The translations under genes and the position numbers were made by a program. A stretch of 64,000 nucleotides of DNA from Candidatus Woesebacteria bacterium. Its GTDB lineage: Bacteria; Patescibacteriota; Microgenomatia; UBA1400; PJMF01. The notes below the pieces were generated by a model. That model was not told the origin of the DNA and searched no databases. It worked only from the letters and a program-made list of their open reading frames with translations. Of the stretch, positions 1-64,000 are shown one piece after another (positions within the stretch are counted from its first letter, which is position 1; each line of letters opens with the position of its first letter). The stretch is taken from NCBI GenBank assembly GCA_050123235.1, contig JASFHL010000003.1, positions 50,077 to 114,076 on the forward strand, in the 5' to 3' direction.

Positions 1-354
1 ATATTAATGAGAGCTAAATATCCTTTGGTAGTTATATTAAAAAATGATCGGAAGAAATACTATCGTGTCCTTGATCAAGCAGACAAAGGAAACCCAACAC
101 AATTGGTCAAATTTGTCGCTCAAGCTGTTGAAAGATCTCTAGATATTTATCTAAAAACGCTGACCCCTATTAATAAACAAAGAGAAAAATTTCAGCTACT
201 GTCTGAAGTTAGTCAACAAACCCCGTATTCAAGCAAATATTTGAACCTTTTAGCTAGGCAAGGAAAATTGGAAGCTCATAAGCAGGGACGAAATTGGCTG
301 ACAAGCGTCGATGCAGTAAATAGATATATAAATAAAAGAAAAAGACAACGTTAA
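1..354 (+). CDS. Fic/DOC-family protein, C-terminal part (5' end lies outside window)
   Basis: ORF open from position 1; YYRVLDQADKG..TQLVKFVAQAVERSLDIYL matches the conserved segment after the Fic core, followed by a wHTH-like tail. Confidence 0.45.
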   Translation: MLMRAKYPLVVILKNDRKKYYRVLDQADKGNPTQLVKFVAQAVERSLDIYLKTLTPINKQREKFQLLSEVSQQTPYSSKYLNLLARQGKLEAHKQGRNWLTSVDAVNRYINKRKRQR

Positions 355-380
355 AACTATTTCGTGTAAGTAAAAATGAT

Positions 381-394
381 GCTCCCCAGGTGGG
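381..394. repeat. 14-bp direct copy of the tRNA-Asn 3' end (candidate att site)
   Basis: gctccccaggtggg identical to 17964..17977 (T-stem 3' strand + acceptor 3' strand + discriminator of tRNA-Asn); GC-rich 14-mer in AT-rich DNA. Confidence 0.4.
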
Positions 395-513
395 TTGCTA
401 AACGGACTAAAGACTGGATATTTAACTTCTTATTTTACTCTGATAAACAGCGATTTGCTTTAAATCATGCTTAAAGAGTAAAAAAATGTTATGGGTTTTT
501 AGTATAAAATTTA

Positions 514-732
514 TTATTTCATAACAACCCACCAGCTTCCGTCTCCTTCAACACAATCTAATTTTCCATCTTGAATCAATTGAATTAATTCACTATCCAT
601 TGAATTACATTTCTGATGTCCTGATTCCACTTCACCACCTCCATCACGGCATCCTTTACAGCAACCCTGTGTTAAAACATTTCCGATATTTTCTCTTGTT
701 CTGGGTTCTCCATATTTTTTTACTAAATCCAT
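514..732 (-). CDS. Cys-rich hypothetical protein (CCKGC...C..C); possibly the 3' portion of a disrupted gene
   Basis: ORF track; reading frame continues upstream in-frame (..SKDTIEAIQGKSTSATFTEQER) before stops; further fragments in other frames at 733..900. Confidence 0.3.
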   Translation of the reverse strand: MDLVKKYGEPRTRENIGNVLTQGCCKGCRDGGGEVESGHQKCNSMDSELIQLIQDGKLDCVEGDGSWWVVMK

Positions 733-900
733 TCTTTCTTGTTCCGTAAAAGTAGCTGAAGTTGATTTTCCTTGAATAGCTTCTATTGTATCCTTAGATG
801 GTTTCCAACCCTGGGAGGCCCATATACTTCAATTGTTCCAGGTTGAACATCTAGTCCCTCATGTGTATGAATAATAGAAACGTTTGGAGAGACTTTATAA
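733..900 (-). pseudogene. frame-disrupted ORF remnants contiguous with 514..732
   Basis: short ORF MFNLEQLKYMGLPGLETI* and an in-frame extension of 514..732 separated by stops/frame change. Confidence 0.25.
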
Positions 901-910
901 CCTTAGTTTA

Positions 911-1126
911 TTATTCAGCATAACTCTCTAAATATCCACACTTGCTACATCTGTAAGTTTTTACTTCTTTATTATTCTTCAACCCCCACCAACCCCATTT
1001 TAAACCTGTTCCCCATTTTTGTTTATCTACAATTTGCAAGTCTGTCCTTGAATCACCAATAAATCCCAACTCCATTTTACCTTTACATTTTGAACATTTT
1101 ATAGTTTTTCTCATATTAACCCTCAT
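911..1126 (-). CDS. small zinc-ribbon protein (two CxxC pairs)
   Basis: CSKCKG...CSKCGY motifs. Confidence 0.5.
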   Translation of the reverse strand: MRVNMRKTIKCSKCKGKMELGFIGDSRTDLQIVDKQKWGTGLKWGWWGLKNNKEVKTYRCSKCGYLESYAE

Positions 1127-1289
1127 GAATTAATTATAGCATAATAAAGAAGACTGATATAACAGTCTTTTTAAATGAGTGCTCCCCTTATTGGACTCGT
1201 TACGGAACGGATATGAATCAAGATTGTTGACTATTAATAAAGAAGATATAAAAATATTTGCAGAAAAAACAAGGAACTTGTTTATTTAA

Positions 1290-1493
1290 TTACTTAATAA
1301 GTTTAAATCTAGGAATTTTCTTTCCATCCACTTCAACCTTCTCTTCAAACATTTTTTTAGGTCTTACCCAGATCTTATCTTTATCATTCATATCTTGGTA
1401 AACTACCATTTCTTCCAAAGTTTCGCTATGCTTAGCTATACCGATAACCTGATAATATTTACCTTGATAGTGCTTATAAGTGCCTAATTTCAT
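1290..1493 (-). CDS. DUF1653-family protein
   Basis: 67 aa, GTYKHYQGKYYQVIG..VVYQ..WVRP..F pattern typical of DUF1653. Confidence 0.6.
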   Translation of the reverse strand: MKLGTYKHYQGKYYQVIGIAKHSETLEEMVVYQDMNDKDKIWVRPKKMFEEKVEVDGKKIPRFKLIK

Positions 1494-1498
1494 AAATT

Positions 1499-1987
1499 TT
1501 AAGCTATCTTTTTAAAAAAATCTATTCTTCCTTCACCTTTAACATAATAATCAGGAATTTTCGCTACTTGTTCATAGTCATTCTCTAAATAAAACAAACG
1601 TGCAGCTTCATAAGATTCAATATCACATGAAAGAACATGGATATAACGCCCACCTCTTTCTTTTACGAATTTTTCAACCTCTTTTAATAATTTAGAAGCC
1701 AAACCTTTTCTCCTATAATCCTGATGAACAGCTAGATAATCTTCATTCATCTCATAGCCACTACTGCCATATTTATTTTCTCTCACACCCATAGCAGCAA
1801 TCACTCTTCCATCGTCTTCTATATACCAATATCGGTGATTCTCAAACTTTAAACTATCTACAGGAGCTTGTTGTACCATTTTCTTTTCTGCTGGTGCCCA
1901 TGTCTGGTCAAAAGCATTAGAACTTGTTAAAAAATCCCCTATATTTTTTGCCTCTTGCTTAGTTTTGGCAATTTTGATATCTAACAT
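1499..1987 (-). CDS. GNAT family N-acetyltransferase
   Basis: acetyl-CoA binding motif region RRKGLASKLL and GNAT fold length. Confidence 0.7.
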   Translation of the reverse strand: MLDIKIAKTKQEAKNIGDFLTSSNAFDQTWAPAEKKMVQQAPVDSLKFENHRYWYIEDDGRVIAAMGVRENKYGSSGYEMNEDYLAVHQDYRRKGLASKLLKEVEKFVKERGGRYIHVLSCDIESYEAARLFYLENDYEQVAKIPDYYVKGEGRIDFFKKIA

Positions 1988-3297
1988 TATCTTTTTAATT
2001 TGATTTTTATTAATCTTTGGATACTACTGACTACAATACTAGCAATTATAACTGAACCAATAGTAAGATTGAAAATATGAAATGTGCCATTTTCAACCAT
2101 GGCACCAGCTGTAATAGCAAGTAAAGCGTATGGTAGTTTAGAGATTAATGCAACTGTTGATAATGTTGTTGCCCTATATTTAGATGCAATTTCTCTATTT
2201 ACTACAATCGAAACCCAAGGGTATGCTAATTGACCACTTACTGCTATCAGGAATAGAGGAATTACTCCTAAATAACCAAGTTTAAAAAAGGCTAACATGA
2301 AACCAGACCCCATTACTAAACTCAAAAAATATAAGCCTCTTTTATCTGAAATATATTTACGATAACTGGGAATAAACTTAACTAAGATTGCTCCGACAAT
2401 GCCAAATAAAGCAAATAGAATAGCTTGCTCTTTATCAAAAAAACCAAAACTAGTTGCCATAGCAGGTTTAATTAAACCCCAACTATATAGATAATCAGCT
2501 CCAAGTAAAACAAAAATAACAACCACAAATGCTTGTAATTGAGGTTTAAATAATTCAACTGTTCCTCTGTAAAGTTGTTTTACATAACTATTCAAAGAAA
2601 ATTTCTCTGTATCTATTTTTGGTTCTGTCAAAAATAGAGAAATAAAAAAAGCTAAAGCATAAGCAAAAGCCCAAGCGTAATGTGGCAATCTAAAATGAAT
2701 GACATAAAATAGCCCGCCAAGCAATGTAGCTGTAATTGCTGATATAGTAGCAATTGTGCCACTAGTAGAAATAACTTTATCGTAAGACTGTTCTTTATTT
2801 CTATCCACTAAAGTATCATATGCCAAAGCTTCTGCAGAACCAGAATATAAAGCCCAACCCAGTTGAGCAAACATAAATGAAATCCATATTTGAGTTAAAG
2901 AGCTAGCTGAAGCAAAACCAAAAATACTTATAGCAGCCAGCAACATTGAAGCTACAATTGTTCTCTTTTTACCTAATAAATCAGATACTGCACCTGAAGG
3001 GACTTCCATAAGCAAACCAAAAGCAAATGCAGAAGCATCAACCCACCCAAGTTGTCCATAAGTCATAAATCTTGTCCAAAAAAATATCCAGTTACCTGCA
3101 ATAAACCACAGATTGTTAAAAGTTGTTAACAAATAAAAAAGGGCAATATTTTTAATCTTAATTTCTGGAAATAAGACACTTTTAACTGGGGGTGGTGTTT
3201 CAATTTGAACGATTTCAGGCACGAAAATATTATACTTTAAATCCTGATTAAGCGTCTTAGTTAAAATTAATAGGAAATATTCATGGTATATAGTCAA
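1987..3297 (-). CDS. MFS transporter
   Basis: 436 aa, ~12 predicted TM helices, MFS-like loop motifs. Confidence 0.7.
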   Translation of the reverse strand: MTIYHEYFLLILTKTLNQDLKYNIFVPEIVQIETPPPVKSVLFPEIKIKNIALFYLLTTFNNLWFIAGNWIFFWTRFMTYGQLGWVDASAFAFGLLMEVPSGAVSDLLGKKRTIVASMLLAAISIFGFASASSLTQIWISFMFAQLGWALYSGSAEALAYDTLVDRNKEQSYDKVISTSGTIATISAITATLLGGLFYVIHFRLPHYAWAFAYALAFFISLFLTEPKIDTEKFSLNSYVKQLYRGTVELFKPQLQAFVVVIFVLLGADYLYSWGLIKPAMATSFGFFDKEQAILFALFGIVGAILVKFIPSYRKYISDKRGLYFLSLVMGSGFMLAFFKLGYLGVIPLFLIAVSGQLAYPWVSIVVNREIASKYRATTLSTVALISKLPYALLAITAGAMVENGTFHIFNLTIGSVIIASIVVSSIQRLIKIKLKR

Positions 3298-3309
3298 TAA
3301 GATGAATAC

Positions 3310-3552
3310 CTAGTTTTTTCTATTTCTTAAATTCCTTTTAGTTAGATCAATTTGTAATCCTTGTAACCCTTGTTGTATTTGAGCTAATAGAGCCTGTGGA
3401 TTCATTCCAGCCTCCGCGGCAAGTTCCTGAAATATCCTCATAACAACAGTTCTATCTTGAGCTGCTTCTGGAAATTCTCTAAAGAATGTAACAACAACTA
3501 ATTCATCTCCTTGTCTTAATTCTTTCAAATGGGCTAAAGTTATTTCTGACAT
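3310..3552 (-). CDS. hypothetical protein
   Basis: ORF track, no recognisable motif. Confidence 0.4.
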   Translation of the reverse strand: MSEITLAHLKELRQGDELVVVTFFREFPEAAQDRTVVMRIFQELAAEAGMNPQALLAQIQQGLQGLQIDLTKRNLRNRKN

Positions 3553-3572
3553 TTTATTCTTTTTTAACCAAA

Positions 3573-3604
3573 AATCTTAGCTTAGTTTTGCTAGAGCTAA
3601 GATT
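3573..3604 (-). terminator. 10-bp perfect-stem hairpin (aatcttagct/agctaagatt) followed by U-run on minus strand
   Basis: seen in sequence; lies between the R-M operon region and gene 3310..3552. Confidence 0.3.
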
Positions 3605-3668
3605 ACTAATATTCAAGAATATATATTATACTATTTTTTTTCTAAAAAACGTGAAAAGGTAGTTAATT

Positions 3669-3842
3669 ATGAAAACAAACTTTACTTGGCTCCCAGGTTC
3701 CCCATTTGCTCTGTACGATATATTCTCTGGAGAGTCTTTAGCGAGGGTAAAAAATCAAATAGAGGTCTTAAACAAAATTTTAACTTCAAAACCTAAATAT
3801 GCAGTCGTAAAGGTAAGTAATGGAGAGTTTGTTAAGCTTTAA
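3669..3842 (+). CDS. small hypothetical ORF (57 aa, below ORF-track cutoff)
   Basis: ATG 3669, stop 3840..3842, MKTNFTWLPGSPFALYDIF...; located just upstream of the hairpin array. Confidence 0.25.
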   Translation: MKTNFTWLPGSPFALYDIFSGESLARVKNQIEVLNKILTSKPKYAVVKVSNGEFVKL

Positions 3843-3852
3843 AATGTCTATC

Positions 3853-4110
3853 ACCTGTGAGTCAGGCTCACATTAAAACCATATTCGCCTGGAGAATATG
3901 GAGTGTATAGAAAACTGTTCCCCAGGGGAACAGTTTTTCCCATTCCGTAGATGGAAGGGTAGAAATTCAATAACTGTGAGCCTGGCTCATAGTTTTCCCT
4001 AAAAGTGTAAGCCTGGCTTACACTTTATTGGTTGAAGCGAGAGCTGTAAGCCAGGCTTATAGCTATTCGCCAGGCGAACAGCTCCTAAAGGGTCTATGCC
4101 AGGCAAGTAC
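3853..4110. repeat. array of at least seven palindromes/hairpins each centred on a CCWGG pentamer
   Basis: 3856-3872 tgtgag-tcagg-ctcaca; 3888-3908; 3911-3937 aaaactgttcccc-a-ggggaacagtttt (perfect); 3974-3992; 4002-4026 aaagtgtaagcc-t-ggcttacacttt (perfect); 4041-4084 compound (gagctgt..acagctc enclosing two CCAGG hairpins); mismatches are G.T on plus strand. Confidence 0.6.
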
Positions 4111-4114
4111 CCTT

Positions 4115-4894
4115 TTACTTTTCAATCTCTTTTACCGCCTCTCTATAAGCACAATAGTCACAATCCTCACCAGCATCAGGAATAGAATCACTATTTAAAC
4201 ATTTATGAGCACTCTTTATAGCTTGTTCAACCCAGCCATCAATTCCCTCATAAGCGATTAAAGTTATATTAAACTCAAGTTTGGCATCAAAAGCTTCTTT
4301 GTCTGTAATTCCATTACAATAGACAAAATAGCCTGTATCAGAAACTTTGTACTCATTTTGCCTTAGTAGCCACTGATACACCTCCATTTGACGCTTATAG
4401 CCTTCTTGCCAGTCCTTATCTAGCTCTGTTATCTCTTCACCCTTAGAAGTTGACTTGTAGTCAACAACAAGATATTCATCTTTAGAGTTGATCCATAAGT
4501 CATCAATGGCACCAAAGATTAATAAGTTAGTAGGCTTATGTAAATATTGAACCCCTACAAAATTTTGCCTCCAGTCGTCTAGCTTCTCATGGGCCACTGG
4601 CTTAGCATCTACCCCATACTTTTCTATCAATGGATGTTGTGTCCCATTAGCCCTATGAACATCAAATTCAAGCTTCAGAAGCTTATCTACGGCACTATTT
4701 AGAGCAAAAGGGAAACCAGGTGGTCTAGATACGCCTAAGCGTCTATCTAAATAAAAACATCTAGGACATTCTAAAAACAGGTCAATCTTAGATCGGCTCA
4801 ACTTAAAGGGTTGCTTAGAGCCTGGTTGGTAACAATATTTTGCTGATCGTTTAGCATTATAGTATTGAGACATAGTTATTTTTCTCCAGTCCAA
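4115..4894 (-). CDS. PD-(D/E)XK nuclease, Cas4/RecB-nuclease-like with 2+2 Cys (possible Fe-S)
   Basis: IDDLW...EYLVVDYKS (D..ExK), QMEVYQWL (QxxxY), N-terminal CPRC and C-terminal CDYC; 19-nt overlap with hsdR. Confidence 0.6.
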
Positions 4895-7800
4895 TCTTTA
4901 GCTAACAACTCTGCTTGCTCTAAGACAATTTTCGTTGCCCCCTCTTGTTTGTCGGGCGGGTACTTATACTTCTTCAACAGTCTTTTTATATAGACCCTAA
5001 GTTTAGCCTGGACACTTTCTTTAATAGTCCAGTCAATCGTGGTGTTCTTGCGAAGCATGTTTACCAACTCTTTGGCCATGGCTTTGAGTGTTTTATCTCC
5101 CAACTCCCTAACGGCACTTTCGTTATTTGCCAGAGCATCATAAAAAGCCACTTCTTCCTCAGATAACCCAAGGTCTTCTCCTTTGTCTCGCTCTTTTTTA
5201 ATCTTTTTAGCTAGCTCTAAAAGCTCTGCAATAACTTGGGCCGCTTCCAAGGTTCTGTTTTGATATTTTCGGATTGTTTCAGCCAGCATGTCAGCAAAGG
5301 AACGTGACATAACTAGATTCTTTTTAGTCATGGTTCTCAGCTCATCGTTCAAAAGCTTTTTCAACAGTTCCAAAGCCACATTCTTATGCTTCATATTTTT
5401 AACTTCAGCTAAAAACTCTTCTGAAAAAATGGAAATGTCTGGGGCTTTAATTCCAGCGGCAGAATAAATGTCAACTACATGGTCTGAAGCTACCGCAGAA
5501 GATACTATCTGCTTAATTGCCACATCATAGTCATCATCAGTTGGACCGCCACCTATAGGCTCCATCTTTACAATCCCACTCCTCACTATCTGGAAAAAGG
5601 AAACCTCATCTCTAATCTTTATTGCCTCTTCATGCGGAACCGCTAAAGAAAATGCCTTAGAGAGCTCAGAAACGGCTTTTAAGTATCGTTTCTTGCCATC
5701 TTTAAGCCCTAATATATAGTTTGTCGCTCCAGAGATAGTTTGAGTTCTTTCTGCTGGTGTACCTGTCAAATATTTCTTGTAGTCAAAGCCGTGATACATG
5801 CTCTTAACCACTTCGTATTTCTCAAGCATTAAAGAAACTGCTTTATCTTGAGGAATCGCTGTTTCTTGCCTGTCACTTTCAGAGTAATAAGATAGGGCTT
5901 CTTTTAATTGAGGAGCAATGCCAATGTAGTCAACGATTAAGCCACCCTGTTTGTCTTTATAAACCCTGTTCACCCGAGCAATGGCCTGCATCAAACCATG
6001 GCCTTGCATTGGCTTATCTATATACATGGTGTGAAGACAGGGAACATCAAAACCCGTTAACCACATATCTCTCACAATCACCAGCTTCATTTCATCATCT
6101 GGGTTTTTCATTCTCAAGGCCAACTCATCTAAAACGTGTTTTGGCCTGATATGGGGCTGAAAATTCAAGGGGTCAGAAGCAGAACCAGTCATCACTACTT
6201 TAACCACGCCTTTTTTATCATCATCGCTGTGCCAATTGGGTCTGAGTTTGACTATCTCGTTATAAAGGTCAACGGCAATTCTTCTACTCATGGCCACTAT
6301 CATGCCCTTGCCCTCAATAGCGCTTTGTCTATTTTCAAAATGTTCTACCAAGTCACGAGCCACCAGACTAATTCTTTTCTCTGAACCCACCATTGCTTCA
6401 AGCCTGGCCCACTTACTCTTGAGCTTTTCTTTGCGCTCTACTTCTTCACCCTCAGTTAACTCTTCGAACTCAGGGTCAATCTTAGGCTGTTCTTCTTTTT
6501 TCAACTCGATTCTTGCCAGCCTAGCCTCATAGTAGATAGGTACTGTGGCTTTATCCTCAACTGCTCGGGTTACATCATATACATCAACGTATTCACCAAA
6601 AACAGCTCGTGTATTTCTGTCTGTTAACTCAACTGGAGTACCAGTAAAGCCAATAAACGAAGCATTGGGAAGAGCATCTCGCATGTGGCGAGCAAAGCCT
6701 TTGATAAATTCATACTGGCTTCTATGTGCCTCATCAGCAATAACAACAATGTTTTTCCTGTCAGAAAGTTGTGGATACGACTTATGTCCGTTCTGAGGTA
6801 AAAACTTCTGTATGGTCGTAAATACCACACCACCAGAGGCTACTCTTAATAGTTCTTGTAGTTCATCTCTATCATTGGCTTGCTTAGGAGCCTGTCTGAG
6901 TAAATCGGAACATCTAGAAAAGGTTCCGAAAAGCTGATTATCTAAGTCATTCCTGTCAGTCAAAACAACCAAGGTCGGATTATTCAGAGCCTGAATTACC
7001 TTACCAGCATAAAAAGTCATGGTTAAACTCTTACCAGAGCCCTGAGTGTGCCAAACTACACCCGCTCTTCTATTTCCCTTTTCCTTGGTAGCATTAAAGG
7101 TGCTTTCAATGGCTTTATTGGTAGCAAAGTATTGATGATAAGCGGCGGCCTTCTTGACTGTCTTTTCACCATCAGTTTCAAAAACAATAAAGTTGTTGAT
7201 TAAATCCAAGAATCTAGTCTTATCAAAAATACCTTTAAGCAAAACCTCCAGTTGAGGGAACGCATTAGGGGCCAATTCTTCACCGTCAACTGTTCGCCAG
7301 CGAGTAAACCATTCAATACTAGCGCTTATTGTCCCAACTTTTGCTTCCAAACCATCACTAATAATTGAGAGCTCGTTATAAGTAAACAAAGAGGGAATAC
7401 CTTGCTTGTAGGTTTGAATCTGGTTAAAAGCACTCTTTACTGTAGCCTTCTCATCGCCTGGATTTTTCAACTCAATCACCACAACAGGCAAACCATTTAC
7501 AAAGACTACTACATCTGGGCGTCTGTTTACATTATTCTCAATAACCGTATACTGGTTAACTGCCAAAAAGTCATTTTTCTCAATATTTTTAAAGTCAACC
7601 AATTTCACCTTATCACCAGCCACCGAGCCATCCTCTCGCATATATTCAACATCTACACCATCCCTCATGTATGAGTGAAATATCTTGTTGTTAAGCACAA
7701 GACTAGGCGTAGCATTAGTAGCTTGCAAAACCTTTTTAACAGCTTCTTCTTTAGCATCTGCTGGAATGTTGGGATTAAATTGGTCGATAGCAGAACGAAG

Positions 7801-7956
7801 CCTACCTTCTAACACCACTTCAGAATAGTTCTTGCGCTCTGGTCGTTCACCATCTGGAGGCGGAGCAATTTCTGGACCACCAATAACAGTAAATCCTAGC
7901 TCCTCAAGCCATTCTAGTGTTGCTAATTCTAGGTCTGATTCTGTGTATTTAGTCAT
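4876..7956 (-). CDS. hsdR: type I restriction enzyme R subunit
   Basis: 1026 aa; helicase motif [12 protein letters not shown] and DEAH ([10 protein letters not shown]); N-terminal nuclease region. Confidence 0.9.
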
Positions 7957-7957
7957 A

Positions 7958-10399
7958 TTAATTTATATTTACCTTATCTGTTATTTTAATAAACGATTGA
8001 ATGTGCTTATCTAGTTCAGATATAGCAGATGGTATTTCCTTATCTGCATGTAGCAAATTTGAGTAATTGCAATATTTATATAAACTAGTTAACTTTTTTA
8101 AGTCGTCATCTGATAGTTTGCTCAGTTTGCTCCTGTTAGTTACCAAGTTATTAGTAACATCCTCAAATTTGTCTTCTTTGTTCCACATCAGCAAGTCATT
8201 CTTAATGAATCTTTCGATTGCGAGGCGTAATAACTGCCCATATTTAAGAGCCAGGGCTTCCATTTTAAGAGTTCCTTTGCTTACTTCATCTGATATTTCT
8301 TTATAACAACCCTTAACTTCACTTAATACATCAAATCCAGGGTCAACAAAGATAAATCCTCCTCCAAATTCTTCTCTGTTTTTTAAGACTCCAAACCTAT
8401 TTGAGTCTGGCGAAATACATTTAGATAGGTATTTATAAAATAGTGGATGGTGAGTAAAAATAAATACCTGACTAAAATCCTTAGTTTGAGAATGAATAAG
8501 CTCAGCTAAAATTTTCAAATTCGGAGCATCTAGACTCGTAATTGGGTCATCAAAAACAAGTATCTTTGCATCCTTTGATTCAAGCTTTTTGTTTAAAGCA
8601 AAAAAGAAAGCTATTGATATTATTTGTCTTTCTCCTTCAGACAACCCTTTTTTAAACTCTCTTTTATTATTACCTTTATCAATAACTTCAAAAGAAAATG
8701 GATATTCTTTAGTGTTTGGAGCTGGTTTAATATGTTTCAGTGAAAACGCCAGTTGAAAATTTTTTAGAATCGAATCCATCTCCTTGATAATAGAAGCTGG
8801 AATTTTTTTGGCTAAGTTGTTATCTAGTTCTTGCTCAAAGACTTTAATTTCTGATTGGAGAGCTTCCTTGTTCGAGTTAACCTTATCAAACTCTTTTATC
8901 TTGTCCGTTTTTTTATCAGAAATAAATGTTATCTTTTGAATAATGTCTGTGTTCTTTGATTCTAGTGATTGTATTTCTCCTGTTATTTTTTCTTCGCTTT
9001 TATATTTATCTTGGAAATTTTTTATTAAAGTATTTTTTAACTTTCTGAGTTCTTCGAGAGAATCAGCAAATAGTTTTAAGTCAGAAGTACCTTTAAGAGT
9101 GTTTAGAATATATCTCTTCTTTTTATCTTTATCTGCAATATCTATATTTTTTAACTCTTGAGCATACTTTTTAGCCTGCTCTGTTTGATCTGCAAAACTA
9201 TTTATCTGAGTGTCCTTTTTATGATATTTTTGTTTCTCTTCAAGAGAATATATGCCTTCAATCTTGAAGTCTTGATATAGTTTTTCTAAATTGGAAAAAA
9301 TTTCGTCTCTCCTTGTAAACAACTGAGCGATTGTGCTTTTTATTTTCTCTAGCTGTTCTACAAACAAGTCAATATCATCTATGTATTTTTTCTTTTGCTC
9401 CTCGTAAGATTTATCAAAAATCTGTTTGTAATAATTTATTACCTTAGTTGCGCCACTCAAGGACTGAGCACAAAGGGGACAGTCTTTTTCTTGAGGATTA
9501 AGTATCCTCTGATAGTTAGAATCTTTTTCTAGAAAACTTTTGTGTTTCTGAAAATGTGTTTCCAGAGCCTTATCAGTTTTAACTTCAGCTTTTTGTTTGA
9601 TGCTTCTATTAAATAACTCCTTAATTCCAGGTTCATCTAATAAATCTAGGTTATAACTTATCTCATCAATCTGTTTAATATTTTTAATGAAATCTATTTT
9701 CTTTAATAAACCTCGTATGGTTGCTAGCTTATTCTCAATTTCTTTTTGTTGTTTTTTTAGACTCTTTATTTCTTTTGCCAGTGAAGCTTGTTTTTTGTTT
9801 TTATAATTTTCGAATAATACTCTCTCTTCCTGAGTAAACGTGCTTTGTAATGCCAGCTTATTTGCTTCTAGAAATAACTTTAGTTCTTCCTTTTTTTCTG
9901 CTATCTGCTTTTTAAGTACATTAGCTTCGCTATCCAAATTGATAACCAAGTTGCCTGCATTTTGAGAATGTTGGCCTTTAAGGTTGCTTCTGGTTCCGTG
10001 TGTATGAATATTTTTGTTTACAAAGTCTATATCAAAAAATAGAATCGGGTTATTTTCCGTGGTTTGCTTATCCCAAGCTTGCTTTTGATAGGTAAAAACA
10101 GTTTGTTTTTTAGTTTTATTTATATGAACTTTCCCGTCTGGAGATTTATTTGACTTTGCCTCAATTTCTTCTGCTTCCAGAACAACCATCTCTGGATGTT
10201 TTTCTTCAATAGTTTCTACCCCAACCAAATCTTTTAATATTTCGCATACAGTTGTTTTTCCTGAACCATTTTCGCCAAAGAATAAGTTGAAGGGGCCAAA
10301 AACACATTCGTCAAGTTTTGCATTTTTACAGAAAGCATCCCATTTAAAATCTGTAAATGATTTATATTTAGTGATTTTATTTATCTTTTTTATCTTCAT
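7958..10399 (-). CDS. rloC: RloC-like anticodon-nuclease-family ATPase (PrrC homologue with Rad50-like coiled-coil/zinc hook)
   Basis: 813 aa; N-terminal Walker [10 protein letters not shown], long coiled-coil with central CPLC zinc-hook-like CxxC, distal [11 protein letters not shown] (Walker B/D-loop), C-terminal extra domain; embedded between hsdR and hsdS. Confidence 0.55.
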
Positions 10400-10400
10400 G

Positions 10401-11612
10401 TCAATTTACTCTCAACTTCCCACTCATTAGTCTTGGTAATAAAGAGCCACGTATTGATGATAATTTTTCGTTTTCCAAGGCATTTATTTTAATTTGCTGA
10501 AATATGGGTTCCATCGAATTGTGAAACTTTCGTATCAATGCTGTTTGAGGTGATTTTAATTTGTAGTTTCGAATAGCATCAATTTGAACTCGTTGTCTCC
10601 CAGAGCTTCCGACCATGCTTTTAATTGCATGTTGTCGAAATTGCTCATTCCTTACTAAGAAATAAACATATTCTCTATACTGATTGTCGTTAGGTCTGAA
10701 AACTATATATTCCGTGGAACCAAAAGCTAGCTCACCAGCTTCTAAGAAGCTTACCAGGGCACTTTTGCCATTCTCTAAGCAGGGGGTGATTCTGGCCATT
10801 AGTGAATCACCGTTCCTGAATTTTGAACCTCCTTTATAAGGTTTGCTAATCTGAGAGGAAACCCACATTCCTTGTTCTGGTAAATCTTTCATCTCAACAT
10901 ATTTGGTAGTTTCTCCTTTTTTTAAACTCTCTCTAGGATTCAATTCAATAAGACTTTCTAGTGCTATCGCGCCTTCCAAGGCTTCTGAATCCACAAACCA
11001 ATTCTTAAACAGAGCCTTACCCATTTCCTCCAGGGTCTGATTCGTCTTTCGATTTAATTCAATTTTTTCATCGAGAGAGCCCAAAACAGAAGCTATCTTT
11101 AATTGCTCATCATAAGACGGTAACAAAACCCTTACTTTTCTGAACTCCGACTGTCTTATGCCTTTTACAACTGAGCCAGTAGCTCTAGAAACAAGCTCTT
11201 GTTGTCCTATGTATGAAAGCAAGTAATATTTAAGAAAAGTATTGTCTAGTTCACCGTCTTTTCCCCGTAAAGTTAACAGCCTTTGGGCTAAACCTATATT
11301 TGCAGTATCAAGCTGAGCAACTTCACCTAAGGGAGCTTCTGTAGTTATTACAACGTCTCCTTTTTTTGGCAATCCTCTTGTCATCCAATTTTTCCAAGTT
11401 TCTTTGGTAATATACTCAGGATTGGAATAATCTATCCTTCCCGCCTTAACAACCTTTGCAGTCACAAGAGGTATCCCTGAATTTGTTTTTGGAGGTGTCT
11501 TGCCTCTGTAGTCAATAATTTTATCCAAGACATCAACGGATTTTACTATTCTCCAACTTTGGGGAATCTCACCAATTTCTGTTTGTTTGTAGTTAGTTTG
11601 TTGTTTAGTCAT
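10401..11612 (-). CDS. hsdS: type I restriction-modification specificity subunit
   Basis: 403 aa, two target-recognition domains separated by conserved central/terminal coiled repeats (LPSYDEQLKIASVLGSLDEKIELN ... LLPRLMSGKL). Confidence 0.85.
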   Translation of the reverse strand: MTKQQTNYKQTEIGEIPQSWRIVKSVDVLDKIIDYRGKTPPKTNSGIPLVTAKVVKAGRIDYSNPEYITKETWKNWMTRGLPKKGDVVITTEAPLGEVAQLDTANIGLAQRLLTLRGKDGELDNTFLKYYLLSYIGQQELVSRATGSVVKGIRQSEFRKVRVLLPSYDEQLKIASVLGSLDEKIELNRKTNQTLEEMGKALFKNWFVDSEALEGAIALESLIELNPRESLKKGETTKYVEMKDLPEQGMWVSSQISKPYKGGSKFRNGDSLMARITPCLENGKSALVSFLEAGELAFGSTEYIVFRPNDNQYREYVYFLVRNEQFRQHAIKSMVGSSGRQRVQIDAIRNYKLKSPQTALIRKFHNSMEPIFQQIKINALENEKLSSIRGSLLPRLMSGKLRVN

Positions 11613-12360
11613 TTCTGCTTATTAAGTCATAGGCTAGACTTGCCAATGATATGTAATGAATAGCCAAGTTCTTATCTAATTTTGTTGCTGGAGTATGTGA
11701 TTTTTCATTTCTTAAAAACTGTATAGCCATGTGTAAAAATTTAATCCCTTCGAAAAAATCCCTCTCTGCGTCATCTTTTGGCAAATGTCCAAATATTTTT
11801 TGGTAGTTACTTTTGTTAAAAGCATCTGTAGCTTTTTCTTTACCTGTAATATCTTTTAGTTTTTTTCTTACCACTTTGTAGGCTTCTTCAACCGCATTAA
11901 AATAATGACCATCGTTTAGTAAATTTTGAACATGATTAAAAATCTCATCTTGAAGCGTAATAGTGATATTCCCATTTTTGAAACTTGCTTTAAGCGCAGC
12001 CTCTTCTTTAATTGTTGTTTTACCAAGCAATCTTTGGGCAATCTTATTACCAGCATTTACTCTTGCCTTTGGAAAATCGTCTCTGTTGAGATTTTCTACT
12101 AAAATTTGAGTTTCAATATAAGAAATCAGTTTAAGAATGCTTTTGGCAACAGTGGTGTCATCGGCAGTGGACCAAAAACCCCGCATTCTATTAGCCTTTG
12201 AACCGCTAGCATAGTTATATTTCTGGCTATAAATTTTAATCTTCAGGTCATCTCTAAAAAACTCTCCCATTGTCCTGTCTGAGAAATTCAAAACATATCC
12301 ACTCTCCATCTGAAAAAGCTTTTCTAAGATTTGTTTTTCGTTTGTCGTTAAATTAGCCAT
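11605..12360 (-). CDS. HEPN-like (Rx4H motif RNEKSH) Abi_C/TIGR02391-like protein embedded in R-M operon
   Basis: C-terminal helical region with FLRNEKSHTP; 8-nt overlap with hsdS start and 2-nt gap to hsdM stop. Confidence 0.45.
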   Translation of the reverse strand: MANLTTNEKQILEKLFQMESGYVLNFSDRTMGEFFRDDLKIKIYSQKYNYASGSKANRMRGFWSTADDTTVAKSILKLISYIETQILVENLNRDDFPKARVNAGNKIAQRLLGKTTIKEEAALKASFKNGNITITLQDEIFNHVQNLLNDGHYFNAVEEAYKVVRKKLKDITGKEKATDAFNKSNYQKIFGHLPKDDAERDFFEGIKFLHMAIQFLRNEKSHTPATKLDKNLAIHYISLASLAYDLISRND

Positions 12361-12362
12361 AT

Positions 12363-13901
12363 TTATAAATCAAATCCTACTTTTGCTAAGTTCTCTTTAA
12401 TTTTCTTTTCTAACTCTTTAGACTCTTTGAATTGTTGACTTAACTCATTTGTGAGTCTTTTCATTTTCTCCTCAAACACCTCGTCATCTTCCATCTCAAA
12501 ATCTGTACCTACATAACGACCAGGAGTTAACACAAAACCATTCTTTTCTACTTCTTCAGTTTTGGCAGCCTTACAAAAACCCTTAACATCTTCATACTTG
12601 CCATTCTTATTTCTCCAGTTGTGATAAGTGTCAGCAATTCTTTGTAGCTCTTCTTCTGTCAACTCTCTATGCCTTCTATCTATCATCTTGCCTAATTGGC
12701 GAGCATCAATAAAAAGAATTTCATCGTGGCGGTCACGGAATTTGTGGTTATATCTATCTCTACTTACAAACCACAAAGAAGCGGGAATGCCTGTTGTGTA
12801 AAAGAGTTTATCTGGCAAGGCCACAATACAGTCAACCAAACCAGCCTTGATTAAACTTTTTCTAATCTTTCCCTCATTAGAAGTATTGGAAGATAAGGCC
12901 CCATTGGCCATGACAAACCCAGCTATACCTTCAGGGGACAAATGATGAATAAAATGCTGAATCCAAGCATAGTTGGCATTTCCTGTTGGAGGCGCACCAT
13001 ATTTCCAGCGCACATCGTCTCTTAGCCTCTCTCCACCCCAATCACTATCATTAAAAGGAGGATTAGCCAAAATAAAGTCTGCTTTTAGGTCCTTGTGTTG
13101 GTCATTATGGAAACTGTCTGCATCGGAAGTACCAAGGTTACCCTCAATTCCTCTAATAGCCAGATTCATCTTACAAAGGCGCCAGGTAGTAGGGTTGCTC
13201 TCTTGCCCATAAACTGAAATATCGCCAGTCTTTCCTCCATGCTCTTCTACAAACTTCTCACTCTGCACAAACATACCTCCAGAACCACAACAAGGATCAT
13301 AAACTCTGCCCTTGTAAGGCTCTATCATCTGAACCAGAAGTTTAACTACTGAGGCTGGAGTATAGAACTCACCACCACCCTTACCTTCTGCACTAGCGAA
13401 TCTCCCAATAAAATACTCATAAACTCTGCCCAATATGTCTTTAACCTTAGCTTCTTTATCTCCTAAACCTAGAGAGCTGAAAATATCGATAATCTCTCCT
13501 AAGCGCTGTTTGTTAAGGTCTGGTCTGGCAAATCTTTTTGGAAGTACGCCTTTGAGAGTAGGGTTGTCCTTCTCAATGGCTATCATGGCATCATCAACAA
13601 GCTTACCTATCTCTGGTTTCTTAGCATTTTGCTTTAAATAATCCCAACGAGCCTTTTCTGGTACCCAGAAAGCATTTCTAGCTTTGTAAGCATCTTTATC
13701 TTCCCATTCACCATCAAAAGCGTCTTTGTCAGCCTTAATTGCTTGGTAGATATCTTCAAAAGAGTCTGAAATGTATTTGAGAAATATCAAACCCAAAACT
13801 ACATGCTTATACTCGGCTGGGTCCATATTGTTACGCATTTTATCTGCGGCGGCCCACAACTTTTTTTCAAAGCCAAGATTGGCTGTGGTTCTTTTTGTCA
13901 T
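12363..13901 (-). CDS. hsdM: type I R-M DNA methyltransferase subunit (N6-adenine)
   Basis: NPPF motif (ILANPPFN), AdoMet motif, conserved HsdM N-terminus [16 protein letters not shown]; ORF-track start 13991 is a 30-aa over-extension that runs into the upstream HTH gene, so start set at 13901. Confidence 0.85.
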
Positions 13902-13929
13902 AATTTTCTTAATTCTCTTTTTATTATTT

Positions 13930-14109
13930 TCAACTATTTTCTTTAAGATATTTTTTAATATCTTCTTGGCGATAACGTCTATCACCAACACCCTTACGAC
14001 TTCCGATTCTGACTGCCTTTAATTTACCTTGATTATCCCAACGTCTTAGCGTTTCTGTGTTTACTTTTAATAATTCAGCTGCTTCTTTTATTGTTAGTAA
14101 TTTCTTCAT
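13930..14109 (-). CDS. excisionase/MerR-like HTH DNA-binding protein (59 aa, below ORF-track cutoff)
   Basis: [36 protein letters not shown]...; paralogous to 15793..16017; first gene of the R-M operon. Confidence 0.5.
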
Positions 14110-14202
14110 ATCAGTGATTCCTCATTGATTAGTGAATTCCATTTAATTATACATCCCTTCTTGTGTATTTGAAATGATAACAGTAAAATATAACTACAAA
14201 AT

Positions 14203-14308
14203 CAGAGCTGCGAAACTATAGCCTTTGGCGTGTCTTGAACCCAAAAAGGGGCGACTCTCGTAGGGTTCAAGGCTTCGCAGCTCTGAATACTGGGGGTCGT
14301 CCCTTTTT
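14203..14308 (+). ncRNA. candidate structured RNA/DNA element: nested stems plus pseudoknot-type pairing
   Basis: P1 14203-14214/14274-14285 (12 bp perfect), P2 14233-14242/14263-14272, loop 14243-14255 complementary to 14296-14308 (13 bp with one G.U, wobble only valid for plus-strand RNA). Confidence 0.3.
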
Positions 14309-14338
14309 ATTAATTTTGGATGGCCCAGAAAGGTAATC

Positions 14339-14674
14339 ATGGGCCTATTTTTTAAATCTGACGAAGAAAAGAAAAAAGAAGAGAAAGCAAAGCTTGAAGC
14401 AGTTCAAAAGCAAACTAATAAACTACTTCAAGGCTTAGGCTTAGACTTTGACAACTATTCTGAAGACAATTTAGAAGAAAAAAACAAAAACGATATTACA
14501 GCTATTGCTAAAACCACGGGTATAGGTGCAGCTGGAGAGCTTCTCTCTTCATTTAATATGTCCAACTATGAAAAAATCGCTACAACTCACCTAGGCACGC
14601 TTATAAAACAAAATTGGATCATCATCCGTCAACTCGAGTTAATCACTAGATTTCTTAATAAAACAGAAAAATAA
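14339..14674 (+). CDS. hypothetical protein
   Basis: ORF track; AAAGG SD upstream. Confidence 0.4.
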   Translation: MGLFFKSDEEKKKEEKAKLEAVQKQTNKLLQGLGLDFDNYSEDNLEEKNKNDITAIAKTTGIGAAGELLSSFNMSNYEKIATTHLGTLIKQNWIIIRQLELITRFLNKTEK

Positions 14675-14838
14675 ATGTAACTTTACTTGACATCGCAATG
14701 TTTCTTGAATAACCTAAGAATAGGTATAGTTTCAGTAAAAGGTCTAGGTCTAGCTATTGTTGCTGGGCCTTTTTGTTTCTAGGCATAGTGGAGGGTGAGA
14801 TTCCCACCGAGGTTTGATTTTATCTCTGGAGGGAATCT

Positions 14839-15585
14839 ATGTTATATAACAAATCAAATAAAAGGCCTGTCGGTTGGTGCTTAATTCCACCCGAAGTTAT
14901 GGCAAGAAATGATTTATCTAATAGTGAAAAGCTTTTACTAGGTAGAATTAATGGTCTAAGGAATGAGAAAGGTTACTGCTATGCAACTAACAGATGGTTG
15001 GGAGAACAAATCGGATTACAAGAAGGAACTATTTCCAATATTATTAGTTCTTTAGTAAGAAAAGGTTTAATTGATAGAAAAATCATAAGAGATGAAAATA
15101 AGGAAGTTATCGAAAGGCAACTTTACCCTATTGAAATTACACAATGGATATCTGCTAAAACAAAGCTAACTCAATCTAGCCACGAAATAATTGATACCCC
15201 TGTCCATGAAAACGTTGAAGGTAGTATTAGAGATTTTAGTAATAGATATAATAATAATGGTAAGGCAAAGCCTTACACAAAAAGTGTTTTTGAACATATA
15301 GAAGAAAATCCTAGTATATACGAAGAAGTTAATACTGCTATCGACTACTACATTAATAACTACCAATGCCTTATAAGGAAAATGCACCCAAGAATTACTT
15401 TGGATCAATGGTCATCGGTTAAATATGGATTTGAGCTTATTGCTGGAGAATACACTCCAAGCATAGAAGAGTGGGAGAAAATGATAAACAAATGGTTTGA
15501 TATGAATATCCGTACAGATTACAACATCATCCATTTTAGTACGGGAGATTTTATTAAAAATAGGTATTTTGAAGAGTGTTACTAG
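14839..15585 (+). CDS. HTH_36-type winged-helix protein (plasmid/phage replication-initiator-like)
   Basis: N-terminal LSNSEKLLLGRINGL...GYCYATNRWLGEQIGLQEGTISNIISSLVRKGLIDR pattern; GGAGGG SD. Confidence 0.5.
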   Translation: MLYNKSNKRPVGWCLIPPEVMARNDLSNSEKLLLGRINGLRNEKGYCYATNRWLGEQIGLQEGTISNIISSLVRKGLIDRKIIRDENKEVIERQLYPIEITQWISAKTKLTQSSHEIIDTPVHENVEGSIRDFSNRYNNNGKAKPYTKSVFEHIEENPSIYEEVNTAIDYYINNYQCLIRKMHPRITLDQWSSVKYGFELIAGEYTPSIEEWEKMINKWFDMNIRTDYNIIHFSTGDFIKNRYFEECY

Positions 15586-15792
15586 AAACGTAGTATTTTA
15601 ACGAACTTTACTCATTAATGAGTCTTTTAAAAGAAGAGTCAAAACGCTGATTTTAAGGCTAAAAGCAAGAGTATCCTTGTTTATGAATTAATCACGAATC
15701 AATTTTGATAACCCAGCTTATGTCAATCCTTAAATCATAAGGAGAGATATAACAAAGAAAAATGCGTCAAATATGAGAGACCCATCCAGTTT

Positions 15793-16017
15793 TTAAGATG
15801 ATTTCTGCGAATCCTGAGCACCCCCATCTACGCCAGATTCATCGATAAATATCTTAAGATCAGACTCAGAGAAACGATATTCACCCTTACCACTATCTCC
15901 AGGGAGCTTAATAAACTTTATTTTCCCATCACGACACCAACGTCTAACCGTTTCTGGATTGACGTTAAACATTACTGCTACATCTTCGATAGTTTTGTTG
16001 TAGGTAAGTTCACTCAT
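15793..16017 (-). CDS. excisionase-family HTH DNA-binding protein
   Basis: VAVMFNVNPETVRRWCRDGKIKFIKLPG typical excisionase/MerR-type HTH. Confidence 0.55.
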   Translation of the reverse strand: MSELTYNKTIEDVAVMFNVNPETVRRWCRDGKIKFIKLPGDSGKGEYRFSESDLKIFIDESGVDGGAQDSQKSS

Positions 16018-16064
16018 ATATTAGTGATTGTAGTACTTAGTGGCACTAAAGTCAATTTAGTTGC

Positions 16065-16093
16065 TTGACATTGTATATAATATTATGTAATAT
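16065..16093 (+). promoter_or_regulatory. sigma-70-like promoter TTGACA-17-TAATAT
   Basis: seen in sequence upstream of recombinase gene group. Confidence 0.4.
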
Positions 16094-16137
16094 GGTAGTA
16101 TAAACGTGTATGCAGGAGTACTAATCACATGATTAAA

Positions 16138-16302
16138 CCAACCATAAAAGACAATAAAGACTGGATGGGCTTAGTAGCTCAAAAACTAGCCGAAATAAGA
16201 CTTTCTGAAGTAGGTTTTCGTTTTGTACCTGGAGTATTCCCTGCTTGGAGGCGTGTTAGAAGATTTTTAGAGGCAAAAGCCAGAATTATTAATTCAAACT
16301 AA
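16138..16302 (+). CDS. small hypothetical ORF (54 aa)
   Basis: ATG shortly after predicted TSS; no motif. Confidence 0.2.
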   Translation, partial: PTIKDNKDWMGLVAQKLAEIRLSEVGFRFVPGVFPAWRRVRRFLEAKARIINSN

Positions 16303-16329
16303 ATATTTTATAGAAAGGAGTAATAAAGT

Positions 16330-16494
16330 ATGAAAAAAATAATAGGTTATTCTCGCATATCAAGTATAAAACAGTTATCTGACAATCAACTAGCTAAAAG
16401 TCAAAAAGAACTGGTTGCTGAATATGTGAATAAAAATAGATGCAAATTAATAGTGACGAATAACGATAGATTTTGCAGAAAGGGAATGAAATGA
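16330..16494 (+). pseudogene. serine-recombinase N-terminal fragment (54 aa) directly upstream of full-length recombinase
   Basis: MKKIIGYSRISSIKQ.. mirrors catalytic N-terminus (xxGYxRVSTxxQ); stop overlaps recombinase ATG (ATGA). Confidence 0.4.
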
Positions 16495-17996
16495 AAAAAG
16501 CAGTTGTCTATGCCCGAGTTTCAGACCCAGGACAAGTTGGAGGTTTGTCACTCGATGTTCAAAAGGAAAAGTGTGCAGAATGGGCAAAGAAAAATAAGTA
16601 TCAAGTAGTCGGGGTATATGAGGATGGTGGCAAAACAGGAACTAAAACAGTAGGTCGTGAAGGTTTAGAAGATATGATTATTCAATGTCAAGAAGAAAGC
16701 ATAAATGTGGCTTTGGTGATAGATACAGACAGAATTGCTAGAAACGAATTTGATCATTATAAAATCGTACACATTCTTAGGGAAAGTAACACTCAACTAG
16801 TAGCAATAAACCAACCAATGATAGATGATTCTGCAGAAGGTAAGCTCATGGAAGGCATGTTAGCCAGTATTAATGCCTTTTATAGTCGTCTAACAGGTCG
16901 CAAGGTTAAAAAAAGTCTAGAGAAGAAGCTCAAGGATGGTGATTGGCCTGGTTGGGCTCCTCTTGGTTATAAGAATGTTAATCTAGGCTCAGAAGACAAA
17001 CCCCATCGTGTTATTCAAGTTGATGAGGATAAGAGTTCCCTCATTAGTGAGTTATTTAAACTTTACTCTACGGGTAGCTATTCGGTTGACGAGCTAGTAG
17101 ATCATATAAACAAGAGGGGTCTAAGAAGCAAAACAGGCAAAAAAATGTATCGCAGTATTGTTTATGAGATGCTTAAAAACCCTTTCTATATCAGCTGGAT
17201 GAAATATAACGGTCAAACTTATAAAGGAAAACATAAAGCCTTAACCACACCAGAAATATTTGAAACCTGCCAGAAAATCATGGATCGGCACAACCATAAT
17301 GCCTGCAGAAGAAGAAAGTACAAGTGGCTTTTAAATGGTTTTGCTTATTGCCAAGAGTGTAATGCAAGACTTTATGGAGATAGGGTTAATGCGAAAAATA
17401 AGGCCTATTATCACGGCAACTCTAGAAGTGGTTGTAGTCACTACATTCCTTTAGATGAGCTTGAAGACGCTGTAGCAGACGAATTTAAGAAGATCGAGTT
17501 ATCAAAAGAGTTTATCCAAGCAGTTTTAGATAAAGCTAGAGAGCTTATCAAACAGTCTAGAGACTCCAGAACATCTGAGATAAACGGCGTGAGAAACGCT
17601 ATCAAAAAATTAGAAGATAAACGCAATATTCTTGAAGATAATCTCTTGGACCAAACCATTGATAAAGAGTCATTCAAGCGTAAACATCAAGACCTTAATT
17701 TTCAAATTCAAAACTTAGAGAATGATATAGCTACTATTGAAAACCAGAGAGGCTTTGATGTTGATGTGATAGAGGAGGTCTTAAAGCTCACCAACAACAT
17801 CTATGAGGTCTATTGTGATGCTGGCTTTGAAGCCAAGCGCCATTACTTAGCTATTTTCTTTGAGAGATTTGATATTAAAGACAAAAAGGTGGCAAAAGTT
17901 ACCTACACACCACTCTTTAAAAAGCTACTTGACTCGAGGAAAGTTAGAGTAAGTAGTAACTGGCTCCCCAGGTGGGACTCGAACCCACAACCTTGA
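16491..17996 (+). CDS. large serine recombinase (resolvase/invertase N-domain + recombinase domain + zinc ribbon + coiled coil)
   Basis: MKKAVVYARVSDPGQ catalytic motif, CQECNARLYGD zinc ribbon; likely start ATG 16491 (track start is TTG at 16473); 3' end overlaps tRNA-Asn. Confidence 0.85.
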   Translation: MKKAVVYARVSDPGQVGGLSLDVQKEKCAEWAKKNKYQVVGVYEDGGKTGTKTVGREGLEDMIIQCQEESINVALVIDTDRIARNEFDHYKIVHILRESNTQLVAINQPMIDDSAEGKLMEGMLASINAFYSRLTGRKVKKSLEKKLKDGDWPGWAPLGYKNVNLGSEDKPHRVIQVDEDKSSLISELFKLYSTGSYSVDELVDHINKRGLRSKTGKKMYRSIVYEMLKNPFYISWMKYNGQTYKGKHKALTTPEIFETCQKIMDRHNHNACRRRKYKWLLNGFAYCQECNARLYGDRVNAKNKAYYHGNSRSGCSHYIPLDELEDAVADEFKKIELSKEFIQAVLDKARELIKQSRDSRTSEINGVRNAIKKLEDKRNILEDNLLDQTIDKESFKRKHQDLNFQIQNLENDIATIENQRGFDVDVIEEVLKLTNNIYEVYCDAGFEAKRHYLAIFFERFDIKDKKVAKVTYTPLFKKLLDSRKVRVSSNWLPRWDSNPQP

Positions 17997-18035
17997 AGTT
18001 AACAGCTTCCTGCTCTGCCATTGAGCTACCGGGGA
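17961..18035 (-). tRNA. tRNA-Asn (anticodon GTT), CCA encoded
   Basis: hand-folded: acceptor TCCCCGG/CTGGGGA, D-arm GCTC-AATGGCA-GAGC, anticodon loop CTGTTAA, T-arm GTGGG-TTCGAGT-CCCAC, discriminator G; one G.A at top of anticodon stem. Confidence 0.65.
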
Positions 18036-18282
18036 TTGTAAAAGAACTCAAAAATTATACCAATCAATTATTCAAAATACCAGCTATCCAGCCGAGGGTT
18101 TTTCTCTGTCAATCAAAGCTATTAACAATTATGTCTTTGTAAATCGTTCTTTTGGTATACCAGTGATATCTGACCAAAAACTTATCGTTTTTTTTCATTA
18201 TTATTATAATGAATCTAAATTCGGCCTCGTAACTTGCTGCTATCGACTTTCCCAAATTTTTTTAGCCAAGCAAAATTTTAAA

Positions 18283-18684
18283 TTAACTTTTCTTTTTCCT
18301 CCATCTCAAAAAATCTTTCCCCATATCACCACCACTGATCAATATTCCCAAAAATAAAGTCCCCCAACCGCTCAGATATAAAATCATGGGTACAAAGTCA
18401 TTAAAAAAAACGTCAAACCACCTCTTGGCTCGATGATGTCCTTCTTCTTGAATGACCGTGGTCACAGTTTGTTCTTGCAGAGGATCTACCACGTGTTTGA
18501 GATACTCAAATCTGGCTAGTAACAAAACAAAGGCTAGCAAAAAGAAAACATAAACTCTTCTTGGTTTTCGCAGTAATAATACTAAAGCCAAGATAATCCC
18601 CAAAAATAGAGCAATGGCATCGCTGTTATGCAAAAAAGTGAGGTATACCAGTCTGGCTAGGCCAGTTTTGAGGGCAGGGTTCAT
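18283..18684 (-). CDS. hypothetical membrane protein
   Basis: several hydrophobic helices; no motif. Confidence 0.4.
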   Translation of the reverse strand: MNPALKTGLARLVYLTFLHNSDAIALFLGIILALVLLLRKPRRVYVFFLLAFVLLLARFEYLKHVVDPLQEQTVTTVIQEEGHHRAKRWFDVFFNDFVPMILYLSGWGTLFLGILISGGDMGKDFLRWRKKKS

Positions 18685-18693
18685 AGTTAATTT

Positions 18694-19788
18694 TTAATCA
18701 AGAAAATCTTGTAATTTTTTTCTACTACTAGGATGCTTGAGTTTTCTTAAAGCCTTAGCCTCTATTTGTCTAATTCTCTCCCTAGTGACACCAAATTTAC
18801 GACCCACTTCTTCCAAAGTCATGCTCTTGTTATTATGTAAACCAAATCTCATTCTTAAGACTTTTGCTTCTCGATCAGAGAGGGCTGACAAAACTTCGTT
18901 GACATTCTCTCTCAACATCTGCTGACTAGTGGAATCATAAGGTGAAGTTTGTTTATCATCAGCAATAAAGTCTCCCAAGATACTGTCATCTTCACCATCA
19001 CCCACTGGAGTTTCCAAGGAAGCTGTGTTTTGGGCAATCTTGAAAATCTCACGCACTTTATCAGGGTGCATCTCCATTTTTTTGGCAATTTCTTCTGGAG
19101 TGGGCTCACGACCCAGAGCCTGCATCATTCTACGGGAGGTTCTCATCAACTTATTGATGGTCTCCACCATGTGCACTGGGATGCGGATAGTGCGAGCTTG
19201 ATCAGCTATGGAACGGGTGATCGCTTGTCTGATCCACCAGGTGGCATAAGTAGAAAATTTAAAACCTTTGGTCCAGTCATATTTTTCTACTGCTCTGATC
19301 AAACCTTTATTACCTTCTTGAATTAAATCTAAAAAAGTTAAGCCACGACCAATGTATTTTTTAGCAATCGAAACTACCAAACGAAGGTTGGCATCAATTA
19401 GTTTTTTCTTAGCTCTTGCACTGCCTGCTTCTACTCGTTGAGCTAATCTAATTTCTTCTTCTCTAGTTAAAAGTGGAATACGACCAATCTCTTTGAGGTA
19501 CATCCTGACTGGGTCAGAAACACCCACATTACCTAGAGTGGCTAAGACATCCAATTCTTGTTTGAGTAAATCTTCGTCTTCATCTTCAGGTCTATCAGAA
19601 ACTGACTCAAAGATATCAATGTTATTCTTTAAGATTTGATCATAGAAATCATCGAGTTCATCAAGATATAGTTCTGGCTCAACAAAAACATCTAAGACTT
19701 CATCTTGAGTAATGAAACCATGTTTTTTTGCTTTTTTGAGCAACTCCTTAATATCTTTGACTAGTGCCTTAGGAATTTTCTTTTGCAT
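18694..19788 (-). CDS. rpoD: RNA polymerase sigma-70 factor (primary sigma)
   Basis: regions 2-4 including [28 protein letters not shown]. Confidence 0.9.
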
Positions 19789-19903
19789 GGAGATCTCAAT
19801 ATTATAATCTGCTAGGCTATTTTCTGCAAATCTGGAATAGAGTTTTATTCCAGATATCTAAAACACTTTAATTAATTAAAGCAAAAATTGTTTAATTTGG
19901 CTC

Positions 19904-20680
19904 TTAATTTATAATCGGCCAGTCTAAAGTTTTAGTTAAATAGATGGGTTTCTTTTTACCCACCACTAACATATATTCAAACATAGCTGCTTTGCTGCCA
20001 TCAGCTGTTTTGACTGTCCAAGCATCCTTTTCTATCCGGATACGTCTGTCACCGGCTACAATTTGAGCTTCAACACAAATTACCTGGCCTTCAATTAGAC
20101 GTGTGCCCGATCTGGGTGAGCCATAAGCTGGAATCTGTGGATCTTCATGCAAACTATGACCAATCCCATGGCCAATGAATTCTCTGACCACTGAAAAACC
20201 AGCTGTTTCAGCCACAGTTTGCATAGTATAGCCTAAATCGCCAGTGGTATTAGCTACAATTGCTTTTTTACAAGCCTTTTGAACAGCTTTTTTGGCTACT
20301 CGTACTAGTTTCTCATCTGCCGGTGATAGTTGCTCCACGCCCACTGTAAAACAATGATCTGTATTCAAACCTTGATATTCAATGCCAAAATCTACTTTCA
20401 CTAGATCACCTTTCTTAAAAATTCTATCATCAGGTATGCCATGCACCACTGTATCATTAACAGAAATACAAGTGGCGTGTTGATATTTATTTTTTTTAGG
20501 ACCGACGCCCTTAAAGTTTGGACTTACCTTATATTGTTTACAAAGTCTATCTGCTAAGGCATCAACTTCTAAAGCAGTCACTCCAGCTTTAATTGCTAGC
20601 CTAAGTTGTTCTAGAATCTCAGTGGAGATTTTAGCTGCCTGTTGGTATTGTGCAAGTTGTTGAGAAGTTTTAATTATCAC
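19904..20680 (-). CDS. map: type I methionyl aminopeptidase
   Basis: 258 aa, metal-binding D/H/E residues in conserved contexts (DHCFT, HGIGHSLHE). Confidence 0.9.
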   Translation of the reverse strand: MIIKTSQQLAQYQQAAKISTEILEQLRLAIKAGVTALEVDALADRLCKQYKVSPNFKGVGPKKNKYQHATCISVNDTVVHGIPDDRIFKKGDLVKVDFGIEYQGLNTDHCFTVGVEQLSPADEKLVRVAKKAVQKACKKAIVANTTGDLGYTMQTVAETAGFSVVREFIGHGIGHSLHEDPQIPAYGSPRSGTRLIEGQVICVEAQIVAGDRRIRIEKDAWTVKTADGSKAAMFEYMLVVGKKKPIYLTKTLDWPIIN

Positions 20681-20745
20681 AAGTTTTAAAATTTTCTATA
20701 AATTTGTAAAAATCTTCAATGGACAAAGTGGCTTTAATTTCGCAA

Positions 20746-21948
20746 CTATAAAACAAACTGACCTTTTTTATAAATTAGTTTTTTTGAGCCATCCACCAAA
20801 TATGCTGTCACAGTTCTATCTGTAGTAGAAATTATATCTGTGTGTTCAGCTGACTCGTTAAAGCCCTTAGCTCGCCAGTCTTTTTTCTTTAATTTACCCA
20901 TATCACCGCGGTAGCAATCTTTATATGACATACCAACTGCTAAATGCGTATTACCAAAGGGCCCAGCAATATTTTCATCAAATAAAGTTTCTGCCATTGG
21001 ATGACGGATACGAGACATGCGTTTATCAGTCAGAGAAAATTCTCCAAATTTATTAGCATTCTTACTTTTGAGCATTGCTTGCAAAAATTGATTACCTTTT
21101 TCAGCTTTGGCCTCCACGATGATTCCTTTTTCAACTCTAAGATAAATATTCTGTAAAACATTGCCATAGCGATAGAGAGGTTCATTAAAGCGCACCCAAC
21201 CTTCGATGCCACGCCAATCCGGGGAAGTAAAAATCTCAAAACTGGGGATATTCCTGCCACTGCCACCTTTCCAAATACGATCAGCGCCTAAAGTAACTTT
21301 TAAATCCACATCTGGGCCTTTGACTTCTAAATAATCAATTTTAAGTTTATTAAGTTTATTTTTAATTTCAGTTTGCAATTTAAAAACTTCTTGCCACTTA
21401 GCTATGGGGTCTGCTTTATCCAAAAAACAAGCTCGAACAATTTCCTGCCAATATTCTTTGAGCGATAAACCCACCTCTTTGGCTTTAGCTTCAACTCCCC
21501 ATAGTGCTACTGTCCAAGTAAACTTACCTTGCTGCTCTTTTTTATTTAACCAATCAAAATAAGGTTTTTTAATATCACGAGCCATAATAATTTTTTTAGG
21601 GTCAATTTCACTCAGTTCCCTCGGATTAGGATCAGCAATAATGCCTATGCGGTGATCAATAAGATTGACTTTAGCTCTGAGATATTTTTTGGGAAAAAAT
21701 TTAAGTTGCTGATCATTAGCTAAGCTATAAAAATCTTTAGAAAACTCAGTAGGTAATAAACGTATCAGTGGGTGAGCAGCAGCTTTTAAAAGAGTATTTT
21801 GTAACTCTAATGCCAGTGCTTTTGCAATGTCTGGTACTATGACTTCAACTACTTCATCTTTTTTAACACCTCTGCCACTGTTTAAGGCAAAATTAACTAA
21901 AACATCAGCATAGTTAGCTAGAATTTTTTTTGATGGTTGATATGACAT
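20746..21948 (-). CDS. aminopeptidase, M29 (AmpS/PepS-like) family
   Basis: 400 aa, overall similarity pattern to thermophilic aminopeptidases; no finer assignment possible. Confidence 0.5.
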   Translation of the reverse strand: MSYQPSKKILANYADVLVNFALNSGRGVKKDEVVEVIVPDIAKALALELQNTLLKAAAHPLIRLLPTEFSKDFYSLANDQQLKFFPKKYLRAKVNLIDHRIGIIADPNPRELSEIDPKKIIMARDIKKPYFDWLNKKEQQGKFTWTVALWGVEAKAKEVGLSLKEYWQEIVRACFLDKADPIAKWQEVFKLQTEIKNKLNKLKIDYLEVKGPDVDLKVTLGADRIWKGGSGRNIPSFEIFTSPDWRGIEGWVRFNEPLYRYGNVLQNIYLRVEKGIIVEAKAEKGNQFLQAMLKSKNANKFGEFSLTDKRMSRIRHPMAETLFDENIAGPFGNTHLAVGMSYKDCYRGDMGKLKKKDWRAKGFNESAEHTDIISTTDRTVTAYLVDGSKKLIYKKGQFVL

Positions 21949-22060
21949 ACAGTAGCTATTTTACCAGACTAATCAAAGATCTTAAGCGGTAACTTAATTA
22001 AGCTGTATTTAAGAATCTTATGAGTTCTTGTTATAATACTTTCATCAAAAAATAAAAACT

Positions 22061-22678
22061 ATGTCAAAAAAAATCAAATTTTATCAAGCTAAAAAAAAAT
22101 TACAAATTTCTGATAACATTTATAAAACTAGTATCAATGGCCTATATTACATAGTCAGCCGAAAGTATACTGATGAACGTGGTTTCTTTTCTGAAATAGT
22201 GAAATTACCTGAACTAGAAAAGGCACTCAAAATTAAATTTTCTGTCAAACAATTTAACTATTCCTATTCCAAAACTAAAGTCGTCAGAGGCATGCATGCT
22301 GAAGGCTGGAATAAATTAGTCTTGGTCTCTCGTGGTTTAGCTTTTTCTGCTTTAGCCGATGTAAATCCTAAATCAAAAACTTTTGGTAAAGTTGAATATT
22401 TTAAATTAGGAGCTAATCAAAAACCAGGCTATGCTAATGGACTTTTTATTAGTCAAGGCATTGCTAATTCCCTCTGCGCTCTTAAAGGCCCAGTCAATTA
22501 TATTTATTTGGTTGATAGACTTTATTGCCAAAGAGATAAAAAAGATGACCAAGCCATCTCTATTTTTGACCCAGATTTAAAAATCACTTGGCCGTTTCCA
22601 GATTCAGAGTTAATTATTTCAAAAAGGGATAAAAATAGTGTTACTTTAAGAGAACTTTATCCTGAAAAATTTAAATAA
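22061..22678 (+). CDS. RmlC-like cupin (dTDP-4-dehydrorhamnose 3,5-epimerase family)
   Basis: DERGFFSE ... VVRGMHAE motif pattern of RfbC-type epimerases. Confidence 0.6.
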   Translation: MSKKIKFYQAKKKLQISDNIYKTSINGLYYIVSRKYTDERGFFSEIVKLPELEKALKIKFSVKQFNYSYSKTKVVRGMHAEGWNKLVLVSRGLAFSALADVNPKSKTFGKVEYFKLGANQKPGYANGLFISQGIANSLCALKGPVNYIYLVDRLYCQRDKKDDQAISIFDPDLKITWPFPDSELIISKRDKNSVTLRELYPEKFK

Positions 22679-22683
22679 AATTA

Positions 22684-23271
22684 TTAACTATTATTAAACT
22701 CTTCATTGCTGTTCATATCTGATTCAATTAAATCACGTAAATAAACAGACCTTGGAATTCTTTTATTTCTAGAAATCCAATCTAAATAATTTTGATGCTT
22801 AGGTGAGATAAAAAAATTAAAACGAGTATCTTGTTGATCTGAAGCATAGTTAAGTGCATATTTAAGCAATTCTTTTAAATCATCTTTATCAGAATATTCC
22901 AAAACCTGCAATTTATCATTTTCTACCCCCATAATATAGTGGGGCTCAAAACCTTTGTGATACAAAGCAATTACTGGAGTGCCACTCTCAAGGGCTTTAT
23001 GTAAAAGAAAACCCATAGAAAGACTATGAACAGATAACTCTAAAACTACTACATCTGCTTTTTTTATTTTATTGATTGTTCTTTTGTAATGCTTAATTTT
23101 TTCATCATGCTTGCCGTTATAAAATTTTTGCCTAAACTTCTTACTTTGTTCTGCTTGAATTAATTCATTTATGTTCTCATGACCTAAATCGATAATTAAT
23201 TGATAGATTTTTTGATAATATTTACCAAATTTATCTATTCCTCTCCCAGATGAATCAAAGTAAATTTTCAT
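22684..23271 (-). CDS. nucleoside 2-deoxyribosyltransferase-like (NDT/SLOG-fold) protein
   Basis: ADVVVLELS...SMGFLLHKALESGTPVIALY resembles NDT catalytic-Glu region; weak. Confidence 0.35.
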   Translation of the reverse strand: MKIYFDSSGRGIDKFGKYYQKIYQLIIDLGHENINELIQAEQSKKFRQKFYNGKHDEKIKHYKRTINKIKKADVVVLELSVHSLSMGFLLHKALESGTPVIALYHKGFEPHYIMGVENDKLQVLEYSDKDDLKELLKYALNYASDQQDTRFNFFISPKHQNYLDWISRNKRIPRSVYLRDLIESDMNSNEEFNNS

Positions 23272-23431
23272 ATTAAATTTTCTATATAATATATAAATAG
23301 TATTTTAAAAAAATATTGTTATAATATAGAACATTTTTATTAACTTTTTATTAAAAAACCTTTATAAACAGTTAATAAAAATTTCTTTTTTGTATAATAT
23401 CATAATTTATTATTAAATATAAAACAAACTA

Positions 23432-24667
23432 ATGAAAAACAAGAACTATATTCTTTCAGATATATATCGTGTGCCAAAAGATAAACAGCTGAAAAGGAGT
23501 GAAATCTTATATCACGGCTCACTTACTCCTTTATGGTTCAATCTTTATAAATGGAAAAATTATTCTATTAAGGTTAGTTATGCTGATTCAGTATTTACTG
23601 CTGATTACAAAGTGCTTCCTTATGAAAACGAAATTAATCCTCATTTATATAAGCCACTCTTTTACGAGAAAAAAAATGAGCAAACACTCTATATTCAAGT
23701 CACTAGTGTAGATACTCTTTGGCACACGCTGAGATCTCTAGCAATCATCAATGCTCACTTGAGTCTTAGTAATGATATTCCAATTACTGTTAGTTTCTAT
23801 AATAAAGATTATCATCATTTTGCTAGCCATTGGCAGCTTCATGAAAGAGTGATGATTGGCCGTTGTATCAGTATCATTAATTATTTTCGTTTGATTTATC
23901 TATTAGAAAATAAATACCTCGATCGAACTGAATTGGATAAAATTAGCATTAATCTAGAACTTTCTCGAATTAAACCAATTGAAATAAATCAATATGATAG
24001 TCTCTTTGAGCTAGCAGATAAAGCCATTAAACTTGAAAAACTTCAATCCAAATCAAAAGTAGTGATTGGCTATAATCTTTCTTGGCAAAATCAAAAACTT
24101 ACTGTTCTACAGCTACCTTGGGGCGTAGGCATGGCTGAAGAACTAATCAAAGCGCTTTATCAATTACAGCCACAGCTTAAAAAAATCGGCTTGGTAGGTG
24201 GGGTTGGCTACATCGGCCAAAACAAAGCTAGTATTGATGACCTATTTGTACCAGATTCATTGATTAAAACAGATAAAGAAGGAAATTACTCGGAAACTAA
24301 AATTGCTAATTTTTATTCATCAATTCCCAAAAACAAATATTTCCCTGAGGAGAAGAAAAATCTAAGTACAGGTAAAATTTTTTCTGTCATCCCTCTAAAG
24401 GGGGCTCTATCTAGATCTGAGATGGTCAAAAAAAGTCCCATTGAATGCCAAGCTATTGACATGGAATTAAAAGGATTTATTAAAGCTTTTGAAGCAATTG
24501 ACTCAAAAACTGATTTAGCTGCTGTCTATTACATCATGGATACCATTCATAAACTTCAAGGTGATACTTATTATAGTTATCGATTTTTAGAAAAACTGTT
24601 TTCTTCAACTGAGCGAGGCAAGTATGTTTGTATTGAAAAAATTAGCAATTTCTTAACTAGCGACTAA
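23432..24667 (+). CDS. hypothetical protein with C-terminal purine/uridine-phosphorylase-like (PNP_UDP) domain
   Basis: C-terminal ~200 aa: VVIGYN...GVGMAEELIKAL...IGLVGGVGYIG...ECQAIDMELKGF; N-terminal ~200 aa unknown. Confidence 0.4.
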   Translation: MKNKNYILSDIYRVPKDKQLKRSEILYHGSLTPLWFNLYKWKNYSIKVSYADSVFTADYKVLPYENEINPHLYKPLFYEKKNEQTLYIQVTSVDTLWHTLRSLAIINAHLSLSNDIPITVSFYNKDYHHFASHWQLHERVMIGRCISIINYFRLIYLLENKYLDRTELDKISINLELSRIKPIEINQYDSLFELADKAIKLEKLQSKSKVVIGYNLSWQNQKLTVLQLPWGVGMAEELIKALYQLQPQLKKIGLVGGVGYIGQNKASIDDLFVPDSLIKTDKEGNYSETKIANFYSSIPKNKYFPEEKKNLSTGKIFSVIPLKGALSRSEMVKKSPIECQAIDMELKGFIKAFEAIDSKTDLAAVYYIMDTIHKLQGDTYYSYRFLEKLFSSTERGKYVCIEKISNFLTSD

Positions 24668-24750
24668 AAAGTTAAGTCAGCAAGTAATTTAATAAAAAAA
24701 CCGAGAAAAATATCCTCTTAAGCATCGATTCCAAAATAATAAAATAAAGC

Positions 24751-27700
24751 CTAATCCAAAAACTTTAATTCTCTTATTTCTACCATCACCTCCCGGATTA
24801 AATTCTTGAGATCTTCCACATCATCTTGAGGCAAGCTAAATTTTCTTTGTACTAACTTGCCACTCTGTTTACTAGGTTCTACAAAATCAAAAACTCCTTC
24901 TTCCACTTGATAATTAAATGATTTATCTAACTGAGCTAAGAGTTTATAAAACAAAAGCTGGCGTTTGTAGCTTCCACGAATACTTTTTGGCAAAGTTTGC
25001 TCTCTCTCACTCAAGCCAGCTGAGAGAGTACGACCCTCAATAAAGCCCACAGTTTTAGCAGCTCCAGTTTTATAATCTATTACCCTGACTGTTTTTTTAT
25101 TTCTATCTAGAAGATCCACTCGATCAACTCTTCCAGTTAAGGCAATATCATCTAAAACTGTTTTGTGAAAACCACTACCAAAAAACTGCTCCATCATCAG
25201 AATCTTAGGTTGATCAGCTTGATAAAATTGATAATATTGAGTTAAAATTTCTTCACCGTATTTCAATCTTTTTTTAAATTCATTTTCATCTAAAAGCTCT
25301 TTTTCCAGAGCAAGTTTGAAATGAAGTAAAACTTCTGGTAATGGCAATTTTTGTCTTTTTTGCAAACAAGGTTTATACATTTGTTCTAAAGCAAAATGCA
25401 CAGCTGTCCCAAAAGCCATTGCTACTGGTTTAGCCCGAGGAACTTTTAACAAAACATTTTCCAGAAACTCCTGTTTATCTCTCAGATAAGTATTTAAATT
25501 AGTCACCGAAAGCTTAAAATTCTTTAATAACTGAGCAAAAAATTGTTTTTCAGTTGATTTAATTTTTCTTACTTTGGGAGCACTGATGATTTTCTCTAAA
25601 TACTGCTCAGCGTTTTGATTAATTTGTTTTGCCTCATCAACTTCTACTTTCTCTAGTTCATGTAAAAATAGACTTGCGGCCACATCTCTACTGTAATTTT
25701 CAGTCAAAAATGTGGCTGAATAACTAATGCTCACTTGTTTTTTCGCCCTGGTCAAAGCTACATAAAATAATCTCCTCTCATCTTCATTTCTTTCTTTTTT
25801 ACTTAGATCAGTATTTTTAAGGATTCCATCTGGCAGAGGAATCAAATCGCGCTTACGAGCATTGCCCCATTTACCATCAATTAGATGCATCAAAAAAACA
25901 TAGTCCCACTCTTGCCCTTTGGCCTTATGAACTGTGGATAAATGAACAGCATCTTGCCTTAAATTAAGATCTTCAGCTGGAATCTGTAGTTTATGCTCTC
26001 TCATAGTGTCAATGGCAGTTAAAAAACTGGCTAAATTAAAAGCATGATTAGCATTAGCTTGTGATTTGATCTCACGATATAGAGAATTTAGATTAGTTAA
26101 AATCTCTAAACGCTGCTCATGTTTTAAAACCCAATCCAGAAAATTAGATTCTTTTAGCAGGTACTCAAACCATTGAGGAAAAGTCATTTGAGGCTCTTGG
26201 CTTGTCCAAAGCTCTAGTTTAGCAAGAAAGTCAACTAACTTTTGAAAGTCCTCTTCTGGAAATTGATATTCTTTAGCTGCCTCGGCAATTGGCTCAAAAC
26301 CAAGTTTCAATAAATCTACAATACTGTTTTTCTTAAACTGATTTGCCAAACGAGTCAATTTCATGACTGATAAATGATCTAAATTAAAAAAAGGATATTG
26401 CATTAATTCAAAAAATCTTTCATCTTCTGTAGCAGTCCTTAAATCCAAAAGCACCTGCAAAAGAGTTAAAAGTTGATTAATAAGCGGATCAGTAAGAATA
26501 TTGCCACCGCCATCAATTTCATAAGCAATCTCCCATTTACTTAAAATCTGACAAAGCAAATCAGCATCACTATTATTGCGATATAAAACAGCAATCTCTG
26601 CTAAATTAACAGCTTGCTTTTTCAATTTTTTAATTTCTTCGGCAATATAGACTATTTCTAAAGTTTGCACTGCGGCCTCATGGACTTTAATCTTTTTGCC
26701 AGTTCCATGTGGACTTTTGAGAGCCAAATTAAAATCCTTAAAAGCAGTCTCGTCCAAAGACAAACTATTTTCAGCAATCAATTTACTAGCAGCATCATAT
26801 AAAGTCTGACTACAACGATAGCCTTTATCTAGAGTAATAATCTCAGCTTGAGGATAATGCTTAGTAAAAGCTAAAACATTCTCCACTGAAGCCCCCTGAA
26901 AACGATAAATAGACTGATTAGGATCACCAACCACAAAAATATTTGCGTCTTCACCCCAATAGGAAGTTAATAAATCCAGGACACGATTCTGAGCTGAGTT
27001 GCTATCTTGATACTCATCTACCAAAAAATAAAGAATGTTTTCCTGATATTCTCTAAGTAAAAGTTCATTTTGTTCAAAAGCTGAGAGCACCAAGGCAATC
27101 ATATCCTCATAATCAAACTTTAAACTATCTCTTAAATTTTCTTGATATTTTTCATAAATCAGAATCAATTCCTGATTCTTAGCCAATATTTTTTCTTTTC
27201 TTTTTAGCTCAGTTTTAGTGATTTTCTTGTTTTGAAGCAATTTTTTTTGTTTTTTGGGAAGCTTAGTCTCCTCTTCAAGCTGATCACGCAAAGACTCTAG
27301 GGCTTCGGCTTCTGACTTAATAATTTTTTTAAAATCTTTAACTGAAACTCCCTCCCTTTTAAGATTCGCAATGCTTTTAACAATATCTTTTAAATAAAAA
27401 TAAGGCTTATTCAAGGGTTTCAAAGCATGTAAGTCCAATTCATCAATAATTTTTTGCAAAAAATCATAGGATTCCAAAGATGTCAGAGGTTTACTAGCAC
27501 GCTCCAAGGGAAAATATTCAGGATGACTGTCAATTACTTCCTTACAAAAAGCATGAAAAGTATTAATCTGGACATAATAGGCAGCCTTGCCAATCATTTG
27601 TGCTAGGCGTTCTCGCATGTTTTTGGCAGCAGACTTAGTAAAAGTCAAAGCTAGAATAGAACGCGGATCAGTGTCAGTTTGTTTGAGAATATTGGCAATC

Positions 27701-27837
27701 CTGGCTGATAAAACCTGAGTTTTACCAGTACCAGGGCCAGCTAAAACCATCACTGGCCCATCAATTTGATCAACAGCCGCTCGTTGTTGTTTGTTGAGTT
27801 GTTGGTAGACTTTTTTGAAGTAATTTTTAGCTTTCAT
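24751..27837 (-). CDS. UvrD/PcrA-family helicase fused to C-terminal PD-(D/E)XK nuclease (AddA-like)
   Basis: Walker A GPGTGKTQ, UvrD motifs, C-terminal ..VIDYKTG.. RecB-type nuclease. Confidence 0.75.
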   Translation of the reverse strand: MKAKNYFKKVYQQLNKQQRAAVDQIDGPVMVLAGPGTGKTQVLSARIANILKQTDTDPRSILALTFTKSAAKNMRERLAQMIGKAAYYVQINTFHAFCKEVIDSHPEYFPLERASKPLTSLESYDFLQKIIDELDLHALKPLNKPYFYLKDIVKSIANLKREGVSVKDFKKIIKSEAEALESLRDQLEEETKLPKKQKKLLQNKKITKTELKRKEKILAKNQELILIYEKYQENLRDSLKFDYEDMIALVLSAFEQNELLLREYQENILYFLVDEYQDSNSAQNRVLDLLTSYWGEDANIFVVGDPNQSIYRFQGASVENVLAFTKHYPQAEIITLDKGYRCSQTLYDAASKLIAENSLSLDETAFKDFNLALKSPHGTGKKIKVHEAAVQTLEIVYIAEEIKKLKKQAVNLAEIAVLYRNNSDADLLCQILSKWEIAYEIDGGGNILTDPLINQLLTLLQVLLDLRTATEDERFFELMQYPFFNLDHLSVMKLTRLANQFKKNSIVDLLKLGFEPIAEAAKEYQFPEEDFQKLVDFLAKLELWTSQEPQMTFPQWFEYLLKESNFLDWVLKHEQRLEILTNLNSLYREIKSQANANHAFNLASFLTAIDTMREHKLQIPAEDLNLRQDAVHLSTVHKAKGQEWDYVFLMHLIDGKWGNARKRDLIPLPDGILKNTDLSKKERNEDERRLFYVALTRAKKQVSISYSATFLTENYSRDVAASLFLHELEKVEVDEAKQINQNAEQYLEKIISAPKVRKIKSTEKQFFAQLLKNFKLSVTNLNTYLRDKQEFLENVLLKVPRAKPVAMAFGTAVHFALEQMYKPCLQKRQKLPLPEVLLHFKLALEKELLDENEFKKRLKYGEEILTQYYQFYQADQPKILMMEQFFGSGFHKTVLDDIALTGRVDRVDLLDRNKKTVRVIDYKTGAAKTVGFIEGRTLSAGLSEREQTLPKSIRGSYKRQLLFYKLLAQLDKSFNYQVEEGVFDFVEPSKQSGKLVQRKFSLPQDDVEDLKNLIREVMVEIRELKFLD

Positions 27838-27877
27838 ATTTGAATTTTGTGCTAGCTGATTGGATTGTTTATGTAGT

Positions 27878-27983
27878 TGATAGGATAATATTCTAAAGAC
27901 TCACCCACTCTCGCCAGAATGTTCTTCTGCTTTGCAGAAACTCTGTAACGCACCGGGTTCGCTTGTAGAATATTATCCTATCA
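27878..27983. repeat. family-2 palindrome-embedded intergenic element, copy A
   Basis: ~70-nt core (aaagactcacccactctcgccagaatgttcttctgctttgcagaaactctgtaacgca) flanked by 17-bp perfect IR gataggataatattcta/tagaatattatcctatc; inverted copy at 55260..55359. Confidence 0.55.
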
Positions 27984-28026
27984 GCTATAAATACCAATAT
28001 TTTAACTAAGTACAAAGCTCATAACT

Positions 28027-29133
28027 CTAAACAAATTTTTTAAACAGCATTTCAACTTCATCAGCACTATTAGTCAGCACTAACTCTTGCCGAATCCGGC
28101 TAGCATCCTTGATACCTTTAATATACCAAGCTAAATGCTTTCTCATTGGCAAAAAGCTATATTTTTCATTCATCGCAAAGGTCTTTTCATAAAGCCTGGC
28201 ATGCTCGAGAGCGATTTTGAAAATTGACCTTTGCTGCCTAGGAGCTGCAGGCTGACTTTCTGCATCAGCGCCTTGTTTACTATAACCAGCTGGCTGAGCT
28301 TCATCAAGAAAGACAAAAGGATTACCTAAACTAGCCCGAGCAATTAAAACTCCAGCTACGCCATATTCTTTTGCTTTTACTAAAGCCTCTTGCCTGGATT
28401 TAAGATCACCATTTCCTAAAATAAACGTCCCAGTACCTTGAGCTAGCTTAACTGCTCTGCCAATCTCTTGCCAGTTTGCTTGCCCCTTGTAAGCTTGCCT
28501 TAAAGTACGCCCATGCAGAGCAATGGCTGCTGGCTGCGTTTCTAATAGGGTCGATAGCCAATCCTTAGTAATCACCCGATCAAAACCAATTCTTGTTTTA
28601 ATACTGACTGGAATTTTGCGTTTTGCTTGATATTTTTTGGGCAAAGCTTGATGCTTCTTTTCCACCTCTTGCCAAATCTCTTGAGAAATATCAGCACAAT
28701 CACGACTATGTTTACCTTGGTAGCAATCTTCAATACCTGCTTGAGTGGCTTTGATAATTTTTTGGGCTAGTTTAGGATTTTTAATCAAGGCTGCCCCAGC
28801 ACCATGACTAGCTACAGTTTTAGCTGGGCAGCCCATATTCAAATCGATACCATCAAAACCTAACTCTGCCACCAGCACTGCTATTTGGCGAAAGGCTGCT
28901 GGAGTTTTACCATAAAGCTGGGCTATGATGGGGCGTTGACTTTCATCATATAAAAGCTGTCTTAATAAAACCTTGGCAGCATGACAAAGACCCTCTACAC
29001 TAGTAAATTCTGTGTAGATTAAGTCTGGATTGCTATATTTTTTGACTAAATGACGAAATGGCTGGTCAGTAACTCCATCCATGGGAGCAAGAGCAACGAT
29101 GGGTTTGGGGAGTGTTTGCCAAAAGTTTTGCAC
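28027..29133 (-). CDS. dus: tRNA-dihydrouridine synthase
   Basis: ALAPMDGVTDQPFR N-terminal motif, TIM-barrel flavoenzyme pattern. Confidence 0.8.
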   Translation of the reverse strand: MQNFWQTLPKPIVALAPMDGVTDQPFRHLVKKYSNPDLIYTEFTSVEGLCHAAKVLLRQLLYDESQRPIIAQLYGKTPAAFRQIAVLVAELGFDGIDLNMGCPAKTVASHGAGAALIKNPKLAQKIIKATQAGIEDCYQGKHSRDCADISQEIWQEVEKKHQALPKKYQAKRKIPVSIKTRIGFDRVITKDWLSTLLETQPAAIALHGRTLRQAYKGQANWQEIGRAVKLAQGTGTFILGNGDLKSRQEALVKAKEYGVAGVLIARASLGNPFVFLDEAQPAGYSKQGADAESQPAAPRQQRSIFKIALEHARLYEKTFAMNEKYSFLPMRKHLAWYIKGIKDASRIRQELVLTNSADEVEMLFKKFV

Positions 29134-29209
29134 AAAGAGAGAATCTTAAGGAATTATTCAGAATTTCATTATGGATAACCCACTTAACTAATTTATAGCT
29201 ATATTAAAT

Positions 29210-29485
29210 TTAATATGTTTTGCCTACCTTTCTCAACTTTTCAGACAACCACATTCTAGCTAAACTGGAAACACTTAAATTATAGTGCTGAGCAATTTTT
29301 TTTAATTGCTTTTTTAATGAAGTTTGTAATCTAATAGTTAATACTTCTTTTTTTTGAAAAACCTGTTTAAAAAATTTCACAGAAACCTTTTTCATTTCAG
29401 GTAAATAATCAGTCAGATCATGCTGATCCCAGAAATTAGCTTCTTCTTGAACTGATTTAAATCTAGGAATTTTATTTTCTGACAT
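29210..29485 (-). CDS. brnA: BrnA-type antitoxin
   Basis: 91 aa, EANFWDQHDLTDY motif, overlaps upstream brnT. Confidence 0.6.
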   Translation of the reverse strand: MSENKIPRFKSVQEEANFWDQHDLTDYLPEMKKVSVKFFKQVFQKKEVLTIRLQTSLKKQLKKIAQHYNLSVSSLARMWLSEKLRKVGKTY

Positions 29486-37604: not shown

Positions 37605-40600
37605 TTGCGGCCAATAAATAATCAGCAGTTCTAATTCTTCACCCTGAGGCAAAATCCAAGCATTGGCCCAACCGTTATATTGCCAATGTGCTAAAGTCTT
37701 CCATAACTTTGGTTTAATAAAAGCTATCCAGCCTCTATCAAAAGCCTGCGGTAAGACTAATAGGCCTTGCTCACTAGATACCTTTATTTTAGCAGCATAA
37801 AAACTAGTACCCCATTTTTTCTGGCTAATTAATTCTGTATCAAAGTTAAGCTTGCTTTGCTCATCTTGGGAATAAATAGAACTTAACCAGGAAAGTGGCG
37901 CAGTGATAAACTCTGAGCGCTCTACTTGAATAATATTTTCTTCTTTACCATAACTCTCAGCACTTAAATTGAGCAAAAAGAAGCCTTTTTTTGCTGAATT
38001 ATTCTTAGAAGGATAAACTGGAAAAAATAAGTTAAAAGCACCATCAGGAGTCATAGCTTCTATATCAGCCCTTTTGGTGAGTGGATTAATCAAAGATAGG
38101 CTAAGACCAACACCTTGACTATTTTCCCCTTTCAAGTGGTATAAATACTCCAATTCAAAATCTAGGCTCGGGTAAATTAAATTCTCGCATAAAATAGCCT
38201 GGTCTTTAGCCCAATATTCAATTCCATTAGCTAAAACCTTTTTCTTTACCTCTCCCTTTTCTTCAAAAGCGCAATTTTTGGCTGCTAGCTCGCGCCCTGT
38301 TTCTTCTTGCCAAGATTTATCAACAACAAAGGCTTTATTTTGACCATAAGGAATAGCTATTGCTAATTCATTATTTTGTTCAAGATCCAAATTTTGCAAT
38401 TTTTGATCAAAGTTTGCTAACTTTTGCTGGATATCTAATTTAAACTCATCTACTAAAGCAAAGTAAAAAACTAAGACATCATCATATTCAATTGATTGAG
38501 GCGTGTCTTTTTCAGTATTTTTGCTTTTGAGATAAACTTCATAATTTTTGCTCAAGTCAATAGCTGCAAATTCTGATACAGACTGCCATTGCTCGCTAGG
38601 TAAAATATAATTTGTATTTTTTGAATTTTCACATTCTTTGCTTGAATCTAATTGATGGATACAAATCTGTGGATACAAATCATCATCTGTTCTGAAACGG
38701 CTAGTGACTGCTACCAAATACTGCCCCTGTCTGTAAGGAAAGCCACCACTGGCTAAGTTGAATTTGACACAAGCATCAGCATTAAATGATGCCAGATGAA
38801 TAGAATCTGCTTTTTTACTAACACTGTGTGTCCTTGTCCAATTTGTCCAACAAGAATCAAGTTCTTTTTCTTTTAAGAACTCAGTAAAATCCTCGCCAGC
38901 AACACTGCTGGTTTGGAAAACTTTTAATTTAGCTTCTTCTTTACTTGATAAAGAAAAACGTCTAATTATTTTTTCTTTCTCTGACAACTCATTAAGATCC
39001 AAATGGATGATATTTTCACCAATTGAAATCAATAATTCCTCTTGACCATTAATTTTTAAGGTCACTGTTTCACTGCTACTAATATTTAAAAGTTCTCGAT
39101 TGCCTTGATAAAGTTGTGGCAATTGTAAGTCAATAGTTAATTCTAAATTATTGTTTTCTTGGCTGGCTAATAAAGCAGCTGGTATTTTAGAAGTTTTACT
39201 TGAAAAAGTAGGGAAAGTTAAAGCTTGCTTTGTTTTTAACTTCAAAGGGATTAATAAGGCACTATCTTTGACTTCAAAGTCAGCCACTGATAACTCTTCT
39301 TTTTGTAAAGCAGAAAATAGATAAGTAATCCCCTGAACTGACTTTTGTAAATAAGGGCCGTGGTCTAGATAAGCTTGATCTTTGCTGGTGTAATCCACAT
39401 GGTAATTCACATCTACTAAAATTACTTCTTTTGGGGTCTCTAAAGATAAATTTTTGCCTTGATTATCAATGCTGTAAAGCTCTAAATTCTTGAATGATTG
39501 CTCTTTTCTAATCGTTGGCAGTTGCTCAAAAAAATCATCAGTCTCTTGAGCAAATCTAGCCTCTACATAACTACCGGGATTAAAAACTGAGCGGTCTAAT
39601 AAAATTAAGTTTGTATGATATTTTTCAAAAGTTTTCTGAAAAGCTGCTTCATCTAGGCTATATAAGGCCCTATTCATTTGCAGAAATGCAGTTTCGTTCT
39701 TTTTACTCCAAGGATCAAAAGAACGATGATGCATTGCTTGAGGAATTGCTTGCCAATCAAAACCAGAACCACGATAACCCCAATCATTAGTATTAGTTAG
39801 CCAACCCCAAAAAGAATGAATTGGAAAACTAGCAATGCGCGATTGCTGGTAATTTTTATCTAAAAATGAAAAAAGCTCAAAGTAATTCGCTGGTACTTTT
39901 ACTCTCAGCAATGGATAAAAAAACAAACCTTTAAAAGCAGGTGAGGCTAAAAATAAGATTAAAATAACAGCTGGTATCAAAAATATACTTGCCAAAAAGG
40001 AATAAAACTTAGATTGGGAAAAAGTTCTTATCAAGAATAAAGTTGTCACTGAAATTAAAATGCTGACTATCAAAGCATAGAGCAAAGCAAACTTGGTAAA
40101 AGTAAAACGAAAAATCTGAGCAAAAAAGGGCACAGTATTTCTCAGAAAAGATGAAATTGAGCCAATAATTGGAATATTTGTCCCTAGCATTAATAAAGCT
40201 AAAGCCCAAATGACTATTAAGGATAAGGGCAAGGCTTTATTCTTTTTCTTAATCAGTGAATAAGAAAGAATAACAATTCCCAATAAAGATAAGACTGTAA
40301 AAAAAATAGCTATTAATTGGTAAGGGCTAGATTGATAAAACTCAAGCCATTCTTTCATAATTGGCCTGAATTGTTTTTCTTCTGGATGCCAATCATAAAA
40401 ACCAAGATGCATACCGCCAAATTTGGCTATTGAAGCTAGATCACCCCAGCGATGACTGCGGTAAAAAATACCTTCAGTAGAAAAGCGATTTTGTTTGGCA
40501 TTGGTGATTTCAGCTGATTTACTTAAGGCTGAATAAACATAAGGTAAGCCCCAAAAAGAATGTACTAGAATTAAAGTCAAGCCTGCAATCAGAACTCTCT

Positions 40601-41357
40601 TGAGTTTATCTTTATTAAGTTTAGAAAAAAGATTAAAAAATAAAATAATAGCCATTACCAATGCATAAGGAATGAAAATAGTGGGCACATGAGCTTGAGA
40701 AACTCCTAATAAATTGAGTAAAATCAAAAAAAAGAGTGCGGAATAGTTTCCCAGACGCAAATAACGCCGTAAAGCCCATATTCCCCAAGGAAAAACTGCA
40801 AAGTGAATCACAAACAACTCAAAAGCCAAGTGATACATTTGGATAGTCATTAGATTGAATTGATAAAATAAAGCGCCAATCAAAGCAGTGCCCATCAACA
40901 ATCGTTGAATTTTTTGATATTTACTATTGCTATGCAGACGATTAGCGATCTTAGTCGAGCTCGCACGCAGGTCTTTTTTCTTTTGAAGACTTAAAACAGC
41001 AGGTAAGATATCTCTATATAAAAGCAAATACATGCCTATCCCACCCAAAAGGTGAGTCAAAACAATAAAAATGTAGCGAAGACTGTTATTGGGAAAAATA
41101 AGAGACAATAAAAAAATATAAAGCCAATGCACTATGTTAGCGCTATGAGCTTGTCCATCAAGCGAGCCGAGACCGCGATATTCTTGCCATAAACTAAAAA
41201 TAATTCGTTTAAGGTTGAGTGAAAAATTAAATTCTGGGGTGGTCACATCCCAACCCAGCAGATACGTCTCCACACCATAATTGCTCAAAAACAAAAGCAA
41301 AGATAATATTGATAAAATTAAAATCGGCAGCAGATGAAATAGCTTTTTTGCTTTCAC
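37515..41357 (-). CDS. 1280-aa polytopic membrane protein with large extracytoplasmic C-terminal domain (possible YfhO/GT-C-like)
   Basis: N-terminal ~20 TM helices then ~650-aa soluble region then C-terminal TM; 90-nt convergent overlap with 36663..37604. Confidence 0.55.
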   Translation of the reverse strand: MKAKKLFHLLPILILSILSLLLFLSNYGVETYLLGWDVTTPEFNFSLNLKRIIFSLWQEYRGLGSLDGQAHSANIVHWLYIFLLSLIFPNNSLRYIFIVLTHLLGGIGMYLLLYRDILPAVLSLQKKKDLRASSTKIANRLHSNSKYQKIQRLLMGTALIGALFYQFNLMTIQMYHLAFELFVIHFAVFPWGIWALRRYLRLGNYSALFFLILLNLLGVSQAHVPTIFIPYALVMAIILFFNLFSKLNKDKLKRVLIAGLTLILVHSFWGLPYVYSALSKSAEITNAKQNRFSTEGIFYRSHRWGDLASIAKFGGMHLGFYDWHPEEKQFRPIMKEWLEFYQSSPYQLIAIFFTVLSLLGIVILSYSLIKKKNKALPLSLIVIWALALLMLGTNIPIIGSISSFLRNTVPFFAQIFRFTFTKFALLYALIVSILISVTTLFLIRTFSQSKFYSFLASIFLIPAVILILFLASPAFKGLFFYPLLRVKVPANYFELFSFLDKNYQQSRIASFPIHSFWGWLTNTNDWGYRGSGFDWQAIPQAMHHRSFDPWSKKNETAFLQMNRALYSLDEAAFQKTFEKYHTNLILLDRSVFNPGSYVEARFAQETDDFFEQLPTIRKEQSFKNLELYSIDNQGKNLSLETPKEVILVDVNYHVDYTSKDQAYLDHGPYLQKSVQGITYLFSALQKEELSVADFEVKDSALLIPLKLKTKQALTFPTFSSKTSKIPAALLASQENNNLELTIDLQLPQLYQGNRELLNISSSETVTLKINGQEELLISIGENIIHLDLNELSEKEKIIRRFSLSSKEEAKLKVFQTSSVAGEDFTEFLKEKELDSCWTNWTRTHSVSKKADSIHLASFNADACVKFNLASGGFPYRQGQYLVAVTSRFRTDDDLYPQICIHQLDSSKECENSKNTNYILPSEQWQSVSEFAAIDLSKNYEVYLKSKNTEKDTPQSIEYDDVLVFYFALVDEFKLDIQQKLANFDQKLQNLDLEQNNELAIAIPYGQNKAFVVDKSWQEETGRELAAKNCAFEEKGEVKKKVLANGIEYWAKDQAILCENLIYPSLDFELEYLYHLKGENSQGVGLSLSLINPLTKRADIEAMTPDGAFNLFFPVYPSKNNSAKKGFFLLNLSAESYGKEENIIQVERSEFITAPLSWLSSIYSQDEQSKLNFDTELISQKKWGTSFYAAKIKVSSEQGLLVLPQAFDRGWIAFIKPKLWKTLAHWQYNGWANAWILPQGEELELLIIYWPQLLNFLGYLLLAGLLIVGATKLFFTYFKKQ

Positions 41358-41384
41358 TCTACTATCATATAATATTTCGTGAAA

Positions 41385-42290
41385 CTAAGACACAGTCGTG
41401 GCAAGCTGCTTCCAACTCCCTTTAAATCGAGCTATAAAAGGAAAAGCTAAATCAAATGGCTTCATGCCTTTCAATACTAAATAAGTGCCAATAGAAAGCC
41501 ATTCTGGCAAAAACAAAATATAAGCGCTTTGCATTAACATTAAAATCAGCATTTTGATGTTCACAGGATAGCCCAAGTCGCGAATTGCATAATATCTTAC
41601 CCTCAAGCTATTAATAAATTTAGCTCGCACATTTTTCATTGAGTTATTGTTACTATGCAAACGATAATAAATTAGCTTTTCTGGTAAATTAGCAAATTTA
41701 CCATTCATCAATAAAGTAAAAAGGGTCATATAATCATCAGCTGAACTGAGTTGATCAGTCCACAACTTTTTTTGATCTGGCAATAAAGATCTCCTCACCA
41801 TAATACTAGGATGCAAAATAGGATGGAAATTACCATATTCTTTGTAAATAGTCTCATGATCTAAAGGAAAAAGTTTATGGCCTACCACTTGCTTATTTTC
41901 GTCAATAATATGACCTTGAGTAGCTACCAAAATATGATCAGGGTTATGATCAAGAAAATAAACTTGTTTAGCAAACCTATCTGGATGAGCAATATCATCT
42001 TGGTCCATCCTAGCAATATACTTTGCTTGAGCTGCTTTGAAACCCACATTAGCTGAAGCTGATTCACCTAGATTCTGCTTATTATTAAGTAATTTAATTC
42101 TTTTATCCTTTTTAAGAAAACTTTTGATGATCTTTTCAGAATTATCGGTACTGGCATCATTGACAATAATCAACTCAAAATCTTTAAAAGACTGTTTTAA
42201 AATACTTTCAATTGCTTCAGCCAAAAAACGAGCGCCATTAAAAACGGGCATGATTACTGAAATAGTAGTTTTTTTTCTATTTTTAGACAT
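41385..42290 (-). CDS. glycosyltransferase family 2
   Basis: ISVIMPVFNGARFL...IIVNDASTDNS. Confidence 0.8.
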   Translation of the reverse strand: MSKNRKKTTISVIMPVFNGARFLAEAIESILKQSFKDFELIIVNDASTDNSEKIIKSFLKKDKRIKLLNNKQNLGESASANVGFKAAQAKYIARMDQDDIAHPDRFAKQVYFLDHNPDHILVATQGHIIDENKQVVGHKLFPLDHETIYKEYGNFHPILHPSIMVRRSLLPDQKKLWTDQLSSADDYMTLFTLLMNGKFANLPEKLIYYRLHSNNNSMKNVRAKFINSLRVRYYAIRDLGYPVNIKMLILMLMQSAYILFLPEWLSIGTYLVLKGMKPFDLAFPFIARFKGSWKQLATTVS

Positions 42291-42305
42291 ATTTTTATTA
42301 AGGAA

Positions 42306-42334
42306 ATTATATCAAGAAAAGTCTTTTTTGTCAA
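42306..42334 (-). promoter_or_regulatory. promoter TTGACA-17-TATAAT (minus) with conserved TATCCTATAG upstream element; short leader
   Basis: revcomp of 42306..42346 gives tatcctatagttttgaca-N17-tataat. Confidence 0.45.
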
Positions 42335-42423
42335 AACTATAGGATATTATTATCTCAAGTACAACTCTTAAAATATAAAAAAATTGAAATTTAGCCAAAA
42401 AAAAGGTTATGATGAATTAAATA

Positions 42424-43926
42424 ATGATTTTTACCAGTAACAGGCGAAATCTAACAATTATGAAAAAAATAACTAAAAACTTTAAACAAAATCTGGGCTT
42501 AATAATTATCCTCACTTTTAGTCTAGCAGTAGGCTTATATCAATTACAAAAACCCATGATTGCCAATTCTGATGCATACATGCATTCCTTAGTAGCTTAC
42601 CGATCATATTTTTATGACCCTCATTATGTCTGGCTTCCTGGCTATAATTATCTAATACATAGCTTGGTTTTAATTTTGCCTCAAAGCTTGAGATTTCTTA
42701 AAATAATTAGGGTTTTTTCCTTAATCTTTTCACTGCTGACTATTATCTTCTCCTATTTACTTGCCAAGAGAATTTTCAAAAAAAACAGCATTGCCAATAT
42801 TACTGCCTTACTCGTAGCTAGTTTACCTATGTTTGTCTTTATGTTTACCCAAAGCTTCCAAGAGGTCGTTTTTATACCTCTGTTCTTGGCTGCTATTTAT
42901 TTTTTAATGGCCAAAAAATCTCCTTTTTTGTCATTGACTTTAAGTCTCTTGCTATTAAATTTAGCTCATAGTATCCGCTATGAAAGCTGGTTTGTTTTAC
43001 CATTATTGTGGCTATATCTTATCTTGAAAAAAAATATCTCTAAAAAATTGAAAATTTATTTTGTGCTGGCTTCTCTAGTTGTGCCTATTGTAATGTCATT
43101 AGTTTTTTATAAATACAATCATAGCCTTTTATTTTTACAAGAATTCCGACAGAAACAACAACAAGGCTATGAAGAAATATTAGGGCCAATTTCTAGTAAA
43201 GGCAATTTAAGTCAAAGCATGATTAAGTTTTCAGAATTCTACACTAGCGTTTTTGATTTAGCATATATTGCTCTAGCTATCTTGAGCTTTCTATTAATAG
43301 CCAAAAGAAACAAAAAAACTTATTTACTCTTTTTTCTCCCTTTACTGCTTTTAGCTCTACAGTTCTGGTCTTTTTTTAATGGATCTAATGTTGATCCTCA
43401 TGACAGGTATTTTCTGATTCCTGCTATCATCCAAATGCCATTTGTAGCCTTGGTGCTAAATAAAATTATCAAAGCAAAACCCTTTTTCTCTAAAGCATCA
43501 ATTCTCAATTTCTTAATCCTCTTGCCATTATCGACCCTTGTCTACGTTAACCAATATCAAAAAAGCAAAGTTAAACATTATCAGCATGAATTAATTGGTA
43601 TTCGAGATAATATTGAACAATTAATAGTAGTAGGTAAAGGTGTACAAGAGCATGTAATTAATGAAAGTTACTATGCTTTTTTTCCTGTAGATCAAAATAA
43701 TTACCATGTAGGCAAGGCTATTGAATACTTCTCTGATAGAGTACAAATCCCCATGCCTCGTGAGCAATTAAATCCAGATGATGTTTTTGCTAAAGGAGTG
43801 AACATTGCTGTGCTTGAAACTGAAGGAGAGATTGAAGCTGATTATTTAAATTCTTTGCAAATGGAGATGGATTTACTCGATCAAAACATTGGACAAAGAT
43901 CATACTACACTTTTATTATGAAGTGA
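42424..43926 (+). CDS. GT-C fold glycosyltransferase (ArnT/PMT_2-like)
   Basis: polytopic; first-loop acidic motif NSDAYMHSLVAYR; true start may be MKKITKN at 42460. Confidence 0.55.
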   Translation: MIFTSNRRNLTIMKKITKNFKQNLGLIIILTFSLAVGLYQLQKPMIANSDAYMHSLVAYRSYFYDPHYVWLPGYNYLIHSLVLILPQSLRFLKIIRVFSLIFSLLTIIFSYLLAKRIFKKNSIANITALLVASLPMFVFMFTQSFQEVVFIPLFLAAIYFLMAKKSPFLSLTLSLLLLNLAHSIRYESWFVLPLLWLYLILKKNISKKLKIYFVLASLVVPIVMSLVFYKYNHSLLFLQEFRQKQQQGYEEILGPISSKGNLSQSMIKFSEFYTSVFDLAYIALAILSFLLIAKRNKKTYLLFFLPLLLLALQFWSFFNGSNVDPHDRYFLIPAIIQMPFVALVLNKIIKAKPFFSKASILNFLILLPLSTLVYVNQYQKSKVKHYQHELIGIRDNIEQLIVVGKGVQEHVINESYYAFFPVDQNNYHVGKAIEYFSDRVQIPMPREQLNPDDVFAKGVNIAVLETEGEIEADYLNSLQMEMDLLDQNIGQRSYYTFIMK

Positions 43927-43933
43927 TAAAAAA

Positions 43934-43959
43934 ACACCCTCAAAGGAGAGTGTTTTTTA
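43934..43959 (+). terminator. rho-independent terminator (acaccctc-aaag-gagagtgt + TTTTTT)
   Basis: seen in sequence after GT-C gene stop; A-run upstream. Confidence 0.45.
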
Positions 43960-44013
43960 CTTGTGTTTATCTAGACTACATAATCTAGACTTAACTAATT
44001 TAATAATTTCTAA

Positions 44014-44298
44014 TTATTGAATTAGTTCATAACCATTATTTCTGACACATTGCTCATAGATAGTGCCATTAGGCATTTCTGAGGTAGTGACAGTGTCTTT
44101 CTTCTCATCGATAGTTTCGATGGTCACTTTACTAGCCATAGCACAATCTTTAATAGCTCTGCTTTTAAGATCTTTTTCTTTGAAAGCTAAAACGCTTTGC
44201 ACAGAAAGATAAAGAACCAGAGCCAAAACCATGGCACTCAAAAGCATAAATACTGGACGCATAACTAGGCCCAGCTCTTTAAGGTTAGGCTTTTGCAT
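44014..44298 (-). CDS. small membrane-anchored hypothetical protein
   Basis: single N-terminal TM. Confidence 0.35.
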   Translation of the reverse strand: MQKPNLKELGLVMRPVFMLLSAMVLALVLYLSVQSVLAFKEKDLKSRAIKDCAMASKVTIETIDEKKDTVTTSEMPNGTIYEQCVRNNGYELIQ

Positions 44299-44417
44299 AG
44301 ACTTTCCTTTCTTTTTAAAATTTAGCTAGCTAACTAATAATGAAAAATGTTTAGCTAAATTTTATTTTTTAATTAATAACAAACTTGAGGCAGCAATCTG
44401 GTGATTAATGACTAAAG

Positions 44418-44452
44418 TTTGTGCCCCTCGTCCTCCAGGTGAGGGGCACAAA
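44418..44452 (-). terminator. hairpin tttgtgcccctc/gaggggcacaaa (12-bp stem) downstream of lipoprotein gene
   Basis: seen in sequence. Confidence 0.4.
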
Positions 44453-44575
44453 GCACACGAAAGCGAAATTGGCAGCTGGTCAAGCGCGCTGGGTGGAGCC
44501 CGGGGTGTCGCTCGTGGTGCAGACGATGCGCGCACCACTTGGGACGATGCTAGTAGGGTGGGCATGAAGCCCTCC

Positions 44576-45715
44576 CTACTGAATCATACCTGAGTAGGTG
44601 GGCAGCTCGAGCAGAGCCTGCTGCGGGATGTCAAGCAGGGTGACGCTGACCCAACCAATTCTCTTGTCGGGCGCATCATACAGGAGTACGCGCGCGCCGT
44701 TATCCGAGAGCTGGACGGGGTATACACCGATAAGGCTCCCATTGAACAATCCAGTAGGTTGGCTGGATTCGGGAGTTCTATAGGTGACAGCGCCGCGCTT
44801 ACCACCTTCCACCCAATCCACCGCGTACAAAAAGCCCTGCCAGCGGAATGAGAACCCGCCGGCCGCGCCGCCCACGTTGTCTACGCGAGCGCAGGCAGCA
44901 TTGGGCCCTGTAACGAGCATAAAGCTCCCGTTCGCAAAAGAACCAGCAAACTCACCCAACGACAGCGGCCCCTCGCAGTCAAGGTCATATGAGACCTTAC
45001 TGCTCAAGAAAAGCCCCGAATAAAACGTCCCCTGCACGACTTCCGGGTAGGTATGTTTAGGATCCGGATATGTCTGATCCGGCCCCCAGAACATTACTGA
45101 CACTGAGTGGGCCGCCTTCGTGCTGGGGTCGCCCGGGGTGTCTGGCGCGAGATCTGGCTGAAAACAAAAGCCGTACTCATCGCACTCGACATTGAACCTG
45201 TCGTCACGCACGCCGCCCGACCAACCGGAAAAGGCAAAGGGCTCCAGCCCCGCCTCTCCCCGTCCCTCGTCCGAGTACGGAAAGGGGCGGTCGTTCCCCC
45301 AGTACGCTTCGCGGGAGGGCAGAGCGGCGGTGGCGTCGGCGTCTGCCTCGGGCGCAGGGTTGTCGGCGAGTTGGGGGGTGGCGGTCGGTGTGGGCGTGTC
45401 AGCGGGCCTGGCCGACTGCGCAGTCGCCGCCAGCTCCATGCCCGACAGCGCCCCCTCGGGCCCGCCACCGTCACCCAAAAACGCCTGTTGCGTGGCTAAC
45501 TCGGCCGACAACTCCTCCACCCGCCCAGCAGCCACCACGCGCGTGGCGACCATCTCGGCCGTGGCCGTGGCCTCAGCCCGGGCAACCTCGTCGGTTGCCC
45601 TGACCTGGGCCGTAGCCAGCTCGTCACCAGCCGGCAGCGAGTTCGAGTCTTTGTTACAGCCACTGGCCACCAGCAGCAGCAGCCCAAACAACACCAAAAA
45701 AAACTTCTTATCCAT
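44576..45715 (-). CDS. lipoprotein (signal peptide + lipobox LVASGC), Ala/Thr-rich linker, unknown C-terminal domain; high-GC codon usage
   Basis: MDKKFFLVLFGLLLLVASGC; strong SD; overlapping plus-strand ORFs 45107/45192 are GC-rich artefacts. Confidence 0.65.
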   Translation of the reverse strand: MDKKFFLVLFGLLLLVASGCNKDSNSLPAGDELATAQVRATDEVARAEATATAEMVATRVVAAGRVEELSAELATQQAFLGDGGGPEGALSGMELAATAQSARPADTPTPTATPQLADNPAPEADADATAALPSREAYWGNDRPFPYSDEGRGEAGLEPFAFSGWSGGVRDDRFNVECDEYGFCFQPDLAPDTPGDPSTKAAHSVSVMFWGPDQTYPDPKHTYPEVVQGTFYSGLFLSSKVSYDLDCEGPLSLGEFAGSFANGSFMLVTGPNAACARVDNVGGAAGGFSFRWQGFLYAVDWVEGGKRGAVTYRTPESSQPTGLFNGSLIGVYPVQLSDNGARVLLYDAPDKRIGWVSVTLLDIPQQALLELPTYSGMIQ

Positions 45716-46891
45716 GATGTACTACCTCCTTATGTCTGTGGCACATCCCCCTCATGGAACGCGGCCCCTTAGGCTTTCGGCTTGGGGTCCGCTTCAGGGA
45801 GTGCCTGGGTTTGGGCCGGCCAGCGGCGCGATCCTCGTCGCGCTCCGCATTGCCAGCCCTATTCAAAGAAATAAAGTGGGTCGCACGGCTCGACGACCCC
45901 CGTCCGTAACGCGTGCCCCGCAGACCGCGCTGCCGGGGGGACTTAGCCGTTCGGCTCAGAGGGTCGCACCGCGCGCAACCATGAGCAAGTCCAGTCTAAA
46001 GAAAACTCATTTTCTTCACACTGGACTTGCCCAGTTTCATTTATCTATTTTTTTTAATTAGGAGGTTGTTTTTTCCACCATTTCTAAAACCCCAATTTAC
46101 TAATTTAATTTCGCCAATTTATGAAATCCATAACTGCAACTAATTTCTAATCACAAAATTATAGATTTAATTTAATACTTGTGTGCTTTGTTAAAGAGCT
46201 GTTTTAACTATCAATAAAAATTATTTTTAGTAAAACTACCCTGCTAAAAAAAATTTCTCTCCCGCCAAAAAGCTCGTCATTGAGCCTCAGGCAAGTAAGC
46301 AGACATTTTCAAAATAAAAATGCCTAAGATTAATCTTCAGCGTAATTTTTATTTAAAAAAAATAAAAACATCACTAAAGACTAATTTTTAGCAGCTACCA
46401 GATCAAATTATAACACTTTTTTATTACTTCTGTCAATGTTATAGGACTTTTGAAAATTACACTTTATGTAATCTTTCTCATCTAAAATAATAAGTATGAA
46501 ATTAAATCAAGCTCAAAATAAATTAATGGCTAAGCTTCATATTGATCTCGCTAAAAATTTCGCTGTCACAGTATTAATTAATGAAACTAATAAAATAAAC
46601 AATACCCTAAATAAGACAATATTTATTATGACTTGTGGTATAATATTTTTATCTTTAATTCTATTATCATTAGATTATTTAAAGAAGGTAAAATGAATTT
46701 TAATTTAGAAGCAATTTATGAAGGGGTTTATTCTTTTCAATTGTTGATAGTTCTTACAGGAATTTTTGGAGCATTAGTTTTGATCTCTCACAGGATGGGT
46801 AGCAAAGACAAAAAAGATAAAAAATAATCTTAATCTTATCTAAAGATTATCTTTTTTTATGTTGAGGATTGAAACATCTAAATATTTAATA

Positions 46892-47053
46892 AACAACTTA
46901 CTACAAATAAATATTAGAGTGTTGAAGCGAGGTCTGGCCAGGATCGAACTAGCAATCAATTTACTGCCGAGCTTCACTGAGTGAGCCTTGTATCTTAAAA
47001 ACAAATAAAATGCTGTAGCGAACGACTCTAATATTTATTTGTAGTAAGTTGTT
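46892..47053. repeat. family-1 palindrome-embedded element, copy 2
   Basis: 104-nt core flanked by 29-bp perfect IR aacaacttactacaaataaatattagagt (46892-46920 / 47025-47053). Confidence 0.65.
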
Positions 47054-47082
47054 GAATATATAAATTATAATATTTTTTTTAA

Positions 47083-48123
47083 TCACTCAGCATAAAAATC
47101 AAGATATATCTCTACCACTTGTTCCCAGCTTTGTTTTTTAGCCAAGTTATAAACTTTTTTAAGAAACTGTTCTTTTTTTTGACTATTTTTTTGATAATCT
47201 TTGATTTGATCAGCTAATTTTTCAGGTGAACTATCAATCAGAAGATAATCTTTAAATAAGCTCATCTTAAGGTAATCTTCCCTCAAGTGATTATCATAAG
47301 CAGCCACTACTAGACATTGATGTATCATGCCTTCTAACATAGAAAGATAACCTCCAGCAAAACATATTTCTGCCTTTTTTAGGTAGCTTCGATAATCTTT
47401 GGCTAGCAGAAAACCATGTACTTTACCATATTTTTTACATTCTGTTCTCAAAGGCCCATCACCACAGAAATTAACTCGATAGTCTGGTAATAGGGCTAAA
47501 GTTGCTAGCAAAACATCTAGTCCATTATCTTGGTCTAAGCGCCCCAGATAGACTATAGATTTTGCTTTTTTTCTGCTAGCGGTCACCCCTAAATGCCTCA
47601 CGCCGCCATAAAGCAGAGCATCAGCTTTCACTGCATAATATTTCTCAATATAGCTACCAACACAAATTACCTTATCTGCTAATTTAGCTGCCAGCCGTTT
47701 ATACAAAATATTTTTTTTAGGAATAGGGAAACTGCCTTCCCAGCCATGCATGGTGAGCACTATTTTTTGTTTTGGCCAAAGATGTATTAAAGATAATAAT
47801 TTAAATGGCCAGAACCAGATTGAAACATCATGGATATGGATTAGTTTAATTTTAAATAACTCTTTAGAAATAAATAATTTAAATAATTGCCACCAGATAA
47901 CCAGCAAGCCCAAAAATTTAATTTGAGGATAGCTAAAACGAATTATTCTTATGCCATCAATTTCCTCTTCATCTTTTAAATCAGTTTTATGTTTGGGGCT
48001 TAGGACTACAATTTGATAGCCTTTTTGAGCTAAAATTTGATTAGTTTCTCTGAGGTGAGTTTCTACCCCACCTAAACTAGGATGATAAGCAGGAGCTAAA
48101 ATTAAGAGTTGTTTTTTTTTCAT
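47083..48123 (-). CDS. glycosyltransferase family 1 (GT4-like)
   Basis: N-terminal LILAPAYHPSLGGVETH, C-terminal GT-B fold pattern. Confidence 0.75.
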   Translation of the reverse strand: MKKKQLLILAPAYHPSLGGVETHLRETNQILAQKGYQIVVLSPKHKTDLKDEEEIDGIRIIRFSYPQIKFLGLLVIWWQLFKLFISKELFKIKLIHIHDVSIWFWPFKLLSLIHLWPKQKIVLTMHGWEGSFPIPKKNILYKRLAAKLADKVICVGSYIEKYYAVKADALLYGGVRHLGVTASRKKAKSIVYLGRLDQDNGLDVLLATLALLPDYRVNFCGDGPLRTECKKYGKVHGFLLAKDYRSYLKKAEICFAGGYLSMLEGMIHQCLVVAAYDNHLREDYLKMSLFKDYLLIDSSPEKLADQIKDYQKNSQKKEQFLKKVYNLAKKQSWEQVVEIYLDFYAE

Positions 48124-48148
48124 TGCTAAAATCTATTATAATCTAAAT

Positions 48149-49126
48149 ATGACTCAGCCAAGCAAAACAAGTATTTCGCTCATTATTACTGTACTTAATG
48201 AAGAAAAAACAATTAAGCTTTTACTAGATGCTATTAAAAAACAGAACCTGCTGCCTTCAGAAATAATCATAGTTGATGGAGGCTCAACTGATCGAACTTT
48301 GAAGATCATCCAAAAATTTGCCCAAAAAAATCCCAAGTTAAAAATCAAAAGTTTTGTCAAAAAAGGTAATCGGAGCGTAGGGCGAAATTTCGCCATTCAA
48401 GAGGCAAAAAATCAGTTAATTGCCATCACTGACGCCGGTTGTATTCCTCAGCGTGATTGGTTAGAGCAGTTGTATAAAAAATGGCTAGAGGCAAACTCAA
48501 GCGATGATAAAAAGCAGCAAACTAAGGTAGTGGCTGGTTATTATCAAGGCCAAGCAGACACTGCTTTTCAAGAAGCAGTCATTCCTTATGTTTTAGTGAT
48601 GCCAGAGCGAGTGAATGAGAAAAATTTTCTGCCAGCCACGCGCTCGATGCTGATTGAGAAATCTATCTGGCAGCAAGTCAATGGTTTTGATAAAAAATTA
48701 AATTACAATGAAGATTATGCTTTTGCTAAAAAACTAAAAAAACAGGGCTTTAGAATCGTTTTTGCTAAAAAAGCTGTGGTAGACTGGCTACCCAGAACTA
48801 ATTTAAAGGCTTTTATGAAAATGATTTATCTGTTTGCTCGAGGTGATATTGAGGCTGGTATCCTGCGACCGAAGGTGATTCTGATTTTTGCTAGGTATTT
48901 TTTGATGGTGTTTATCTTAGTTTTGCTAGAATGGAAAATTTCTGGCCAAACTGCTTTATTAGTTGCGCTAACTGCCTTAATCATTTATTCAGCCTGGGCA
49001 ATTGTTAAAAACCTTAAATATACGCCCAAAGGCTGGTTCTATCTGCCTCTTCTTCAAATCAGCTCTGATTTAGCAGTCATCTTAGGTAGTCTGAGAGGAT
49101 TTTTTATTTACTATTTTTTAAAATAA
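48149..49126 (+). CDS. glycosyltransferase family 2 with C-terminal TM helices
   Basis: ISLIITVLNEE...IIVDGGSTDRT. Confidence 0.75.
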   Translation: MTQPSKTSISLIITVLNEEKTIKLLLDAIKKQNLLPSEIIIVDGGSTDRTLKIIQKFAQKNPKLKIKSFVKKGNRSVGRNFAIQEAKNQLIAITDAGCIPQRDWLEQLYKKWLEANSSDDKKQQTKVVAGYYQGQADTAFQEAVIPYVLVMPERVNEKNFLPATRSMLIEKSIWQQVNGFDKKLNYNEDYAFAKKLKKQGFRIVFAKKAVVDWLPRTNLKAFMKMIYLFARGDIEAGILRPKVILIFARYFLMVFILVLLEWKISGQTALLVALTALIIYSAWAIVKNLKYTPKGWFYLPLLQISSDLAVILGSLRGFFIYYFLK

Positions 49127-49148
49127 AAATCTTGAAGAGAGTGACAAG

Positions 49149-49307
49149 AACATTAATATATATAAATATGAGAGCGTTGAAGCGAGATCTGGCTAAGTTT
49201 ACATTAGCAAAAAACATACTACCGAGCTTCACTGAGTGAGCCTAGTATCTTAAAAAAAGAAGAAATGTTGCAGCGAACGACTCTTAGATTTATATATAGT
49301 AATGTTC
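49149..49307. repeat. family-1 palindrome-embedded element, copy 3
   Basis: core conserved with copies 1 and 2; 27-bp flanking IR gaacattaatatatataaatatgagag / revcomp with 2 mismatches + 1 wobble. Confidence 0.6.
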
Positions 49308-49378
49308 TAGATAACTTCTTAAAGTTTACCGCGACTGTGTCTTATTTTAAAAAGATAGTAAGTGAAATAAAGAAACAA

Positions 49379-49465
49379 AAAAACCGCGTCTGCCTAATTT
49401 GTCTGACAAATCGGGCAGACGTTAATCGATTCCTAAAATAAGGGAATTTAAGAGACGCGGTTTTT
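49379..49465. terminator. bidirectional terminator: 13-bp outer stem aaaaaccgcgtct/agacgcggttttt enclosing inner hairpins
   Basis: T-runs on both strands; spans stop codon of 49448..49840. Confidence 0.5.
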
Positions 49466-49840
49466 AAGTTTTAGAATGCTAGCAAAAGCTCCACCCATTA
49501 AAGTGGTGATAGCAGCTAAGCTAGTTTTGAAGTCTAAAGCTGTATCGGCAGGTTCATGTACCTTGACGGGTTTACCATCAACATAAATGATTGTCTCGCC
49601 TTCAGCTGTTTGCTCTTGACTGATTCGTTGAGCTTGAACCTGAGCTTGATCTAATTCACAAACTAATTCAACGTCTTGTCCATAAGCTCCACTGGAGACA
49701 TAGCGACATTCAGCTGATTGAGCTTGAGCTTGAACCTGCTCAGCTTCTTGGCTCTGTTCTTGAGCTAAGACTGGAAAGCTAGCTTGACTTAGCATTAAAG
49801 CTGCTAAGGCTAATGCTGACACGAGTCTGAACTTTTTCAT
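49448..49840 (-). CDS. secreted Gln-rich hypothetical protein
   Basis: signal peptide MKKFRLVSALALAALMLSQASFPVLA. Confidence 0.4.
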   Translation of the reverse strand: MKKFRLVSALALAALMLSQASFPVLAQEQSQEAEQVQAQAQSAECRYVSSGAYGQDVELVCELDQAQVQAQRISQEQTAEGETIIYVDGKPVKVHEPADTALDFKTSLAAITTLMGGAFASILKLKNRVS

Positions 49841-49971
49841 TAGCTCCTTTCCTCTATTAATATTACAAAGACATCACTAGATGTAATTTGAAATATTAAT
49901 ATATTTTTATAAGTATGTAAAATAATACTATAAGACTATCACTTTGTCAATAATTATGAGGATGTTGTTAA

Positions 49972-51207
49972 TTAATAATTCACATGGAGATAATAAGTGC
50001 TAATGCCATCTTCTTTATGTTTAACCTTAACATAGCGCAAGTAACCACCACCACAAGCAATACTACCTCGATAAAGTTCACCTTCTCTAACTGCTTTGAC
50101 AGTATAATCTGAGCTTGTTTTACTAACTAAATCAATGCCTGAATGGGGCAAACCACCATAGTAACGTTTAACTCTAGCGTAGTAGGTCATACCATAGCCT
50201 TGAGTAACTCTAGCAGCATTATTAACTGGCCATTGCCAACTACCACTGAAACCAAAAGGTCCATCTGGGCTATTGTCCCAATTGATACTTTCACTTTTTA
50301 AATAAGAAGCTGGATCTCTATGAGCACCATCTTTAACTATCTCAAAATGTAAATGAGTACCAGTAGAACAAGCACTAGCTCCAGCAATAATTGAAGCAAT
50401 TTTTTCACCTTCTTTAACATCTTTAACCTTAGTTTCTGTACCTCTGCCAGCAATAATTGATTGGATAGCTTTTAATTCACCCAGGGTTTTAGCCAATTCT
50501 TGCTGATAACGAGCTTCGTTATTTTGAGTTTCCTGCAAAAGATACTGTTGCTCTTGTTTTCTCTTGGTTAAAGTATTCTGCTGAACCTCTAAAACTTGCT
50601 TTTTTCCCTCAAGTTCTGTTTGCTTTTCCTCTTTAAGGGTTTTTTGTTCGTGATAAGTTAAACGCTGAGTTTCAGCCAATTGCATTGCTCGAGCAGTTTG
50701 TTCTTCTGCTTTTCTTAGATAATAAAGATTGGCAATTAATTTATTAAGTGACTTTTCTTTAACTAAAATAGTCAAATCAAGACTGCTGGCTTTTTGCTTA
50801 TAATCAGCTTGTACTCTTTCAATCAAAATATTGGTCAGGCGATCGAGTGATAAACCCAAACCATTGATTCGATCAGTCAATACCTTAATTTCCTTTTCCA
50901 ATTTGTTGATTTCAGAGATAGTTTGCTCTATTTGTAATTGCTGAAGAGAAATTTCTCCATTGATAATATTGATTGTATTGGTCAGAGTGATGCTAGCATC
51001 TTGAGCTTCTTTAATTTTCCGCTCCAAGCAGGCTTGCTTTTCTTTATTACAATTTAAATAAGCATCTTCATCTTGAGTATCCCTAGAACAAACAATCTTA
51101 TCGCAATTTTCAGCAATCACAAGAGGAACTAGGACTCTCAAGCGAAAGACAGCCATGAAAAAAACAAAAATGAGACTAGAAATAAAAAAGATAGTCCTTT
51201 TTTTCAT
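49972..51207 (-). CDS. M23 (LytM) family metallopeptidase with N-terminal coiled coil (EnvC-like)
   Basis: HxH motif context GTHLHFEI; long coiled-coil; sits downstream of ftsEX. Confidence 0.75.
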   Translation of the reverse strand: MKKRTIFFISSLIFVFFMAVFRLRVLVPLVIAENCDKIVCSRDTQDEDAYLNCNKEKQACLERKIKEAQDASITLTNTINIINGEISLQQLQIEQTISEINKLEKEIKVLTDRINGLGLSLDRLTNILIERVQADYKQKASSLDLTILVKEKSLNKLIANLYYLRKAEEQTARAMQLAETQRLTYHEQKTLKEEKQTELEGKKQVLEVQQNTLTKRKQEQQYLLQETQNNEARYQQELAKTLGELKAIQSIIAGRGTETKVKDVKEGEKIASIIAGASACSTGTHLHFEIVKDGAHRDPASYLKSESINWDNSPDGPFGFSGSWQWPVNNAARVTQGYGMTYYARVKRYYGGLPHSGIDLVSKTSSDYTVKAVREGELYRGSIACGGGYLRYVKVKHKEDGISTYYLHVNY

Positions 51208-51279
51208 TAAAACCTTAATTATGAAATAGTATAACGCATAACTAGACTTTCAGTAGAATAAGGAAAAGCTCGCCAAAGT

Positions 51280-52149
51280 CTATTTTTTGATCAATCTAGC
51301 AACTGCAATTAAACTAGCAAAAGCTGACAATAAAATTCCAGCTGCAGTGCCAATGACTAATTGATAAACAAAAATACTCCAATGAATTGGCCAAGAAATG
51401 ATGCTGCTTAAAAAACCCCGGAGTAAAGGACTAGCATAAAGGAAACCTAGCAACATCAAGCCCCAACCAAAGAGAGAACTCAGCACTGAGTAGATTACAA
51501 CTTCAAGTAAAAAAGGAGCAAAAATAAAAGATTTACTTGCCCCAATAATACTCATTACTGCAATGCTGTTTTTCTTATTAGAAATTTTAAGACCTAAAAT
51601 AATAATCAGCAGCAAAAAAGAAGTCACAGCCAAAATTATTACACTCACAATTCCTGTCATTCTCAAAAATGAAGCCCAGTTATTGAGTGCCTTAATAATA
51701 TCTTGCTGTAAAACTACATCTTCGATTTCTGAATAAGCCTCCAAATCTTTCTCTACTTTAGTTAAATACTCTAGTTCAGTAGCTGAAACTTCAATACTAG
51801 CAGGCAAGATATCTGCTGTTACCAATTCTAAAAGCAGGGGATTACTTTTATAATCTTCTTGATAAATATTTAGAGCTTCTTCCTTGGTCACGATGGTAAC
51901 AGTTTCTGTATAATCCTTAGCTTCCATCTCAGCAGCAATTTCTTTGATTTCTTGAGTTTCTGTACTAAGATGGAAAAAGGCAATTACTTCTGGTCTAGTT
52001 TCAAAAAATTGAACAATAGCTTTAGCACCGAGCATGGTCAAAGAAAATGTGTAAGCTACAAAAAAAGTAATTGTAATCATTAAGACAGCTACCATCGCTT
52101 GGTAGGGGGTACGTCGAATATTAGTGAGTGCTGTGTTTAAAGCTTTCAT
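51280..52149 (-). CDS. ftsX: FtsX-like permease
   Basis: N-terminal TM, periplasmic domain, three C-terminal TMs; 4-nt overlap with ftsE. Confidence 0.7.
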   Translation of the reverse strand: MKALNTALTNIRRTPYQAMVAVLMITITFFVAYTFSLTMLGAKAIVQFFETRPEVIAFFHLSTETQEIKEIAAEMEAKDYTETVTIVTKEEALNIYQEDYKSNPLLLELVTADILPASIEVSATELEYLTKVEKDLEAYSEIEDVVLQQDIIKALNNWASFLRMTGIVSVIILAVTSFLLLIIILGLKISNKKNSIAVMSIIGASKSFIFAPFLLEVVIYSVLSSLFGWGLMLLGFLYASPLLRGFLSSIISWPIHWSIFVYQLVIGTAAGILLSAFASLIAVARLIKK

Positions 52150-53180
52150 TTTGTTGATTTTTTCTTTCCAAAGACTGATTTAATTTTTTTAAAACCTAAT
52201 TTTAATCTTGTCTTTTTTTTGCTTGCTTCTTCAGTTTTATCTTCTTGATCTTTACTAACTTCTGAGCTTGCTTTTTCTTCATTTGTCTCGCTTTCTTCAT
52301 CTACTACTTCTAAAACTAGTTTTCTTTTGCCAGATTTTTTAGCTTTTTTACTTTTTTCTTCTTTCTCAGTTTTACTGCTTTGCTCATCATCTTTTTTGGC
52401 TTCTTTCTTTGATTCAAGTTGAGCTTCCTCCTTATCTTCTTTTTTTGCTGGCTCATGCTCGTCATCGCTGTTCAAATCTAAAACTTTTTTAGCCTTTATT
52501 TTTAGTTTAGCTTTATCAGCTGTGTCTTTGACTTTTTGACCTTGATCAAGAGATATTTTGCGATATTTATTTAAAGAATCTAGCACCACTGAATCGTGAG
52601 TGGCTAATAAAAGAGTAGTTCCTAGATCATTGATCTTTTTTAAAATCTTAATAATACCTTGGCTAGTATCAGGATCAAGATTACCAGTTGGTTCGTCAGC
52701 AAAAATAAGTTTAGGGCCAGTGGCTAAAGCTCTGGCAATGCTAATTCGTTGAGCCTCCCCACCAGAAAGCTGATTAGGAAACACTAAGGCTTTATCCGTC
52801 AAAGAAACGAGTTTGAGTAAATCAGTCACTCTAGTTTCTATTTCACTCTGACTTTTACCAATAATATATAGTGGTAGAGCAATGTTCTCCCAAACATTCA
52901 AATCAGGAATTAATTTGTAATCTTGAAAAACCACTCCAATTTTACGTCTATGATGAGGAATTTGAGATTTTTTAAGTTCTTGAACAGCTTGATCCAAAAA
53001 AATAATCTCACCACTACTAGGTAGGTATTCTCTTATTAAGAGTTTCATTAAAGTAGTTTTACCACTTCCGGAAGGACCGGTGATCAAAACTAACTCTCCT
53101 GGATCAACAGCAAAATCTACATCTTGGATGGCAATAGTGCCATTGGGGAATTGTTTACTAACATCAGAAAATCTAATCAT
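52146..53180 (-). CDS. ftsE: cell-division ABC ATPase FtsE with ~120-aa Lys/Glu-rich C-terminal extension
   Basis: Walker A GPSGSGKTT, signature LSGGEAQRISIARAL, Walker B LIFADEPTGNLD. Confidence 0.85.
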   Translation of the reverse strand: MIRFSDVSKQFPNGTIAIQDVDFAVDPGELVLITGPSGSGKTTLMKLLIREYLPSSGEIIFLDQAVQELKKSQIPHHRRKIGVVFQDYKLIPDLNVWENIALPLYIIGKSQSEIETRVTDLLKLVSLTDKALVFPNQLSGGEAQRISIARALATGPKLIFADEPTGNLDPDTSQGIIKILKKINDLGTTLLLATHDSVVLDSLNKYRKISLDQGQKVKDTADKAKLKIKAKKVLDLNSDDEHEPAKKEDKEEAQLESKKEAKKDDEQSSKTEKEEKSKKAKKSGKRKLVLEVVDEESETNEEKASSEVSKDQEDKTEEASKKKTRLKLGFKKIKSVFGKKKSTK

Positions 53181-53252
53181 ACACTAGTTATTAAAGCATT
53201 AAAAAGGGATGGAATTCAATAGAAGCTTGCTCATTAGACTTGTAGCAAAATA

Positions 53253-53272
53253 AAATTTAATAGCCTGCTAGG
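53253..53272 (-). terminator. short hairpin aatagcct/aggctatt followed by U-run on minus strand
   Basis: seen in sequence. Confidence 0.3.
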
Positions 53273-53896
53273 CTATTCTTCAACTGGAGCTTCACCGTCG
53301 ACATTAAGTACCTCAACTCGACCAACATCCATCAGCCAACCAGCCTTTTGAGCTTTAAAAGTTTCACCTGCTACTTTGACATTCATACCTACAAACTTAT
53401 CAAGATCTGTAGTGGAAGAAGTTAGATAAACGGTTTGTGATTCACCACCGGGACGGAGTAGACGATGAGAGCCTTCATCTTCAATACCACCAGATTCTAG
53501 ATAACCCTCTGCTTTGTCGTCACCAAAAATGCTTTCGTCTTTGACACCATAAACATCACCATTTTTAATGGTATCACCAGCCACCCGTTGCTCTATTTCC
53601 ACTGAACCACTCCCAGATCGAGATTTGCTTCTCAACTTATATGCCCCAACGCCTGTGGCTGTTCCAGCAACAATTGAGATAACAGTAATTAACAATAAAA
53701 TTTGTTTAGATTTTTTTCTCATATCTCTCCTATCTATTTTCTCAGCCTCTGCTGCTTGCAGATCTTTTAATTTAAGTGAAGAGCTTTGATTGTCTCCGAC
53801 AACTTTTGTTTCGTCAATATCTGTTTCTTTAGTTGTTTTACCTTGAATCGGATTTTCTGCATTTTTTGTTTTGGAATGAAAATATATTTTCTTCAT
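53273..53896 (-). CDS. membrane-anchored hypothetical protein
   Basis: single TM after charged N-terminus; probable start MKKIYF at 53896 rather than track 53977. Confidence 0.4.
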   Translation of the reverse strand: MKKIYFHSKTKNAENPIQGKTTKETDIDETKVVGDNQSSSLKLKDLQAAEAEKIDRRDMRKKSKQILLLITVISIVAGTATGVGAYKLRSKSRSGSGSVEIEQRVAGDTIKNGDVYGVKDESIFGDDKAEGYLESGGIEDEGSHRLLRPGGESQTVYLTSSTTDLDKFVGMNVKVAGETFKAQKAGWLMDVGRVEVLNVDGEAPVEE

Positions 53897-54017
53897 AGAT
53901 CTATCATAAAAGTTATTACAAAATAAGAAAAGAGTTAATTTTAAATAACTTTTGATCTTTAAATAAGATTTAACCACATCTACTACAGAGGAAATTTAAG
54001 GTCGCTGTCTACAAGAG

Positions 54018-55202
54018 TTATTTTCTGAGCAATCGAATTTCTGCCTCAATAAAATCATCTAATTCTCCATCTAAAACAGCTTCAACATCTGAACTTTCTA
54101 CTTTAGTTCTGAGATCTTTGATTAATTTATATGGATGTAAAACATAATTGCGAATCTGAGTGCCCCAGCTAGCATGTTGATGCTGACCTTTAGCTTGCTG
54201 AAGCGCTGCAGCTTGGCTTTCTTCTTCTATTTTAGCTAATTTTGCCTTGAGCATTTTCAAAGCTTTTTCTTTATTTTGTACCTGAGATCTCTCTTCACGA
54301 CACTTCACCACAATCCCAGTGGGTTTATGGCTTAGTTCTACAGCAGTATTAAGCTTGTTCACAGACTGGCCACCAGCTCCACCTGCTCGAGTAAAGTGCC
54401 AAGATAGATCTGTTTCTTTGATCTCAATCTCTTGCTCAGCAGTTAAAACTGGTAACACTTCAACCAAAGCAAAAGAAGTTTGCCTTAAATTATCTGCATT
54501 AAAAGGACTCAACCTAACCAGTCGATGAGTGCCTTGCTCAGCCTTGAGTTTGCCATAAGCATAAGGGACAATTACTTCAAAGCTAACTTCTTTAATTCCA
54601 GCTTCATCACCTCTAGATTCTGTCAAAAACTTATATTTCCAATCTTTTTTTTCAAAAAATTTAAGATACATTCTTTGCAGCATCTCTGCCCAATCCATAG
54701 CCTCAGTACCACCTTGACCAGCGTGAATAGATAAAATTGCATGGCAATGATCGTATTTACCGTTTAAATATTGTTGAATTTCTAGTTCCCGAATTAATTT
54801 TTCAGCCTGGGCAATTGTTTTTTTAATTTCTTGTTTTAGTTCTTGCTTTTCAAGCTTGCTTTTCTTATCAAGCTGCTTACTAATCGTTGAGCTTTGTTTA
54901 ACTGACCGGTTAGAAGCTAGATCACTATCTAGTTTTTGACCAGATTCTGCTAGTAACTCTTTTGAAGCCTTAAGATCTTCAAGCAACTGAGTCAATTCCT
55001 CCATTTTTGCCAAGATTGACTGTAAAATAGAGATTTCTTGCATTACTTGCTGTGAGCTATCCTTTTCCCAGAAATTGGACACTAAAGTTTGCTTCTCTAA
55101 ATCAGCTAGTTCTGCTTTTTTAACCGGAAGATTAAGATCAAGCAATAAATCAGAAGCTTGAGAAATAAGCTCATCGAGCTTGGATGATTTAATTTGAGAC
55201 AT
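54018..55202 (-). CDS. prfB: peptide chain release factor 2 (single frame, no programmed frameshift)
   Basis: SPF motif (LSPFNADN), GGQ motif (AGGQSVNK). Confidence 0.85.
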
Positions 55203-55259
55203 AGAGGCTTTATTTAGATTAGGCTTTGTGCTAGTTTATTAAATTGTTTCTATATTCAC

Positions 55260-55359
55260 TAGAATAATATTTTAAAAGCGAAGCCATTGCGTTACAGAGT
55301 TTCTGCAAAGCAGAAGAACATTCTGGCGAGAGTGGGTGAGTCTTTAAAATATTATTCTA
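55260..55359. repeat. family-2 palindrome-embedded intergenic element, copy B (inverted relative to copy A)
   Basis: core ~90% identical to revcomp of 27896..27965; 18-bp flanking IR with compensatory change relative to copy A. Confidence 0.55.
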
Positions 55360-55389
55360 CTAAATATAAACACCCATATTTTAATTTAA

Positions 55390-57291
55390 CTACCAAAAAC
55401 TAAGTAATTCATCTGTCTGCAACAAAACATTTTTTGTCTTACCCCTGTATTCTACTGAATAATCACTAGCAGGTAAACCTGATTGTTTTTGAATTAATAG
55501 ATTTGGATCCTGATCAAAACTATCTGCCAAATCAAATTCAACTAGCAATTTATCTGTTTCTTTTTCTTTAACAACTATTAAAAAACCAGTTTGTTTAAAA
55601 AGTTCTCCTTTACTATTACTAATAGTCTCTTGATCAAGTTCTTTTATAGTTTGGCCATTAAAAATTACTTTATTCACTGTCAATGAAGGGTGAGTGATTA
55701 AACGCTGGTAATTAATATATGCCAAATGATCTGCTGCTAATAAATATGGGTTTTTTGCTTGGCGTTTAACAGGAGGAGAGTTATTGTTAGTAAAATCAAG
55801 TTCTAATAGCATTTTTTGATCAGTGATTTTAATTCTTACTGTTCGAGTGATGGCTTTATTGGCTTTATTCACCCCTACATTTGACTCTAGCAGTAATAAA
55901 GATCTAAAAGATTTAGAATCTGCCCCAGATTCCAGAACTTCTAAAGCCTGCTGTGACCATTGTGAAACTGCCTCTGTTTTCAAAAAATCAATACCTGAGG
56001 GGCGATAGGGAGAACTTTGTGAAAATTTTAAAATAGGAGCCAAAGGAATTTTGAAATGATGGCTGATCTGCCCAACTACAGCATGTTTTTCAAAGATTGT
56101 CTGAATTTCTTCATTATTTGAATAAAATTGTAAATCTTTTTTTATTAAGCTATTGAGTATTAATTTTAAAACCGCCATCTGCTGATCTTGATTAGCTTCA
56201 GCTAGGCGAAACTTCAATTGATTAAAGACTATTGATAAAAAATGTTGTTTTGCCTGGCTACCTGGAAAAAACAAGTTTCTCTCTACTCTGGCCAATTCAT
56301 CAAAATTGTCACTACGCACTTCTATTTGATAATCTGGCAAATAAATTGGTTCAAAAATAGCAATTAAATCTTTGGCTAAGCTTAAATTAAGAGCGATGAC
56401 GCCTTCGACGTTTTCTTGCTTACCTTTGGCAAAATAGTATAAAACTTGACGGCTACTAGTTGGAAAATCAGCATGCCAGTTAGAATCAGGTAACAGCATT
56501 CCTTGACCACCGCTAAGGTACTGCTCTACTCCCTTTGGGGCTTTAACTATACCTTGAAATTGCCCAGCTGGTTCGTAAATATCTTGAATTTCTAAGTCTG
56601 CGATATGACCTTCTTTGAGATTTAATCGAGCAAATGAGCCCATAAAACCTCCTGTAGCTCTGATTTCCTGGCTATTTTGAAATAAAATTAAATAATTGCG
56701 CTCTCCAGTTAAAAAGTGTCTTATTAACTTCTCAGCATCCTCGATTAAGACGGCTGAGTTTTCAAAAAATTGTTTTTTAAATAAACGCTGTATTAAAAAT
56801 GATTTTTTAAGATTATACTGGAGTTTTGTCCAATCCTGTTTAAATTTATCAACTAAAGTTTCTAGTTTTATTTGAGCTTCTTGATCTTCTTTCTTAGAAA
56901 TAGTGACTGCAGATTGATCTAGAAAATCAGTGATATTTTGAGCCACAGATTCTTGAATAAGAGCAGCATCAATAATTAATATCAAAGATTGTTGCCAGCT
57001 TTCTAGTTCTGGGCTGAGTTTTAATGTTAAGATTGAGACTGATTTAGGGAAAAAGCTAGCTCTTTTGGCAAATTTGGCTGCCTTATTAAAATTTAATTTT
57101 TTCAAATATTTTACAGTTTGCTTAGTATAAAAAAGGGAAATTAGAAAAGATAGAAAAAAAGAAAAAATTAACAAGCATAACAAGCACTTACTTAACATTT
57201 TTTTTTCTTTTTTGATTAAAAAAAGTGAACGTTTAAATTTAGGCTGCCATCTAGCAAACAGTTGGTATTTTTCTTTGTCCATTTTAATCAT
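55390..57291 (-). CDS. membrane-anchored hypothetical protein (possibly DUF4012-like)
   Basis: N-terminal TM, 600-aa extracytoplasmic region; family assignment from memory only. Confidence 0.35.
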   Translation of the reverse strand: MIKMDKEKYQLFARWQPKFKRSLFLIKKEKKMLSKCLLCLLIFSFFLSFLISLFYTKQTVKYLKKLNFNKAAKFAKRASFFPKSVSILTLKLSPELESWQQSLILIIDAALIQESVAQNITDFLDQSAVTISKKEDQEAQIKLETLVDKFKQDWTKLQYNLKKSFLIQRLFKKQFFENSAVLIEDAEKLIRHFLTGERNYLILFQNSQEIRATGGFMGSFARLNLKEGHIADLEIQDIYEPAGQFQGIVKAPKGVEQYLSGGQGMLLPDSNWHADFPTSSRQVLYYFAKGKQENVEGVIALNLSLAKDLIAIFEPIYLPDYQIEVRSDNFDELARVERNLFFPGSQAKQHFLSIVFNQLKFRLAEANQDQQMAVLKLILNSLIKKDLQFYSNNEEIQTIFEKHAVVGQISHHFKIPLAPILKFSQSSPYRPSGIDFLKTEAVSQWSQQALEVLESGADSKSFRSLLLLESNVGVNKANKAITRTVRIKITDQKMLLELDFTNNNSPPVKRQAKNPYLLAADHLAYINYQRLITHPSLTVNKVIFNGQTIKELDQETISNSKGELFKQTGFLIVVKEKETDKLLVEFDLADSFDQDPNLLIQKQSGLPASDYSVEYRGKTKNVLLQTDELLSFW

Positions 57292-57327
57292 CTCGAATTA
57301 TAGTATACAGTTTAATTAATTTGAGAT

Positions 57328-58071
57328 GTGTATAATAAAATCATGTCCAAAAAAAATAACAATGTAACTTTGTATATTTTACACGGCTGGATTGTTGATC
57401 CAAAAATTGAAAGTCGTTGGCAGAATTTTATTGACTTGCTTAAAAAAGCCAAAATTAAAGTCAAGTTTTTAAAATTGCCAGGTCTATCGAGTCAGTCTAA
57501 TAAAGTTTGGACACTAAATAATTATCTATCTTGGCTTAAAAAAGAAATTGCAGACTCGAAAAAGATCATTCTTCTAGGTCATTCCTTTGGTGGACAATTA
57601 GCTATTCGTTTTGCTGCCACTTACCCAGAAAAAGTTGATAAACTAATTTTAATTGCTAGCTCAGGTATTAGAGATCATTCCCTTAAAGCAATTTTAAAAA
57701 GAAAATTCTTTTTAGTGCTAGCCAAAACTGCAAAATTTGTTTTTAAGGATCATGCTTTTAAAAAAATTCTTTACATACTTACAGGCGAACGTGACTACTA
57801 CAATGCTCCTGCTAATATGAAAAAAACTATGGTCAATATACTGGAAGATGAAATCATAGCTGATTTGGATAAAATTCAAGCTCCGACCTTAATAGTTTGG
57901 GGAGAGCATGATCAAGCCACACCTCTAAAAAATGCCTATTTTAAAAAAGAAAAAATCAAAAACAGTCAATTAAAAATAATTAAAGGAGCTAGACATTCAC
58001 CAATGTATACTCATGCTCAGACTACAGCTAAGCTGGTAATTGCTTTTTTGAAAAAAAATAAATATGAATAA
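57328..58071 (+). CDS. alpha/beta hydrolase
   Basis: GHSFGG nucleophile elbow. Confidence 0.7.
   Translation: MYNKIMSKKNNNVTLYILHGWIVDPKIESRWQNFIDLLKKAKIKVKFLKLPGLSSQSNKVWTLNNYLSWLKKEIADSKKIILLGHSFGGQLAIRFAATYPEKVDKLILIASSGIRDHSLKAILKRKFFLVLAKTAKFVFKDHAFKKILYILTGERDYYNAPANMKKTMVNILEDEIIADLDKIQAPTLIVWGEHDQATPLKNAYFKKEKIKNSQLKIIKGARHSPMYTHAQTTAKLVIAFLKKNKYE

Positions 58072-64000: not shown

Follow-up and report, generated by a model that had tools for sequence, protein, structure and literature searches.

The window, the whole 64-kb stretch of DNA analysed here, carries an intact tRNA-Asn(GTT) gene with a large serine recombinase (LSR) gene, small DNA-binding protein genes and a block of restriction genes to its left (Table 1). 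The LSR reading frame ends inside the tRNA gene, as an earlier reading made from the sequence alone had described; it enters the tRNA by 36 nt, and the final eight residues of the protein, RWDSNPQP, come from the antisense strand of the tRNA. The LSR has Pfam matches to PF00239 (1.8e-29), PF07508 (5.4e-13) and PF13408 (1.3e-6). It is only about 25% identical to phage LSRs; its N-domain matches the TP901-1 integrase structure, and the NCBIfam models CcrB and XisF match it below their cut-offs. Between positions 1 and 18035 a single recombinase was found, of the serine type, and no tyrosine recombinase.

Table 1. Features of the tRNA-Asn locus (positions in the window)
Feature	Position	Strand	Evidence or remark
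14-nt exact copy of tRNA-Asn nucleotides 60-73	381..394	+	direct repeat of 17963-17976
Segment A: six small genes (72 aa, DUF6487, DUF1653, GNAT, MFS, 80 aa), no recombinase	395..3686	-	Pfam
attL core TGGCTCCC	3687..3694	+	identical to attR core; GCTCCC common to sister elements
Displaced 3' piece of integrase gene (P' arm), 48 codons + stop	3695..3842	+	in frame with core
Palindromes centred on CCWGG, about eight, 23-27 nt long	3853..4117		array just inside attL
PD-(D/E)XK (Cas4-like) nuclease	4115..4894	-	start overlaps hsdR end
HsdR, type I restriction subunit	4876..7956	-	PADLOC REase_I 1167 bits, whole length
813-aa AAA_13/SMC-like ATPase	7958..10399	-	AAA_13 9.5e-26; PADLOC PDC-S06 candidate
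HsdS, type I specificity subunit	10401..11612	-	PADLOC Specificity_I 1.2e-98
TIGR02391 (Hypoth_Ymh) protein	11605..12360	-	
HsdM, type I methyltransferase	12363..13991	-	PADLOC MTase_I 1.3e-232
HTH_17/MerR-type small DNA-binding protein	13930..14109	-	80% in L004/L008, 69% in L005
111-aa ORF, no family match	14339..14674	+	
HTH_36 protein, replication-initiator-like helix-turn-helix	14839..15585	+	
HTH_17 (excisionase-type) protein of conserved integration module	15793..16017	-	73% L012, 62% L004
Conserved 57-aa ORF upstream of integrase	16129..16302	+	55-69% identical in L004, L005, L012
54-aa ORF overlapping integrase start	16330..16494	+	39% identical in L005, L012
LSR, integrated form, 507 aa	16473..17996	+	Resolvase, Recombinase, Zn_ribbon_recom
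attR core TGGCTCCC	17961..17968	+	tRNA 3' end GGGAGCCA on opposite strand
tRNA-Asn(GTT), intact; proposed integration target (attB, B arm)	17961..18035	-	ARAGORN; Rfam tRNA 63.9 bits

The three subunits of a type I restriction–modification (R-M) system, HsdR, HsdS and HsdM, are all present and intact. Between hsdR and hsdS lies the gene for the 813-aa protein, a position which, together with its AAA_13-type ATPase domain, recalls a PrrC/RloC-like context. Its proposed identity as an anticodon nuclease gains no support from the model matches: the PADLOC matches listed for it (E ≤ 0.001) are PDC-S06, mad3, LmuB and AriA, with no PrrC match among them, and its NCBIfam matches include no anticodon-nuclease family. 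The PD-(D/E)XK nuclease gene at the end of hsdR also neighbours R-M cargo in three other loci (L005, L008 and L019). Towards the integrase, the two excisionase-type HTH genes and the HTH_36 gene described previously were recovered, while the ‘resolvase fragment’ reported at the position of the 54-aa ORF has no Pfam match and just a weak match to an IS607 transposase (E 4.6e-4). The small genes beside int comprise two HTH_17 proteins and conserved small ORFs, none of which is assignable by sequence as a recombination directionality factor. No phage or conjugation genes are present in the element.

The borders of the element were placed by comparison with its relatives. Three sister elements in other Patescibacteria genomes encode integrases 84–87% identical to the present one, each ending in an opposite-strand tRNA-Asn; the far end is readable in two of the three (L012 and L004/L008), that of L005 being outside the compared DNA. 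At both readable far ends lies a homologue of the 48-codon piece found at 3695..3842, in integrase orientation (76% in L012, 87% in L008) and separated from attR by 11,439 bp in L012 and 17,279 bp in L004/L008. Because the far-end piece in the window is preceded by the same 8 bp that join the integrase to the tRNA, attL is placed at 3687 and attR at 17961, a distance of 14,274 bp. The identity between attL and attR amounts to 8 bp (TGGCTCCC) in the window and to 6 bp (GCTCCC) across three elements, with unrelated flanks. A short shared core, here of 6–8 bp, is expected of LSRs. On the element side, conservation extends to ...GTAAGTAG-NNNN-TGGCTCCC in four genomes, and the tRNA body varies by host, with an insertion in the anticodon loop of the L012 tRNA. 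These comparisons make it likely that 3687..17968 is an integrative element, 14,274 bp long, whose integrase belongs to a Patescibacteria-specific LSR clade targeting the extreme 3' end of tRNA-Asn. The 14.3-kb element differs from the host in composition.

The sequence-only reading had proposed a 17.6-kb integrative island at tRNA-Asn, with a large serine recombinase gene and an R-M defence cluster. An island of this nature, driven by the LSR, is supported: members of the same integrase family occupy tRNA-Asn in four further genomes, where the cargo differs. Its left end at 381 and the use of a 14-bp repeat as att core are not supported: the sister elements put attL at 3687–3694, 3.3 kb further in. 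In the closest host relative (L013), whose RpoD is only 86% identical, the same tRNA-Asn is occupied by a 33%-identical LSR with a type I R-M system; neither a close relative with an empty tRNA-Asn site (attB) nor a circular attP junction came to light.

The assignment of attL depends on what the 48-codon piece is. It can be called as a 57-aa ORF (3669..3842) with its own ATG in the window, its database homologues are called as short proteins, and BLASTP revealed no similarity to the longer C-terminal tails that other LSRs of the family possess; these points would suit a small gene in its own right, bordering the cargo and separate from the integrase, with the true attL elsewhere. Such a gene is scarcely credible, since neither the start codon nor the N-terminus is conserved, conservation setting in precisely with the core's LP codons, and since in every case the piece continues the frame of the core and has the integrase orientation. 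In the alignment of far ends, moreover, identity begins at GCTCCC, and leftward of this point the different hosts have unrelated sequences; in two proteins (P0363 and P0370) the piece is fused in frame to an integrase C-end. The piece evolves as coding sequence, with 15–20 synonymous versus 5–14 non-synonymous codon differences in 50 codons (20 versus 6 in one comparison). Its family HMM has a single match in the window, at 3695..3842 (E 4e-31), and among 1.84 billion representative proteins 15 homologues were found, the piece being C-terminal in 14/14 sequences read.

When 16473..17968 is joined to 3695..3842, an open frame of 547 codons results, with the att core at codons 497–499. Comparison with the sister elements thus places a putative attP inside the integrase ORF, such that integration would partition the gene, and in the predicted circular form translation must continue across attP and on through the far-end piece, giving a protein of 547 aa. 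Insertion would have removed the last 48 integrase codons because the attachment site would lie inside the integrase's own gene. At least 35 of 120 LSR family members terminate in an antisense T-arm peptide (..WLPx.DSN..). No full-length 547-aa integrase of the subfamily was found in databases; the contiguous forms seen (L016 and L017) are junctions beside truncated older integrases and not free elements. In L019 the C-end of a different recombinase clade forms the left flank.

By analogy with the LSR mechanism, the integrase would bind attP and attB, where attP would comprise the P arm, GCTCCC and the P' arm within integrase codons ~485–510, and attB the tRNA acceptor end and its downstream flank. 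Cleavage would occur at a central dinucleotide in GCTCCC (CT, TC or CC), followed by exchange of the halves. The tRNA would be kept intact, receiving its last bases (including CCA) and a new trailer from the P arm. On integration the integrase would lose its last 48 codons to attL, 14.3 kb away, and gain an 8-residue tRNA-antisense tail; excision would then rebuild the 547-aa integrase gene. The reconstructed attP displays no clear inverted-repeat symmetry.

Outside the element, the 14-mer GCTCCCCAGGTGGG does occur exactly twice in the window as originally noticed, at 381..394 and 17963..17976, both on the + strand, and no third copy exists in the 64 kb even with up to 2 mismatches. It corresponds to the 3' strands of the T stem and acceptor stem, the discriminator and the first C of CCA (tRNA nucleotides 60–73), leaving the terminal CA of the tRNA outside. 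In Markov simulations of 64 kb, about 2% (7/300; iid expectation 0.018) contained, on either strand, a stretch of 14 nt or more matching some part of the tRNA, in agreement with the earlier chance estimate of ~0.01. The expectation for GCTCCCCAGGTGGG itself, a GC-rich 14-mer, is 1.3e-5, and it becomes 1.5e-4 when every direct 14-mer from the last 20 nt at the tRNA 3' end is admitted. The copy at 381 is hardly due to chance because it is so GC-rich (expectation about 1e-5 to 1e-4). Outside these 14 nt, neither the tRNA body nor the P arm nor the other attL flank shows any likeness to it; no far-end coding piece or P'-like sequence lies at 381, and its neighbours resemble no arm of the integrase family.

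Several histories could account for this repeat and for the segment between it and attL (segment A). A single 17.6-kb element spanning 381..17976, with the 14-bp direct repeat as the recombinase att core, would fit an exact repeat of the tRNA 3' part that is very improbable by chance, and would fit a segment 395–3686 that is as compositionally atypical as the rest of the island. It is nevertheless very unlikely. Both sister elements with a readable far end stop at the coding piece and the 6-bp core, and no tRNA repeat of at least 12 nt was found in the sister elements within the DNA compared; position 381 lacks both this piece and any P'-like sequence, and an intact piece lies at 3687, precisely at the attL position expected of the family. 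At the most, 381..17976 is made up of two parts, an outer remnant of 3.3 kb and the intact 14.3-kb element. The reservation that accompanied the original proposal, that serine integrases leave short identity and that the repeat could be left over from some previous event, was well placed.

Segment A could be what survives of an older island, or it could belong to the host. A further reading takes the 14-mer as coincidental and 395–3686 as unremarkable host DNA, already situated downstream of tRNA-Asn when the 14.3-kb element inserted. The ~2% of random 64-kb sequences that match some tRNA part, the lack of similarity past 14 nt and the ordinary genes of the segment (GNAT, MFS, DUF1653), which share direction with the host genes right of the tRNA, are in keeping with this, as is the DUF1653 gene included in the L012 host flank. 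Coincidence is still rather unlikely, given the far lower expectation for a GC-rich, 3'-terminal, direct 14-mer and given that the tetranucleotide distance of segment A to the host (0.259) exceeds that of all 46 host chunks of the same size (0.180 ± 0.020, maximum 0.227). Relics of earlier insertions are also common at this hotspot (the second copy in L008, L014 and L017). The 14-mer at 381–394 is not part of the 14.3-kb element and most likely marks an older event at the same tRNA hotspot. That segment 395–3686 is the leftover of that earlier insert at tRNA-Asn is a serious possibility, if somewhat short of probable.

LSR elements and prophages such as phiC31, Bxb1, TP901-1, A118, SPbeta and SCCmec Ccr share the Resolvase, Recombinase and Zn_ribbon_recom architecture and likewise have a short attL/attR core and the integrase gene at the element end. 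Unlike these systems, the present element has a tRNA 3'-end target, a putative attP inside the integrase ORF and a Patescibacteria host. Targeting of a tRNA 3' end with the tRNA left intact is unusual for serine integrases, and a large survey of LSRs nowhere mentions tRNA (PMC10083194). Equally unusual is an attachment site in the integrase gene, by which the C-terminus would come to depend on the integration state; integration would swap the C-terminus because attP would lie inside the ORF. The sole described parallel known to us for attP within int is provided by the archaeal tyrosine ‘suicidal’ integrases. In the SSV1-type systems the attachment site is in the int gene, the target is a tRNA and the gene pieces lie at opposite element ends; these enzymes are tyrosine recombinases described as exclusive to archaea (review PMC8371274). 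The present LSR has in common with them the intragenic att site, the tRNA target and the partition of the gene, but differs from the archaeal class I tyrosine recombinase in being a serine recombinase of a bacterial (Patescibacteria) genome. Whereas the SSV1-type gene is divided into two large parts, the present gene would lose no more than the final 48 of its 547 codons and keep the catalytic and DNA-binding domains together in a single ORF.

Tentatively, the Patescibacteria LSR clade might be a bacterial serine counterpart of the archaeal ‘suicidal’ integrases, in which the 48-residue C-terminal domain acts as a state switch: the circular form would make a 547-aa, integration-competent protein and the integrated form a truncated one whose activity is changed or abolished. 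Successive insertions into a single tRNA would then assemble and rearrange defence islands in these reduced genomes, because each newcomer would set a fresh piece beside an older integrase gene. Should these 48 residues influence activity or directionality, the integrase would have a switch of its own, which might be useful to those who engineer such enzymes.

Islander-type tRNA islands are alike in lying 3' of a tRNA gene, with the integrase beside the tRNA and the tRNA regenerated, and their displaced tRNA 3' fragment, a direct repeat, looks similar to the 14-mer at 381. In contrast to these, the present integrase is a serine and not a tyrosine recombinase, attL shares just 6–8 bp with the tRNA, and the 14-nt fragment is found 3.3 kb further out than the attL placed from the sister elements. 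Filamentous phages of the phiRSM type, for which the target is said to be a tRNA-Ser gene, also use a serine-family recombinase for integration and excision. We know of no intragenic attP for the phiRSM-type recombinase. That enzyme is small and of the resolvase type, while the present integrase is a large serine recombinase; the phiRSM integration paper (Askora et al. 2011) appears as reference 22 in PMC7192596.

Across five genomes, one tRNA-Asn locus holds related serine-recombinase elements whose cargo is a type I R-M system, Shedu-like or Gabija-like genes, or a further operon of several genes with the same PD-(D/E)XK nuclease at its end. The sister elements hold differing defence cargo, and therefore the element family appears to shuttle defence genes, which suggests how tiny Patescibacteria genomes swap immunity genes. 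To our knowledge, integrative elements of the CPR/Patescibacteria are almost undescribed. For genome annotation, integrase-family ORFs ending in ..WLPx.DSN.. are probably to be read as integration artefacts, and ‘hypothetical proteins’ of 50–60 aa ending in ..KV.NG.F.KL would flag the opposite element end.

The sequence-only reading had proposed an integrative island at tRNA-Asn carrying an R-M and anticodon-nuclease cluster, and its core idea is right: the ORF of a large serine recombinase (LSR), the integrase, runs into the tRNA, and the hsd genes lie inside attL and attR. From its gene list, type I hsdR/hsdS/hsdM, two HTH_17 genes and an HTH_36 gene were found, but the anticodon-nuclease label is not confirmed; no anticodon-nuclease family is among the PADLOC or NCBIfam matches listed at the thresholds used. 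The island also encodes an AAA_13 ATPase of 813 aa, its gene lying between hsdR and hsdS (a candidate for the PADLOC family PDC-S06), a TIGR02391 protein and a PD-(D/E)XK (Cas4-like) nuclease. The element contains no phage or conjugation genes. NCBI assigns proteins with the same sequences as window proteins to a Candidatus Woesebacteria MAG, which makes the host a CPR/Patescibacteria bacterium.

The integrase ORF comprises 507 codons with Resolvase, Recombinase and Zn_ribbon_recom domains, and its final 36 nt lie inside the tRNA, on the opposite strand. Integrases of 84–87% identity were found in the sister elements L004 and L005 in a scan limited to a single genome for each species, and one of 87% identity in a third sister element, L012, by protein search; all three end within an opposite-strand tRNA-Asn. 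Within the DNA examined, these sister loci have no tRNA repeats of at least 12 nt. Sister elements carry homologues of a small window ORF (MKTNFTWLPGSPFALYDIF...) at their far end, in integrase orientation. When the junctions are aligned, identity starts at GCTCCC(A/T)GGTTCCCCATTTG, and the sequence leftward of it is unrelated from host to host. At attR, the element side is kept up to ...AAAGTTAGAGTAAGTAG-NNNN-TGGCTCCCC and the tRNA body beyond the junction varies by host, and some of the T-stem changes are compensatory. In the window, TGGCTCCC is flanked by ...ACT and AGGTTCC.. at the far end, and by ...AAC and CAGGTGG.. at the integrase–tRNA junction. The shared core and the far-end homologues at the sister elements therefore place attL and attR at these two junctions, giving an element of 14,274 bp in the window, compared with 11,439 bp in L012 and 17,279 bp in L004/L008 (L008 being an extension of L004). 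The core common to attL and attR is 8 bp in the window and 6 bp (GCTCCC) family-wide, a length which fits what a serine integrase leaves. From the known mechanism, the crossover dinucleotide would fall within GCTCCC, with CT, TC or CC as candidates because GC is palindromic. A short BLAST for a P' arm as inverted-repeat partner of the integrase-side arm returned only the 14-mer repeat considered below, and when the reconstructed attP and attB were scanned for symmetry, no consistent centre emerged.

On the circular element, attP would consist of the integrase-side arm, the core and the far-end arm; the circular form would therefore read 16473..17968 joined to 3695..3842, an uninterrupted frame of 547 codons ending ..SSNWLPGSPFALYDIFSGESLARVKNQIEVLNKILTSKPKYAVVKVSNGEFVKL. 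Once integrated, the integrase has the same first 499 residues, followed by RWDSNPQP from the tRNA antisense strand. On this reconstruction the integrase gene is predicted to span its own attachment site, integration removing 48 of its 547 codons. Between the window and L008 the 48-codon piece shows 20 synonymous and 6 non-synonymous codon differences, and other pairs show 15–19 synonymous versus 5–14 non-synonymous; the piece evolves as coding sequence. An HMM of the piece has a single match in the window (at 3663.., E 4e-31), and 15 homologues were found among 1.84 billion representative proteins. Fourteen of these are short ORFs and, in their sequences as read, the piece is C-terminal in 14 of 14, behind unrelated N-termini of variable length. 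In the database homologues P0363 and P0370 the piece is fused, in frame, to a typical integrase C-terminal end (e.g. ..RHYLRFFFEGIYIKDKRIARVVEAPLFSTLRRQEKVIIRSNWLP followed directly by TSQFTLYKIF..). No BLASTP similarity was found between the far-end piece and the long 'class 1' C-terminal tails of other family members, and viral contigs scanned with the integrase and the reconstructed attP pattern gave no match. Just inside attL, between the stop of the displaced piece and that of the PD-(D/E)XK gene, lie about eight palindromes of 23–27 nt centred on CCWGG (e.g. AACTGTGAGCCTGGCTCATAGTT and AAAACTGTTCCCCAGGGGAACAGTTTT), for which terminators, protein-binding sites or an origin are possibilities.

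Coordinates of features in the window and at related loci
Feature	Location	Strand or orientation	Remark
tRNA-Asn(GTT), intact	17961..18035	-	ARAGORN + Rfam
Integrase (LSR) ORF	16473..17996
attL core	3687-3694
attR core	17961-17968
14-mer GCTCCCCAGGTGGG	381..394 and 17963..17976	+ (both)
Segment A	395-3686
Small far-end ORF	3669..3842
Homologue of small far-end ORF	L012 35..184	integrase orientation	76% identity
Homologue of small far-end ORF	L008 13939..13784	integrase orientation	87% identity
Second copy of small far-end ORF	L008 15684..15514		more distant
Homologue of small far-end ORF	L014		relic
Palindrome array	3853-4117
PD-(D/E)XK nuclease gene	4115-4894
SoFic-like ORF	7-354
72-aa ORF	514..732
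Apparent frameshifted continuation	733-910	-
SduA gene	L008 5278-6417
OLD-family and UvrD genes	L012 1955-5598
Interrupted tRNA-Asn	L012 11470-11700
11-nt + 9-nt match	L008 15350-15369
tRNA-Leu(AAG) call	32475-32544		70 nt, ARAGORN
First G+C-rich patch	33900-36500
716-aa protein	34335..36485
Second G+C-rich patch	44400-45900
379-aa ORF	44576..45715		no Pfam match

The family counts 211 homologues at E <= 0.001. At least 35 of the best 120 family members have the C-terminus ..WLPx.DSN.., the peptide read from the antisense strand of a tRNA acceptor/T arm, and about 40 more of the 120 stop a few residues beyond ..WL. In L013, the closest host relative found (RpoD 86%, upstream synteny as in the window), the same tRNA-Asn holds a different LSR (33% identity) and another type I R-M system. 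An empty tRNA-Asn site, sought via the 133-aa neighbour and RpoD, was not present among the relatives found: L003 is without the synteny, L013 is occupied by the other LSR element, and L014 and L015 carry relics. In L017 and L016, the contigs of P0363 and P0370, a truncated older integrase abuts the far-end arm contributed by a more recent element; in L017 the integrase belonging to that element (61% identity) is found 9 kb downstream. The locus L019 presents another attL, adjoining a PD-(D/E)XK and an hsdR-like gene, and its left flank is the C-terminal end of a different recombinase clade. No integrase adjoins tRNA-Asn in L014 (11765-13360) or in L015; the L014 flank holds 17–20 nt of integrase-side arm (shuffle p < 0.001, best match the arm of locus L018), and a far-end piece relic lies 1.4 kb away. 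L014 is a decayed element which has lost its integrase and kept both ends. The junctions and relics in L016/L017, L019 and L014 therefore indicate that insertions pile up at tRNA-Asn and decay in place.

Two further observations concern the tRNA at sister loci. In L012, structured-looking sequence breaks it directly 3' of the anticodon-loop GTTA, and ARAGORN misses it; group I introns at position 35/36 of Patescibacteria tRNA-Asn have been described (PMC13011429), with which the interruption agrees. In L008, stretches of 11 nt and 9 nt, out of register by one base, match the L004 tRNA-Asn at its 5' end and upstream flank; they sit in a 319-aa ORF of an older outer segment and are probably due to chance.

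The 14-mer GCTCCCCAGGTGGG, previously taken for both the left border and the att core of the island, does occur in the window as exactly two direct copies, with no third even when two mismatches are allowed. The word spans tRNA nucleotides 60–73 (T stem 3' strand, acceptor stem 3' strand, discriminator and first C of CCA). In 7 of 300 Markov simulations the 75-nt tRNA and the 64 kb shared a match of 14 nt or more, on either strand, a figure driven mainly by the tRNA's A+T-rich parts. The iid expectation is 0.018, and the earlier estimate of chance was close to both. The expectation is 1.3e-5 for this G+C-rich word itself and 1.5e-4 for any direct 14-mer in the last 20 nt of the tRNA, and because of these values the repeat is regarded as real sequence history, not noise. 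As a description of the active element the proposal was mistaken: junction comparison with the sister elements places the left border at attL, not at 381, and the real shared core is the 8 bp of attL and attR. By the same comparison, the 14-mer at 381 is judged not to be a border of the integrase element.

Beside the copy at 381 there is no likeness to the tRNA body, the integrase-side arm, the far-end piece or the attL flank. Shuffle tests (p = 0.5–0.8) led to the rejection of 381-480 as a decayed full tRNA copy, and of the left flank as an integrase-side arm or attL flank. The peptide after the 14-mer (LPRWVAKRTKDW..) was also considered as a remnant of the 'class 2' tail that some family members have at the C-terminus (W[DY]D[FY]RT.[ND]W), a link which was suggestive in a small-database BLASTP; with a tail-only HMM the site was not among the top window matches, comparison of the DNA with the loci L018 and L010 was not significant, and this reading was dropped. 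The 14-mer is probably a relic of some tRNA-linked event and, because relics are common at this hotspot, is best read as the displaced tRNA end of an earlier insertion. The crossover of that insertion would have lain deeper in the tRNA, or the block of identity would have been longer. Segment A, the 3.3 kb bounded by the 14-mer, contains no recombinase. Its tetranucleotide value is 0.259, against 0.180 +/- 0.020 (maximum 0.227) for 46 equal-size host chunks, and is inside the 0.23–0.35 range of the element's own chunks; tentatively, the segment may be what remains of that earlier inserted element.

Upstream of a 72-aa ORF in segment A, the minus strand looks by eye as if a longer gene continued across a frameshift (..IHTHEGLDVQPGTIEVYGPP.. 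then ..WKPSKDTIEAIQGK..), which suggests a pseudogene. An ORF lying left of 381 encodes the C-terminus of a SoFic-like protein (Fic-domain defence) that has a tail resembling HTH_17, so the DNA outside the island also looks like a defence neighbourhood.

In the sister elements, other defence cargo occupies the same position, and the family appears repeatedly to load different defence systems onto one tRNA locus in CPR bacteria. The PD-(D/E)XK nuclease, which lies at the end of an R-M-type operon in each case examined, was rejected as a marker of the element end: it is strongly conserved and very widespread (8000 matches, the best 120 clusters at least 74% identical and mostly from CPR metagenomes), is not the terminal gene, and is translationally coupled to a further gene in L005. 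L008 has a Shedu-type SduA gene within a near-identical type I R-M operon and, additionally, an ArsP/DsbD/thioredoxin/ArsR block. The L012 element carries an OLD-family ATPase-TOPRIM gene and a UvrD helicase, Gabija-like in appearance.

In domain architecture and core length the window element is an LSR integrative element. The identity of its integrase to phage LSRs is only about 25%; among solved structures it has no close relative beyond the catalytic domain. A tRNA 3'-end target is unusual for an LSR element. The target of phage phiRSM is reportedly a tRNA-Ser gene. Integration and excision of phiRSM via a resolvase-like serine recombinase are the subject of a paper cited in PMC7192596, and a large survey of LSRs in isolate genomes makes no mention of tRNA (PMC10083194). 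Also unusual for an LSR element is an attP inside the integrase ORF, a feature shared with the SSV1-type 'suicidal' tyrosine integrases, which are exclusive to archaea according to a 2021 review (PMC8371274). The partition in the window is only partial (48 of 547 codons), and the system acts like the SSV1-type class in attP location alone and is not a member of it. A full-text literature search, whose incomplete coverage makes an earlier description possible, came upon no account of such elements in Patescibacteria. That the integrase gene would span its own attachment site gives the finding greater interest than the original proposal had.

Elsewhere in the window, the tRNA-Leu(AAG) call is below the gathering score of the Rfam tRNA model. 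A Leu tRNA is expected to have a long variable arm, and the call is probably a false positive. Two patches reach 52–73% G+C, against about 33% for the genome; a right-handed beta-helix/NosD-like protein is encoded in the first, and the second holds the 379-aa ORF. Neither has a match in Rfam, and they are thus not rRNA; they could have come recently from a foreign source or reflect an assembly chimera.

Follow-up and report, generated by a model that had tools for sequence, protein, structure and literature searches.

The locus described here raises the question of why a short gap between two convergent genes should be filled from end to end with palindromes that share a restriction-site centre but differ in their arms, and what keeps them in place. 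In the window analysed, i.e. the whole 64-kb stretch of DNA from a Candidatus Woesebacteria (CPR) MAG, the gap at 3843-4114 (272 bp) is wholly occupied by a palindrome array, and it is bordered by the stop codon of a 57-aa ORF on the + strand and by that of the gene which closes a type I R-M/defence operon on the - strand. The array is carried by a mobile island integrated at tRNA-Asn; genomes of CPR hosts are ca. 1 Mb in size. The flanking genes are as follows.

3669..3842, + strand: 57-aa ORF, conserved, function not assigned; convergent with the operon, its stop ca. 12 nt before the array
4115..4873, - strand: Cas4-like PD-(D/E)XK nuclease, encoded at the end of the type I R-M/defence operon; stop adjoins unit P8
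4876..13991, - strand: remainder of the type I R-M/defence operon, five genes
4876-7956, - strand: hsdR, operon gene
7958-10399, - strand: AAA_13 ATPase (PrrC/RloC-type, PDC-S06), operon gene
10401-11612, - strand: hsdS, operon gene
11605-12360, - strand: Ymh/TIGR02391 protein, operon gene
12363-13991, - strand: hsdM, operon gene

Five homologues of the 57-aa ORF were identified (72-86% identity), with an identical C-terminus, and the boundary of the R-M module coincided with the nuclease stop in every context examined. The island also encodes a large serine recombinase, which is located 12 kb from the array, at the tRNA end, and has an att repeat of its own. The array itself (3855-4115) comprises eight odd palindromes, seven with a CCWGG centre and one with TCAGG.

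3855..3873, no strand: unit P1, CTGTGAGTC-A-GGCTCACAT; degenerate TCAGG centre, one T.G on the + strand
3879..3901, no strand: unit P2, CCATATTCGCC-T-GGAGAATATGG; one G/A mismatch, paralogue of P7
3911..3937, no strand: unit P3, AAAACTGTTCCCC-A-GGGGAACAGTTTT; perfect, 13+1+13
3938..3971, no strand: longest linker of the array, with a weak hairpin and two GTAG (ccattccGTAGatggaaggGTAGaaattcaat)
3972..3994, no strand: unit P4, AACTGTGAGCC-T-GGCTCATAGTT; one G.T at pair 7-21, then TTTT on the + strand
4002..4026, no strand: unit P5, AAAGTGTAAGCC-T-GGCTTACACTTT; perfect, 12+1+12
4042..4064, no strand: unit P6, AGCTGTAAGCC-A-GGCTTATAGCT; one G.T at pair 7-21
4061..4083, no strand: unit P7, AGCTATTCGCC-A-GGCGAACAGCT; one A/C on the + strand (G.T on the - strand)
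4041-4084, no strand: compound palindrome P6+P7, with 22-nt arms, 77% complementary
4087..4115, no strand: unit P8, AAAGGGTCTATGCC-A-GGCAAGTACCCTTT; three imperfections

Unit P1 starts a few bases past the end of homology to the small-ORF relatives, and at the other edge P8 reaches, with its right arm, the nuclease stop codon (4115-4117); next on the + strand comes TTTTACTTTT. P2 is followed by TTTTAATG on the - strand, and P6 and P7 overlap by AGCT. The flanks of P3 are an A-tract and a T-tract, as in a bidirectional terminator, with a dG of -15.3 kcal/mol on both strands. A mechanically called ORF at 4028-4198 (+ strand), which overlaps the array, was taken as spurious.

The hairpin array claimed in the earlier note is real and highly non-random, with eight units counted. 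Seven CCWGG sites occur in 216 bp, when the rest of the window predicts 0.24 (P about 7e-9), and the density of palindromes, too, exceeds the background. Hairpins with stems of 10 bp or more number six in 205 bp (0.09 expected, P about 8e-10, or ~3e-7 once corrected for windows), and an arm of at least 6 nt was seen in none of the other 70 CCWGG sites of the 64-kb window. Both palindromes that had been called perfect, P3 and P5, proved to be so, the compound palindrome was recovered at 4041-4084, and the nuclease stop touches P8, so that the array abuts the R-M/nuclease operon as described. A centre that is always CCAGG or CCTGG was true of seven units and untrue of P1.

On the basis of their alignment, the units share descent and form one paralogous family. 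All of them conform to the pattern TRT-NNN-CC-W-GG-NNN-AYA, in which the inner triplet is variable yet complementary, with a fuller consensus of aa-C-T-R-T-NNN-CC-W-GG-NNN-A-Y-A-G-tt. The outer pairs T6-A22 and T8-A20 show no or almost no variation, beside neighbouring pairs that vary freely. Sub-types were distinguished (P1/P4/P5/P6, P2/P7, and P3), and two- and three-unit blocks are duplicated within the array. The view that the variable stems do not reflect common descent is thereby contradicted, the units being paralogues of one family.

The arms remain complementary as the inner triplets change. Among the eight paralogues, 85.6% of cells were paired, with 20 double-change cells, a result reached in 0 of 500 shuffles; with the eight units of a related array (Q1-Q8, see below) included, the proposed covariance persisted, and the 16 units gave 87.5% paired cells and 40 double-change cells (again 0/500 shuffles). 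When the structure was slid along the 16-unit alignment, only 31-43% were paired. CC and GG were each kept in 15 of the 16 units, and the centre was A or T in all (as the loop base, A in seven units and U in nine). The two degenerate centres, TCAGG in P1 and CTTGG in Q3, both represent C-to-T changes, that of Q3 at the Dcm-methylated position. Of the selection on structure and on the pentamer proposed earlier, the structural part is borne out by pairing that is maintained through covarying changes; the part concerning the pentamer is not, as no palindromic context surrounds the 70 CCWGG sites found outside the array.

Individual hairpins have a dG of -6 to -16 kcal/mol on either strand, and the fold of the whole array is very stable on both (z = -9.8 on +, -7.4 on -). 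The units carry a polarity marker, G.T or A.C at pair 7-21, and both orientations are present. It had been argued that the imperfect stems are rescued by G.U only if the + strand is the RNA. This applies to P1, P4 and P6, but the polarity of P7 is reversed (A/C on +, G.T on -), and the mismatch of P2 is G/A. Since G.T and A.C mismatches are found on both strands, the argument for a plus-strand RNA fails, and the exact flipping of P6 in the orthologue is at odds with it as well.

The related array was found in one relative (L140/L141), in which the nuclease is 90% identical, the same convergent small ORF adjoins, and an orthologous array of eight units is present, with both the palindromes and the CC/GG apices conserved. 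Two blocks are colinear, P5-P6-P7 with Q1-Q2-Q3 and P1-P2-P3 with Q4-Q5-Q6, the order of the blocks being permuted. Across these blocks there are six double compensatory changes. Relative to P5, Q1 has three of them and one uncompensated change; Q6 has two together with a flipped centre relative to P3; and Q4 has a CCAGG centre and one compensatory G-C to A-T change relative to P1. Q2 is the exact reverse complement of P6 within the same flanks, i.e. an in-place flip, which exchanges A and T at the central base and G.T and A.C at the mismatch. Q5 is more decayed than P2, this pair of units being in decay, Q7 is related to P8, and the TTCGCC unit type has spread in L140. The linkers GGAGTGTRTAGAAA and TTTATTRGTTGAA are conserved, and the linker at 3938..3971 has no clear counterpart there.

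Comparison of the two arrays thus shows remodelling by unit and block duplication, permutation, unit-type replacement and in-place flipping of palindrome interiors, as far as it can be read from aligned sequences. The whole array has been retained in the relative and is more conserved than synonymous sites: over two alignable blocks in one pair of lineages, 131 of 166 positions (79%) were identical, linkers included, when only 81 of 146 fourfold-degenerate sites (55%) were identical in the adjacent genes (Fisher p = 1e-5). Recent recombination could be an alternative source of this excess, and template switching together with inter-unit conversion could alone give rise to the compensatory pattern, without selection.

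The earlier note had raised the question whether the palindromes belong to a dispersed REP-like family. A covariance model of the units (R1), run with filters off, matched the array alone in the 64-kb window, and in 90 kb of related loci it matched the orthologous array and nothing else. These searches span ~160 kb, of which ~70 kb is from the source genome, including the ~6 kb next to the right end of the window (L137), where no long-armed CCWGG palindrome was found either. A scan of 185,579 species representatives with AACTGTNNNCCWGGNNNAYAGTT, a pattern that covers 3 of the 16 known units, returned 74 matches, with no array and no CPR genome among them and the source locus itself unmatched. 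Eleven of these matches were isolated long palindromes in unrelated taxa, and the repeat matches in Scalindua and Nostoc were near-identical and non-palindromic, and look like one sequence copied across related genomes. In metagenome contigs, CTGTRAGCCWGGCTYAYAG gave 44 matches and no array; this collection does not hold the source locus, and is therefore no test of dispersal in the source organism. The five matches of AACTGTNNNCCWGGNNNAYAGTT in viral contigs all lacked complementary inner triplets and are ascribed to chance. Positions 3600-4200 had no blastn match in PLSDB plasmids or INPHARED phages, and Rfam 15, searched over 3000-5000 at a permissive E-value, returned sub-threshold miRNA-hairpin matches only (22 bits or fewer, gathering scores being 70-90). 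A literature search on REP/BIME-like elements in CPR/Patescibacteria found nothing. The idea of a dispersed family consequently found no further copy in its favour, either with R1 or in the pattern scans of public collections.

The array was likewise absent beside the homologues of the 57-aa ORF (L007-L009, L142) and beside all nuclease homologues of 82-91% identity (L084-L092, L138/L139). The array is therefore dispensable, since the nearest other relatives of the two flanking genes have none.

Several known kinds of site were also compared with the units and rejected. LacI/CcpA-type (TGTAAGC/GCTTACA) and CRP-type (TGTGA-N6-TCACA) operators have similar half-sites, but their spacing does not agree, with 3 extra bp in the former case and N7 in the latter, and arm covariation is not expected of a fixed operator. 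A CRISPR array was dismissed because the repeats are non-identical and the spacers too short, and an integron attC, a resolvase res site and a partition centromere because the required neighbour genes or motifs are missing.

With regard to termination, the only call of a consensus terminator scan was P2 on the - strand. When shorter stems were allowed, with 4-5 T after the hairpin, P3, P4 and P8 were obtained on the + strand, P2, P3 and P5 on the - strand, and Q8 on both; most units have no canonical U-tract. Terminator-like sites are not enriched in the genome (13 against 13.8 expected), and canonical intrinsic termination may therefore not be in general use here.

The explanation we prefer, at about an even chance, is that the array is a locus-restricted BIME-like hairpin cluster that is remodelled at the DNA level and probably serves as a two-way transcription barrier and 3′-end protector. 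Its palindromy would be kept up by arm-to-arm template switching or recombination together with conversion between units, and it would be retained on account of the stable hairpins formed in both convergent transcripts. As a strand-symmetric barrier, the hairpins would stop read-through and protect the 3′-ends of both mRNAs, and the R-M/defence operon would be insulated from antisense transcription. CCWGG would then represent the G+C-rich apex of an ancestral hairpin, with two C-G pairs and a flippable A/T, and no methylase or restriction site. The barrier function is inferred by analogy with E. coli REP/BIME between convergent genes, where ~60% of E. coli REPs are located; the 12-hairpin REP325 is reported as a terminator and mRNA stabiliser (bioRxiv 10.64898/2026.03.23.713779). 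Of the functions proposed earlier, the REP-like 3′-UTR stabiliser or terminator is accordingly the one that gives the closest analogy, although without a dispersed family in the sequence searched.

Other origins of the array are weighed against this one, and among them functionless palindromic DNA, amplified locally at a recombination junction and kept by self-correction and mutual conversion with no RNA or protein-binding role, is rather unlikely. The in-place flip of P6/Q2, with its centre toggling between A and T, would suit it, as would the permuted blocks, the spread of the TTCGCC unit type in L140, the decay of P2/Q5, the lack of genome enrichment of terminator-like sites, and the absence of the array from all other relatives of both flanking genes. 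Against it speak the eight units kept in both lineages, the identity of blocks with linkers between these lineages (79% vs 55% at fourfold sites), and the invariance of T6-A22, T8-A20 and CC/GG beside freely varying pairs, which is not predicted by self-correction alone. That the units are double-stranded CCWGG sites bound by a protein of the Dcm/EcoRII type, or by another with this specificity, and act as decoy, regulatory cluster or methylation switch for the defence operon, is quite improbable in spite of the adjoining R-M genes, the retention of CC and GG in 15 of 16 units each with A or T always between them, and the C-to-T nature of both degenerate centres, with CTTGG of Q3 changed at the Dcm-methylated position. 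The adjoining system is of type I, and type I R-M systems do not recognise CCWGG-type sites. Six-frame translation of the window revealed no C5-methyltransferase motifs IV/VI, which is a crude test, and the window shows no depletion of CCWGG (77 sites vs 43 expected, the excess deriving mostly from a segment of 62% G+C). Moreover, the covariation of arms implies that pairing matters, which recognition of double-stranded DNA does not need, and the other invariant positions, T6 and T8, lie outside the pentamer. A W centre follows from the flipping of a palindrome with A or T at its centre, and since flipping explains it, CCWGG need not be a recognition site. The Dcm/EcoRII link drawn earlier was thus not upheld, the pentamer being neither depleted nor specially used elsewhere in the window. 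Highly improbable are recombination sites (res-, dif- or attC-like) for exchange of defence or cargo modules on the island: the array is placed exactly at the edge of homology to the relatives of either flanking module, the nuclease stop marks the end of the R-M module in all contexts examined, the island has a large serine recombinase, and unit interiors flip, but no recombinase gene adjoins the array, the serine recombinase being 12 kb off with its own att repeat, the units are far shorter than attC and have no R″/R′ motifs, and other insertions of the same R-M module are devoid of such sites.

That the array is an ordinary BIME within a REP/REPIN family spread through the genome, with a RAYT-type Y1 transposase encoded elsewhere to mobilise it, is improbable, even if the imperfect-palindrome units, the recurrent stem mismatch that gives polarity, the presence of both orientations, the conserved linkers, the clustering between convergent genes and the two GTAG in the longest linker would all be in agreement with it. 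R1 found no further copy in the 64-kb window or, the orthologous array aside, in 90 kb of related loci, the pattern scans gave no CPR match among 185,579 species representatives and no metagenome array, GTAG is absent from the unit ends, and no transposase is among the annotated ORFs near the array. A strand-specific structured RNA, be it the 3′ UTR of the + strand small ORF or a CsrB-like multi-hairpin sponge, is very improbable. Many hairpins with a conserved apex and variable stems make up a sponge architecture, the array folds very stably (z = -9.8 on +, -7.4 on -), and G.U pairs are formed on the + strand in P1, P4 and P6; yet the loop centre is A in seven units and U in nine, wobble polarity is mixed in one array, P6 is inverted and the unit order is permuted in the orthologue, and the long-range pairings in the MFE structure, P1:P4 and P5:P6, are by sequence inspection not conserved in L140. 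Besides, small-ORF homologues elsewhere have no array, and no Rfam match was obtained.

A further alternative, to which we give a low probability, is a selected, island-borne, strand-symmetric multi-hairpin module peculiar to this CPR lineage, whose invariant features, i.e. T-A at stem positions 6 and 8 and the two C-G pairs of the apex, as judged from the aligned units, would be read by a putative hairpin- or cruciform-recognising protein, and which would tune type I R-M/RloC-like expression, self-targeting or module exchange. The reader might be a product of the adjoining defence operon, e.g. the Cas4-like nuclease or a translocating HsdR stalled by cruciforms, or else a host factor. Were this true, the array would be a new kind of defence-island cis element and not a generic terminator. 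The preferred reading, a locus-restricted BIME-like cluster, has its own significance: should the array truly block transcription from both sides, a defence module would have in it a compact, portable insulator. To our knowledge, studies of REP/BIME-like clusters have dealt almost wholly with proteobacteria, in which hundreds of dispersed copies exist; here a defence island, mobile and set in an ultra-small genome, shows the same architecture at what is, as far as visible, a single locus. Its evolutionary dynamics are recorded directly by one orthologue pair, in the form of compensatory changes, flips, unit-type replacement and block permutation. It also calls for caution, in that a restriction-site centre with variable arms can come from descent and flipping, with no enzyme needed.

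Among known systems, integron attC sites resemble the array in being recombination-prone imperfect palindromes in which structure is conserved above sequence. They are at least 55 bp long (55-140 bp), with RYYYAAC/GTTRRRY cores, extrahelical bases, flanked cassettes and an adjoining IntI gene, and none of these features was found in the array, which has 19-29 nt units, no such cores and no cassettes, the sole island recombinase being of the serine type. Sponge RNAs of the CsrB/RsmZ type share the many hairpins with conserved apex motif and variable stems, whereas the array has A or U at the apex depending on orientation, no GGA motif, no strand polarity and no conserved order. In quasi-palindrome template-switch mutagenesis, known from E. 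coli genetics, intramolecular strand switching perfects or inverts imperfect palindromes; it accounts for the coordinated changes of two arms and for the exact reverse-complementation of P6/Q2, but is a mutational mechanism and not a class of elements, and leaves the above-synonymous conservation unexplained. Bidirectional intrinsic terminators are matched by P3, P5 and Q8, perfect or near-perfect palindromes with A-tract and T-tract flanks, which would give the same hairpin and U-run on both transcripts; the array differs from them in having eight related hairpins in place of one, most of them with no canonical U-tract. The REP/BIME clusters of enterobacteria come closest. Unlike them, the array has no detectable dispersal (no dispersed copies within the ~70 kb of source genome searched) and no known RAYT gene, its units are shorter (19-29 nt), AT-rich at the base and G+C-rich at the CCWGG apex, and its setting is a mobile island in a CPR host. 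Like them, it consists of stem-loop units, i.e. tandem short imperfect palindromes of one family in both polarities with conserved linkers, and it forms an extragenic cluster at gene 3′-ends, preferentially a place between convergent genes, where hairpin potential is kept while the sequence varies.

An array of eight odd palindromes (P1-P8) was identified at 3855-4115 by sequence reading of the region 3500-4500 together with a repeat finder, and since the minus-strand operon ends at 4115 and the plus-strand 57-aa ORF stops just ahead of P1, the array wholly fills the 272 bp that separate the two convergent stop codons. The earlier note had described at least seven palindromes, always centred on CCWGG; the array itself is real, as is the compound palindrome at 4041-4084 (repeat finder, I3) enclosing P6 and P7, and the centre holds for every unit except P1.

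Features of the array and its surroundings
3669-3842, plus strand: 57-aa ORF, stop codon approximately 12 nt ahead of P1
3855-3873: P1, CTGTGAGTC-A-GGCTCACAT, centre TCAGG instead of CCWGG
3879-3901: P2, one G/A mismatch
3911-3937: P3, perfect palindrome, 13+1+13
3972-3994: P4, one G.T
4002-4026: P5, perfect palindrome, 12+1+12
4042-4064: P6, one G.T
4061-4083: P7, one A/C on the plus strand, AGCT overlap with P6
4087-4115: P8, three imperfections
4115-13991, minus strand: composite defence operon of type I R-M genes, AAA_13 ATPase and Cas4-like nuclease
15793-16017, minus strand: ORF for excisionase-like HTH_17 protein, near tRNA-Asn
16473-17996, plus strand: ORF for large serine recombinase, abutting tRNA-Asn
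17961-18035, minus strand: tRNA-Asn

The 64-kb window contains 77 CCWGG sites, seven of them in the array, and the six sites window-wide with arms of at least 6 nt were all array sites, P8 joining them only if two or more mismatches are tolerated. Of 35 window hairpins with a stem of at least 10 bp, six fell within 3879-4083, and none of the 35 was CCWGG-centred outside the array. These counts and the respective Poisson probabilities (approximately 7e-9 for CCWGG density and 8e-10 for hairpin density) confirm that the array far exceeds chance. The CCWGG excess in the window came mostly from the stretch 33.8-36.6 kb, which has 62% G+C. This 2.7-kb segment (approximately 33800-36560; 52-66% G+C against 36% for the contig) accounts for approximately 15 of the 77 sites, ends at a G+C-rich hairpin (36524-36555, tgggcccggcgcgcTTTTgcgcgacgggccca), and contains an ORF (34335-36485, plus strand) for a secreted-looking 716-aa protein with Gly-rich beta-helix-like repeats and no NCBIfam match; either horizontal transfer brought the segment in recently or the assembly is chimeric here.

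The operon comprises hsdM, Ymh/TIGR02391, hsdS, AAA_13 ATPase, hsdR and the Cas4-like PD-(D/E)XK nuclease gene, the ATPase (813 aa, PADLOC PDC-S06, PrrC/RloC type) being in a PrrC/RloC-like position between hsdS and hsdR. On the basis of five homologues (72-86% identity, C-terminus identical), the 57-aa ORF is a genuine conserved small protein. The tRNA-Asn 3′ end is copied as an exact 14-nt direct repeat, GCTCCCCAGGTGGG, at 381-394 and 17963-17976, and the approximately 17.6 kb between the repeats are probably an integrated mobile island that carries, besides the recombinase and the excisionase-like protein, an HTH_36 protein, the R-M/defence operon, the array and MFS/GNAT/DUF1653 genes. Similarity extends just upstream of both repeats (GTAAGTA..AA) and another HTH_17 ORF lies at 7-354, which hints at tandem islands. 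Between the 57-aa ORF and a divergent 80-aa ORF (3310-3552, minus strand; faint HTH_20 match), the intergenic region 3553-3668 has promoter-like hexamers on both strands and a 9-bp inverted repeat (ATCTTAGCT-N12-AGCTAAGAT, approximately 3575-3604); a small regulator may have its operator there.

The exact nuclease protein is listed in NCBI under a Candidatus Woesebacteria MAG (CPR/Patescibacteria). The nuclease family was unusually conserved, with over 8000 database proteins matching at E ≤ 1e-10, of which the best 120 were 74-100% (mostly 74-90%) identical and some were source-named as other CPR (Paceibacterota, Buchananbacteria, Azambacteria). The operons of relatives embed different genes (Shedu SduA, CpXC, a 152-aa ORF), and the nuclease stop codon was the end of homology in every context examined. 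In another relative (L088-L091, e.g. L088 5427-6659), an HTH protein and then a 314-aa reverse transcriptase (RVT_1) are encoded after the nuclease-ended R-M module, the reverse transcriptase being possibly a retron/DRT-type defence gene.

The earlier note had held that the stems lacked common descent, which their kinship contradicts. The repeat finder joined five units in a 24-nt family (D1) and tied P2 (D9) and P3 (D6) to P7; the pairs P1-P2 and P6-P7 represent one duplicated two-unit block, with a 7-nt indel between the copies; and when aligned by their centres, all units match T-R-T-NNN-CC-W-GG-NNN-A-Y-A, in which T6-A22 never changes, T8-A20 and the two C-G apex pairs hardly do, and variation falls in the inner triplet and the outer flanks. 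All eight are paralogues.

The array was absent from most relatives of either flanking gene: small-ORF homologues examined were directly followed by other genes, and for nuclease homologues of 82-91% identity homology stopped at the stop codon with no array beyond. The exceptions were two related contigs, L140 (ENA) and L141 (JGI), with a nuclease at 90% protein and 85% DNA identity, and with the same order of nuclease, eight CCWGG-centred palindromes (Q1-Q8) and 3′ end of a convergent small ORF. By local alignment, P5-P6-P7 is colinear with Q1-Q2-Q3 (66/83 identical) and P1-P2-P3 with Q4-Q5-Q6 (65/83), and P8 is related to Q7; block order is permuted between the window and L140. P6 and Q2 are exact reverse complements within identical flanks, an in-place flip of the interior with centre A to T and G.T to A.C changing together; in P7/Q3 the centre changed and the outer mismatch did not. 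Inter-unit conversion is suggested by the TTCGCC/GGCGAA unit type, present at three positions in L140 and at a single one in the window.

Across the window's eight units, 85.6% of stem cells were paired, with 20 double-change cells at 8/13 pairs; no shuffle of 500 matched this covariation, and sliding the structure left only 31-42% of cells paired. With the orthologous eight added, the 16 units had 87.5% paired and 40 double-change cells (0/500 shuffles). Between orthologous units, six double compensatory changes were found: three in P5/Q1, two in P3/Q6, both still perfect palindromes, and one in P1/Q4. The units are actively kept base-paired or palindromically symmetric. The selection on structure proposed in the earlier note is plausible, but template switching, flipping and conversion demonstrably operate on the array at the DNA level, and such palindrome dynamics can mimic compensatory evolution. 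Identity between the two lineages was just 52-59% at fourfold-degenerate sites of the nuclease and the hsdR C-terminus but 79% over the two alignable array blocks including linkers (131/166 versus 81/146 fourfold; Fisher p = 1e-5), which in this one lineage pair points to purifying constraint or more recent array exchange.

The units fold stably on either strand (dG -6 to -16 kcal/mol), and the whole-array fold had z-scores of -9.8 (plus) and -7.4 (minus). By sequence inspection, the long-range MFE pairings P1:P4 and P5:P6 are not kept in L140, and therefore local hairpins are the conserved structure. The earlier note's case for the plus strand as the RNA is not supported, given the opposite wobble polarity of P7, the G/A mismatch of P2 and the flip of P6 in the orthologue; pair 7-21 was non-Watson-Crick in 9/16 units, being either G.T or A.C when read on one strand, and this mismatch marks polarity, with both polarities present. 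The central base was A in seven units, T in nine and never G or C, as expected if the interior of an A/T-centred palindrome is repeatedly inverted. A Dcm-like role of CCWGG gained no support: the W centre would be a by-product of flipping and CC/GG simply the two apex pairs, further invariant positions lie outside the pentamer, CCWGG occurs elsewhere without palindromic context, and a crude motif search of the window gave no C5-methyltransferase. Nor did any available sequence support a dispersed REP-like family. Matches to the family consensus (≤3 mismatches; 0.09 expected) were confined to the array, as were significant window matches of a covariance model built from the 16 units and run with filters off; in related loci totalling 90 kb, among them L137 with its extension of the window by approximately 6 kb, the model matched only the L140/L141 arrays. 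The family is confined to one locus within approximately 70 kb of this genome.

An exact pattern, which fits 3/16 known units, gave 74 matches in 185,579 species-representative genomes, not one of which came from a CPR genome or belonged to an array; 44 metagenome matches included no array, and as the source locus was not returned, this has no bearing on the source organism. Viral contigs gave chance matches only, and neither plasmid and phage collections nor Rfam matched the array region. The unrelated metagenome contig Ga0115006_10091524 (L119 1-780, 49% G+C) carries approximately 20 different long palindromes in 800 bp (stems 9-22 bp) that form a larger mirror-symmetric structure, one with the 19-nt core CTGTGAGCCAGGCTCACAG. 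Isolated long perfect or near-perfect palindromes with the 19-nt core CTGTGAGCCWGGCTCA(C/T)AG (arms 16-32 nt, outer arms differing) occur in unrelated contigs of 36-60% G+C (L106 ~1577-1639, L108 ~5143-5207, L126 ~3223-3285, L044/L133, L134, L101); the shared core is probably a coincidence among functional hairpins picked by a palindromic query.

The REP-like 3′-UTR stabiliser or terminator of the earlier note is, by analogy, the best functional model: with roughly even confidence, the array may be a hairpin-repeat cluster retained as a strand-symmetric RNA 3′-end barrier. Placed between convergent genes, it would hinder read-through in both directions, and its hairpins would block 3′-exonucleases on both transcripts. 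A/T-tract flanks or trailing T-runs accompany P3, P4 and P8 on the plus strand, P5, P3 and P2 on the minus strand and Q8 on both, and these units resemble bidirectional intrinsic terminators. Against such a barrier, P2 on the minus strand was the sole call of a consensus terminator scan, terminator-like sites are not enriched in the genome (13 versus 13.8 expected), and relatives clearly do without the array. Functionless, self-maintaining palindromic DNA is rather unlikely, and the probability left by these two readings is shared between a protein that binds CCWGG, a dispersed REP family, an sRNA from one strand and a recombination-site set. That the array is a cis element of the defence island recognised by a hairpin-specific protein is improbable and has little positive support.

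In E. coli, convergent genes flank approximately 60% of REPs, REPs so placed correlate with higher expression of both genes, and the 12-hairpin REP325 acts as terminator and stabiliser (bioRxiv 10.64898/2026.03.23.713779). The array shares with them a hairpin cluster between convergent genes, matching the proposed bidirectional barrier. The array stands out statistically, is informative about evolution, and belongs as a variant with the known palindromic hairpin-repeat clusters. It differs from these in being limited to a single locus on the defence island of a CPR bacterium, in its CCWGG apex, and in flipping and shuffling that are visible in a single orthologue pair.

Follow-up and report, generated by a model that had tools for sequence, protein, structure and literature searches.

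Gene content and layout of the operon

The window analysed here is a 64,000-nt stretch of DNA from an uncultured Candidatus Woesebacteria (CPR) genome, and it holds a seven-gene operon carried on an integrative mobile island. On the minus strand, from 14109 to 4115, the operon encodes an HTH_17 protein, HsdM, a Ymh/TIGR02391 HEPN protein, HsdS, an 813-aa RloC-like protein, HsdR, and a RecB-type PD-(D/E)XK nuclease (Table 1). A first-pass annotation had proposed this gene content and order, with an HTH gene in first place, and both were confirmed: all seven ORFs lie where it had put them, the motifs it quoted occur in the translations, and profile searches gave a significant family match for every ORF. 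Chance is no explanation for these matches.

Table 1. Features of the operon and its flanks (positions in the window)
Feature	Position	Strand	Remarks
Promoter-like site TTCAAA-16-TATAAT	14146..14173	-	Best minus-strand match in region, 10/12
Structured non-coding element, 111 nt	14200..14310	.	Upstream of operon promoter; conserved in L001
HTH_17 (MerR/excisionase-type) DNA-binding protein, 59 aa	13930..14109	-	Pfam HTH_17 4.4e-14; first gene
hsdM, type I methyltransferase subunit	12363..13901	-	N6_Mtase 378 bits, HsdM_N 100 bits
Ymh/TIGR02391 protein, 251 aa	11605..12360	-	N-terminal helical domain, C-terminal HEPN domain
R217-NEKS-H222 motif of Ymh protein	11695-11712	-	
hsdS, specificity subunit	10401..11612	-	Two target-recognition domains; Methylase_S in two stretches; PADLOC Specificity_I 329 bits
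RloC-like protein, 813 aa	7958..10399	-	Split ABC ATPase head, long CPLC-hook insert; AAA_13 91 bits (cut-off 36)
Walker A of RloC-like protein	10253-10276	-	ABC ATPase head
CPLC zinc hook of RloC-like protein	9470-9481	-	Within long insert
C-terminal HEPN-fold domain (predicted), aa 662-813 of RloC-like protein	7961..8416	-	R725, E729, H784
hsdR, type I restriction/translocase subunit	4876..7956	-	TIGR00348 652 bits (cut-off 285)
RecB-family PD-(D/E)XK nuclease, 252 aa	4115..4873	-	Two CxxC pairs; PDDEXK_1 57.7 bits (cut-off 22)
About eight palindromes, 22-27 nt, centred on CCWGG	3845..4115	.	Directly 3' of operon

The genes are as tightly packed as had been claimed. No intergenic gap exceeds 28 nt, the distance between the HTH gene and hsdM; Ymh and hsdS genuinely overlap by 8 nt, and the remaining junctions measure 1-2 nt. 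A second overlap, of 19 nt between hsdR and the nuclease gene, proved to be an artefact of an upstream TTG and was discounted, because the alignment of the orthologue in the related locus L004 begins at ATG 4873. Homology thus places the nuclease start at that ATG, leaving a gap of 2 nt (TAA CT ATG). For hsdM, a long ORF from GTG 13991 overlaps the HTH gene, and the likely start is ATG 13901 (MTKRTTANL...). Given the tight spacing and the single strong promoter-like site upstream, the seven genes probably form one compact operon with a single transcript, co-transcription being read from the spacing alone. GC content is 0.31 for the RloC-like gene and 0.33 for Ymh, vs. 0.40-0.41 for hsdM and hsdR.

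Judged from sequence, the core is a complete type I R-M enzyme (HsdM, HsdS, and HsdR) with a type IC nearest solved relative. Its subunits score well beyond the cut-offs, and the catalytic motifs are present. HsdM matches N6_Mtase (5e-113) and PADLOC MTase_I (773 bits) and carries the DPCCGSGG and NPPF motifs. HsdR matches HSDR_N, SWI2_SNF2, T1R_D3-like, and T1RH-like_C in Pfam, its nearest solved structure is the HsdR of type IC EcoR124I (2e-42), and PADLOC REase_I reaches 1167 bits at the locus. HsdM and HsdR are 79 and 74% identical to their counterparts in the related locus L001, vs. merely 32% for HsdS. The HTH_17 protein is likely the operon regulator; it scores 41 bits with TIGR01764 (cut-off 28.8), and an HTH_17 gene also lies upstream of hsdM in L001 (64% identity), L004, L048, and L098.

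The accessory proteins

By its layout, the 813-aa protein is RloC-like. The RloC/Rad50-like arrangement that the first-pass annotation had described was borne out by profile and structural analyses: AAA_13 scored above its cut-off, SMC_N and the Rad50-type models below theirs, and structure prediction returned a HEPN fold for the C-terminal domain. PADLOC gave PDC-S06 (1.8e-28). Among relatives, G42, N44, G47, K48, Q146, C307, P308, C310, LSEGE 586-590, D617, D618, and D624 are invariant, and T649, H650, and H651 nearly so. The CPxC hook sits at the centre of an insert of ~400 aa, and the C-terminal R-x3-E-x54-H triad is also invariant. Existing pipelines label the protein 'wobble nucleotide-excising tRNase', the COG name of RloC and the JGI/IMG name of an identical protein; IMG labels one relative 'SbcCD ATPase subunit'.

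RloC has been defined by R-X3-E-X36-52-H together with a coiled-coil/zinc-hook insert (PMC2610378). At 54, the triad spacing here falls slightly outside these limits, and His lacks its usual preceding Ser: the His stands in NYSNLLHxDKE here and in N-E-x-S-H in RloC. A profile search found the C-terminal domain to be a small, distinct subfamily, with 81 clusters among 1.84 billion representatives. Aligned by hhalign with the C-terminal domains of 11 further RloC-like proteins, its profile did not reach significance (probability 0.13%), and the 813-aa protein gave no match to an OCR-derived sequence of the Geobacillus RloC coiled-coil region. The C-terminal domain therefore resembles those of other RloC-like proteins by motif, fold, and architecture only and, since it has no significant profile link to them, no verified anticodon nuclease is shown to be its homologue.

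The second HEPN protein, also proposed by the first-pass annotation, belongs to the Ymh family (Hypoth_Ymh 8e-16; TIGR02391 98 bits vs. a cut-off of 39) and is labelled 'TIGR02391 family protein' by existing pipelines. Its RNEKSH motif (R-x4-H) is invariant and its fold is HEPN, and its N-terminal helical domain has no Pfam match. Close relatives are unusually conserved, at 72-83% identity in >120 clusters. R-M genes adjoin Ymh in all seven sampled close relatives, three of them with the order hsdM-Ymh-hsdS. The R-M loci that these relatives adjoin are of three or more unrelated kinds, which speaks against a specific protein-protein contact with the R-M enzyme here.

The last gene had been described as a four-Cys, Cas4-like nuclease. 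The four-Cys PD-(D/E)XK assignment stands, within the RecB family: C36-P-x-C39, D124-D125, D138-Y-K140, Q162...Y166, and C238-x-x-C241 are invariant across four homologues, and, like Cas4/RecB-family nucleases, the protein has D, DxK, and QxxxY motifs as well as four conserved cysteines. Cas4 identity was rejected: TIGR00372 gives 32 and has its cut-off at 65, the cysteine pairs (CPRC...CDYC) follow CxxC...CxxC and not C...CxxCx5C, and cas genes are absent. The two best-resolved R-M-linked relatives each carry an orthologue (52% identical in L004, 32% in L001), and relatives lie at variable positions near related R-M loci. The association with R-M islands is not exclusive, since a homologue with 47% identity is carried on a Flagellatimonas plasmid with no R-M system adjoining.

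Related loci, known systems, and a possible mode of action

The locus design is modular, and in related loci the junctions act as cassette slots: Ymh is found at the M-S junction, and RloC or other genes at the S-R junction. The HTH, M, and R genes recur in L001 (64-79% identity), together with an RloC that is 47% identical; Ymh is missing there and a GmrSD insert is present. In L046 and L098 other, unrelated genes fill the S-R slot, which stands empty in L048. RloC relatives stand alone in most sampled loci, in L006 and L007 among housekeeping genes and without any R-M system. For this RloC-like clade, hsd genes are within reach in 8 of ~24 loci, so R-M linkage, at about one third of those sampled, is commoner than the 8/72 of the 2008 RloC census.

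In the E. coli prr locus (EcoprrI type IC R-M and PrrC), prrC lies between hsdS and hsdR, the slot that the RloC-like gene occupies here. Both loci embed an ABC-ATPase-HEPN gene in a type I hsd operon with a type IC-like enzyme, and would follow the same two-layer scheme, in which DNA restriction is combined with an RNase. However, PrrC is half the size (341-416 aa), lacks the coiled-coil or zinc-hook insert, and invariably comes with an R-M enzyme, which silences it; a second HEPN gene, a PD-(D/E)XK gene, and an HTH first gene are all missing from the prr locus. A review describes prrC as embedded in the prrABD operon.

RloC is the closer likeness. Examples come from Geobacillus kaustophilus and Acinetobacter baylyi, and rloC lies in type I hsd loci of Campylobacter jejuni. 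Published RloCs span 658-897 aa; they share with the 813-aa protein an ABC ATPase head interrupted by a long insert that has a CxxC hook at its centre, a C-terminal R-x3-E...H triad with a HEPN fold (predicted here), AAA_13 and the COG label, and they too occur sometimes within type I R-M loci and sometimes alone. Ymh HEPN proteins in R-M operons were described by Anantharaman et al. 2013 (PMC3710099); the protein found here agrees in family score, R-x4-H, and context, and differs in its 250-aa architecture, its high conservation, and its recurrent fixed position between hsdM and hsdS. The literature searched held no tested function for any member of this Ymh family. Since RloC within type I loci, Ymh within R-M operons, and multi-effector R-M operons all have prior descriptions (PMC2610378, PMC3710099), the novelty attributed to the arrangement was overstated; the locus is a new combination of known kinds of parts, and only the exact combination looks new.

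We favour, with a probability of roughly 0.6 for the joint reading, an R-M operon with a self-switched latent RloC-like RNase, an independent Ymh RNase, and a DNA-acting nuclease. The R-M enzyme would be the first line of defence, cutting unmodified invading DNA. The RloC-like protein would be a latent RNase whose likeliest activity is that of an anticodon nuclease, although its RNA target is a guess. By analogy with Geobacillus RloC, its HEPN domain would probably be switched on by its own zinc-hook-bridged ATPase upon DNA-end binding and ATP hydrolysis, as in the published internal switch of RloC, which responds to DNA ends and ATP (PMC3458546, PMC3874168). Translation would then halt in cells with restriction overwhelmed or DNA being broken. 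The accessory genes occupy slots between hsdM and hsdS (Ymh), between hsdS and hsdR (RloC-like), and after hsdR (nuclease), and linkage in cis would provide co-expression and co-transfer, and possibly local DNA ends supplied by HsdR. Ymh would act as a second, independently regulated HEPN RNase, and the PD-(D/E)XK protein on DNA, plausibly degrading restriction fragments.

The accessory genes could, more tentatively, be independent defence or addiction cassettes in permissive R-M junctions, sharing transcription and mobility and no functional coupling. The solitary RloC-like relatives, the Ymh relatives beside three different R-M locus kinds, the unrelated genes in the S-R slot, the lower GC of both HEPN genes, and the internal switch published for RloC all fit this. 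However, R-M genes beside every sampled Ymh relative are hard to explain without a functional tie; the raised hsd linkage of the RloC-like clade and the PrrC precedent also count against it, and the near-zero intergenic gaps suggest translational coupling. A tighter tie, in which the RloC-like protein (perhaps also Ymh) is silenced by the bound R-M complex and freed by a phage anti-restriction protein, is an unlikely account. The prrC-like embedding and the type IC resemblance of HsdR, PrrC's linked family, speak for it, as does the RloC-like protein's identity of only 47% between the window and L001, vs. 74-79% for M and R, suggesting the fast evolution that guards often show. The first-pass annotation had stated that such nucleases are held silent by their cognate R-M enzyme, but this is established for PrrC only. 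Several genomes carry members of the family and no R-M system, so these proteins must keep themselves silent; the internal switch is defined by the hook and the DNA-dependent ATPase features, all of them invariant here; and in published work DSBs activated RloC even when the host was R-M-deficient. The relatives alone among housekeeping genes suggest, with the published switch as analogous support, that the RloC-like protein is self-regulated; a PrrC-style release upon R-M inhibition is possible and less likely.

A purely DNA-handling function for the 813-aa protein, as an ATPase of the SMC/Rad50/SbcC kind that has no part in RNA cleavage and aids for example post-restriction translocation or repair, is very improbable. 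Partial matches to SMC_N, AAA_23, archaeal SMC-related and Rad50 models, and an SbcC-like PHROG, and the IMG label on one relative, point that way, but all SMC/Rad50-type matches fall below curated cut-offs, no Mre11/SbcD partner gene is present, and Rad50 and SbcC have no C-terminal HEPN-fold domain such as the one here with its invariant R/E/H. A variant of MADS (methylation-associated defence system) was suggested by PADLOC matches to mad1 (HTH protein, 1.3e-14), mad2 (HsdM, 2e-55), and mad3 (part of the ATPase, 9e-18). Score cut-offs refute it: NCBIfam MADS1, MADS2, and MADS5 reach 23.6, 48, and 28 bits against 80, 720, and 400, the type I models score far higher, and the other mad models had no significant match, mad8 being marginal (E 0.006).

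Flanking elements

The promoter-like site upstream of the HTH gene is the only strong one for the operon, which we infer it serves; its -10 region, ATGTATAATTAAA, is kept in L001. Beyond it lies the structured non-coding element (RNA fold z = -6.1), with no Rfam match. This element is 94.6% identical in nucleotides to its counterpart in L001, a Chisholmbacteria island; the flanking sequence (promoter, HTH gene, and hsdM) is 62-74% identical. At the other end of the operon, the CCWGG-centred palindromes are confined to their array and occur nowhere else in the window. The array has an RNA fold z of -8.0 and contains a terminator-like match at 3901-3879 on the minus strand, and could be a terminator array or the end of the island.

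Organization of the operon and its restriction core

Seven open reading frames lie in a row on the minus strand (14109-4115), with coordinates exactly as in the first-pass annotation, and the motifs cited there were all found in the translations. Two overlaps between neighbouring genes had also been described. The 8-nt overlap is present, but the 19-nt overlap between hsdR and the nuclease gene is not upheld: the orthologue in a related locus (L004) aligns from the ATG at 4873, which places the start 2 nt past the hsdR stop. The hsdM start is most likely the ATG at 13901, 28 nt past the stop of the HTH gene, and the other junctions are a 2-nt gap and two 1-nt gaps. A single strong promoter-like site lies 5' of the HTH gene, with a -10 box conserved in a related locus. 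Given the tight junctions and this site, a single transcript of ~10 kb, which had been taken as implied, is likely.

Features of the operon and its surroundings in the window
Feature	Position	Strand	Remark
CCWGG palindrome array	3845-4115		directly 3' of operon
PD-(D/E)XK nuclease gene	4115-4873	-	
hsdR	4876-7956	-	
RloC-like gene	7958-10399	-	813 aa
hsdS	10401-11612	-	
Ymh gene	11605-12360	-	251 aa
hsdM	12363-13901	-	
HTH gene	13930-14109	-	
Promoter-like site	14146-14173	-	TTCAAA-16-TATAAT
Structured non-coding element, 111 nt	14200-14310		between divergent HTH gene and ORF 14339-14674
Replication-initiator-like gene	14839-15585		one flank of operon
Large serine recombinase	16473-17996		beyond replication-initiator-like gene; 3' end overlaps tRNA-Asn
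tRNA-Asn	17961-18035	-	

Profile searches gave a strong family match for each of the seven reading frames. The first one matches HTH_17. HsdM matches HsdM_N and N6_Mtase (378 bits for the latter), and the hsdM equivalog TIGR00497 stayed below its own cut-off (197 vs. 243). For HsdS, Methylase_S was matched in two stretches (two TRDs), and for HsdR, TIGR00348 scored 652 bits against a cut-off of 285. PADLOC reported REase_I with 1167 bits and MTase_I with 773 bits. Judged from the sequence, the type I restriction-modification (R-M) system is complete, with HsdM, a two-TRD HsdS, HsdR, and the catalytic motifs. The closest solved HsdR is that of EcoR124I (type IC), and type IC is here an assignment by nearest solved relative only.

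GC content is 0.31-0.33 in the HTH gene and the two HEPN accessory genes, against 0.38-0.41 in hsdM, hsdR, hsdS, and the nuclease gene. Such low values would fit cassettes of a different origin, or else the Lys/Glu-rich composition of the coiled coil.

The last gene had been called a Cas4-like nuclease. The four-Cys PD-(D/E)XK nuclease stood, with PDDEXK_1 at 58 bits (cut-off 22), and the CPxC, DD, DYK, Q...Y, and C-terminal CxxC motifs are kept in four homologues; it is a predicted RecB-family nuclease with a four-Cys site. The Cas4 identity did not stand. TIGR00372 reached 32.1 bits against a cut-off of 65, there are no cas genes in the operon or its flanks, and the Cys pattern is CPxC...CxxC, which differs from the C...CxxCx5C of the Cas4 Fe-S cluster. 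The orthologue in L004 (52% identity) is oriented divergently to the HTH gene, and that in L001, a Chisholmbacteria island locus, follows a GmrSD gene (32% identity). A plasmid homologue has no adjacent R-M system, and tblastn retrieved no match in phage records.

The two HEPN proteins

The RloC-like protein was described in the first-pass annotation as an ATPase with a zinc-hook insert and a C-terminal domain. We found all three parts: ABC motifs, a CPxC hook, and a predicted HEPN fold. In an alignment of 17 relatives, down to 24% identity, the ABC ATPase residues G42, N44, G47, K48, Q146, LSEGE 586-590, D617, D618, and D624 are invariant, and the switch-His region (T649, H650, H651) is nearly so. 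The ABC set is thus complete, from Walker A and Q-loop to the signature, the DDP...D Walker B/D-loop, and the switch His, and AAA_13 scored 91 bits against a cut-off of 36. The hook, C307-P308-x-C310, is invariant in the 17 sequences. The ATPase head is interrupted, after Walker A (residue 42) and before the signature motif (residue 586), by an insert of ~400 aa with the hook at its centre; the coiled coil of the insert is putative. This hook context is similar to that of published RloCs. The score cut-offs and the HEPN domain led us to reject an identity as SMC/Rad50 only.

The last 150 residues keep R725, E729, K733, H784, K787, and E795 in the same alignment. The structure predicted for the C-terminal domain (residues 662-813) has a HEPN fold and carries the invariant R725, E729, and H784. 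RloC has been defined by ABC motifs, a coiled-coil/zinc-hook insert, and a C-terminal R-X3-E-X36-52-H, often with Ser before the His (PMC2610378). In our case, R725-x3-E729-x54-H784 is invariant, but its spacing lies 2 residues beyond the published range, and Leu rather than Ser precedes H784. Eleven RloC-like proteins of a more typical kind have C-domains with the pattern N..R[RK]x[LI]E...N[ED]xSH. The comparison of both sets with hhalign was not significant (probability 0.13%), and the sole aligned stretch superposes R-x3-E on R-x3-E.

The family of this C-domain is small: an exhaustive profile search gave only 81 clusters among 1.84 billion representatives, and matches that seem full-length span 735-843 aa. 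PADLOC, NCBIfam, and PHROGs gave no PrrC/RloC match for the protein, and a PDB sequence search matched the ABC ATPase lobe alone. A BLASTP comparison with the published RloC coiled-coil alignment (residues 121-540, read by OCR) was not significant, cluster look-ups for distant C-domain matches returned almost no names, and genome and metagenome scans gave no locus from any organism with a characterised RloC. An identical protein from a Candidatus Woesebacteria MAG is named 'wobble nucleotide-excising tRNase' in IMG. The 813-aa protein is thus RloC-like by architecture, motif, and predicted fold, and its nuclease domain is at most a putative homologue of that of proven anticodon nucleases. PrrC is ~340-420 aa long with an uninterrupted ATPase domain, whereas here the protein has 813 aa with a ~400-aa insert. 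Like PrrC, it is encoded within a type IC-like hsd operon, in the order hsdM-(Ymh)-hsdS-RloC-hsdR.

The proposal of a second HEPN-like protein was borne out by TIGR02391 (98.3 vs. 39.45) and PF09509 (58.4 vs. 25), together with an invariant R-x4-6-H motif, R217-NEKS-H222. The C-terminal half of this Ymh protein has a HEPN fold in the predicted structure, and the N-terminal ~115 residues have no Pfam match. In IMG, an identical 251-aa protein from a Candidatus Woesebacteria MAG is named 'TIGR02391 family'. The family is large (1648 matches), with >120 clusters at 72-83% identity, mainly from Patescibacteria. R-M genes adjoin Ymh in all seven sampled relatives: three share the hsdM-Ymh-hsdS position (L046, L048, L098), another three have an EcoRI-type methylase and a GmrSD/HNH gene (L045, L096, L097), and the remaining one (L095) has a helicase-type restriction gene and a methylase-specificity fusion.

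Across Patescibacteria, Elusimicrobiota, and a Brocadiia relative, this 250-aa family is more conserved than is usual among defence-associated genes, and it is found alongside R-M loci of three or more unrelated kinds.

Recurring cassettes and possible modes of action

Comparison with L001 gave identities of 64% for HTH, 79% for HsdM, and 74% for HsdR, and of only 47% for RloC and 32% for HsdS; that locus lacks the Ymh gene and has an extra GmrSD gene. In L004, on an integrase island, the order is HTH-hsdM-RhuM-DUF2130-RloC-hsdS-hsdR. Between hsdS and hsdR, L046 and L098 carry other genes, whereas L048 carries none. Within the sampled loci, the pairing of Ymh with RloC is seen in the window only. 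Since junction contents vary among loci, the window reads as one assortment of recurring cassettes.

Distinct loci with a relative of the RloC-like protein number ~24. Eight of these have hsd genes within reach, Ymh is absent from all ~24, and several of the relatives are solo among housekeeping genes. The first-pass annotation had taken as established that PrrC/RloC anticodon nucleases are held silent by their cognate R-M enzyme. Because relatives live without R-M, this PrrC-type silencing is disfavoured and we prefer an internal switch. Restriction would be the first layer. By analogy with Geobacillus and Acinetobacter RloC, the RloC-like protein would be a latent RNase with tRNA as target, activated when its own ATPase and hook respond to DNA ends. 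Ymh would be another RNase, and DNA would be the substrate of the RecB-type nuclease. We give this explanation as a whole a probability of about 0.6; its weakest steps are the trigger and the choice of tRNA as target.

The main rival, in which the cassettes function independently of the R-M enzyme, is in our view clearly less probable; the solo RloC-like loci speak for it, and the constant company of R-M genes around Ymh speaks against it. A joint reading goes the other way and seems improbable to us. It takes the RloC-like protein as a separate CPR-enriched ABC-ATPase/zinc-hook-HEPN lineage that is coupled to type I restriction and senses DNA ends for it, so that HsdR-made breaks in invading DNA would activate an RNase whose target is not necessarily tRNA. 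Rather than independent cassettes, the RNase Ymh, the nuclease of RecB type, and the 111-nt element would then be parts of one regulated multi-effector unit, in which the element could be e.g. a small RNA with a regulatory or antitoxin role. MADS was rejected, as the scores stayed below the cut-offs for MADS1 (23.6 vs. 80 bits), MADS2 (48 vs. 720), and MADS5 (28 vs. 400). The other mad models (mad4, mad6, mad7, and mad8 are required) gave no significant match, mad8 being marginal (E 0.006).

CPR bacteria combine tiny genomes with a small number of recognised defence systems, yet a recent survey reports that their defence density per Mb is high (PMC12259885). The operon puts a predicted abortive-infection-type RNase layer in such a bacterium. 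RloC in type I loci, Ymh in R-M operons, and multi-pronged HEPN and R-M operons were previously described (PMC2610378, PMC3710099). Thus, of the richer multi-effector arrangement claimed for this locus, multi-pronged operons as such were already described, but the specific three-accessory combination is new, as are the small divergent RloC-like subfamily and the CPR host. No current idea is overturned. The operon is a clean natural example of type I R-M operons gathering extra effectors at fixed gene junctions, with Ymh between hsdM and hsdS, RloC or other genes between hsdS and hsdR, and a nuclease gene often nearby. The RloC-like subfamily and the highly conserved Ymh family are good targets to learn what R-M-embedded RNases sense, be it restriction, DNA ends, or something else.

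Uncharacterised candidate R-M-embedded accessory genes occupy the hsdS-hsdR junctions of L046 (9985-10659, a 224-aa protein) and L098 (11005-12395, an AAA_33-like 154-aa and a 301-aa protein). A gene with DUF8426/NucS_C domains is found on two R-M islands beside transposase/recombinase genes (L004, 16891-17814; L098, 490-1419).

Island setting and neighbouring elements

The operon is on an integrative island, given the flanking replication-initiator-like gene, the serine recombinase at tRNA-Asn, the palindrome array, and hsd genes that exceed their flanks in GC content. At 381-394, 14 nt of the tRNA 3' end are repeated (GCTCCCCAGGTGGG), with ~0.06 matches expected by chance, and this repeat may mark where a ~17.6-kb island has its far end. 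Large serine recombinases are also near the R-M operons of L001 and L098.

The 111-nt element has 94.6% identity over its 111 nt to the same position in L001 (about 6800-6915), and identity around it is lower (promoter/5'UTR 62%, HTH gene 69%, hsdM 74%). Its predicted fold (MFE -52 kcal/mol, z -6.1) combines a long two-tier hairpin and a GC hairpin with a U-run. It has no Rfam family match and is absent from L004, L048, and L098; an exact-match search of viral contigs and blastn searches of plasmids and phages were negative as well. The element could be either a gene for a small RNA or a DNA site of the island.

The array consists of about eight near-perfect palindromes of 22-27 nt, 30-60 nt apart and all centred on CCWGG. 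Their stems vary among copies yet remain palindromic (RNA fold z -8.0). Such palindromes were found neither elsewhere in the window nor in seven related loci checked. CCWGG sites number 13 in the 2-kb bin 34000-36000, against 0-7 in every other 2-kb bin, and this bin overlaps ORFs 34335-36485 (+) and 35415-36491 (-).

Follow-up and report, generated by a model that had tools for sequence, protein, structure and literature searches.

The leaders of rep genes of the pT181/pIP501 type are transcription attenuators that operate with competing helices, while the riboswitches preQ1-II, SAM-II and ZTP use pseudoknots as expression platforms. To our knowledge, hardly any regulatory RNAs are known from candidate-phyla bacteria. 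The described RNA that comes closest to the locus presented here is LOOT RNA (Rfam RF03000; Weinberg et al. 2017, PMC5737381), the function of which is unknown. The literature that we found on it comprises its listing and one remark on covariation, with no function proposed since 2017; Rfam types it as 'Gene; sRNA'.

Here we characterize an element of about 110 nt in a Candidatus Woesebacteria MAG, which within the window (the whole stretch of 64 kb that was analysed) extends on the + strand from about position 14196 to a U-run at 14308. The element is a new structural class that belongs to no Rfam family and fills the slot taken by LOOT RNA in sister loci. In our preferred reading, which we judge to be about as likely as not, this promoter-proximal structured RNA acts in cis as a two-state leader that gates the downstream gene.

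Structure and genomic setting of the element

The element is built from nested helices on the + strand. The outer helix P1 pairs 14202-14214 with 14274-14286 over 13 bp without any mismatch; the original prediction had correctly described it as perfect but had counted only 12 bp. Inside P1, as predicted, lies the stem P2 (14232-14242/14263-14273), in which a perfect core (14234-14242/14263-14271) is extended to 11 bp that include one U.G pair. The 3' strand of P1 directly abuts that of P2 with zero unpaired bases between them. P2 carries an apical loop of 20 nt (14243-14262) that is complementary to the tail 3' of P1. The 13-bp form of this third helix, P3 (14243-14255/14296-14308), contains a single G.U pair, exactly as had been noted beforehand. 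By further G.U pairs it can be extended free of gaps to 18 bp, such that AAAAAGGGGCGACUCUCG (14243-14260) within the P2 loop faces UGGGGGUCGUCCC (14291-14308) in the tail. The latter strand, which we propose to be the 3' half of a terminator, enters a U-tract (14304-14308) that is followed by AUU. In the minimum free energy (MFE) fold the junction contains an additional 3-bp hairpin, P1a (14221-14223/14227-14229; GCC UUU GGC), which was absent from the original prediction and turns the P1/P2 fold into a three-way junction.

The stability of this fold was compared with that of randomized sequences. For the + strand of 14195-14345 we obtained an MFE of -63.5 kcal/mol, compared to -40.9 ± 3.8 kcal/mol for 200 dinucleotide shuffles (z = -5.9), none of which was as stable. 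The 18-bp helix between loop and tail was matched by none of 20,000 shuffles of the tail, for which the maximum was 16. When 20,000 pairs of segments with the same spacing were drawn from the window, one gave a helix of 17 bp and none a helix of 18 bp. The element is single-copy within the 64-kb window, and the direct-repeat families between 14000 and 14500 consisted only of matches of chance size, with no iterons among them.

A search of known covariance models, which had been named beforehand as a check, assigned the element to no known family. Rfam models gave no match in 13000-16000 at E<=10, they left the element unmatched when the whole window was scanned at the gathering score, and they gave no match at E<=1 on two diverged copies (L179 and L180, see below). 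A look-alike of the leu/phe leader (24.7 bits against a threshold of 70, E = 0.48) was rejected, as it reflects the general shape of a terminator. With ARAGORN and the Rfam tRNA models only tRNA-Asn (17961-18035) and tRNA-Leu (32475-32544) were detected in the window, so that the element is neither a tRNA nor a tmRNA; tRNA mimicry was rejected on the same negative ARAGORN result. We further rejected a self-cleaving ribozyme (no hammerhead core and no Rfam match), an integron attC site (GTTRRRY is absent) and a retron (a reverse transcriptase gene is absent).

On the left, the element is flanked on the - strand by an excisionase-type HTH gene (13930..14109), which encodes 59 aa (Pfam HTH_17, 4e-14; TIGR01764; PADLOC mad1, 1.3e-14) and is the first gene of a type I restriction-modification (R-M)/defence operon. 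It overlaps hsdM and is followed by genes for a TIGR02391/Ymh protein, hsdS and an AAA_13 ATPase of 813 aa that is PDC-S06/mad3-like according to PADLOC. The first gene 3' of the element is ORF111 (14339..14674, + strand), an orphan whose sole match among 5.8 billion proteins was the identical sequence and which is unmatched in Pfam, NCBIfam and PADLOC. To its right follow a phage-type HTH_36 replication-like gene on the + strand, a second HTH_17 gene (15793-16017, - strand) and a gene for a large serine recombinase, the 3' end of which overlaps tRNA-Asn. The divergent location between the R-M operon and replication-like genes that the original prediction had described thus holds for the R-M side. 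The link to the replication-like genes is incidental; what is conserved next to the element is the HTH/hsdM side together with the gene that directly follows it. A coding role for a 48-aa ORF on the - strand was rejected, as its frame is not conserved in the homologous copy L093.

Homologous copies of the element

With a covariance model built from the single sequence (R1) we searched about 170 loci that encode relatives of the HTH_17 protein and obtained two further copies. One of them, L008, resides on a metagenome contig with an HTH protein 91% identical to that of the window; for the other, L093 from Ca. Chisholmbacteria, this identity is only 64%. Each is preceded by the same promoter and is located about 90 nt from the start of the HTH gene. 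In these copies helices, P2 loop and tail are nearly invariant and changes are restricted to the junction, the P1a loop and the U-run, apart from the sole helix substitution in L008, a C-to-U change in P2 that gives a U.G pair. The conservation stops just inside the downstream ORF, and the ORFs themselves are unrelated. In L008 the gene encodes a 251-aa membrane protein that shares with ORF111 the first 7 codons and otherwise nothing, the common residues being MG.FFKS, while its product in L093, of 282 aa, combines a TM region with an Mrr_cat nuclease domain.

Two diverged versions, L180/L181 (89 bits with the covariance model) and L179 (43 bits), were obtained from contigs of the closest relatives of the L093 nuclease. 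The copies in L180 and L179 are both located upstream of Mrr_cat genes, and in L179 the divergent neighbour is hsdM itself. Together these amount to four further versions, two of them near-identical and two diverged, all on contigs from Microgenomates (CPR). A second covariance model (R2) based on the five sequences gave no additional copies in the loci collected. In all five versions the downstream gene starts 20-60 nt past the U-run on the same strand. This gene is variable and often encodes a membrane-anchored nuclease of the Mrr type. The element itself is divergent from a type I R-M/defence operon that is usually headed by a mad1-like, excisionase-type HTH gene.

A BLAST search of the region against phage and plasmid collections returned nothing, as did scans of viral contigs for the exact patterns of two invariant stretches and for the downstream Mrr-type family. 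With the orphan ORF111 as anchor no homologous loci were found. The HTH_36 replication-like protein as anchor led to four distant relatives in phage-like contexts, none of which has the element. A long-insert subtype of the Mrr-type protein (L184) is encoded 3' of tRNA genes and is accompanied by no RNA motif.

Covariation and the strand of the RNA

Covariation of P1, P1a and P2 was assessed in a model-guided alignment of the five versions, which is fitted to the structure. In this alignment 100% of the P1 cells are paired and both sides have changed in 7 of the 13 pairs (5 sequences), while for P2 98% of the cells are paired and 5 of 11 pairs are compensated. In L179 much of P2 has its strands swapped, as both sides are inverted or substituted in 4 of the 11 pairs. 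At the position of P1a, hairpins of different sequence are found in L180 (CUUG..CAAG) and L179 (GCUUU..AGAGC). The pairing and compensation observed for P1, P1a and P2 jointly were reached by none of 500 shuffles, and sliding the register by 1-3 columns reduced the pairing to 30-47%.

For P3, the loop and the tail were anchored by hand on the shared UCUC and G-run, i.e. this alignment too is fitted to the structure; here 90.8% of the cells are paired and 6 pairs are compensated (0 of 500 shuffles), for example by a change from CGAC/GUCG to GCAG/CUGC. The compensations in P3 all come from one diverged lineage, L179, and P3 of L180 contains one uncompensated A.C mismatch. The junction strands vary in both length and sequence (AACUAUA / AACUAUAU / AAUAU / G.UAUC / GGCUAAAU...), and among the unpaired parts conservation is highest in the P2 loop and the tail. 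The comparison with homologous islands that had been suggested as a check therefore came out in favour of the helices: compensatory changes in four versions keep P1, P2 and P3, and judged by this covariation all three are under selection.

The wobble pairs in P2 and P3 as well as the U.G pair of L008 can form on the + strand only. What had been claimed for a single G.U pair, namely that it is valid on the plus strand only, is borne out for every G.U pair. Taken together with the promoter and the U-run described below, these strand-specific wobbles make an RNA of the + strand the clear reading, such that the element is almost certainly a single-stranded, + strand RNA.

Promoters, U-run and start codon

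A promoter-like site (14161..14189, + strand) precedes the element, with TTGTGT (14161-14166), a 17-nt spacer and TAAAAT (14184-14189). It predicts a transcription start at about 14196, 5-6 nt upstream of P1. A consensus scanner missed this site, the -35 of which matches at only 3 of 6 positions; we read it from the sequence. The layout TTG(T/A)(G/T/A)N, 17-18 nt, TA(A/G)AAT recurs in L008, L093, L180 and L179 at a distance of 8-16 nt from the promoter to the first helix, and the same layout precedes LOOT RNA in L017, L085, L088 and L094. A conserved promoter of the sigma-70 type thus precedes all versions of the element. On the - strand, the mad1-like HTH_17 gene has its own promoter (14146..14173; TTCAAA, 16 nt, TATAAT; 10/12 in the consensus scan), and the block TTAATTATACA that contains its -10 is conserved across the loci of the HTH_17 family. 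The two promoter-like sites stand back-to-back in an intergenic region of 229 nt.

A U-run directly follows the 3' strand of P3 in all five versions and also in LOOT loci. Scanning for terminators detected only a weak local hairpin of 5 bp (14292-14305). The original prediction had placed the structure a short distance before the start of the downstream ORF, which is roughly right: the U-run ends at 14308, the Shine-Dalgarno (SD) sequence of ORF111 occupies 14328-14333 and its ATG is at 14339. Between the U-run (14304-14308) and this SD we saw no promoter-like site. As there is neither room for a promoter nor a site resembling one, ORF111 should be transcribed through the element. No antisense promoter was seen across the element either; the promoter-like sites of the - strand nearby fire toward the HTH gene. 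The opposite-strand promoter expected of an attenuator under antisense-RNA control, or of a type I toxin-antitoxin system, is therefore missing.

The start codon of ORF 14339 lies in a second structure of the MFE fold (14322..14345, + strand; stem GGCCCA/UGGGCC). The SD sequence GAAAGG (14328-14333) is located in the loop of this hairpin and the AUG (14339-14341) partly in its stem. The pair G14323-C14344 is replaced by A-U in both L008 and L093, and the hairpin is absent from L180 and L179. In addition, the G-run of the tail has a C-rich partner just before the SD, with CUGGG/CCCAG in the window, UGGGGG/CCCCCA in L180, GUGGGG/CUCUAC in L179 and covarying equivalents in LOOT loci. The C-rich segment of the window is at the same time the 5' half of the AUG hairpin. 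A relay from the tail G-run to translation by way of the C-rich segment is possible, and these pairings hint at it weakly.

LOOT RNA occupies the same slot

LOOT RNA was found by Rfam scans of sister loci with homologous flanking genes, where the copies in L182, L183, L017 and L028 scored 53-88 bits. Its placements were obtained by motif search, except that L085, the 5' hairpin of which is slightly off consensus, came from a listing of upstream sequences. In L015/L017, L085, L088, L094 and L158 LOOT is divergent from an HTH_17 homologue and about 90 nt upstream of it, and in L028, L120 and L151 it is located just 3' of the HTH gene. At 30-110 nt past LOOT the next genes encode small membrane proteins (several with a zinc ribbon) or TM+Mrr_cat proteins. 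The gene after the element in L093 and the gene after LOOT in L085 share 66% identity over 151 aa, and relatives of this downstream gene are preceded by the element in L179 and L180 and by LOOT in L182 and L183. The shared slot and the homologous flanking genes suggest that the element and LOOT can replace each other within one module.

The sequence 3' of the stretch covered by the Rfam model revealed a further feature of LOOT: a 3' tail (...GGGGRGCUU) that enters a U-tract is paired with the apical loop (AAGCYCYCG...) of the long hairpin. This helix comprises 14 bp, is 95.5% paired and has 7 compensated pairs, which was reached by none of 500 shuffles.

A two-state leader as proposed mechanism

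In the mechanism that we propose, the RNA would be part of a mobile defence module that combines an R-M/defence operon, divergent promoters, the RNA itself and a variable, often membrane-anchored effector gene. The leader would adopt one of two states. In state A it would form the three-way junction P1/P1a/P2 and polymerase would read through. In state B, P2 would be kept while P1 is open and the P2 loop pairs with the tail in P3. This would create an H-type pseudoknot, whose second stem abuts the U-tract and would act as intrinsic terminator, stopping the transcript at about 110 nt ahead of the downstream gene. For the window and its two close relatives the AUG hairpin would add a translational layer.

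P3 can be read as the stem of an intrinsic terminator because in every version, and likewise in LOOT, the U-run adjoins its 3' strand. We infer that P3 terminates transcription and that the RNA acts in cis. In every member the junction fold is better by 10-17 kcal/mol than folds that contain P3 without a knot, so P3 is sensible only when it is combined with P2 in a pseudoknot; the same energy difference led us to reject a simple switch between two hairpins, with P3 in place of P2. A pseudoknot of P2 and P3 is feasible on its own: loop 1 would be an A-run, loop 2 would have 2-4 nt and loop 3 would have 17 nt including the freed 3' strand of P1.

The exclusion of P1 by P3 follows from the spacing of the helices. 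From the base of P1 to the first pair of P3 the linker is 4 nt in the window (14287-14290) and 3 nt in L179. As the 3' strands of P2 and P1 adjoin directly, both helices should stack end to end. Given a linker of 3-4 nt against a stacked helix of about 24 bp, P1 and P3 would be sterically exclusive even though they share no nucleotides; judged by this geometry they probably exclude each other. Their stabilities are matched: the duplex energies in the window are -22.8 kcal/mol for P1 and -22.2 (13 bp) or -27.4 (18 bp) kcal/mol for P3, and in L179 -24.9 for P1 versus -21.3 for P3.

Several points weigh against the two-state reading. The family is small, with five distinct sequences. A stem of 13-18 bp within a loop of 20 nt is at the limit for a pseudoknot, and the incompatibility of P1 and P3 rests on geometry and not on computation. 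LOOT is typed by Rfam as an sRNA gene and not as a leader, and the orphan gene downstream in the window has no evident need for tight control. Moreover, P1/P1a/P2 has a stability of -41.4 kcal/mol. Since P1 and P2 are the first helices to form as the RNA is made, and are very stable, state B would be hard to explain without a factor. A metabolite pocket is unlikely since the junction bases are not conserved. We propose only tentatively, and with less confidence than the general two-state reading, that the element is a second, structurally unrelated RNA of the LOOT type. It would serve as a bistable gate for an effector such as a type IV (Mrr-like) nuclease with a membrane anchor, and would stand back-to-back with R-M/MADS-like operons on mobile islands of CPR bacteria.

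Alternative explanations

The strongest alternative, which is possible though we think it rather unlikely, is an independent gene for a trans-acting sRNA. P3 would then be a pseudoknotted terminator that also protects the 3' end, and the downstream gene would be expressed by leaky read-through or be unrelated to the RNA. Such a gene would readily account for a conserved promoter of its own with a U-run about 110 nt later, and for the heterogeneity of the downstream genes (ORF111, a 251-aa membrane protein, TM+Mrr_cat). The conservation of the P2 loop and the tail is as expected of a seed region, and the Rfam class of LOOT points the same way. However, the constant position of a gene start 20-60 nt past the U-run, on the same strand, holds for most of the LOOT loci examined as well as for the five versions, and the window has no promoter-like site between U-run and downstream gene. 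In three versions the start codon is placed in a conserved hairpin contiguous with the element. The loop, furthermore, has no complementary target elsewhere in the window, where its only other match is on the same sense strand.

Compared with this, a static pseudoknot, in which P1, P2 and P3 form simultaneously and have a structural or protein-binding role, appears improbable. It was the main reading of the original prediction, which had spoken of a classic pseudoknot. All three helices are indeed conserved and covarying, and since they share no nucleotides the sequence does not forbid their coexistence. Yet the stacked P1 and P2 would put about 24 bp, roughly 65 Å in A-form geometry, between the end of P1 and the P2 loop, against a linker of only 4 nt in the window and 3 nt in L179. 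In addition, 18 of the 20 loop nucleotides would need to be paired. What stands of the earlier reading is P3 as a real and selected helix. The simultaneous presence of all three helices probably does not stand; the pseudoknot would probably consist of P2 and P3 with P1 open, as in state B of the proposed leader.

An element that acts at the DNA level is very improbable, be it an origin (single- or double-strand), an oriT, a site of recombination or an array of operators on the integrative island. The perfect nested inverted repeats would suit it, the island of the window carries the large serine recombinase at tRNA-Asn and the phage-type HTH_36 gene, and L179 has DUF5659 and Phage_rep_O-like genes (a faint hit) about 1-2 kb downstream. 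Each G.U pair of the + strand, though, corresponds to A.C on the other strand, which is incompatible with a symmetric double-stranded site or a cruciform; hairpins of single-stranded DNA tolerate G.T wobbles, which leaves a role as single-stranded DNA some narrow room. The arm sequences vary freely in L179 and L180 while the pairing is kept, so no conserved sequence for recognition by a protein is present, and iterons or direct repeats are missing. Apart from the replication-like genes of L179, the flanks of 1.5-2.5 kb around the other copies hold no Rep, relaxase or recombinase. The framing by a conserved promoter and a U-run speaks for a transcript as well. The suggestion of an origin or recombination site of the island is therefore not supported: the element travels with promoter, R-M operon and effector gene, and not consistently with replication or recombinase genes.

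Finally, a selfish miniature inverted-repeat element or a functionless chance cluster of palindromes is hardly credible, for although 13-bp terminal inverted repeats surround an 85-bp unit and three versions are nearly identical while the HTH proteins encoded next to them share only 64-91% identity, each locus has a single copy at a constant distance from the same promoter, the conservation reaches into the tail beyond the terminal repeats, diverged members keep their pairing by compensation, and target-site duplications are absent.

Comparison with known regulatory systems

The proposed two-state leader resembles the attenuators of the pT181/pIP501 type in that it precedes a gene of a mobile element and in that an upstream pairing would decide whether a terminator stem forms at a U-run. 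Those attenuators respond to a counter-transcribed antisense RNA, whereas no antisense promoter is evident at the element. Their competing helices share a strand, whereas P1 and P3 have no nucleotide in common and their competition would be purely steric. The element would thus provide an example of helices that compete in this manner without shared nucleotides.

With the riboswitches of the preQ1-II, SAM-II and ZTP type the element shares a complementarity between loop and 3' tail from which an H-type pseudoknot would control downstream expression, as well as a three-way junction closed by P1, as found in pseudoknot riboswitches. A riboswitch pocket, in contrast, needs conserved unpaired nucleotides in the junction, and the junction of the element is not conserved. 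Its P1 of 13 bp is far too stable for a ligand-tuned helix of the riboswitch type. The association with a pathway that is expected of a riboswitch is missing as well, the downstream genes being an orphan ORF, a membrane protein and membrane-anchored Mrr-type nucleases, and there is no match to a riboswitch in Rfam.

Like an intrinsic (Rho-independent) terminator, the element has a G+C-rich helix followed by a U-tract, with a 5' A-run that pairs with the U-run, and going by its sequence P3 would run as a stem into U5 (14304-14308) in the way such a terminator does. Unlike in a canonical terminator, 30 nt separate the two strands of this stem, the 5' one of which resides in the loop of another conserved hairpin.

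The closest relation is that to LOOT. Both RNAs have a hairpin of 10-11 bp with an apical loop of about 20 nt that pairs with a 3' tail leading into a U-tract, and in both a core CUCUCG in the loop is paired with the G-run of the tail. They have the same type of promoter and an HTH_17/mad1-like neighbour at the head of an R-M/defence operon, and both occur in Microgenomates/CPR taxa; their genomic contexts, which for LOOT we derived from fetched loci, are alike. In structure they differ. The element gives no match to the LOOT covariance model (gathering threshold 46.4 bits). Only LOOT has a 5' hairpin (UGCCUAAAC...GCAUGGCA), an A-rich linker and two 3' tetraloop hairpins (GAAA and GNRA), and only the element has the 13-bp closing helix P1 with its three-way junction. 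LOOT is a row of four hairpins, whereas the element is a closed three-way junction. Between P2 and the tail LOOT has about 50 nt, such that the pseudoknot can coexist with the other hairpins, while with the linker of 3-4 nt in the element P1 and P3 would be exclusive.

As a new RNA motif from candidate-phyla bacteria that is supported by covariation, the element would be a modest finding if it were merely an sRNA with an odd terminator, i.e. one more rare ncRNA motif. If the tentative reading as a second, bistable RNA of the LOOT type is true, it would provide the first functional hypothesis for LOOT and point to control of defence genes at the RNA level in bacteria with very small genomes. 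Two RNA folds would then use one unusual device, a terminator that keeps its 5' strand within the loop of another hairpin, either by convergence or because it was retained as they diverged. With a different fold in the same slot, a shared helix between loop and tail and the same R-M/effector setting, the comparison of the element with LOOT turns control of defence effectors by conditional terminators of the LOOT type into a question that can now be tested.

Conserved motifs in the slot beside the HTH gene

Downstream of the structured RNA element (about 14196-14308, plus strand) a further conserved block together with a hairpin containing the AUG is found at 14322-14360, with equivalents in L008 and L093, the comparison loci that carry near-identical copies of the element. 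The block common to the window and L008 spans the SD together with the AUG and codons 1 to 7 (MG.FFKS), after which the conservation stops, and the two ORFs are otherwise unrelated. The shared module thus reaches into the coding sequence and has its boundary there. Within the AUG hairpin a compensatory change from G-C to A-U is seen when the window is compared with L008 and L093.

In sister loci the same genomic slot is filled by the LOOT RNA (RF03000). In LOOT we found a 14-bp helix, supported by covariation, in which the apical loop of the long hairpin pairs with the 3' tail, which is terminated by a U-run (L017, L028, L085, L088, L094, L120, L125, L137, L151 and L158; for example L017, 806-926 plus about 25 nt 3', minus strand). 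This loop-tail helix falls outside the 121-nt Rfam model. It shares positions with the inner apical helix of that model, such that the two helices may compete.

A repeated neighbour of the LOOT RNA is the mad1-like excisionase-type HTH gene that heads R-M/methylase/defence operons. The RNA is located divergently to this gene in L015/L017, L085, L088, L094 and L158 and downstream of it in L028, L120 and L151, and the genes that come after the RNA encode small membrane proteins (zinc-ribbon+TM) or TM+Mrr_cat nucleases. No mention of this genomic context was found in the literature searched. A third conserved motif (...AAGUACCUCUUUGUAGGAGUC...GGGCUCCUUUUUUUGUG) occupies the same slot in L082, L083 and L084, where it is found on the strand opposite to the HTH gene and about 100-250 nt upstream of that gene. 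It has the appearance of a further small RNA carrying a Y-shaped terminator.

Probable origin of the island, and the defence operon

The large serine recombinase gene (16473-17996, plus strand) and tRNA-Asn (17961-18035, minus strand) overlap by 36 nt at the 3' end of the former, for which reason the tRNA gene is probably the integration site of the island; rpoD lies directly past this site. Relatives of the island's HTH_36 replication-like protein (L003, L006, L007, L002, L179) reside in phage-like replication/recombination modules with SSB, ERF, PDDEXK, DUF5659 and Phage_rep_O genes. The island is thus likely to be an integrative element that derives from a prophage or is satellite-like.

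Elsewhere in the window two genes have a G+C content of 59-65%, compared to about 34% for the genome, with a maximum of 73% in one 300-nt segment. They encode a 716-aa right-handed beta-helix/NosD-like protein (34335-36485, plus strand) and a 379-aa protein without Pfam match (44576-45715, minus strand). The two are not rRNA and may be foreign or compositionally extreme genes.

The 'type I R-M' operon of the window (7958-14109, minus strand) carries a TIGR02391/Ymh gene between hsdM and hsdS. Its HTH gives a PADLOC mad1 match (1.3e-14), and its 813-aa AAA_13 ATPase matches PDC-S06 and mad3. The operon is also similar to the MADS defence system.

Follow-up and report, generated by a model that had tools for sequence, protein, structure and literature searches.

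Introduction

Correia elements consist of an inverted repeat (IR) placed around a directional conserved core; their RNA hairpins are substrates of RNase III, and their end variants combine independently of the direction of the core (PMC2649163). In REPINs, substitutions on one side of the hairpin are often compensated on the other (PMC3116915). In Bacteroides, families of related small invertible promoters are present within one genome (PMC10403206), and in plastid non-coding DNA the hairpin loops between short IR stems flip repeatedly without a dedicated recombinase (PMC6824564).

Here, we describe a repeat, called family 2, from a metagenome-assembled genome of Candidatus Woesebacteria. The window, i.e., the whole stretch of DNA that was analysed, covers 64 kb of a 125,990-bp contig. 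In bacteria of the candidate phyla radiation (CPR), whose genomes are very small and gene-dense, few repeat elements are to be expected, and neither MITE-like nor invertible elements were found described for CPR bacteria in the searchable literature. Family 2 is previously undescribed, and it belongs to the familiar class of intergenic repeats.

Results and Discussion

A 160-nt unit occupies two gene spacers

The original prediction placed a conserved core inside a palindrome at two loci, each in the region upstream of a minus-strand gene. This was borne out at both loci, the genes being a helicase-nuclease (locus A) and peptide chain release factor 2, RF2 (locus B), and the quoted sequences are present in the window as given. 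The core and the IRs are real, but the proposed extent was too short, as the similarity runs beyond them into co-oriented flanks. The unit measures 160 nt at both loci (27846-28005 at locus A and 55225-55384 at locus B, on the same strand) and has the same order at both: L motif, IR, 70-nt centre, IR, R motif.

Locus A
24751-27837, minus strand: gene of a UvrD-type helicase with a PD-(D/E)XK nuclease domain (downstream gene)
27846-27870, plus strand: L motif (TTTGTGCTAGnTnATTnnATTGTTT), outer left arm, 10 nt before the shared 15-nt IR block 27881-27895
27878-27895: left arm of a perfect 18-bp IR (TGATAGGATAATATTCTA)
27894-27952, plus strand: invariant 59-mer, the reverse complement of 55288-55346
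27896-27965, plus strand: 70-nt centre, AAGAC...GCTTG on the plus strand
27966-27983: right arm of the perfect 18-bp IR
27986-28005, plus strand: R motif (TATAAAyACCmATATTTTAA), outer right arm, 5 nt after the shared 15-nt IR block 27966-27980
28006-28016: possible outermost end (CTAAGTACAAA), weakly complementary to 27846-27856
28027-29133, minus strand: gene of tRNA-dihydrouridine synthase, Dus (upstream gene)

Locus B
54018-55202, minus strand: gene of RF2 (downstream gene)
55225-55249, plus strand: L motif, 10 nt before the shared 15-nt IR block 55260-55274
55260-55276: left arm of a perfect 17-bp IR (TAGAATAATATTTTAAA)
55275-55344, minus strand: 70-nt centre, inverted relative to locus A; the arms are not inverted
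55343-55359: right arm of the perfect 17-bp IR
55365-55384, plus strand: R motif, 5 nt after the shared 15-nt IR block 55345-55359
55390-57291, minus strand: gene of a DUF4012 protein (upstream gene)

All four bordering genes lie on the minus strand, and the unit fills each of the gene spacers (189 nt at locus A and 187 nt at locus B). Depending on where its ends are set, it is about 160-175 nt long, has no ORF, and its two copies are 27 kb apart. The RF2 gene is a single unbroken ORF of 394 aa with full PCRF and RF-1 domains, and it seems that the programmed +1 frameshift is not required here.

A repeat search of the window returned the inverted pair 27867-28008 and 55232-55373 (142 nt, 81% complementary) as well as local arm pairs of 40 nt at 78% at locus A and of 31 nt at 87% at locus B. 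When a 30-nt core probe was used with up to 3 mismatches, matches in the window were obtained at loci A and B only, and shuffled sequences gave none; likewise, the 25-nt L motif and the 20-nt R motif were found at the two loci only, on the same strand and at equal distances from the IR. The outermost ends of the unit are weakly complementary to each other: the left flank of locus A matches the reverse complement of its right flank at 24/34 positions with gaps (p = 0.14, which is weak), and at locus B the corresponding value is 28/35 with gaps (p = 0.0085). The arm of locus B continues weakly to about 55399, across the stop codon of the DUF4012 gene.

The centre of locus A contains a TTCTGC-TTT-GCAGAA hairpin. 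Conservation between the copies is very uneven, with no mismatch in the 59-mer (57 nt of the centre and 2 nt of the adjoining IR arm) versus about 22% differences outside the fully identical part of the centre; by a rough estimate, the chance of such unevenness is about 1e-6. The bounds of the 59-mer were set by the branch points of k-mers at k=31 and are visible in the alignments. An ORF of 9 codons in the core (MFFCFAETL), noticed by eye, was put down to chance, since it lacks a ribosome-binding site and has the sense orientation at one locus only.

Only the centre of the unit is inverted

The two copies had been proposed to be inverted relative to each other. This is correct for the IR-bounded 70 nt and incorrect for the arms, which have one common orientation: beyond the perfect IR, the left flank of A agrees with that of B on the same strand at 27/34 positions and the right flank at 29/35 (p ≤ 0.0005 for both), and comparisons of these flanks in opposite orientation gave p values between 0.08 and 0.55. 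When the centre of locus A was reverse-complemented in silico, the unit matched locus B at 136 of the 160 positions without gaps. The diverged 13 nt of the centre are inverted together with the invariant part, which indicates that the whole IR-bounded segment was turned over and that this is not merely an inserted 59-mer. Thus, in the two readable copies from which the repeat is known, the loci differ mainly by inversion of the IR-bounded 70-nt centre.

We also considered an inversion of the 27 kb between the cores. It was rejected, because the IRs are perfect within each locus and different between the loci, and the gene order fits that of relatives on both sides.

An independent assembly shows the same orientations

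Contigs of an independent assembly (Logan, SRR11698124) were compared with the window. Four of them run from unique flanking DNA through the IR into the centre in the window orientation, and each ends inside the repeat, hence both orientations of the centre, one per locus, are seen there as in the window. The positions of contig ends were predicted from a simulated k=31 graph of the window under the assumption of two copies only, with the following result:

L010: predicted end 27923, observed end 27923
L009: predicted end 55317, observed end 55317
L008: predicted end 27923, observed end 27914 (9 nt short)
L007: predicted end 55317, observed end 55313 (4 nt short)

In L008 and L007, the terminal k-mer begins precisely at a position where A and B differ (27884 and 55283, respectively). 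These early ends therefore imply at least one further variant in the sample; they hint at a mixture of A-like and B-like states, perhaps from a third copy or from variation between strains. No branch was present at the boundary of IR and centre in the Logan contigs, thus there is no sign of mixed orientation at a single locus.

These contigs also bear on the question of an assembly artefact, in which the assembler would have set a repeated core in an arbitrary orientation. The core repeat does exceed common k-mer sizes, and assemblies do break there. However, all four independent contigs enter the centre from unique flanks in the window orientation, and the perfect, locus-specific IR arms and the gene order shared with relatives, described above, speak against it too. 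We find this explanation hardly credible.

In the same assembly, contig ends fall in family 2 (27914, 27923, 55313 and 55317) and also in another palindromic repeat of the window, family 1 (33536 and 49173, see below). Since contigs end inside both, the two families act as assembly-breaking repeats in SRR11698124.

Changes in the inverted-repeat arms are compensated

It had been predicted that a single IR position changes on both arms in such a way that complementarity is kept. Complementarity is indeed preserved, but the count is two positions and not one: within the 15-nt arm common to A and B, two positions differ, and at each of them the opposite arm has changed to match (G:C to A:T at pair 4/97 and C:G to T:A at pair 13/88). 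Of the 15 pairs, 13 are invariant, 2 have changed on both sides and none is broken. According to a rough estimate, the chance that two substitutions per arm land on mirror positions is about 1 in 100 or less; a shuffle control for covariation, which is weak with two sequences, gave 127/500.

Each 15-nt arm is also nearly palindromic by itself (6 of 7 pairs), yet the compensation occurs between the arms and not within one. This indicates that it is the arm-to-arm relation that is maintained, and not two separate dyad-symmetric sites; for the same reason, the idea that the arms are two copies of a palindromic operator was discarded. Some caution is needed at this point, as compensated arm changes resemble RNA covariation, and arm-to-arm copy correction in a DNA palindrome gives the same pattern.

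The unit is absent from the matching junctions of relatives

Both junctions were compared with those of relatives that have the same gene order. No close relatives are available: the best protein database homologues of RF2 share 58-60% identity with it, and for the helicase the value is 58%.

Dus to helicase, relative L014 (C39 peptidase, BrnT, CopG, Dus, helicase): spacer of 6 nt versus 189 nt here
DUF4012 to RF2, relative L013 (RNase Y ... DUF4012, RF2, FtsE, FtsX, M23): spacer of 27 nt versus 187 nt here
DUF4012 to RF2, relative L017 (Mur ligase, hydrolase, DUF4012, RF2, FtsE, FtsX): spacer of 3 nt versus 187 nt here

The whole unit is missing from the matching junctions in all three relatives. 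The BrnT toxin/CopG antitoxin pair, which lies upstream of Dus in the window (29210-29771), keeps its position in L014 (8333-8870), and the L014 helicase that adjoins the BrnT/CopG-Dus genes is only 58% identical to the one in the window (24751-27837).

Given the short spacers of the relatives, the unit is a lineage-specific insertion into operon spacers. As this lineage gained it at two operon junctions that are unrelated to each other, it is a dispersed and presumably mobile repeat, and an ancestral leader is ruled out. The flanks show no direct repeat at either of the candidate unit boundaries, hence no target-site duplication was detected. When the window and the relatives' loci were searched with nhmmer profiles of the unit, the left arm, the centre and the right arm, no additional copy was revealed, and neither were empty sites or isolated pieces of the unit.

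The original prediction had raised the possibility that the copies mark a shared 5' UTR, i.e., that the element is a conserved structured leader or cis-regulatory RNA of a regulon. It is true that a minus-strand gene follows directly downstream of each copy and that both copies form strong folds (see below). The core, however, faces opposite ways relative to the two genes, the unit is missing at the relatives' matching junctions, no Rfam family corresponds to it, and the genes lie inside operons whose ancestral spacers are 3-27 nt long. We therefore did not retain this proposal, and such a leader appears very improbable.

The insertion could also have taken place in two layers. According to such a scheme, a palindromic repeat of about 72 nt (L...R) would have been invaded at its apex, in either orientation, by an element of about 100 bp (IR-centre-IR) which targets loops. 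Some insertion sequences, e.g., IS1397 and ISKpn1, insert specifically into the loops of palindromic repeats. The sharp difference in divergence between the centre and the arms fits nested insertion, and so does the identical insertion point at A and B (10 nt after L and 5 nt before R). On the other hand, the IRs, which would form the ends of the invading element, show about the same divergence as the outer arms (2/15 per arm), and the 59-mer shows none; furthermore, neither an empty L...R palindrome nor an IR-centre-IR element elsewhere was found in the window or in the relatives' loci. Because the relatives are devoid of L and R as well, the nested model requires two successive insertions at each of the two sites. 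We consider it unlikely.

The unit folds strongly and contains no consensus promoter or terminator

We assessed the folding of about 141 nt of the unit. In both copies, the folds of the two strands are much more stable than those of shuffled sequences, with z-scores from -5.7 to -8.0 and fold energies of -51 and -52 kcal/mol for locus A and of -38 and -42 kcal/mol for locus B. It is the arms that drive the folding. In the case of the centre alone, one strand gave an unremarkable z = -0.64, and the other was marginal with -22.8 kcal/mol and z = -1.96, 6 of 200 shuffles being as good.

Promoter or terminator activity had been suggested as a point to check, and sequence scans showed no consensus of either type inside the units: no sigma-70-like promoter with at least 9/12 matches is present in a scan for the sigma-70 consensus only, and there is no intrinsic terminator (a GC-rich stem followed by a T run). 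Hexamers resembling -35 and -10 boxes can be seen by eye in the L arm and the IR at both loci, and they are too weak to be considered in AT-rich DNA.

Database searches were similarly negative. A scan of the whole window with Rfam at the gathering threshold returned tRNA as the sole match, and at E ≤ 10 only chance-level matches of at most 14 bits appeared. Exact-pattern searches with core 20-23-mers gave one chance match, inside a coding region, among species-representative genomes, 5 chance matches in JGI metagenomes, none of which extends past the pattern, and no match in viral contigs. The unit had no blastn match in phages and plasmids.

These results bear on the possibility that the 59-mer is a small RNA gene or a protein-binding module, transcribed from weak inward promoters in the arms (TTGTTT, 15-16 nt, TAATAT/AATATT). 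Such a role would account for its perfect conservation next to a surrounding that differs at about 22% of positions, and it is consistent with the better-folding strand of the centre and with the hexamers kept at both loci. However, the other strand folds no better than shuffles, hexamers of this kind are common in AT-rich DNA and no promoter reaches 9/12 in either unit, no Rfam match was obtained even at E ≤ 10, and no homologue appeared in any of the collections scanned. As the two copies of the 59-mer are identical, they offer no covariation for a small RNA. This role is improbable in our opinion.

Another explanation to be weighed is a programmed invertible switch (inverton), in which a trans-acting site-specific recombinase would flip the 70-bp centre at several related loci, the orientation altering either downstream expression or which strand of the 59-mer is transcribed. 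Related families of invertible promoters are known in Bacteroides (PMC10403206). The same flanks with an inverted centre are the classic signature of such switches, the IRs are perfect and co-evolving, the internal dyad symmetry of each arm resembles that of recombination sites bound by dimers, and a 59-mer that is invariant in either orientation suits a function in DNA or in RNA from either strand. Several observations stand against this explanation. No promoter-like site was detected by the sigma-70 scan in either unit, and the Logan contigs cross the boundary of IR and centre without a branch. Downstream of the units lie operon-internal housekeeping genes, which are poor candidates for on/off control, RF2 being presumably essential. 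The centres of the arms are 85 bp apart, which is near the lower limit for recombinase synapsis. Moreover, no small invertase is present in the 64-kb window. The sole recombinase there is a large serine recombinase (16473-17996), which abuts a tRNA-Asn gene in a restriction-modification island and is more likely the integrase of that island. All in all, we regard an inverton as unlikely.

A more far-reaching version would see the units as small invertible switches that form a dispersed family in a CPR bacterium, where the 70-bp cassette is flipped by a trans-acting recombinase or by none, fixed arm sequences read either strand of the 59-mer, and the flip alters the RNA product or the processing of the RF2 and helicase-nuclease mRNAs. 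This we hold to be decidedly unlikely.

Other features of the window

The window contains another palindromic repeat, family 1, in three copies (33453-33602, 46898-47047 and 49153-49302) which are 81-88% alike and have their own terminal inverted repeats. Unlike family 2, family 1 flips as a whole element, flank included. Kinship between the two families was examined on account of a resemblance in AAGCGA/GCGAG in a MAFFT alignment and was rejected; the cores gave p ≥ 0.1, and the best arm comparison reached p = 0.013 among 48 tests. The first copy of family 1 is enclosed by a perfect 27-bp IR (33388-33414 and 33652-33678) with 237 nt between its arms, and the segment bounded by this IR could also undergo inversion.

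Two GC islands, at about 34000-36400 and 44400-46000, have 58-72% GC versus about 33% in the genome, and both are near copies of family 1. The first encodes a 716-aa Beta_helix/NosD protein (34335-36485) and the second a 379-aa ORF without a Pfam match. These islands could be foreign DNA or a chimeric join. At 32344-34334 there are about 2 kb without any ORF of at least 120 aa, which looks unusual in a genome this gene-dense. ARAGORN found a 70-nt tRNA-Leu(aag) at 32475-32544 on the minus strand, which was not reported by the Rfam gathering scan. A 61-nt direct repeat (31464-31524 and 32554-32614) brackets a methyltransferase gene.

The segment 1987-18035 is a probable integrated island. It carries a type I restriction-modification system (hsdR at 4876-7956, hsdS at 10401-11612 and hsdM at 12363-13991), an AAA_13 ATPase, a PD-(D/E)XK protein and an HTH_36 protein. 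The large serine recombinase gene overlaps the tRNA-Asn gene (17961-18035, minus strand) at its 3' end.

A palindromic repeat with a flipped centre as the probable explanation

On balance, we think that family 2 is probably a low-copy, lineage-specific and non-autonomous palindromic repeat of about 160-175 bp, similar to Correia elements, REPINs and MITEs, whose centre is flipped by recombination between its own IRs. The repeat would have been copied into very short operon-internal spacers of this genome, each copy forming a long imperfect hairpin in which the outer arms lead to the perfect IR and then to the asymmetric 70-bp centre. The centre may have been inverted in one copy after the copies arose, or it may still be undergoing inversion. 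We infer that the IR arms, being close together, are likely to have allowed the inversion by recombination or by template switching during replication, as in the hairpin loops of plastids. The same arm-to-arm exchange, or selection for the hairpin, might keep the arms perfectly complementary, and with such exchange, or with correction templated by the hairpin, both arm substitutions would look compensated without any selection on RNA.

Since the unit lies between co-directional genes, it is presumably transcribed within the operon. The operon mRNA would then carry a hairpin of -38 to -52 kcal/mol in either orientation, and the most likely effect, by analogy with Correia elements, would be that of a processing or stability site, e.g., a substrate of RNase III.

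Several observations count against this explanation. Only two copies are readable, no target-site duplication is visible, and the 64-kb window contains no transposase and no gene of RAYT, the transposase by which REPINs are moved. Further copies, empty sites and solo pieces are absent from the window and the relatives' loci, and the Logan contigs give no hint that flipping continues. In addition, a purely selfish element does not explain the invariant 59-mer. Its conservation suggests either recent copy correction or a role that depends on the sequence of the centre, such as that of a mobility site, a protein-binding site or a small RNA, and because of it the invertible switch, the nested insertion and the small-RNA cargo keep some probability as rivals to the flipped palindromic repeat.

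The case shows a palindromic element entering operon spacers only 3-27 nt long, together with a flip of the centre only between copies. If family 2 is only a selfish repeat, its value is modest and mainly descriptive; it does offer a specific starting point from which DNA inversion can be tested in a lineage that has not been cultured.

Comparison with known systems

Correia elements (CREE/NEMIS) of Neisseria share with family 2 an IR-enclosed directional core, a size of about 100-157 bp and an intergenic location near genes, and their transcribed copies form hairpins that RNase III binds or cleaves. In contrast to them, family 2 has no sequence similarity to Correia elements, no visible TA target duplication and no promoter consensus at its ends. 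Its copy number is tiny, with two copies read and possibly one variant deduced from contig ends, and its host is Candidatus Woesebacteria from the candidate phyla radiation.

As in REPINs, two inverted, imperfectly palindromic arms stand on either side of a spacer of about 70 bp (71 bp in GI REPINs) and form one hairpin. However, REPINs have tens to hundreds of copies per genome and a RAYT gene, whereas family 2 has two copies and no RAYT gene in the 64-kb window; in addition, it is the arms that are most conserved in REPINs, and in family 2 the reverse is true (2/15 positions differ in the arms, and 59 nt of the centre are identical). The same reversal separates family 2, where conservation of the centre exceeds that of the arms, from typical MITEs. 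With MITEs it has in common that it is small, non-coding and dispersed and shows differences in presence and absence, and it differs from them by showing no target-site duplication. As for the ends that define a MITE, the internal IRs of family 2 are perfect over 17-18 bp, the arms of about 40 nt match at 78-87%, and the outermost ends are weakly complementary.

Like Bacteroides, Mycoplasma penetrans possesses families of related small invertible promoters (the mpl promoters). In invertons such as fimS, the capsule promoters of Bacteroides and mpl, short IRs bound a segment that lies in either orientation between fixed flanks, as is the case here. Unlike in these systems, each locus of family 2 shows one orientation, the segment is much shorter (70 bp), no promoter was found in it by the sigma-70 scan, no dedicated recombinase is found nearby, and the neighbours are housekeeping genes inside operons. 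Finally, the plastid hairpin inversions concern an organelle and one locus compared across species, whereas family 2 presents two copies in one bacterial genome. In the plastid case, the loops measure tens of bases, and related sequences come to differ only in the orientation of the loop.

Follow-up and report, generated by a model that had tools for sequence, protein, structure and literature searches.

Horizontally acquired genomic islets are recognised by their atypical composition within the amelioration framework, and compositional islands in MAGs are routinely put down to contamination or to a recent transfer of genes. Hypervariable surface-glycan and antigen loci (O-antigen, capsule and S-layer glycosylation clusters) are flanked by conserved genes and are typically lower in GC than the genome, while the Actinobacteria carry O-mannosylated lipoproteins with Thr/Pro/Ala-rich linkers that are substrates of the GT-C enzyme Pmt. 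In the AT-rich genome of Cryptosporidium canis, subtelomeric genes are GC-balanced (PMC10438818), and in gene transfer agent (GTA) clusters GC1 and GC2 are elevated and GC3 is not (PMC7360931). The literature that we searched yielded neither a comparable GC-rich gene compartment for bacteria of the Candidate Phyla Radiation (CPR) nor a description of GC-rich secreted-protein genes in them.

The window (the whole 64,000-nt stretch of DNA analysed, from a Candidatus Woesebacteria genome of 33% GC) holds a GC-rich block, referred to as island 2, for which maximum-likelihood analysis placed change-points at 44421 and 45996. The block and its surroundings comprise the following features:

44421-45996, no strand: GC-rich block (island 2), 1576 bp, 62.7% GC (change-point analysis, composition, identical Logan contig)
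44421-44449, minus strand: GC hairpin (GTGCCCCTC / GAGGGGCAC) without U-tract, exactly at the 3′ edge of the block (sequence)
44576-45715, minus strand: ORF379, predicted exported lipoprotein gene of 379 aa, NCBI hypothetical protein PVJ09_02300 of a Candidatus Woesebacteria MAG (ORF list, sequence)
44579-45310, minus strand: C-terminal domain, residues 136-379, with three conserved Cys, the sole part with a homologue, P0122 (phmmer, BLASTP)
45311-45655, minus strand: low-complexity stalk, residues 21-135, an Ala/Glu/Thr/Arg-rich segment and then a Pro/Thr/Ala linker (translation)
45656-45715, minus strand: predicted signal peptide (MDKK, 13-residue hydrophobic core) with lipobox A-S-G-C and Cys20 (read by eye from the translation)
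45716-45996, minus strand: GC-rich non-coding leader, 64.6% GC (sequence, change-points)
45724-45731, minus strand: Shine-Dalgarno AAGGAGGT, 8 nt before the ATG (sequence)
45878-45899, minus strand: terminator-like hairpin plus T-run within the leader (terminator scan)
45982-46033, no strand: junction inverted repeat, 24-nt arms 45982-46005 and 46010-46033, 88% complementary (repeat search)
46407-46436, minus strand: putative sigma-70 promoter of perfect consensus (TTGACA, 18-nt spacer, TG, TATAAT), 12/12 matches (promoter scan)

GC within island 2 is 0.627 versus 0.321 in the left and 0.300 in the right flank, with both transitions lying within about 50 nt, and the elevation of the ORF379 gene (63% GC) is shared by the non-coding leader and trailer of the block (0.60-0.65). 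The GC1, GC2 and GC3 of ORF379 amount to 0.64, 0.51 and 0.72, compared to about 0.45, about 0.30 and 0.25-0.34 in host genes, and these values, together with a conserved homologue, support its coding status. CpG at codon junctions reaches 0.97 versus 0.46 in host genes (host maximum 0.91), and the window copy thus lacks the strong CpG depletion typical of the host; the dinucleotide distance (delta*) of island 2 to the host is 135. A Logan contig from SRR11698124 that spans both junctions is 100% identical over 9418 bp (window 39783-49200), and the ORF379 protein is also on record from JGI and NCBI sources. These data confirm that the high-GC block is real, sharply bounded and un-host-like, as the sequence-only reading had it, and dispose of the misassembly that would have spoken against that reading.

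The ORF379 translation begins MDKKFFLVLFGLLLLVASGC. By eye, its N-terminus (MDKK, with KK as n-region, followed by FFLVLFGLLLLVA) reads as a signal peptide, and its lipobox is L-V-A-S-G-C with the Cys at residue 20. Because position –3 of this lipobox is Ala and not Leu, the strict [LVI][ASTVI][GAS]-C consensus is not matched exactly; presumably, it fits the broader PROSITE PS51257 pattern. Neither Lgt nor signal peptidase II genes were seen in the Pfam-labelled parts of the window. Codons 1-10 of the gene are 27% GC and codons 11-30 are 63% GC, and the protein is rich in Ala (12.7%), Gly (10.8%) and Pro (7.4%) and poor in Lys (2.1%) and Ile (1.1%) relative to the host (7.0, 5.0, 3.2, 10.1 and 7.7%, respectively). 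The 379-aa minus-strand lipoprotein gene with an Ala/Thr-rich linker and AT-leaning first ~10 codons that had been described earlier was therefore recovered. No family match for ORF379 was obtained in Pfam, NCBIfam, PHROGs or PDB sequence searches, and an AlphaFold model of the C-terminal domain from a two-sequence alignment had a pLDDT of 29. A DGR reading was rejected, as neither a TR/VR-like repeat involving ORF379 was found in 30-50 kb nor an RT among the Pfam-labelled neighbours.

The Shine-Dalgarno sequence described ahead of ORF379 is indeed present. Together, the leader and the junction hairpin (45700-46040) fold with a z-score of -5.2, and no Rfam family was detected in the leader by either a window scan or a relaxed-threshold scan of 44300-47150. 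For the terminator-like hairpin in the leader, two roles are conceivable: attenuation, or termination of a gene that once lay upstream and has been lost. The inverted repeat previously read at the right junction proved longer than described and coincides with the right change-point, at the AT-to-GC transition. At the left change-point, about 130 nt past the ORF379 stop, the hairpin that had been taken for a terminator does exist (44449-44421), but it has no U-tract and was not called by the terminator scan. The putative sigma-70 promoter faces ORF379 from AT-rich host DNA, about 690 nt ahead of its ATG. Because the GC elevation takes in the 5′ leader and stops at the 3′ hairpin, the block looks like one transcription unit, within which GC dips only around the ribosome-binding site.

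Downstream of ORF379, the window carries four genes of a cell-envelope locus:

44014-44298, minus strand: p94, AT-rich gene of a 94-aa membrane-anchored two-Cys protein, conserved downstream partner of the lipoprotein gene (homology)
42424-43926, plus strand: PMT_2-family (GT-C) membrane glycosyltransferase between p94 and GT2 (Pfam PF13231, E 5.8e-9)
41385-42290, minus strand: GT2 glycosyltransferase, conserved partner of the anchor gene (Pfam PF00535)
37515-41357, minus strand: "anchor", 1280-aa multi-pass membrane protein without Pfam match (homology)

The minus-strand order is thus ORF379, p94, GT2 and anchor, interrupted by the PMT_2 gene on the opposite strand. The anchor gene, of which the match to AftD in the PDB is not significant (E 0.8), defines this locus across the Microgenomates, and a GT2 homologue lies immediately upstream of it in 46/49 loci. 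The PDB matches of the neighbouring GT2 are polysaccharide synthase-like, with no polyprenol-phosphate sugar synthase among them.

An exhaustive phmmer search of 1.84 billion (1.84e9) representative proteins returned, besides ORF379 itself, P0122 alone (E 2.6e-11), to which ORF379 is 32% identical over 250 aa by BLASTP. No further homologues were found by word-index searches of 5.8e9 clusters, by profile search, or in GTDB genomes, viral contigs, plasmids and phages, and none of the 1.84e9 representatives was a homologue from a GC-rich organism. The known members of the family are confined to two contigs of Patescibacteria, with 34% and 46% GC. P0122 resides on a Microgenomates contig (L002) that stems from a different organism and sequencing run and is the nearest relative of the window by anchor identity, albeit a distant one (anchors 40% identical). 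L002 is collinear with the window over FtsE/FtsX/M23, the homologue, a 94-aa gene, GT2, the anchor and RmlD, whereas the GT content around this conserved core differs. Specifically, the 94-aa gene following P0122 is 27% identical to p94 (E 2e-12), homologues of which also occur in L016, L019 and L048. Three Cys (C184, C247 and C275 of ORF379) are invariant between both proteins; P0122 lacks a lipobox and carries an SPase I-type site (ANA/Q) instead. The slot is therefore occupied in L002, and no relative closer than L002 was in the comparison. With a homologue in this slot of L002, the 94-aa gene next to it again and no homologue from GC-rich organisms among the representatives, the earlier claim of independent single-gene foreign insertions is not supported. 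The P0122 gene is compositionally native in L002 (GC3 of 0.50, equal to its anchor), indicating that GC elevation is not a universal rule for the slot.

The slot was followed across 48 related loci plus L002, each covering only +/-10 kb. GC-high DNA was present upstream of the anchor in 25/42 loci and downstream in 3/34 (Fisher p = 3.8e-6), making up 10.3% versus 1.1% of the bases. The products of the co-oriented genes in the GC-high segments examined are signal-peptide or lipobox proteins that have Pro/Thr/Ala linkers, and the layout of signal peptide, linker and small domain in class genes of related loci is also that of ORF379, with its signal peptide and lipobox, low-complexity Pro/Thr/Ala linker and small Cys-containing domain. 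A gene was assigned to this class when its GC, GC3 included, was at least 0.12-0.15 above that of the neighbouring anchor gene, a threshold that ORF379 exceeds (GC 0.63 versus 0.34; GC3 0.72 versus 0.28). Class genes are near 60% GC (GC3 about 0.67) in genomes of 24-50% GC, with a mean GC3 excess of +0.31 (+0.44 in the window). In 35 class genes chosen by GC threshold, which biases both the regression and the TIR profile, gene GC did not follow host GC (slope 0.12, p = 0.3; GC3 slope 0.00, p = 0.99), and leaders had a GC of 0.52-0.55 that dipped to 0.45-0.47 from -20 to +30. Homologues of class genes detected by tblastn were all GC-elevated (+0.05 to +0.25). Moreover, a JGI metagenome scan with a three-sequence subset of another class family revealed four more contigs with a GC spike of 0.50-0.54 at the gene, three of them about 0.30-0.32 GC and one, of 1.26 kb, 0.44. 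The GC-elevated slot recurs in dozens of MAGs from unrelated studies.

In 12/23 loci the nearest neighbour by anchor shared the class family, versus 2.1 expected (permutation p < 0.0005; Mann-Whitney p = 7e-5). Between some loci, the class genes are more alike than the anchors (61% versus 33%; 66% versus 44%), which shows transfer among lineages; near-identical GC-rich cassettes between divergent loci, pointing to very recent transfer, were not found. Strong Shine-Dalgarno sequences are frequent among class genes, and hairpins at the 5′ boundary are mixed, occurring in L016, L023, L044 and the window. A blastn comparison of class leaders matched only those of duplicate MAGs. The loci L015/L035 and L017/L031 represent the same organisms. 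Six related loci gave no Rfam match in their GC-rich segments, which are thus not rRNA or tRNA. A phage or plasmid origin is unsupported, no relatives being present in viral contigs, phage records, plasmids or PHROGs.

ORF379 was clustered by BLASTP with P0122 alone, and neither hmmsearch nor jackhmmer over six-frame translations of all loci revealed class-family relatives. Comparison of its domain by hhalign gave a probability of 19.7% with the L021/L028 family and 0.05% with the large family, values that do not establish homology. Its membership of the class is consequently one of position, architecture and composition.

The window holds further features of the same kind:

34021-36554, plus strand: island 1, second GC-rich block, gene of a 716-aa signal-peptide beta-helix protein (change-points, composition, domain search)
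33453-33602, 46898-47047 and 49153-49302: Family-1 repeats, three copies (repeat search)

Both the second block and the repeats had been proposed from the sequence and were found again. Island 1 resembles island 2 in codon-junction CpG (0.94) and in dinucleotide signature, with a delta* of 56 between the islands versus 135-186 between each island and the host, which bears out the suggestion of a shared signature. The accompanying suggestion of shared boundary motifs does not hold, as none is common to both islands except a Family-1 copy upstream of each, and the Family-1 repeat is absent from all other related loci. The best island 1 homologues are only about 32% identical; one of them is located on a non-CPR contig of 66% GC (L057), but at such a distance no donor can be named from it.

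With about even confidence, we read ORF379 as a resident, lineage-specific surface lipoprotein gene in a conserved "exported-protein slot", upstream of the GT2 and giant membrane-protein module of a Microgenomates cell-envelope locus, with its high GC being a property of the gene class of that slot and not the scar of a one-off foreign insertion. Synteny, class-wide GC excess, independence from host GC and family sharing along the locus phylogeny are all observed directly; since the slot is GC-elevated in 25/42 genomes and the distribution of class families mirrors the tree of the neighbouring gene, island 2 appears as one instance of a lineage-wide pattern, which speaks against the foreign insertion proposed earlier. 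Probably, then, island 2 is not a stray foreign insert, given that many relatives hold GC-rich secreted-protein genes in this conserved slot. Of the marks of a genomic island, it shows deviant composition and neither mobility signatures nor donor homologues. ORF lists, a repeat search and a tRNA scan (and no dedicated integrase search) brought up neither an integrase gene nor a tRNA next to the block nor direct repeats around it; no integrase-like ORF was evident in 43-47.5 kb, where small ORFs were partly scanned against Pfam, and the block has only a hairpin at each edge.

Judging from its sequence, the ORF379 protein would be exported by Sec, carry a lipid at Cys20 and stay attached to the outer side of the membrane, where its Ala/Glu-rich and Pro/Thr-rich stalk would display a 245-residue, Cys-containing and probably beta-rich domain. 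The stalk might perhaps be a plausible substrate of the neighbouring GT-C-type glycosyltransferases. Candidate causes of the GC-richness of the class are a GC bias tied to recombination, selection acting on the mRNA, or an influx from a GC-rich pool that has escaped sampling. For a resident class gene, a persistent local GC-favouring force would be required, for which GC-biased repair, acting while alleles are frequently exchanged at a hypervariable surface locus, and selection for a stable, GC-rich mRNA may be the likeliest candidates, singly or together. We know of no documented bacterial process that holds GC3 at 0.7-0.9 in genomes with a GC3 of 0.2-0.35. Somewhat more tentatively, we propose that Microgenomates keep a positionally fixed, fast-evolving class of surface-protein genes at about 60% GC in 24-50% GC genomes by such a local process, in which either repair at a recombination hot spot is biased toward GC or a GC-rich, nuclease-resistant mRNA is selected for.

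The absence of CpG depletion and the sharp edges at hairpins make recent allele replacement a serious rival, although we deem it rather unlikely. In this reading, a GC-rich donor that has escaped sampling, either a relative that has this locus as well or the host of the organism, would have supplied a homologous cassette of promoter region, CDS and terminator, which took the place of the resident gene and would still be unameliorated, with island 1 stemming from the same or a similar donor. This would readily account for the un-host-like GC3, the codon-junction CpG and mutual likeness of both islands and the GC-rich non-coding flanks, and the terminator-like hairpin in the leader would fit a relic of the donor's upstream gene. 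Exchange does occur, as class genes are at times more alike than their anchors, and a gene GC of about 0.6 whatever the host GC would be expected from a common GC-rich donor pool. Such a pool, however, would have to supply most Microgenomates lineages while remaining invisible: no donor-like homologue was among the 1.84e9 representatives or 5.8e9 clusters, the two contigs with the ORF379 family are not GC-rich, and every JGI contig that carries another class family is AT-rich, the gene standing out as a spike. Moreover, class families follow the recipient phylogeny even across deep splits, over which amelioration should have run its course, and integrase, tRNA and direct repeats were not seen at the edges in the searches above.

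That selection at the protein level would by itself account for the GC excess as a by-product, with exported proteins favouring cheap, small Ala/Gly/Pro/Thr and avoiding Lys/Ile/Asn and thereby raising GC1 and GC2, is improbable. The residue content of ORF379 and its raised GC1 and GC2 agree with such selection, which has a precedent in the elevation of GC1 and GC2 of GTA genes by cheap-amino-acid selection, yet that precedent is explicitly without GC3 elevation (PMC7360931), while here GC3 rises most and the non-coding leader and trailer rise along. Likewise, the M23 peptidase and DUF4012 protein of the window and an SBP_bac_5 gene on the same contig, all of usually exported families, show no GC anomaly. 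Because of the GC3 and the non-coding flanks, this selection is largely refuted as sole cause; it may contribute to GC1 and GC2. An assembly chimera or contaminant join, as might be suspected in a MAG when GC jumps abruptly by 30 points at either edge of a block with one gene, is scarcely credible in light of the identical independent Logan assembly across both junctions, the JGI and NCBI records of the protein, the homologue in the same slot of a different organism and run, and the recurrence of the pattern in MAGs from unrelated studies.

The sharp 30-point GC jump is here no artefact and probably no one-off insertion, and GC or tetranucleotide filters would remove such genes from CPR bins. 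The genes concerned are predicted to encode variable, exposed surface proteins of episymbiotic ultra-small bacteria and adjoin envelope glycosylation machinery, which makes them prime candidates for host-contact molecules. If the class pattern holds genome-wide, it would constitute a strong localised decoupling of gene and genome composition in bacteria and a test bed for GC-biased gene conversion versus selection on GC. This lineage-wide GC-rich slot appears to be undescribed in the literature that we found.

Compared with known systems, island 2 resembles a genomic islet: its edges are sharp, it holds a single gene, which codes for a surface protein, and its GC, GC3 and dinucleotide signature are deviant. 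Unlike an islet, it has no mobility genes, tRNA target, direct repeats or donor homologues, its site is filled in the nearest relative, and its deviation recurs at the same slot across the lineage, independently of host GC. With surface-glycan loci it shares a variable glycosyltransferase mosaic between conserved anchors, a fast-diverging surface-protein gene and deviant composition, but the deviant genes are here much higher in GC and encode exported proteins rather than sugar-pathway enzymes. The lipobox signal peptide, Pro/Thr/Ala-rich linker and small globular domain of ORF379, with a PMT_2-family GT-C gene adjoining, recall the O-mannosylated lipoproteins, although ORF379 has no sequence homology to any of these, the likeness being one of layout, and the neighbouring GT2 resembles polysaccharide synthases. 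GTA clusters likewise are a set of released-protein genes that is GC-richer than the genome and enriched in cheap amino acids (PMC7360931), differing from the slot, where GC3 and the non-coding flanks rise most. Cryptosporidium canis is a eukaryote with telomeres and meiotic recombination, but its positionally restricted, lineage-specific and much GC-richer genes also encode proteins with disordered regions at the interface between cell and partner (PMC10438818). If our proposal is true, AT-rich eukaryotic parasites, with their GC-rich contingency and surface-gene compartments, would have a bacterial counterpart in the slot, and the two islands of the window would be the most extreme examples of its gene class.

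Outside two GC-rich blocks, the window averages about 33–36% GC. For the second block (island 2), maximum-likelihood change-points fell at 44421 and 45996, with a GC content of 0.627 inside versus 0.321 in the left and 0.300 in the right flank, bearing out the sharply bounded block claimed in a sequence-only reading. Island 2 contains one convincing gene, ORF379 (44576–45715, minus strand, 379 aa), and every element of the lipoprotein gene proposed there (signal peptide, lipobox, linker and Shine–Dalgarno sequence) could be located. These elements and the neighbouring genes are:

8 nt ahead of the ORF379 ATG, minus strand: Shine–Dalgarno sequence AAGGAGGT
ORF379 N-terminus: signal peptide MDKKFFLVLFGLLLLVASGC with an A-S-G-C lipobox at its end
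ORF379 residues 21–135: Ala/Glu/Thr-rich segment, then Pro/Thr linker
ORF379 residues 136–379: Cys-containing domain
44014–44298, minus strand: 94-aa protein
42424–43926: PMT_2-family gene, candidate GT-C-type enzyme
41385–42290, minus strand: GT2, partner of the anchor
37515–41357, minus strand: 1280-aa membrane protein (the anchor)

A lipid-anchored surface protein is the probable product of ORF379, which has GC1, GC2 and GC3 values of 0.64, 0.51 and 0.72 (GC3 of neighbouring genes, 0.25–0.34), and codons 1–10, said to lean towards AT, are indeed 27% GC. The non-coding 5′ leader (280 nt, 64.6% GC) and 3′ trailer (170 nt, 60% GC) are GC-rich as well, and the leader includes a terminator-like hairpin with a T-run (45899–45878). 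The right change-point carries a hairpin at 45982–46033, so that the 10-bp inverted repeat described at this junction exists but has arms of 24 nt. The left change-point carries a GC hairpin (44449–44421) where a terminator had been described, but this hairpin lacks a U-tract and went unscored in the terminator scan. The coding strand of the GC-rich leader yielded no consensus promoter; a perfect sigma-70 promoter (46436–46407, minus strand; 12/12 with an extended –10) lies in AT-rich host DNA 690 nt upstream, is aimed at ORF379 and may drive it.

The ORF379 product has the database entry PVJ09_02300 (hypothetical protein), from a 125,990-bp contig of a Candidatus Woesebacteria MAG. An independently assembled Logan contig (SRR11698124) is 100% identical to window positions 39783–49200 and reproduces both island 2 junctions, refuting misassembly.

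Searches of Pfam, NCBIfam, PHROGs and PDB yielded no family match for ORF379, and when 1.84 billion representative proteins were searched exhaustively with phmmer, the only ones returned were ORF379 itself and P0122, a protein of 286 aa (phmmer E 2.6e-11; 32% BLASTP identity, covering ORF379 residues 139–379). P0122 is encoded on a 28-kb contig of 46% GC (L002), which is collinear with the window in the order FtsE, FtsX, M23 peptidase (62% identity), small protein, variable glycosyltransferase block, P0122, 94-aa gene (27%, E 2e-12), GT2 (60%), 1280-aa membrane protein (40%) and RmlD (61%), and which is the window's nearest relative by anchor identity among all loci compared. The composition of P0122 is essentially native, its GC3 of 0.50 equalling that of its neighbour. 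An occupied slot in both collinear loci, with P0122 native in composition, points to a slot that is ancestral to both organisms and to a GC anomaly particular to the window's lineage.

The 94-aa protein has counterparts in L002 (8489–8773) and three more distant loci (L048, 9639–9905; L019, 7238–7438; L016, 2666–2791). Proteins of this ~90-aa family, which had no match in Pfam or PHROGs, combine one N-terminal transmembrane helix with a two-Cys motif (C-x-x-x-S-K-V-T ... Y-x-x-C) and accompany the exported-protein gene or the GT2–anchor pair in several lineages.

Probing one genome per GTDB species with the anchor retrieved 48 loci, which together with L002 form the basis of the slot counts; those with informative titles all belong to Microgenomates-type Patescibacteria. 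A GT2 homologue immediately precedes the anchor, a multi-pass membrane protein of 1000–1300 aa without a Pfam family, in 46 of the 49 loci. When GC-high DNA was scored as at least 400 nt at 0.15 or more over anchor GC, and only flanks of 2 kb or more were counted, it was present upstream of the pair in 25/42 loci versus downstream in 3/34 (Fisher p = 3.8e-6), and made up 10.3% versus 1.1% of bases. In six loci tested with Rfam, the GC-rich segments showed no RNA genes. The examined segments encode proteins co-oriented with the anchor. Besides a signal peptide and, in many cases, a lipobox, these have linkers rich in Pro, Thr and Ala and small domains that contain Cys, and all but one (with a PKD domain) are without a significant Pfam family.

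BLAST sorted these class genes into one large and several small families, ORF379 and P0122 forming their own, to which profile methods found no link from the others. All tblastn-detectable homologues of class genes are GC-elevated (+0.05 to +0.25). A milder case, L048, has no flagged segment, yet its secreted protein gene is 0.44–0.51 GC between flanks of 0.32–0.38, followed by GT2, the 94-aa-type gene and the anchor. For one class family, a JGI metagenome scan added four contigs in which the homologue is a 0.50–0.54 GC spike (three contigs of ~0.30–0.32 GC; the fourth, of merely 1.26 kb, 0.44), and none with a GC-rich genomic context.

In some relatives, two to five GC-rich genes for exported proteins stand in tandem in the slot (L024, 6558–8249; L030, 4326–8950); GC3 in the two class genes of L024 reaches 0.88 beside an anchor gene at 0.35, and one of these two duplicates its family's ~100-aa domain internally. 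The Microgenomates-type locus was also carried by 'binchicken'/SRP co-assembly MAGs titled Gammaproteobacteria, Pseudomonadales, Planctomycetales, Eubacteriales or Saccharibacteria (L010–L017, L019, L020, L024–L026, L029, L030, L035, L043, L046, L047, L049, L050) and by a SMAG titled Bathyarchaeia (L044), and their taxonomic labels therefore look wrong.

Among 35 class genes, which were chosen by GC threshold, the mean excess over the anchor was +0.22 in GC and +0.31 in GC3, and, with the same caveat of selection, neither GC (slope 0.12, p = 0.3) nor GC3 (slope 0.00, p = 0.99) depended on host GC. Class leaders are 0.52–0.55 GC from –120 to –21, 0.45–0.47 from –20 to +30 and 0.61–0.63 beyond, as is expected for a GC-rich transcript with its ribosome-binding site kept open. 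Moreover, 12 of 23 loci shared a class family with their nearest-anchor neighbour (2.1 expected; permutation p < 0.0005), and anchor identity was 40.4% in family-sharing pairs versus 34.9% (p = 7e-5). Family sharing thus tracks anchor phylogeny, so class genes have for the most part been inherited together with the locus. Some few pairs show greater similarity than their anchors (61% vs 33%; 66% vs 44%), indicating some exchange among lineages; no near-identical cassettes were found between divergent loci.

We give about an even chance to ORF379 being a resident member of this class with maintained GC. It is possible, though less likely, that the slot gene was instead recently swapped for one from an unsampled GC-rich source. 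In favour of such a swap, host CpG is strongly depleted at the codon 3–1 junction (obs/exp 0.46; 34 genes, 0.47 ± 0.19, maximum 0.91), but reaches 0.97 in island 2 and 0.94 in island 1 (34021–36554). Whole-segment dinucleotide distances agree, the islands lying 56 apart and each 135–186 from the host (host chunks, 63–75 ± 20). The GC shift within about 50 nt at both island 2 edges fits such a swap, and the leader hairpin and T-run would make sense as having terminated an upstream gene in a donor. However, neither the phmmer search nor further protein and genome searches returned a donor-like homologue, and viral, phage and plasmid collections held no relatives. Class genes also escape CpG depletion in other CpG-depleted hosts (L025, L030, L036, L044), so that normal CpG is a property of the class and not a time stamp. 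The earlier view of a foreign single-gene insertion has partial support only: un-host-like dinucleotides and sharp edges speak for it, the syntenic homologue in L002 and the failure to find a donor against it. What weight is left beyond these two readings falls to minor or mixed explanations. Protein-level selection for cheap residues would fit the raised Ala, Gly and Pro and lowered Lys and Ile of ORF379 relative to the host, explaining GC1 and GC2, but cannot account for GC3 or the GC-rich non-coding flanks, and in the gene transfer agent (GTA) precedent GC3 is not raised.

Host genes (e.g. 1987–33000 and 47000–63200) have a dinucleotide rho of 0.48 for CpG and 1.46 for GpC, and most related Microgenomates loci are not CpG-depleted (mean 0.91), which suggests a lineage-specific CpG-targeting process, for example methylation followed by deamination, or avoidance of restriction. 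The HsdM/HsdS genes of a type I R-M system lie at ~10.4–14 kb.

In the window, ORF379 fills a conserved slot for exported proteins, and the best explanation of its GC excess is a property that the class maintains. Two candidate forces both fit the data: GC-biased repair linked to frequent exchange of alleles in a hypervariable surface locus, and selection on the transcript. The latter fits because the block terminates at hairpins, dips at the ribosome-binding site and shares its contig with an RNase Y gene, just past the window's end; RNase Y favours AU-rich RNA. The anchor, probably a so far uncharacterised envelope glycosyltransferase of GT-C type, has a non-significant C-terminal similarity to mycobacterial AftD (PDB 6W98 and 6WBX, E 0.8), and GT2 resembles a generic polysaccharide GT-A enzyme. 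Conceivably, the anchor and the PMT_2-family enzyme might glycosylate the ORF379 stalk.

Island 1 lies on the opposite side of the anchor/RmlD core and stops exactly at a GC hairpin terminator (36526–36555). It encodes a 716-aa right-handed beta-helix protein with a signal peptide (GC3 0.81), whose best homologues are only ~32% identical; they include P0010, found in the same JGI sample (3300042731), and P0007, which lies within a non-CPR contig of 66% GC. A near-perfect sigma-70 consensus (32933–32961, plus strand, 11/12) in AT-rich DNA is aimed at this gene, so that each island gene has a promoter 0.7–1.4 kb upstream, with a long leader in between. A 70-nt tRNA-Leu with the unusual anticodon AAG (32475–32544, minus strand), called by ARAGORN and unreported by the Rfam tRNA model at gathering threshold, may be a pseudogene or false positive. 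The Family-1 repeat occurs within the envelope locus in copies of 81–88% identity:

33453–33602: Family-1 copy
46898–47047: Family-1 copy
49153–49302: Family-1 copy

The ~180-nt repeat is bounded by terminal inverted repeats of 38 nt, has a 104-nt core with a tRNA T-arm-like GGATCGAAC, and looks like a MITE or small structured RNA; it had no Rfam match and was absent from all 50+ related loci. One copy is upstream of and co-oriented with each island, and two directly oriented copies bracket the GT4/GT2 block (47083–49126).

Open-access full texts yielded no account of CPR bacteria with GC-rich genes for exported proteins, which is not proof of novelty. Taken singly, ORF379 is of modest interest; what is unexpected is the pattern across the lineage, which existing public reads and genomes would allow to be tested. 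Island 2 resembles a compositional genomic islet in its deviant composition, but differs in three of four defining features: the site is not empty in the nearest relative, and neither mobility signatures nor homologues in a donor were found. Its locus is also like hypervariable surface-antigen loci, yet those are usually AT-shifted, with the sugar genes deviating. The closest analogue found is eukaryotic: Cryptosporidium canis, whose genome is AT-rich, has GC-balanced subtelomeric genes for disordered proteins that are lineage-specific and interact with the host (PMC10438818).
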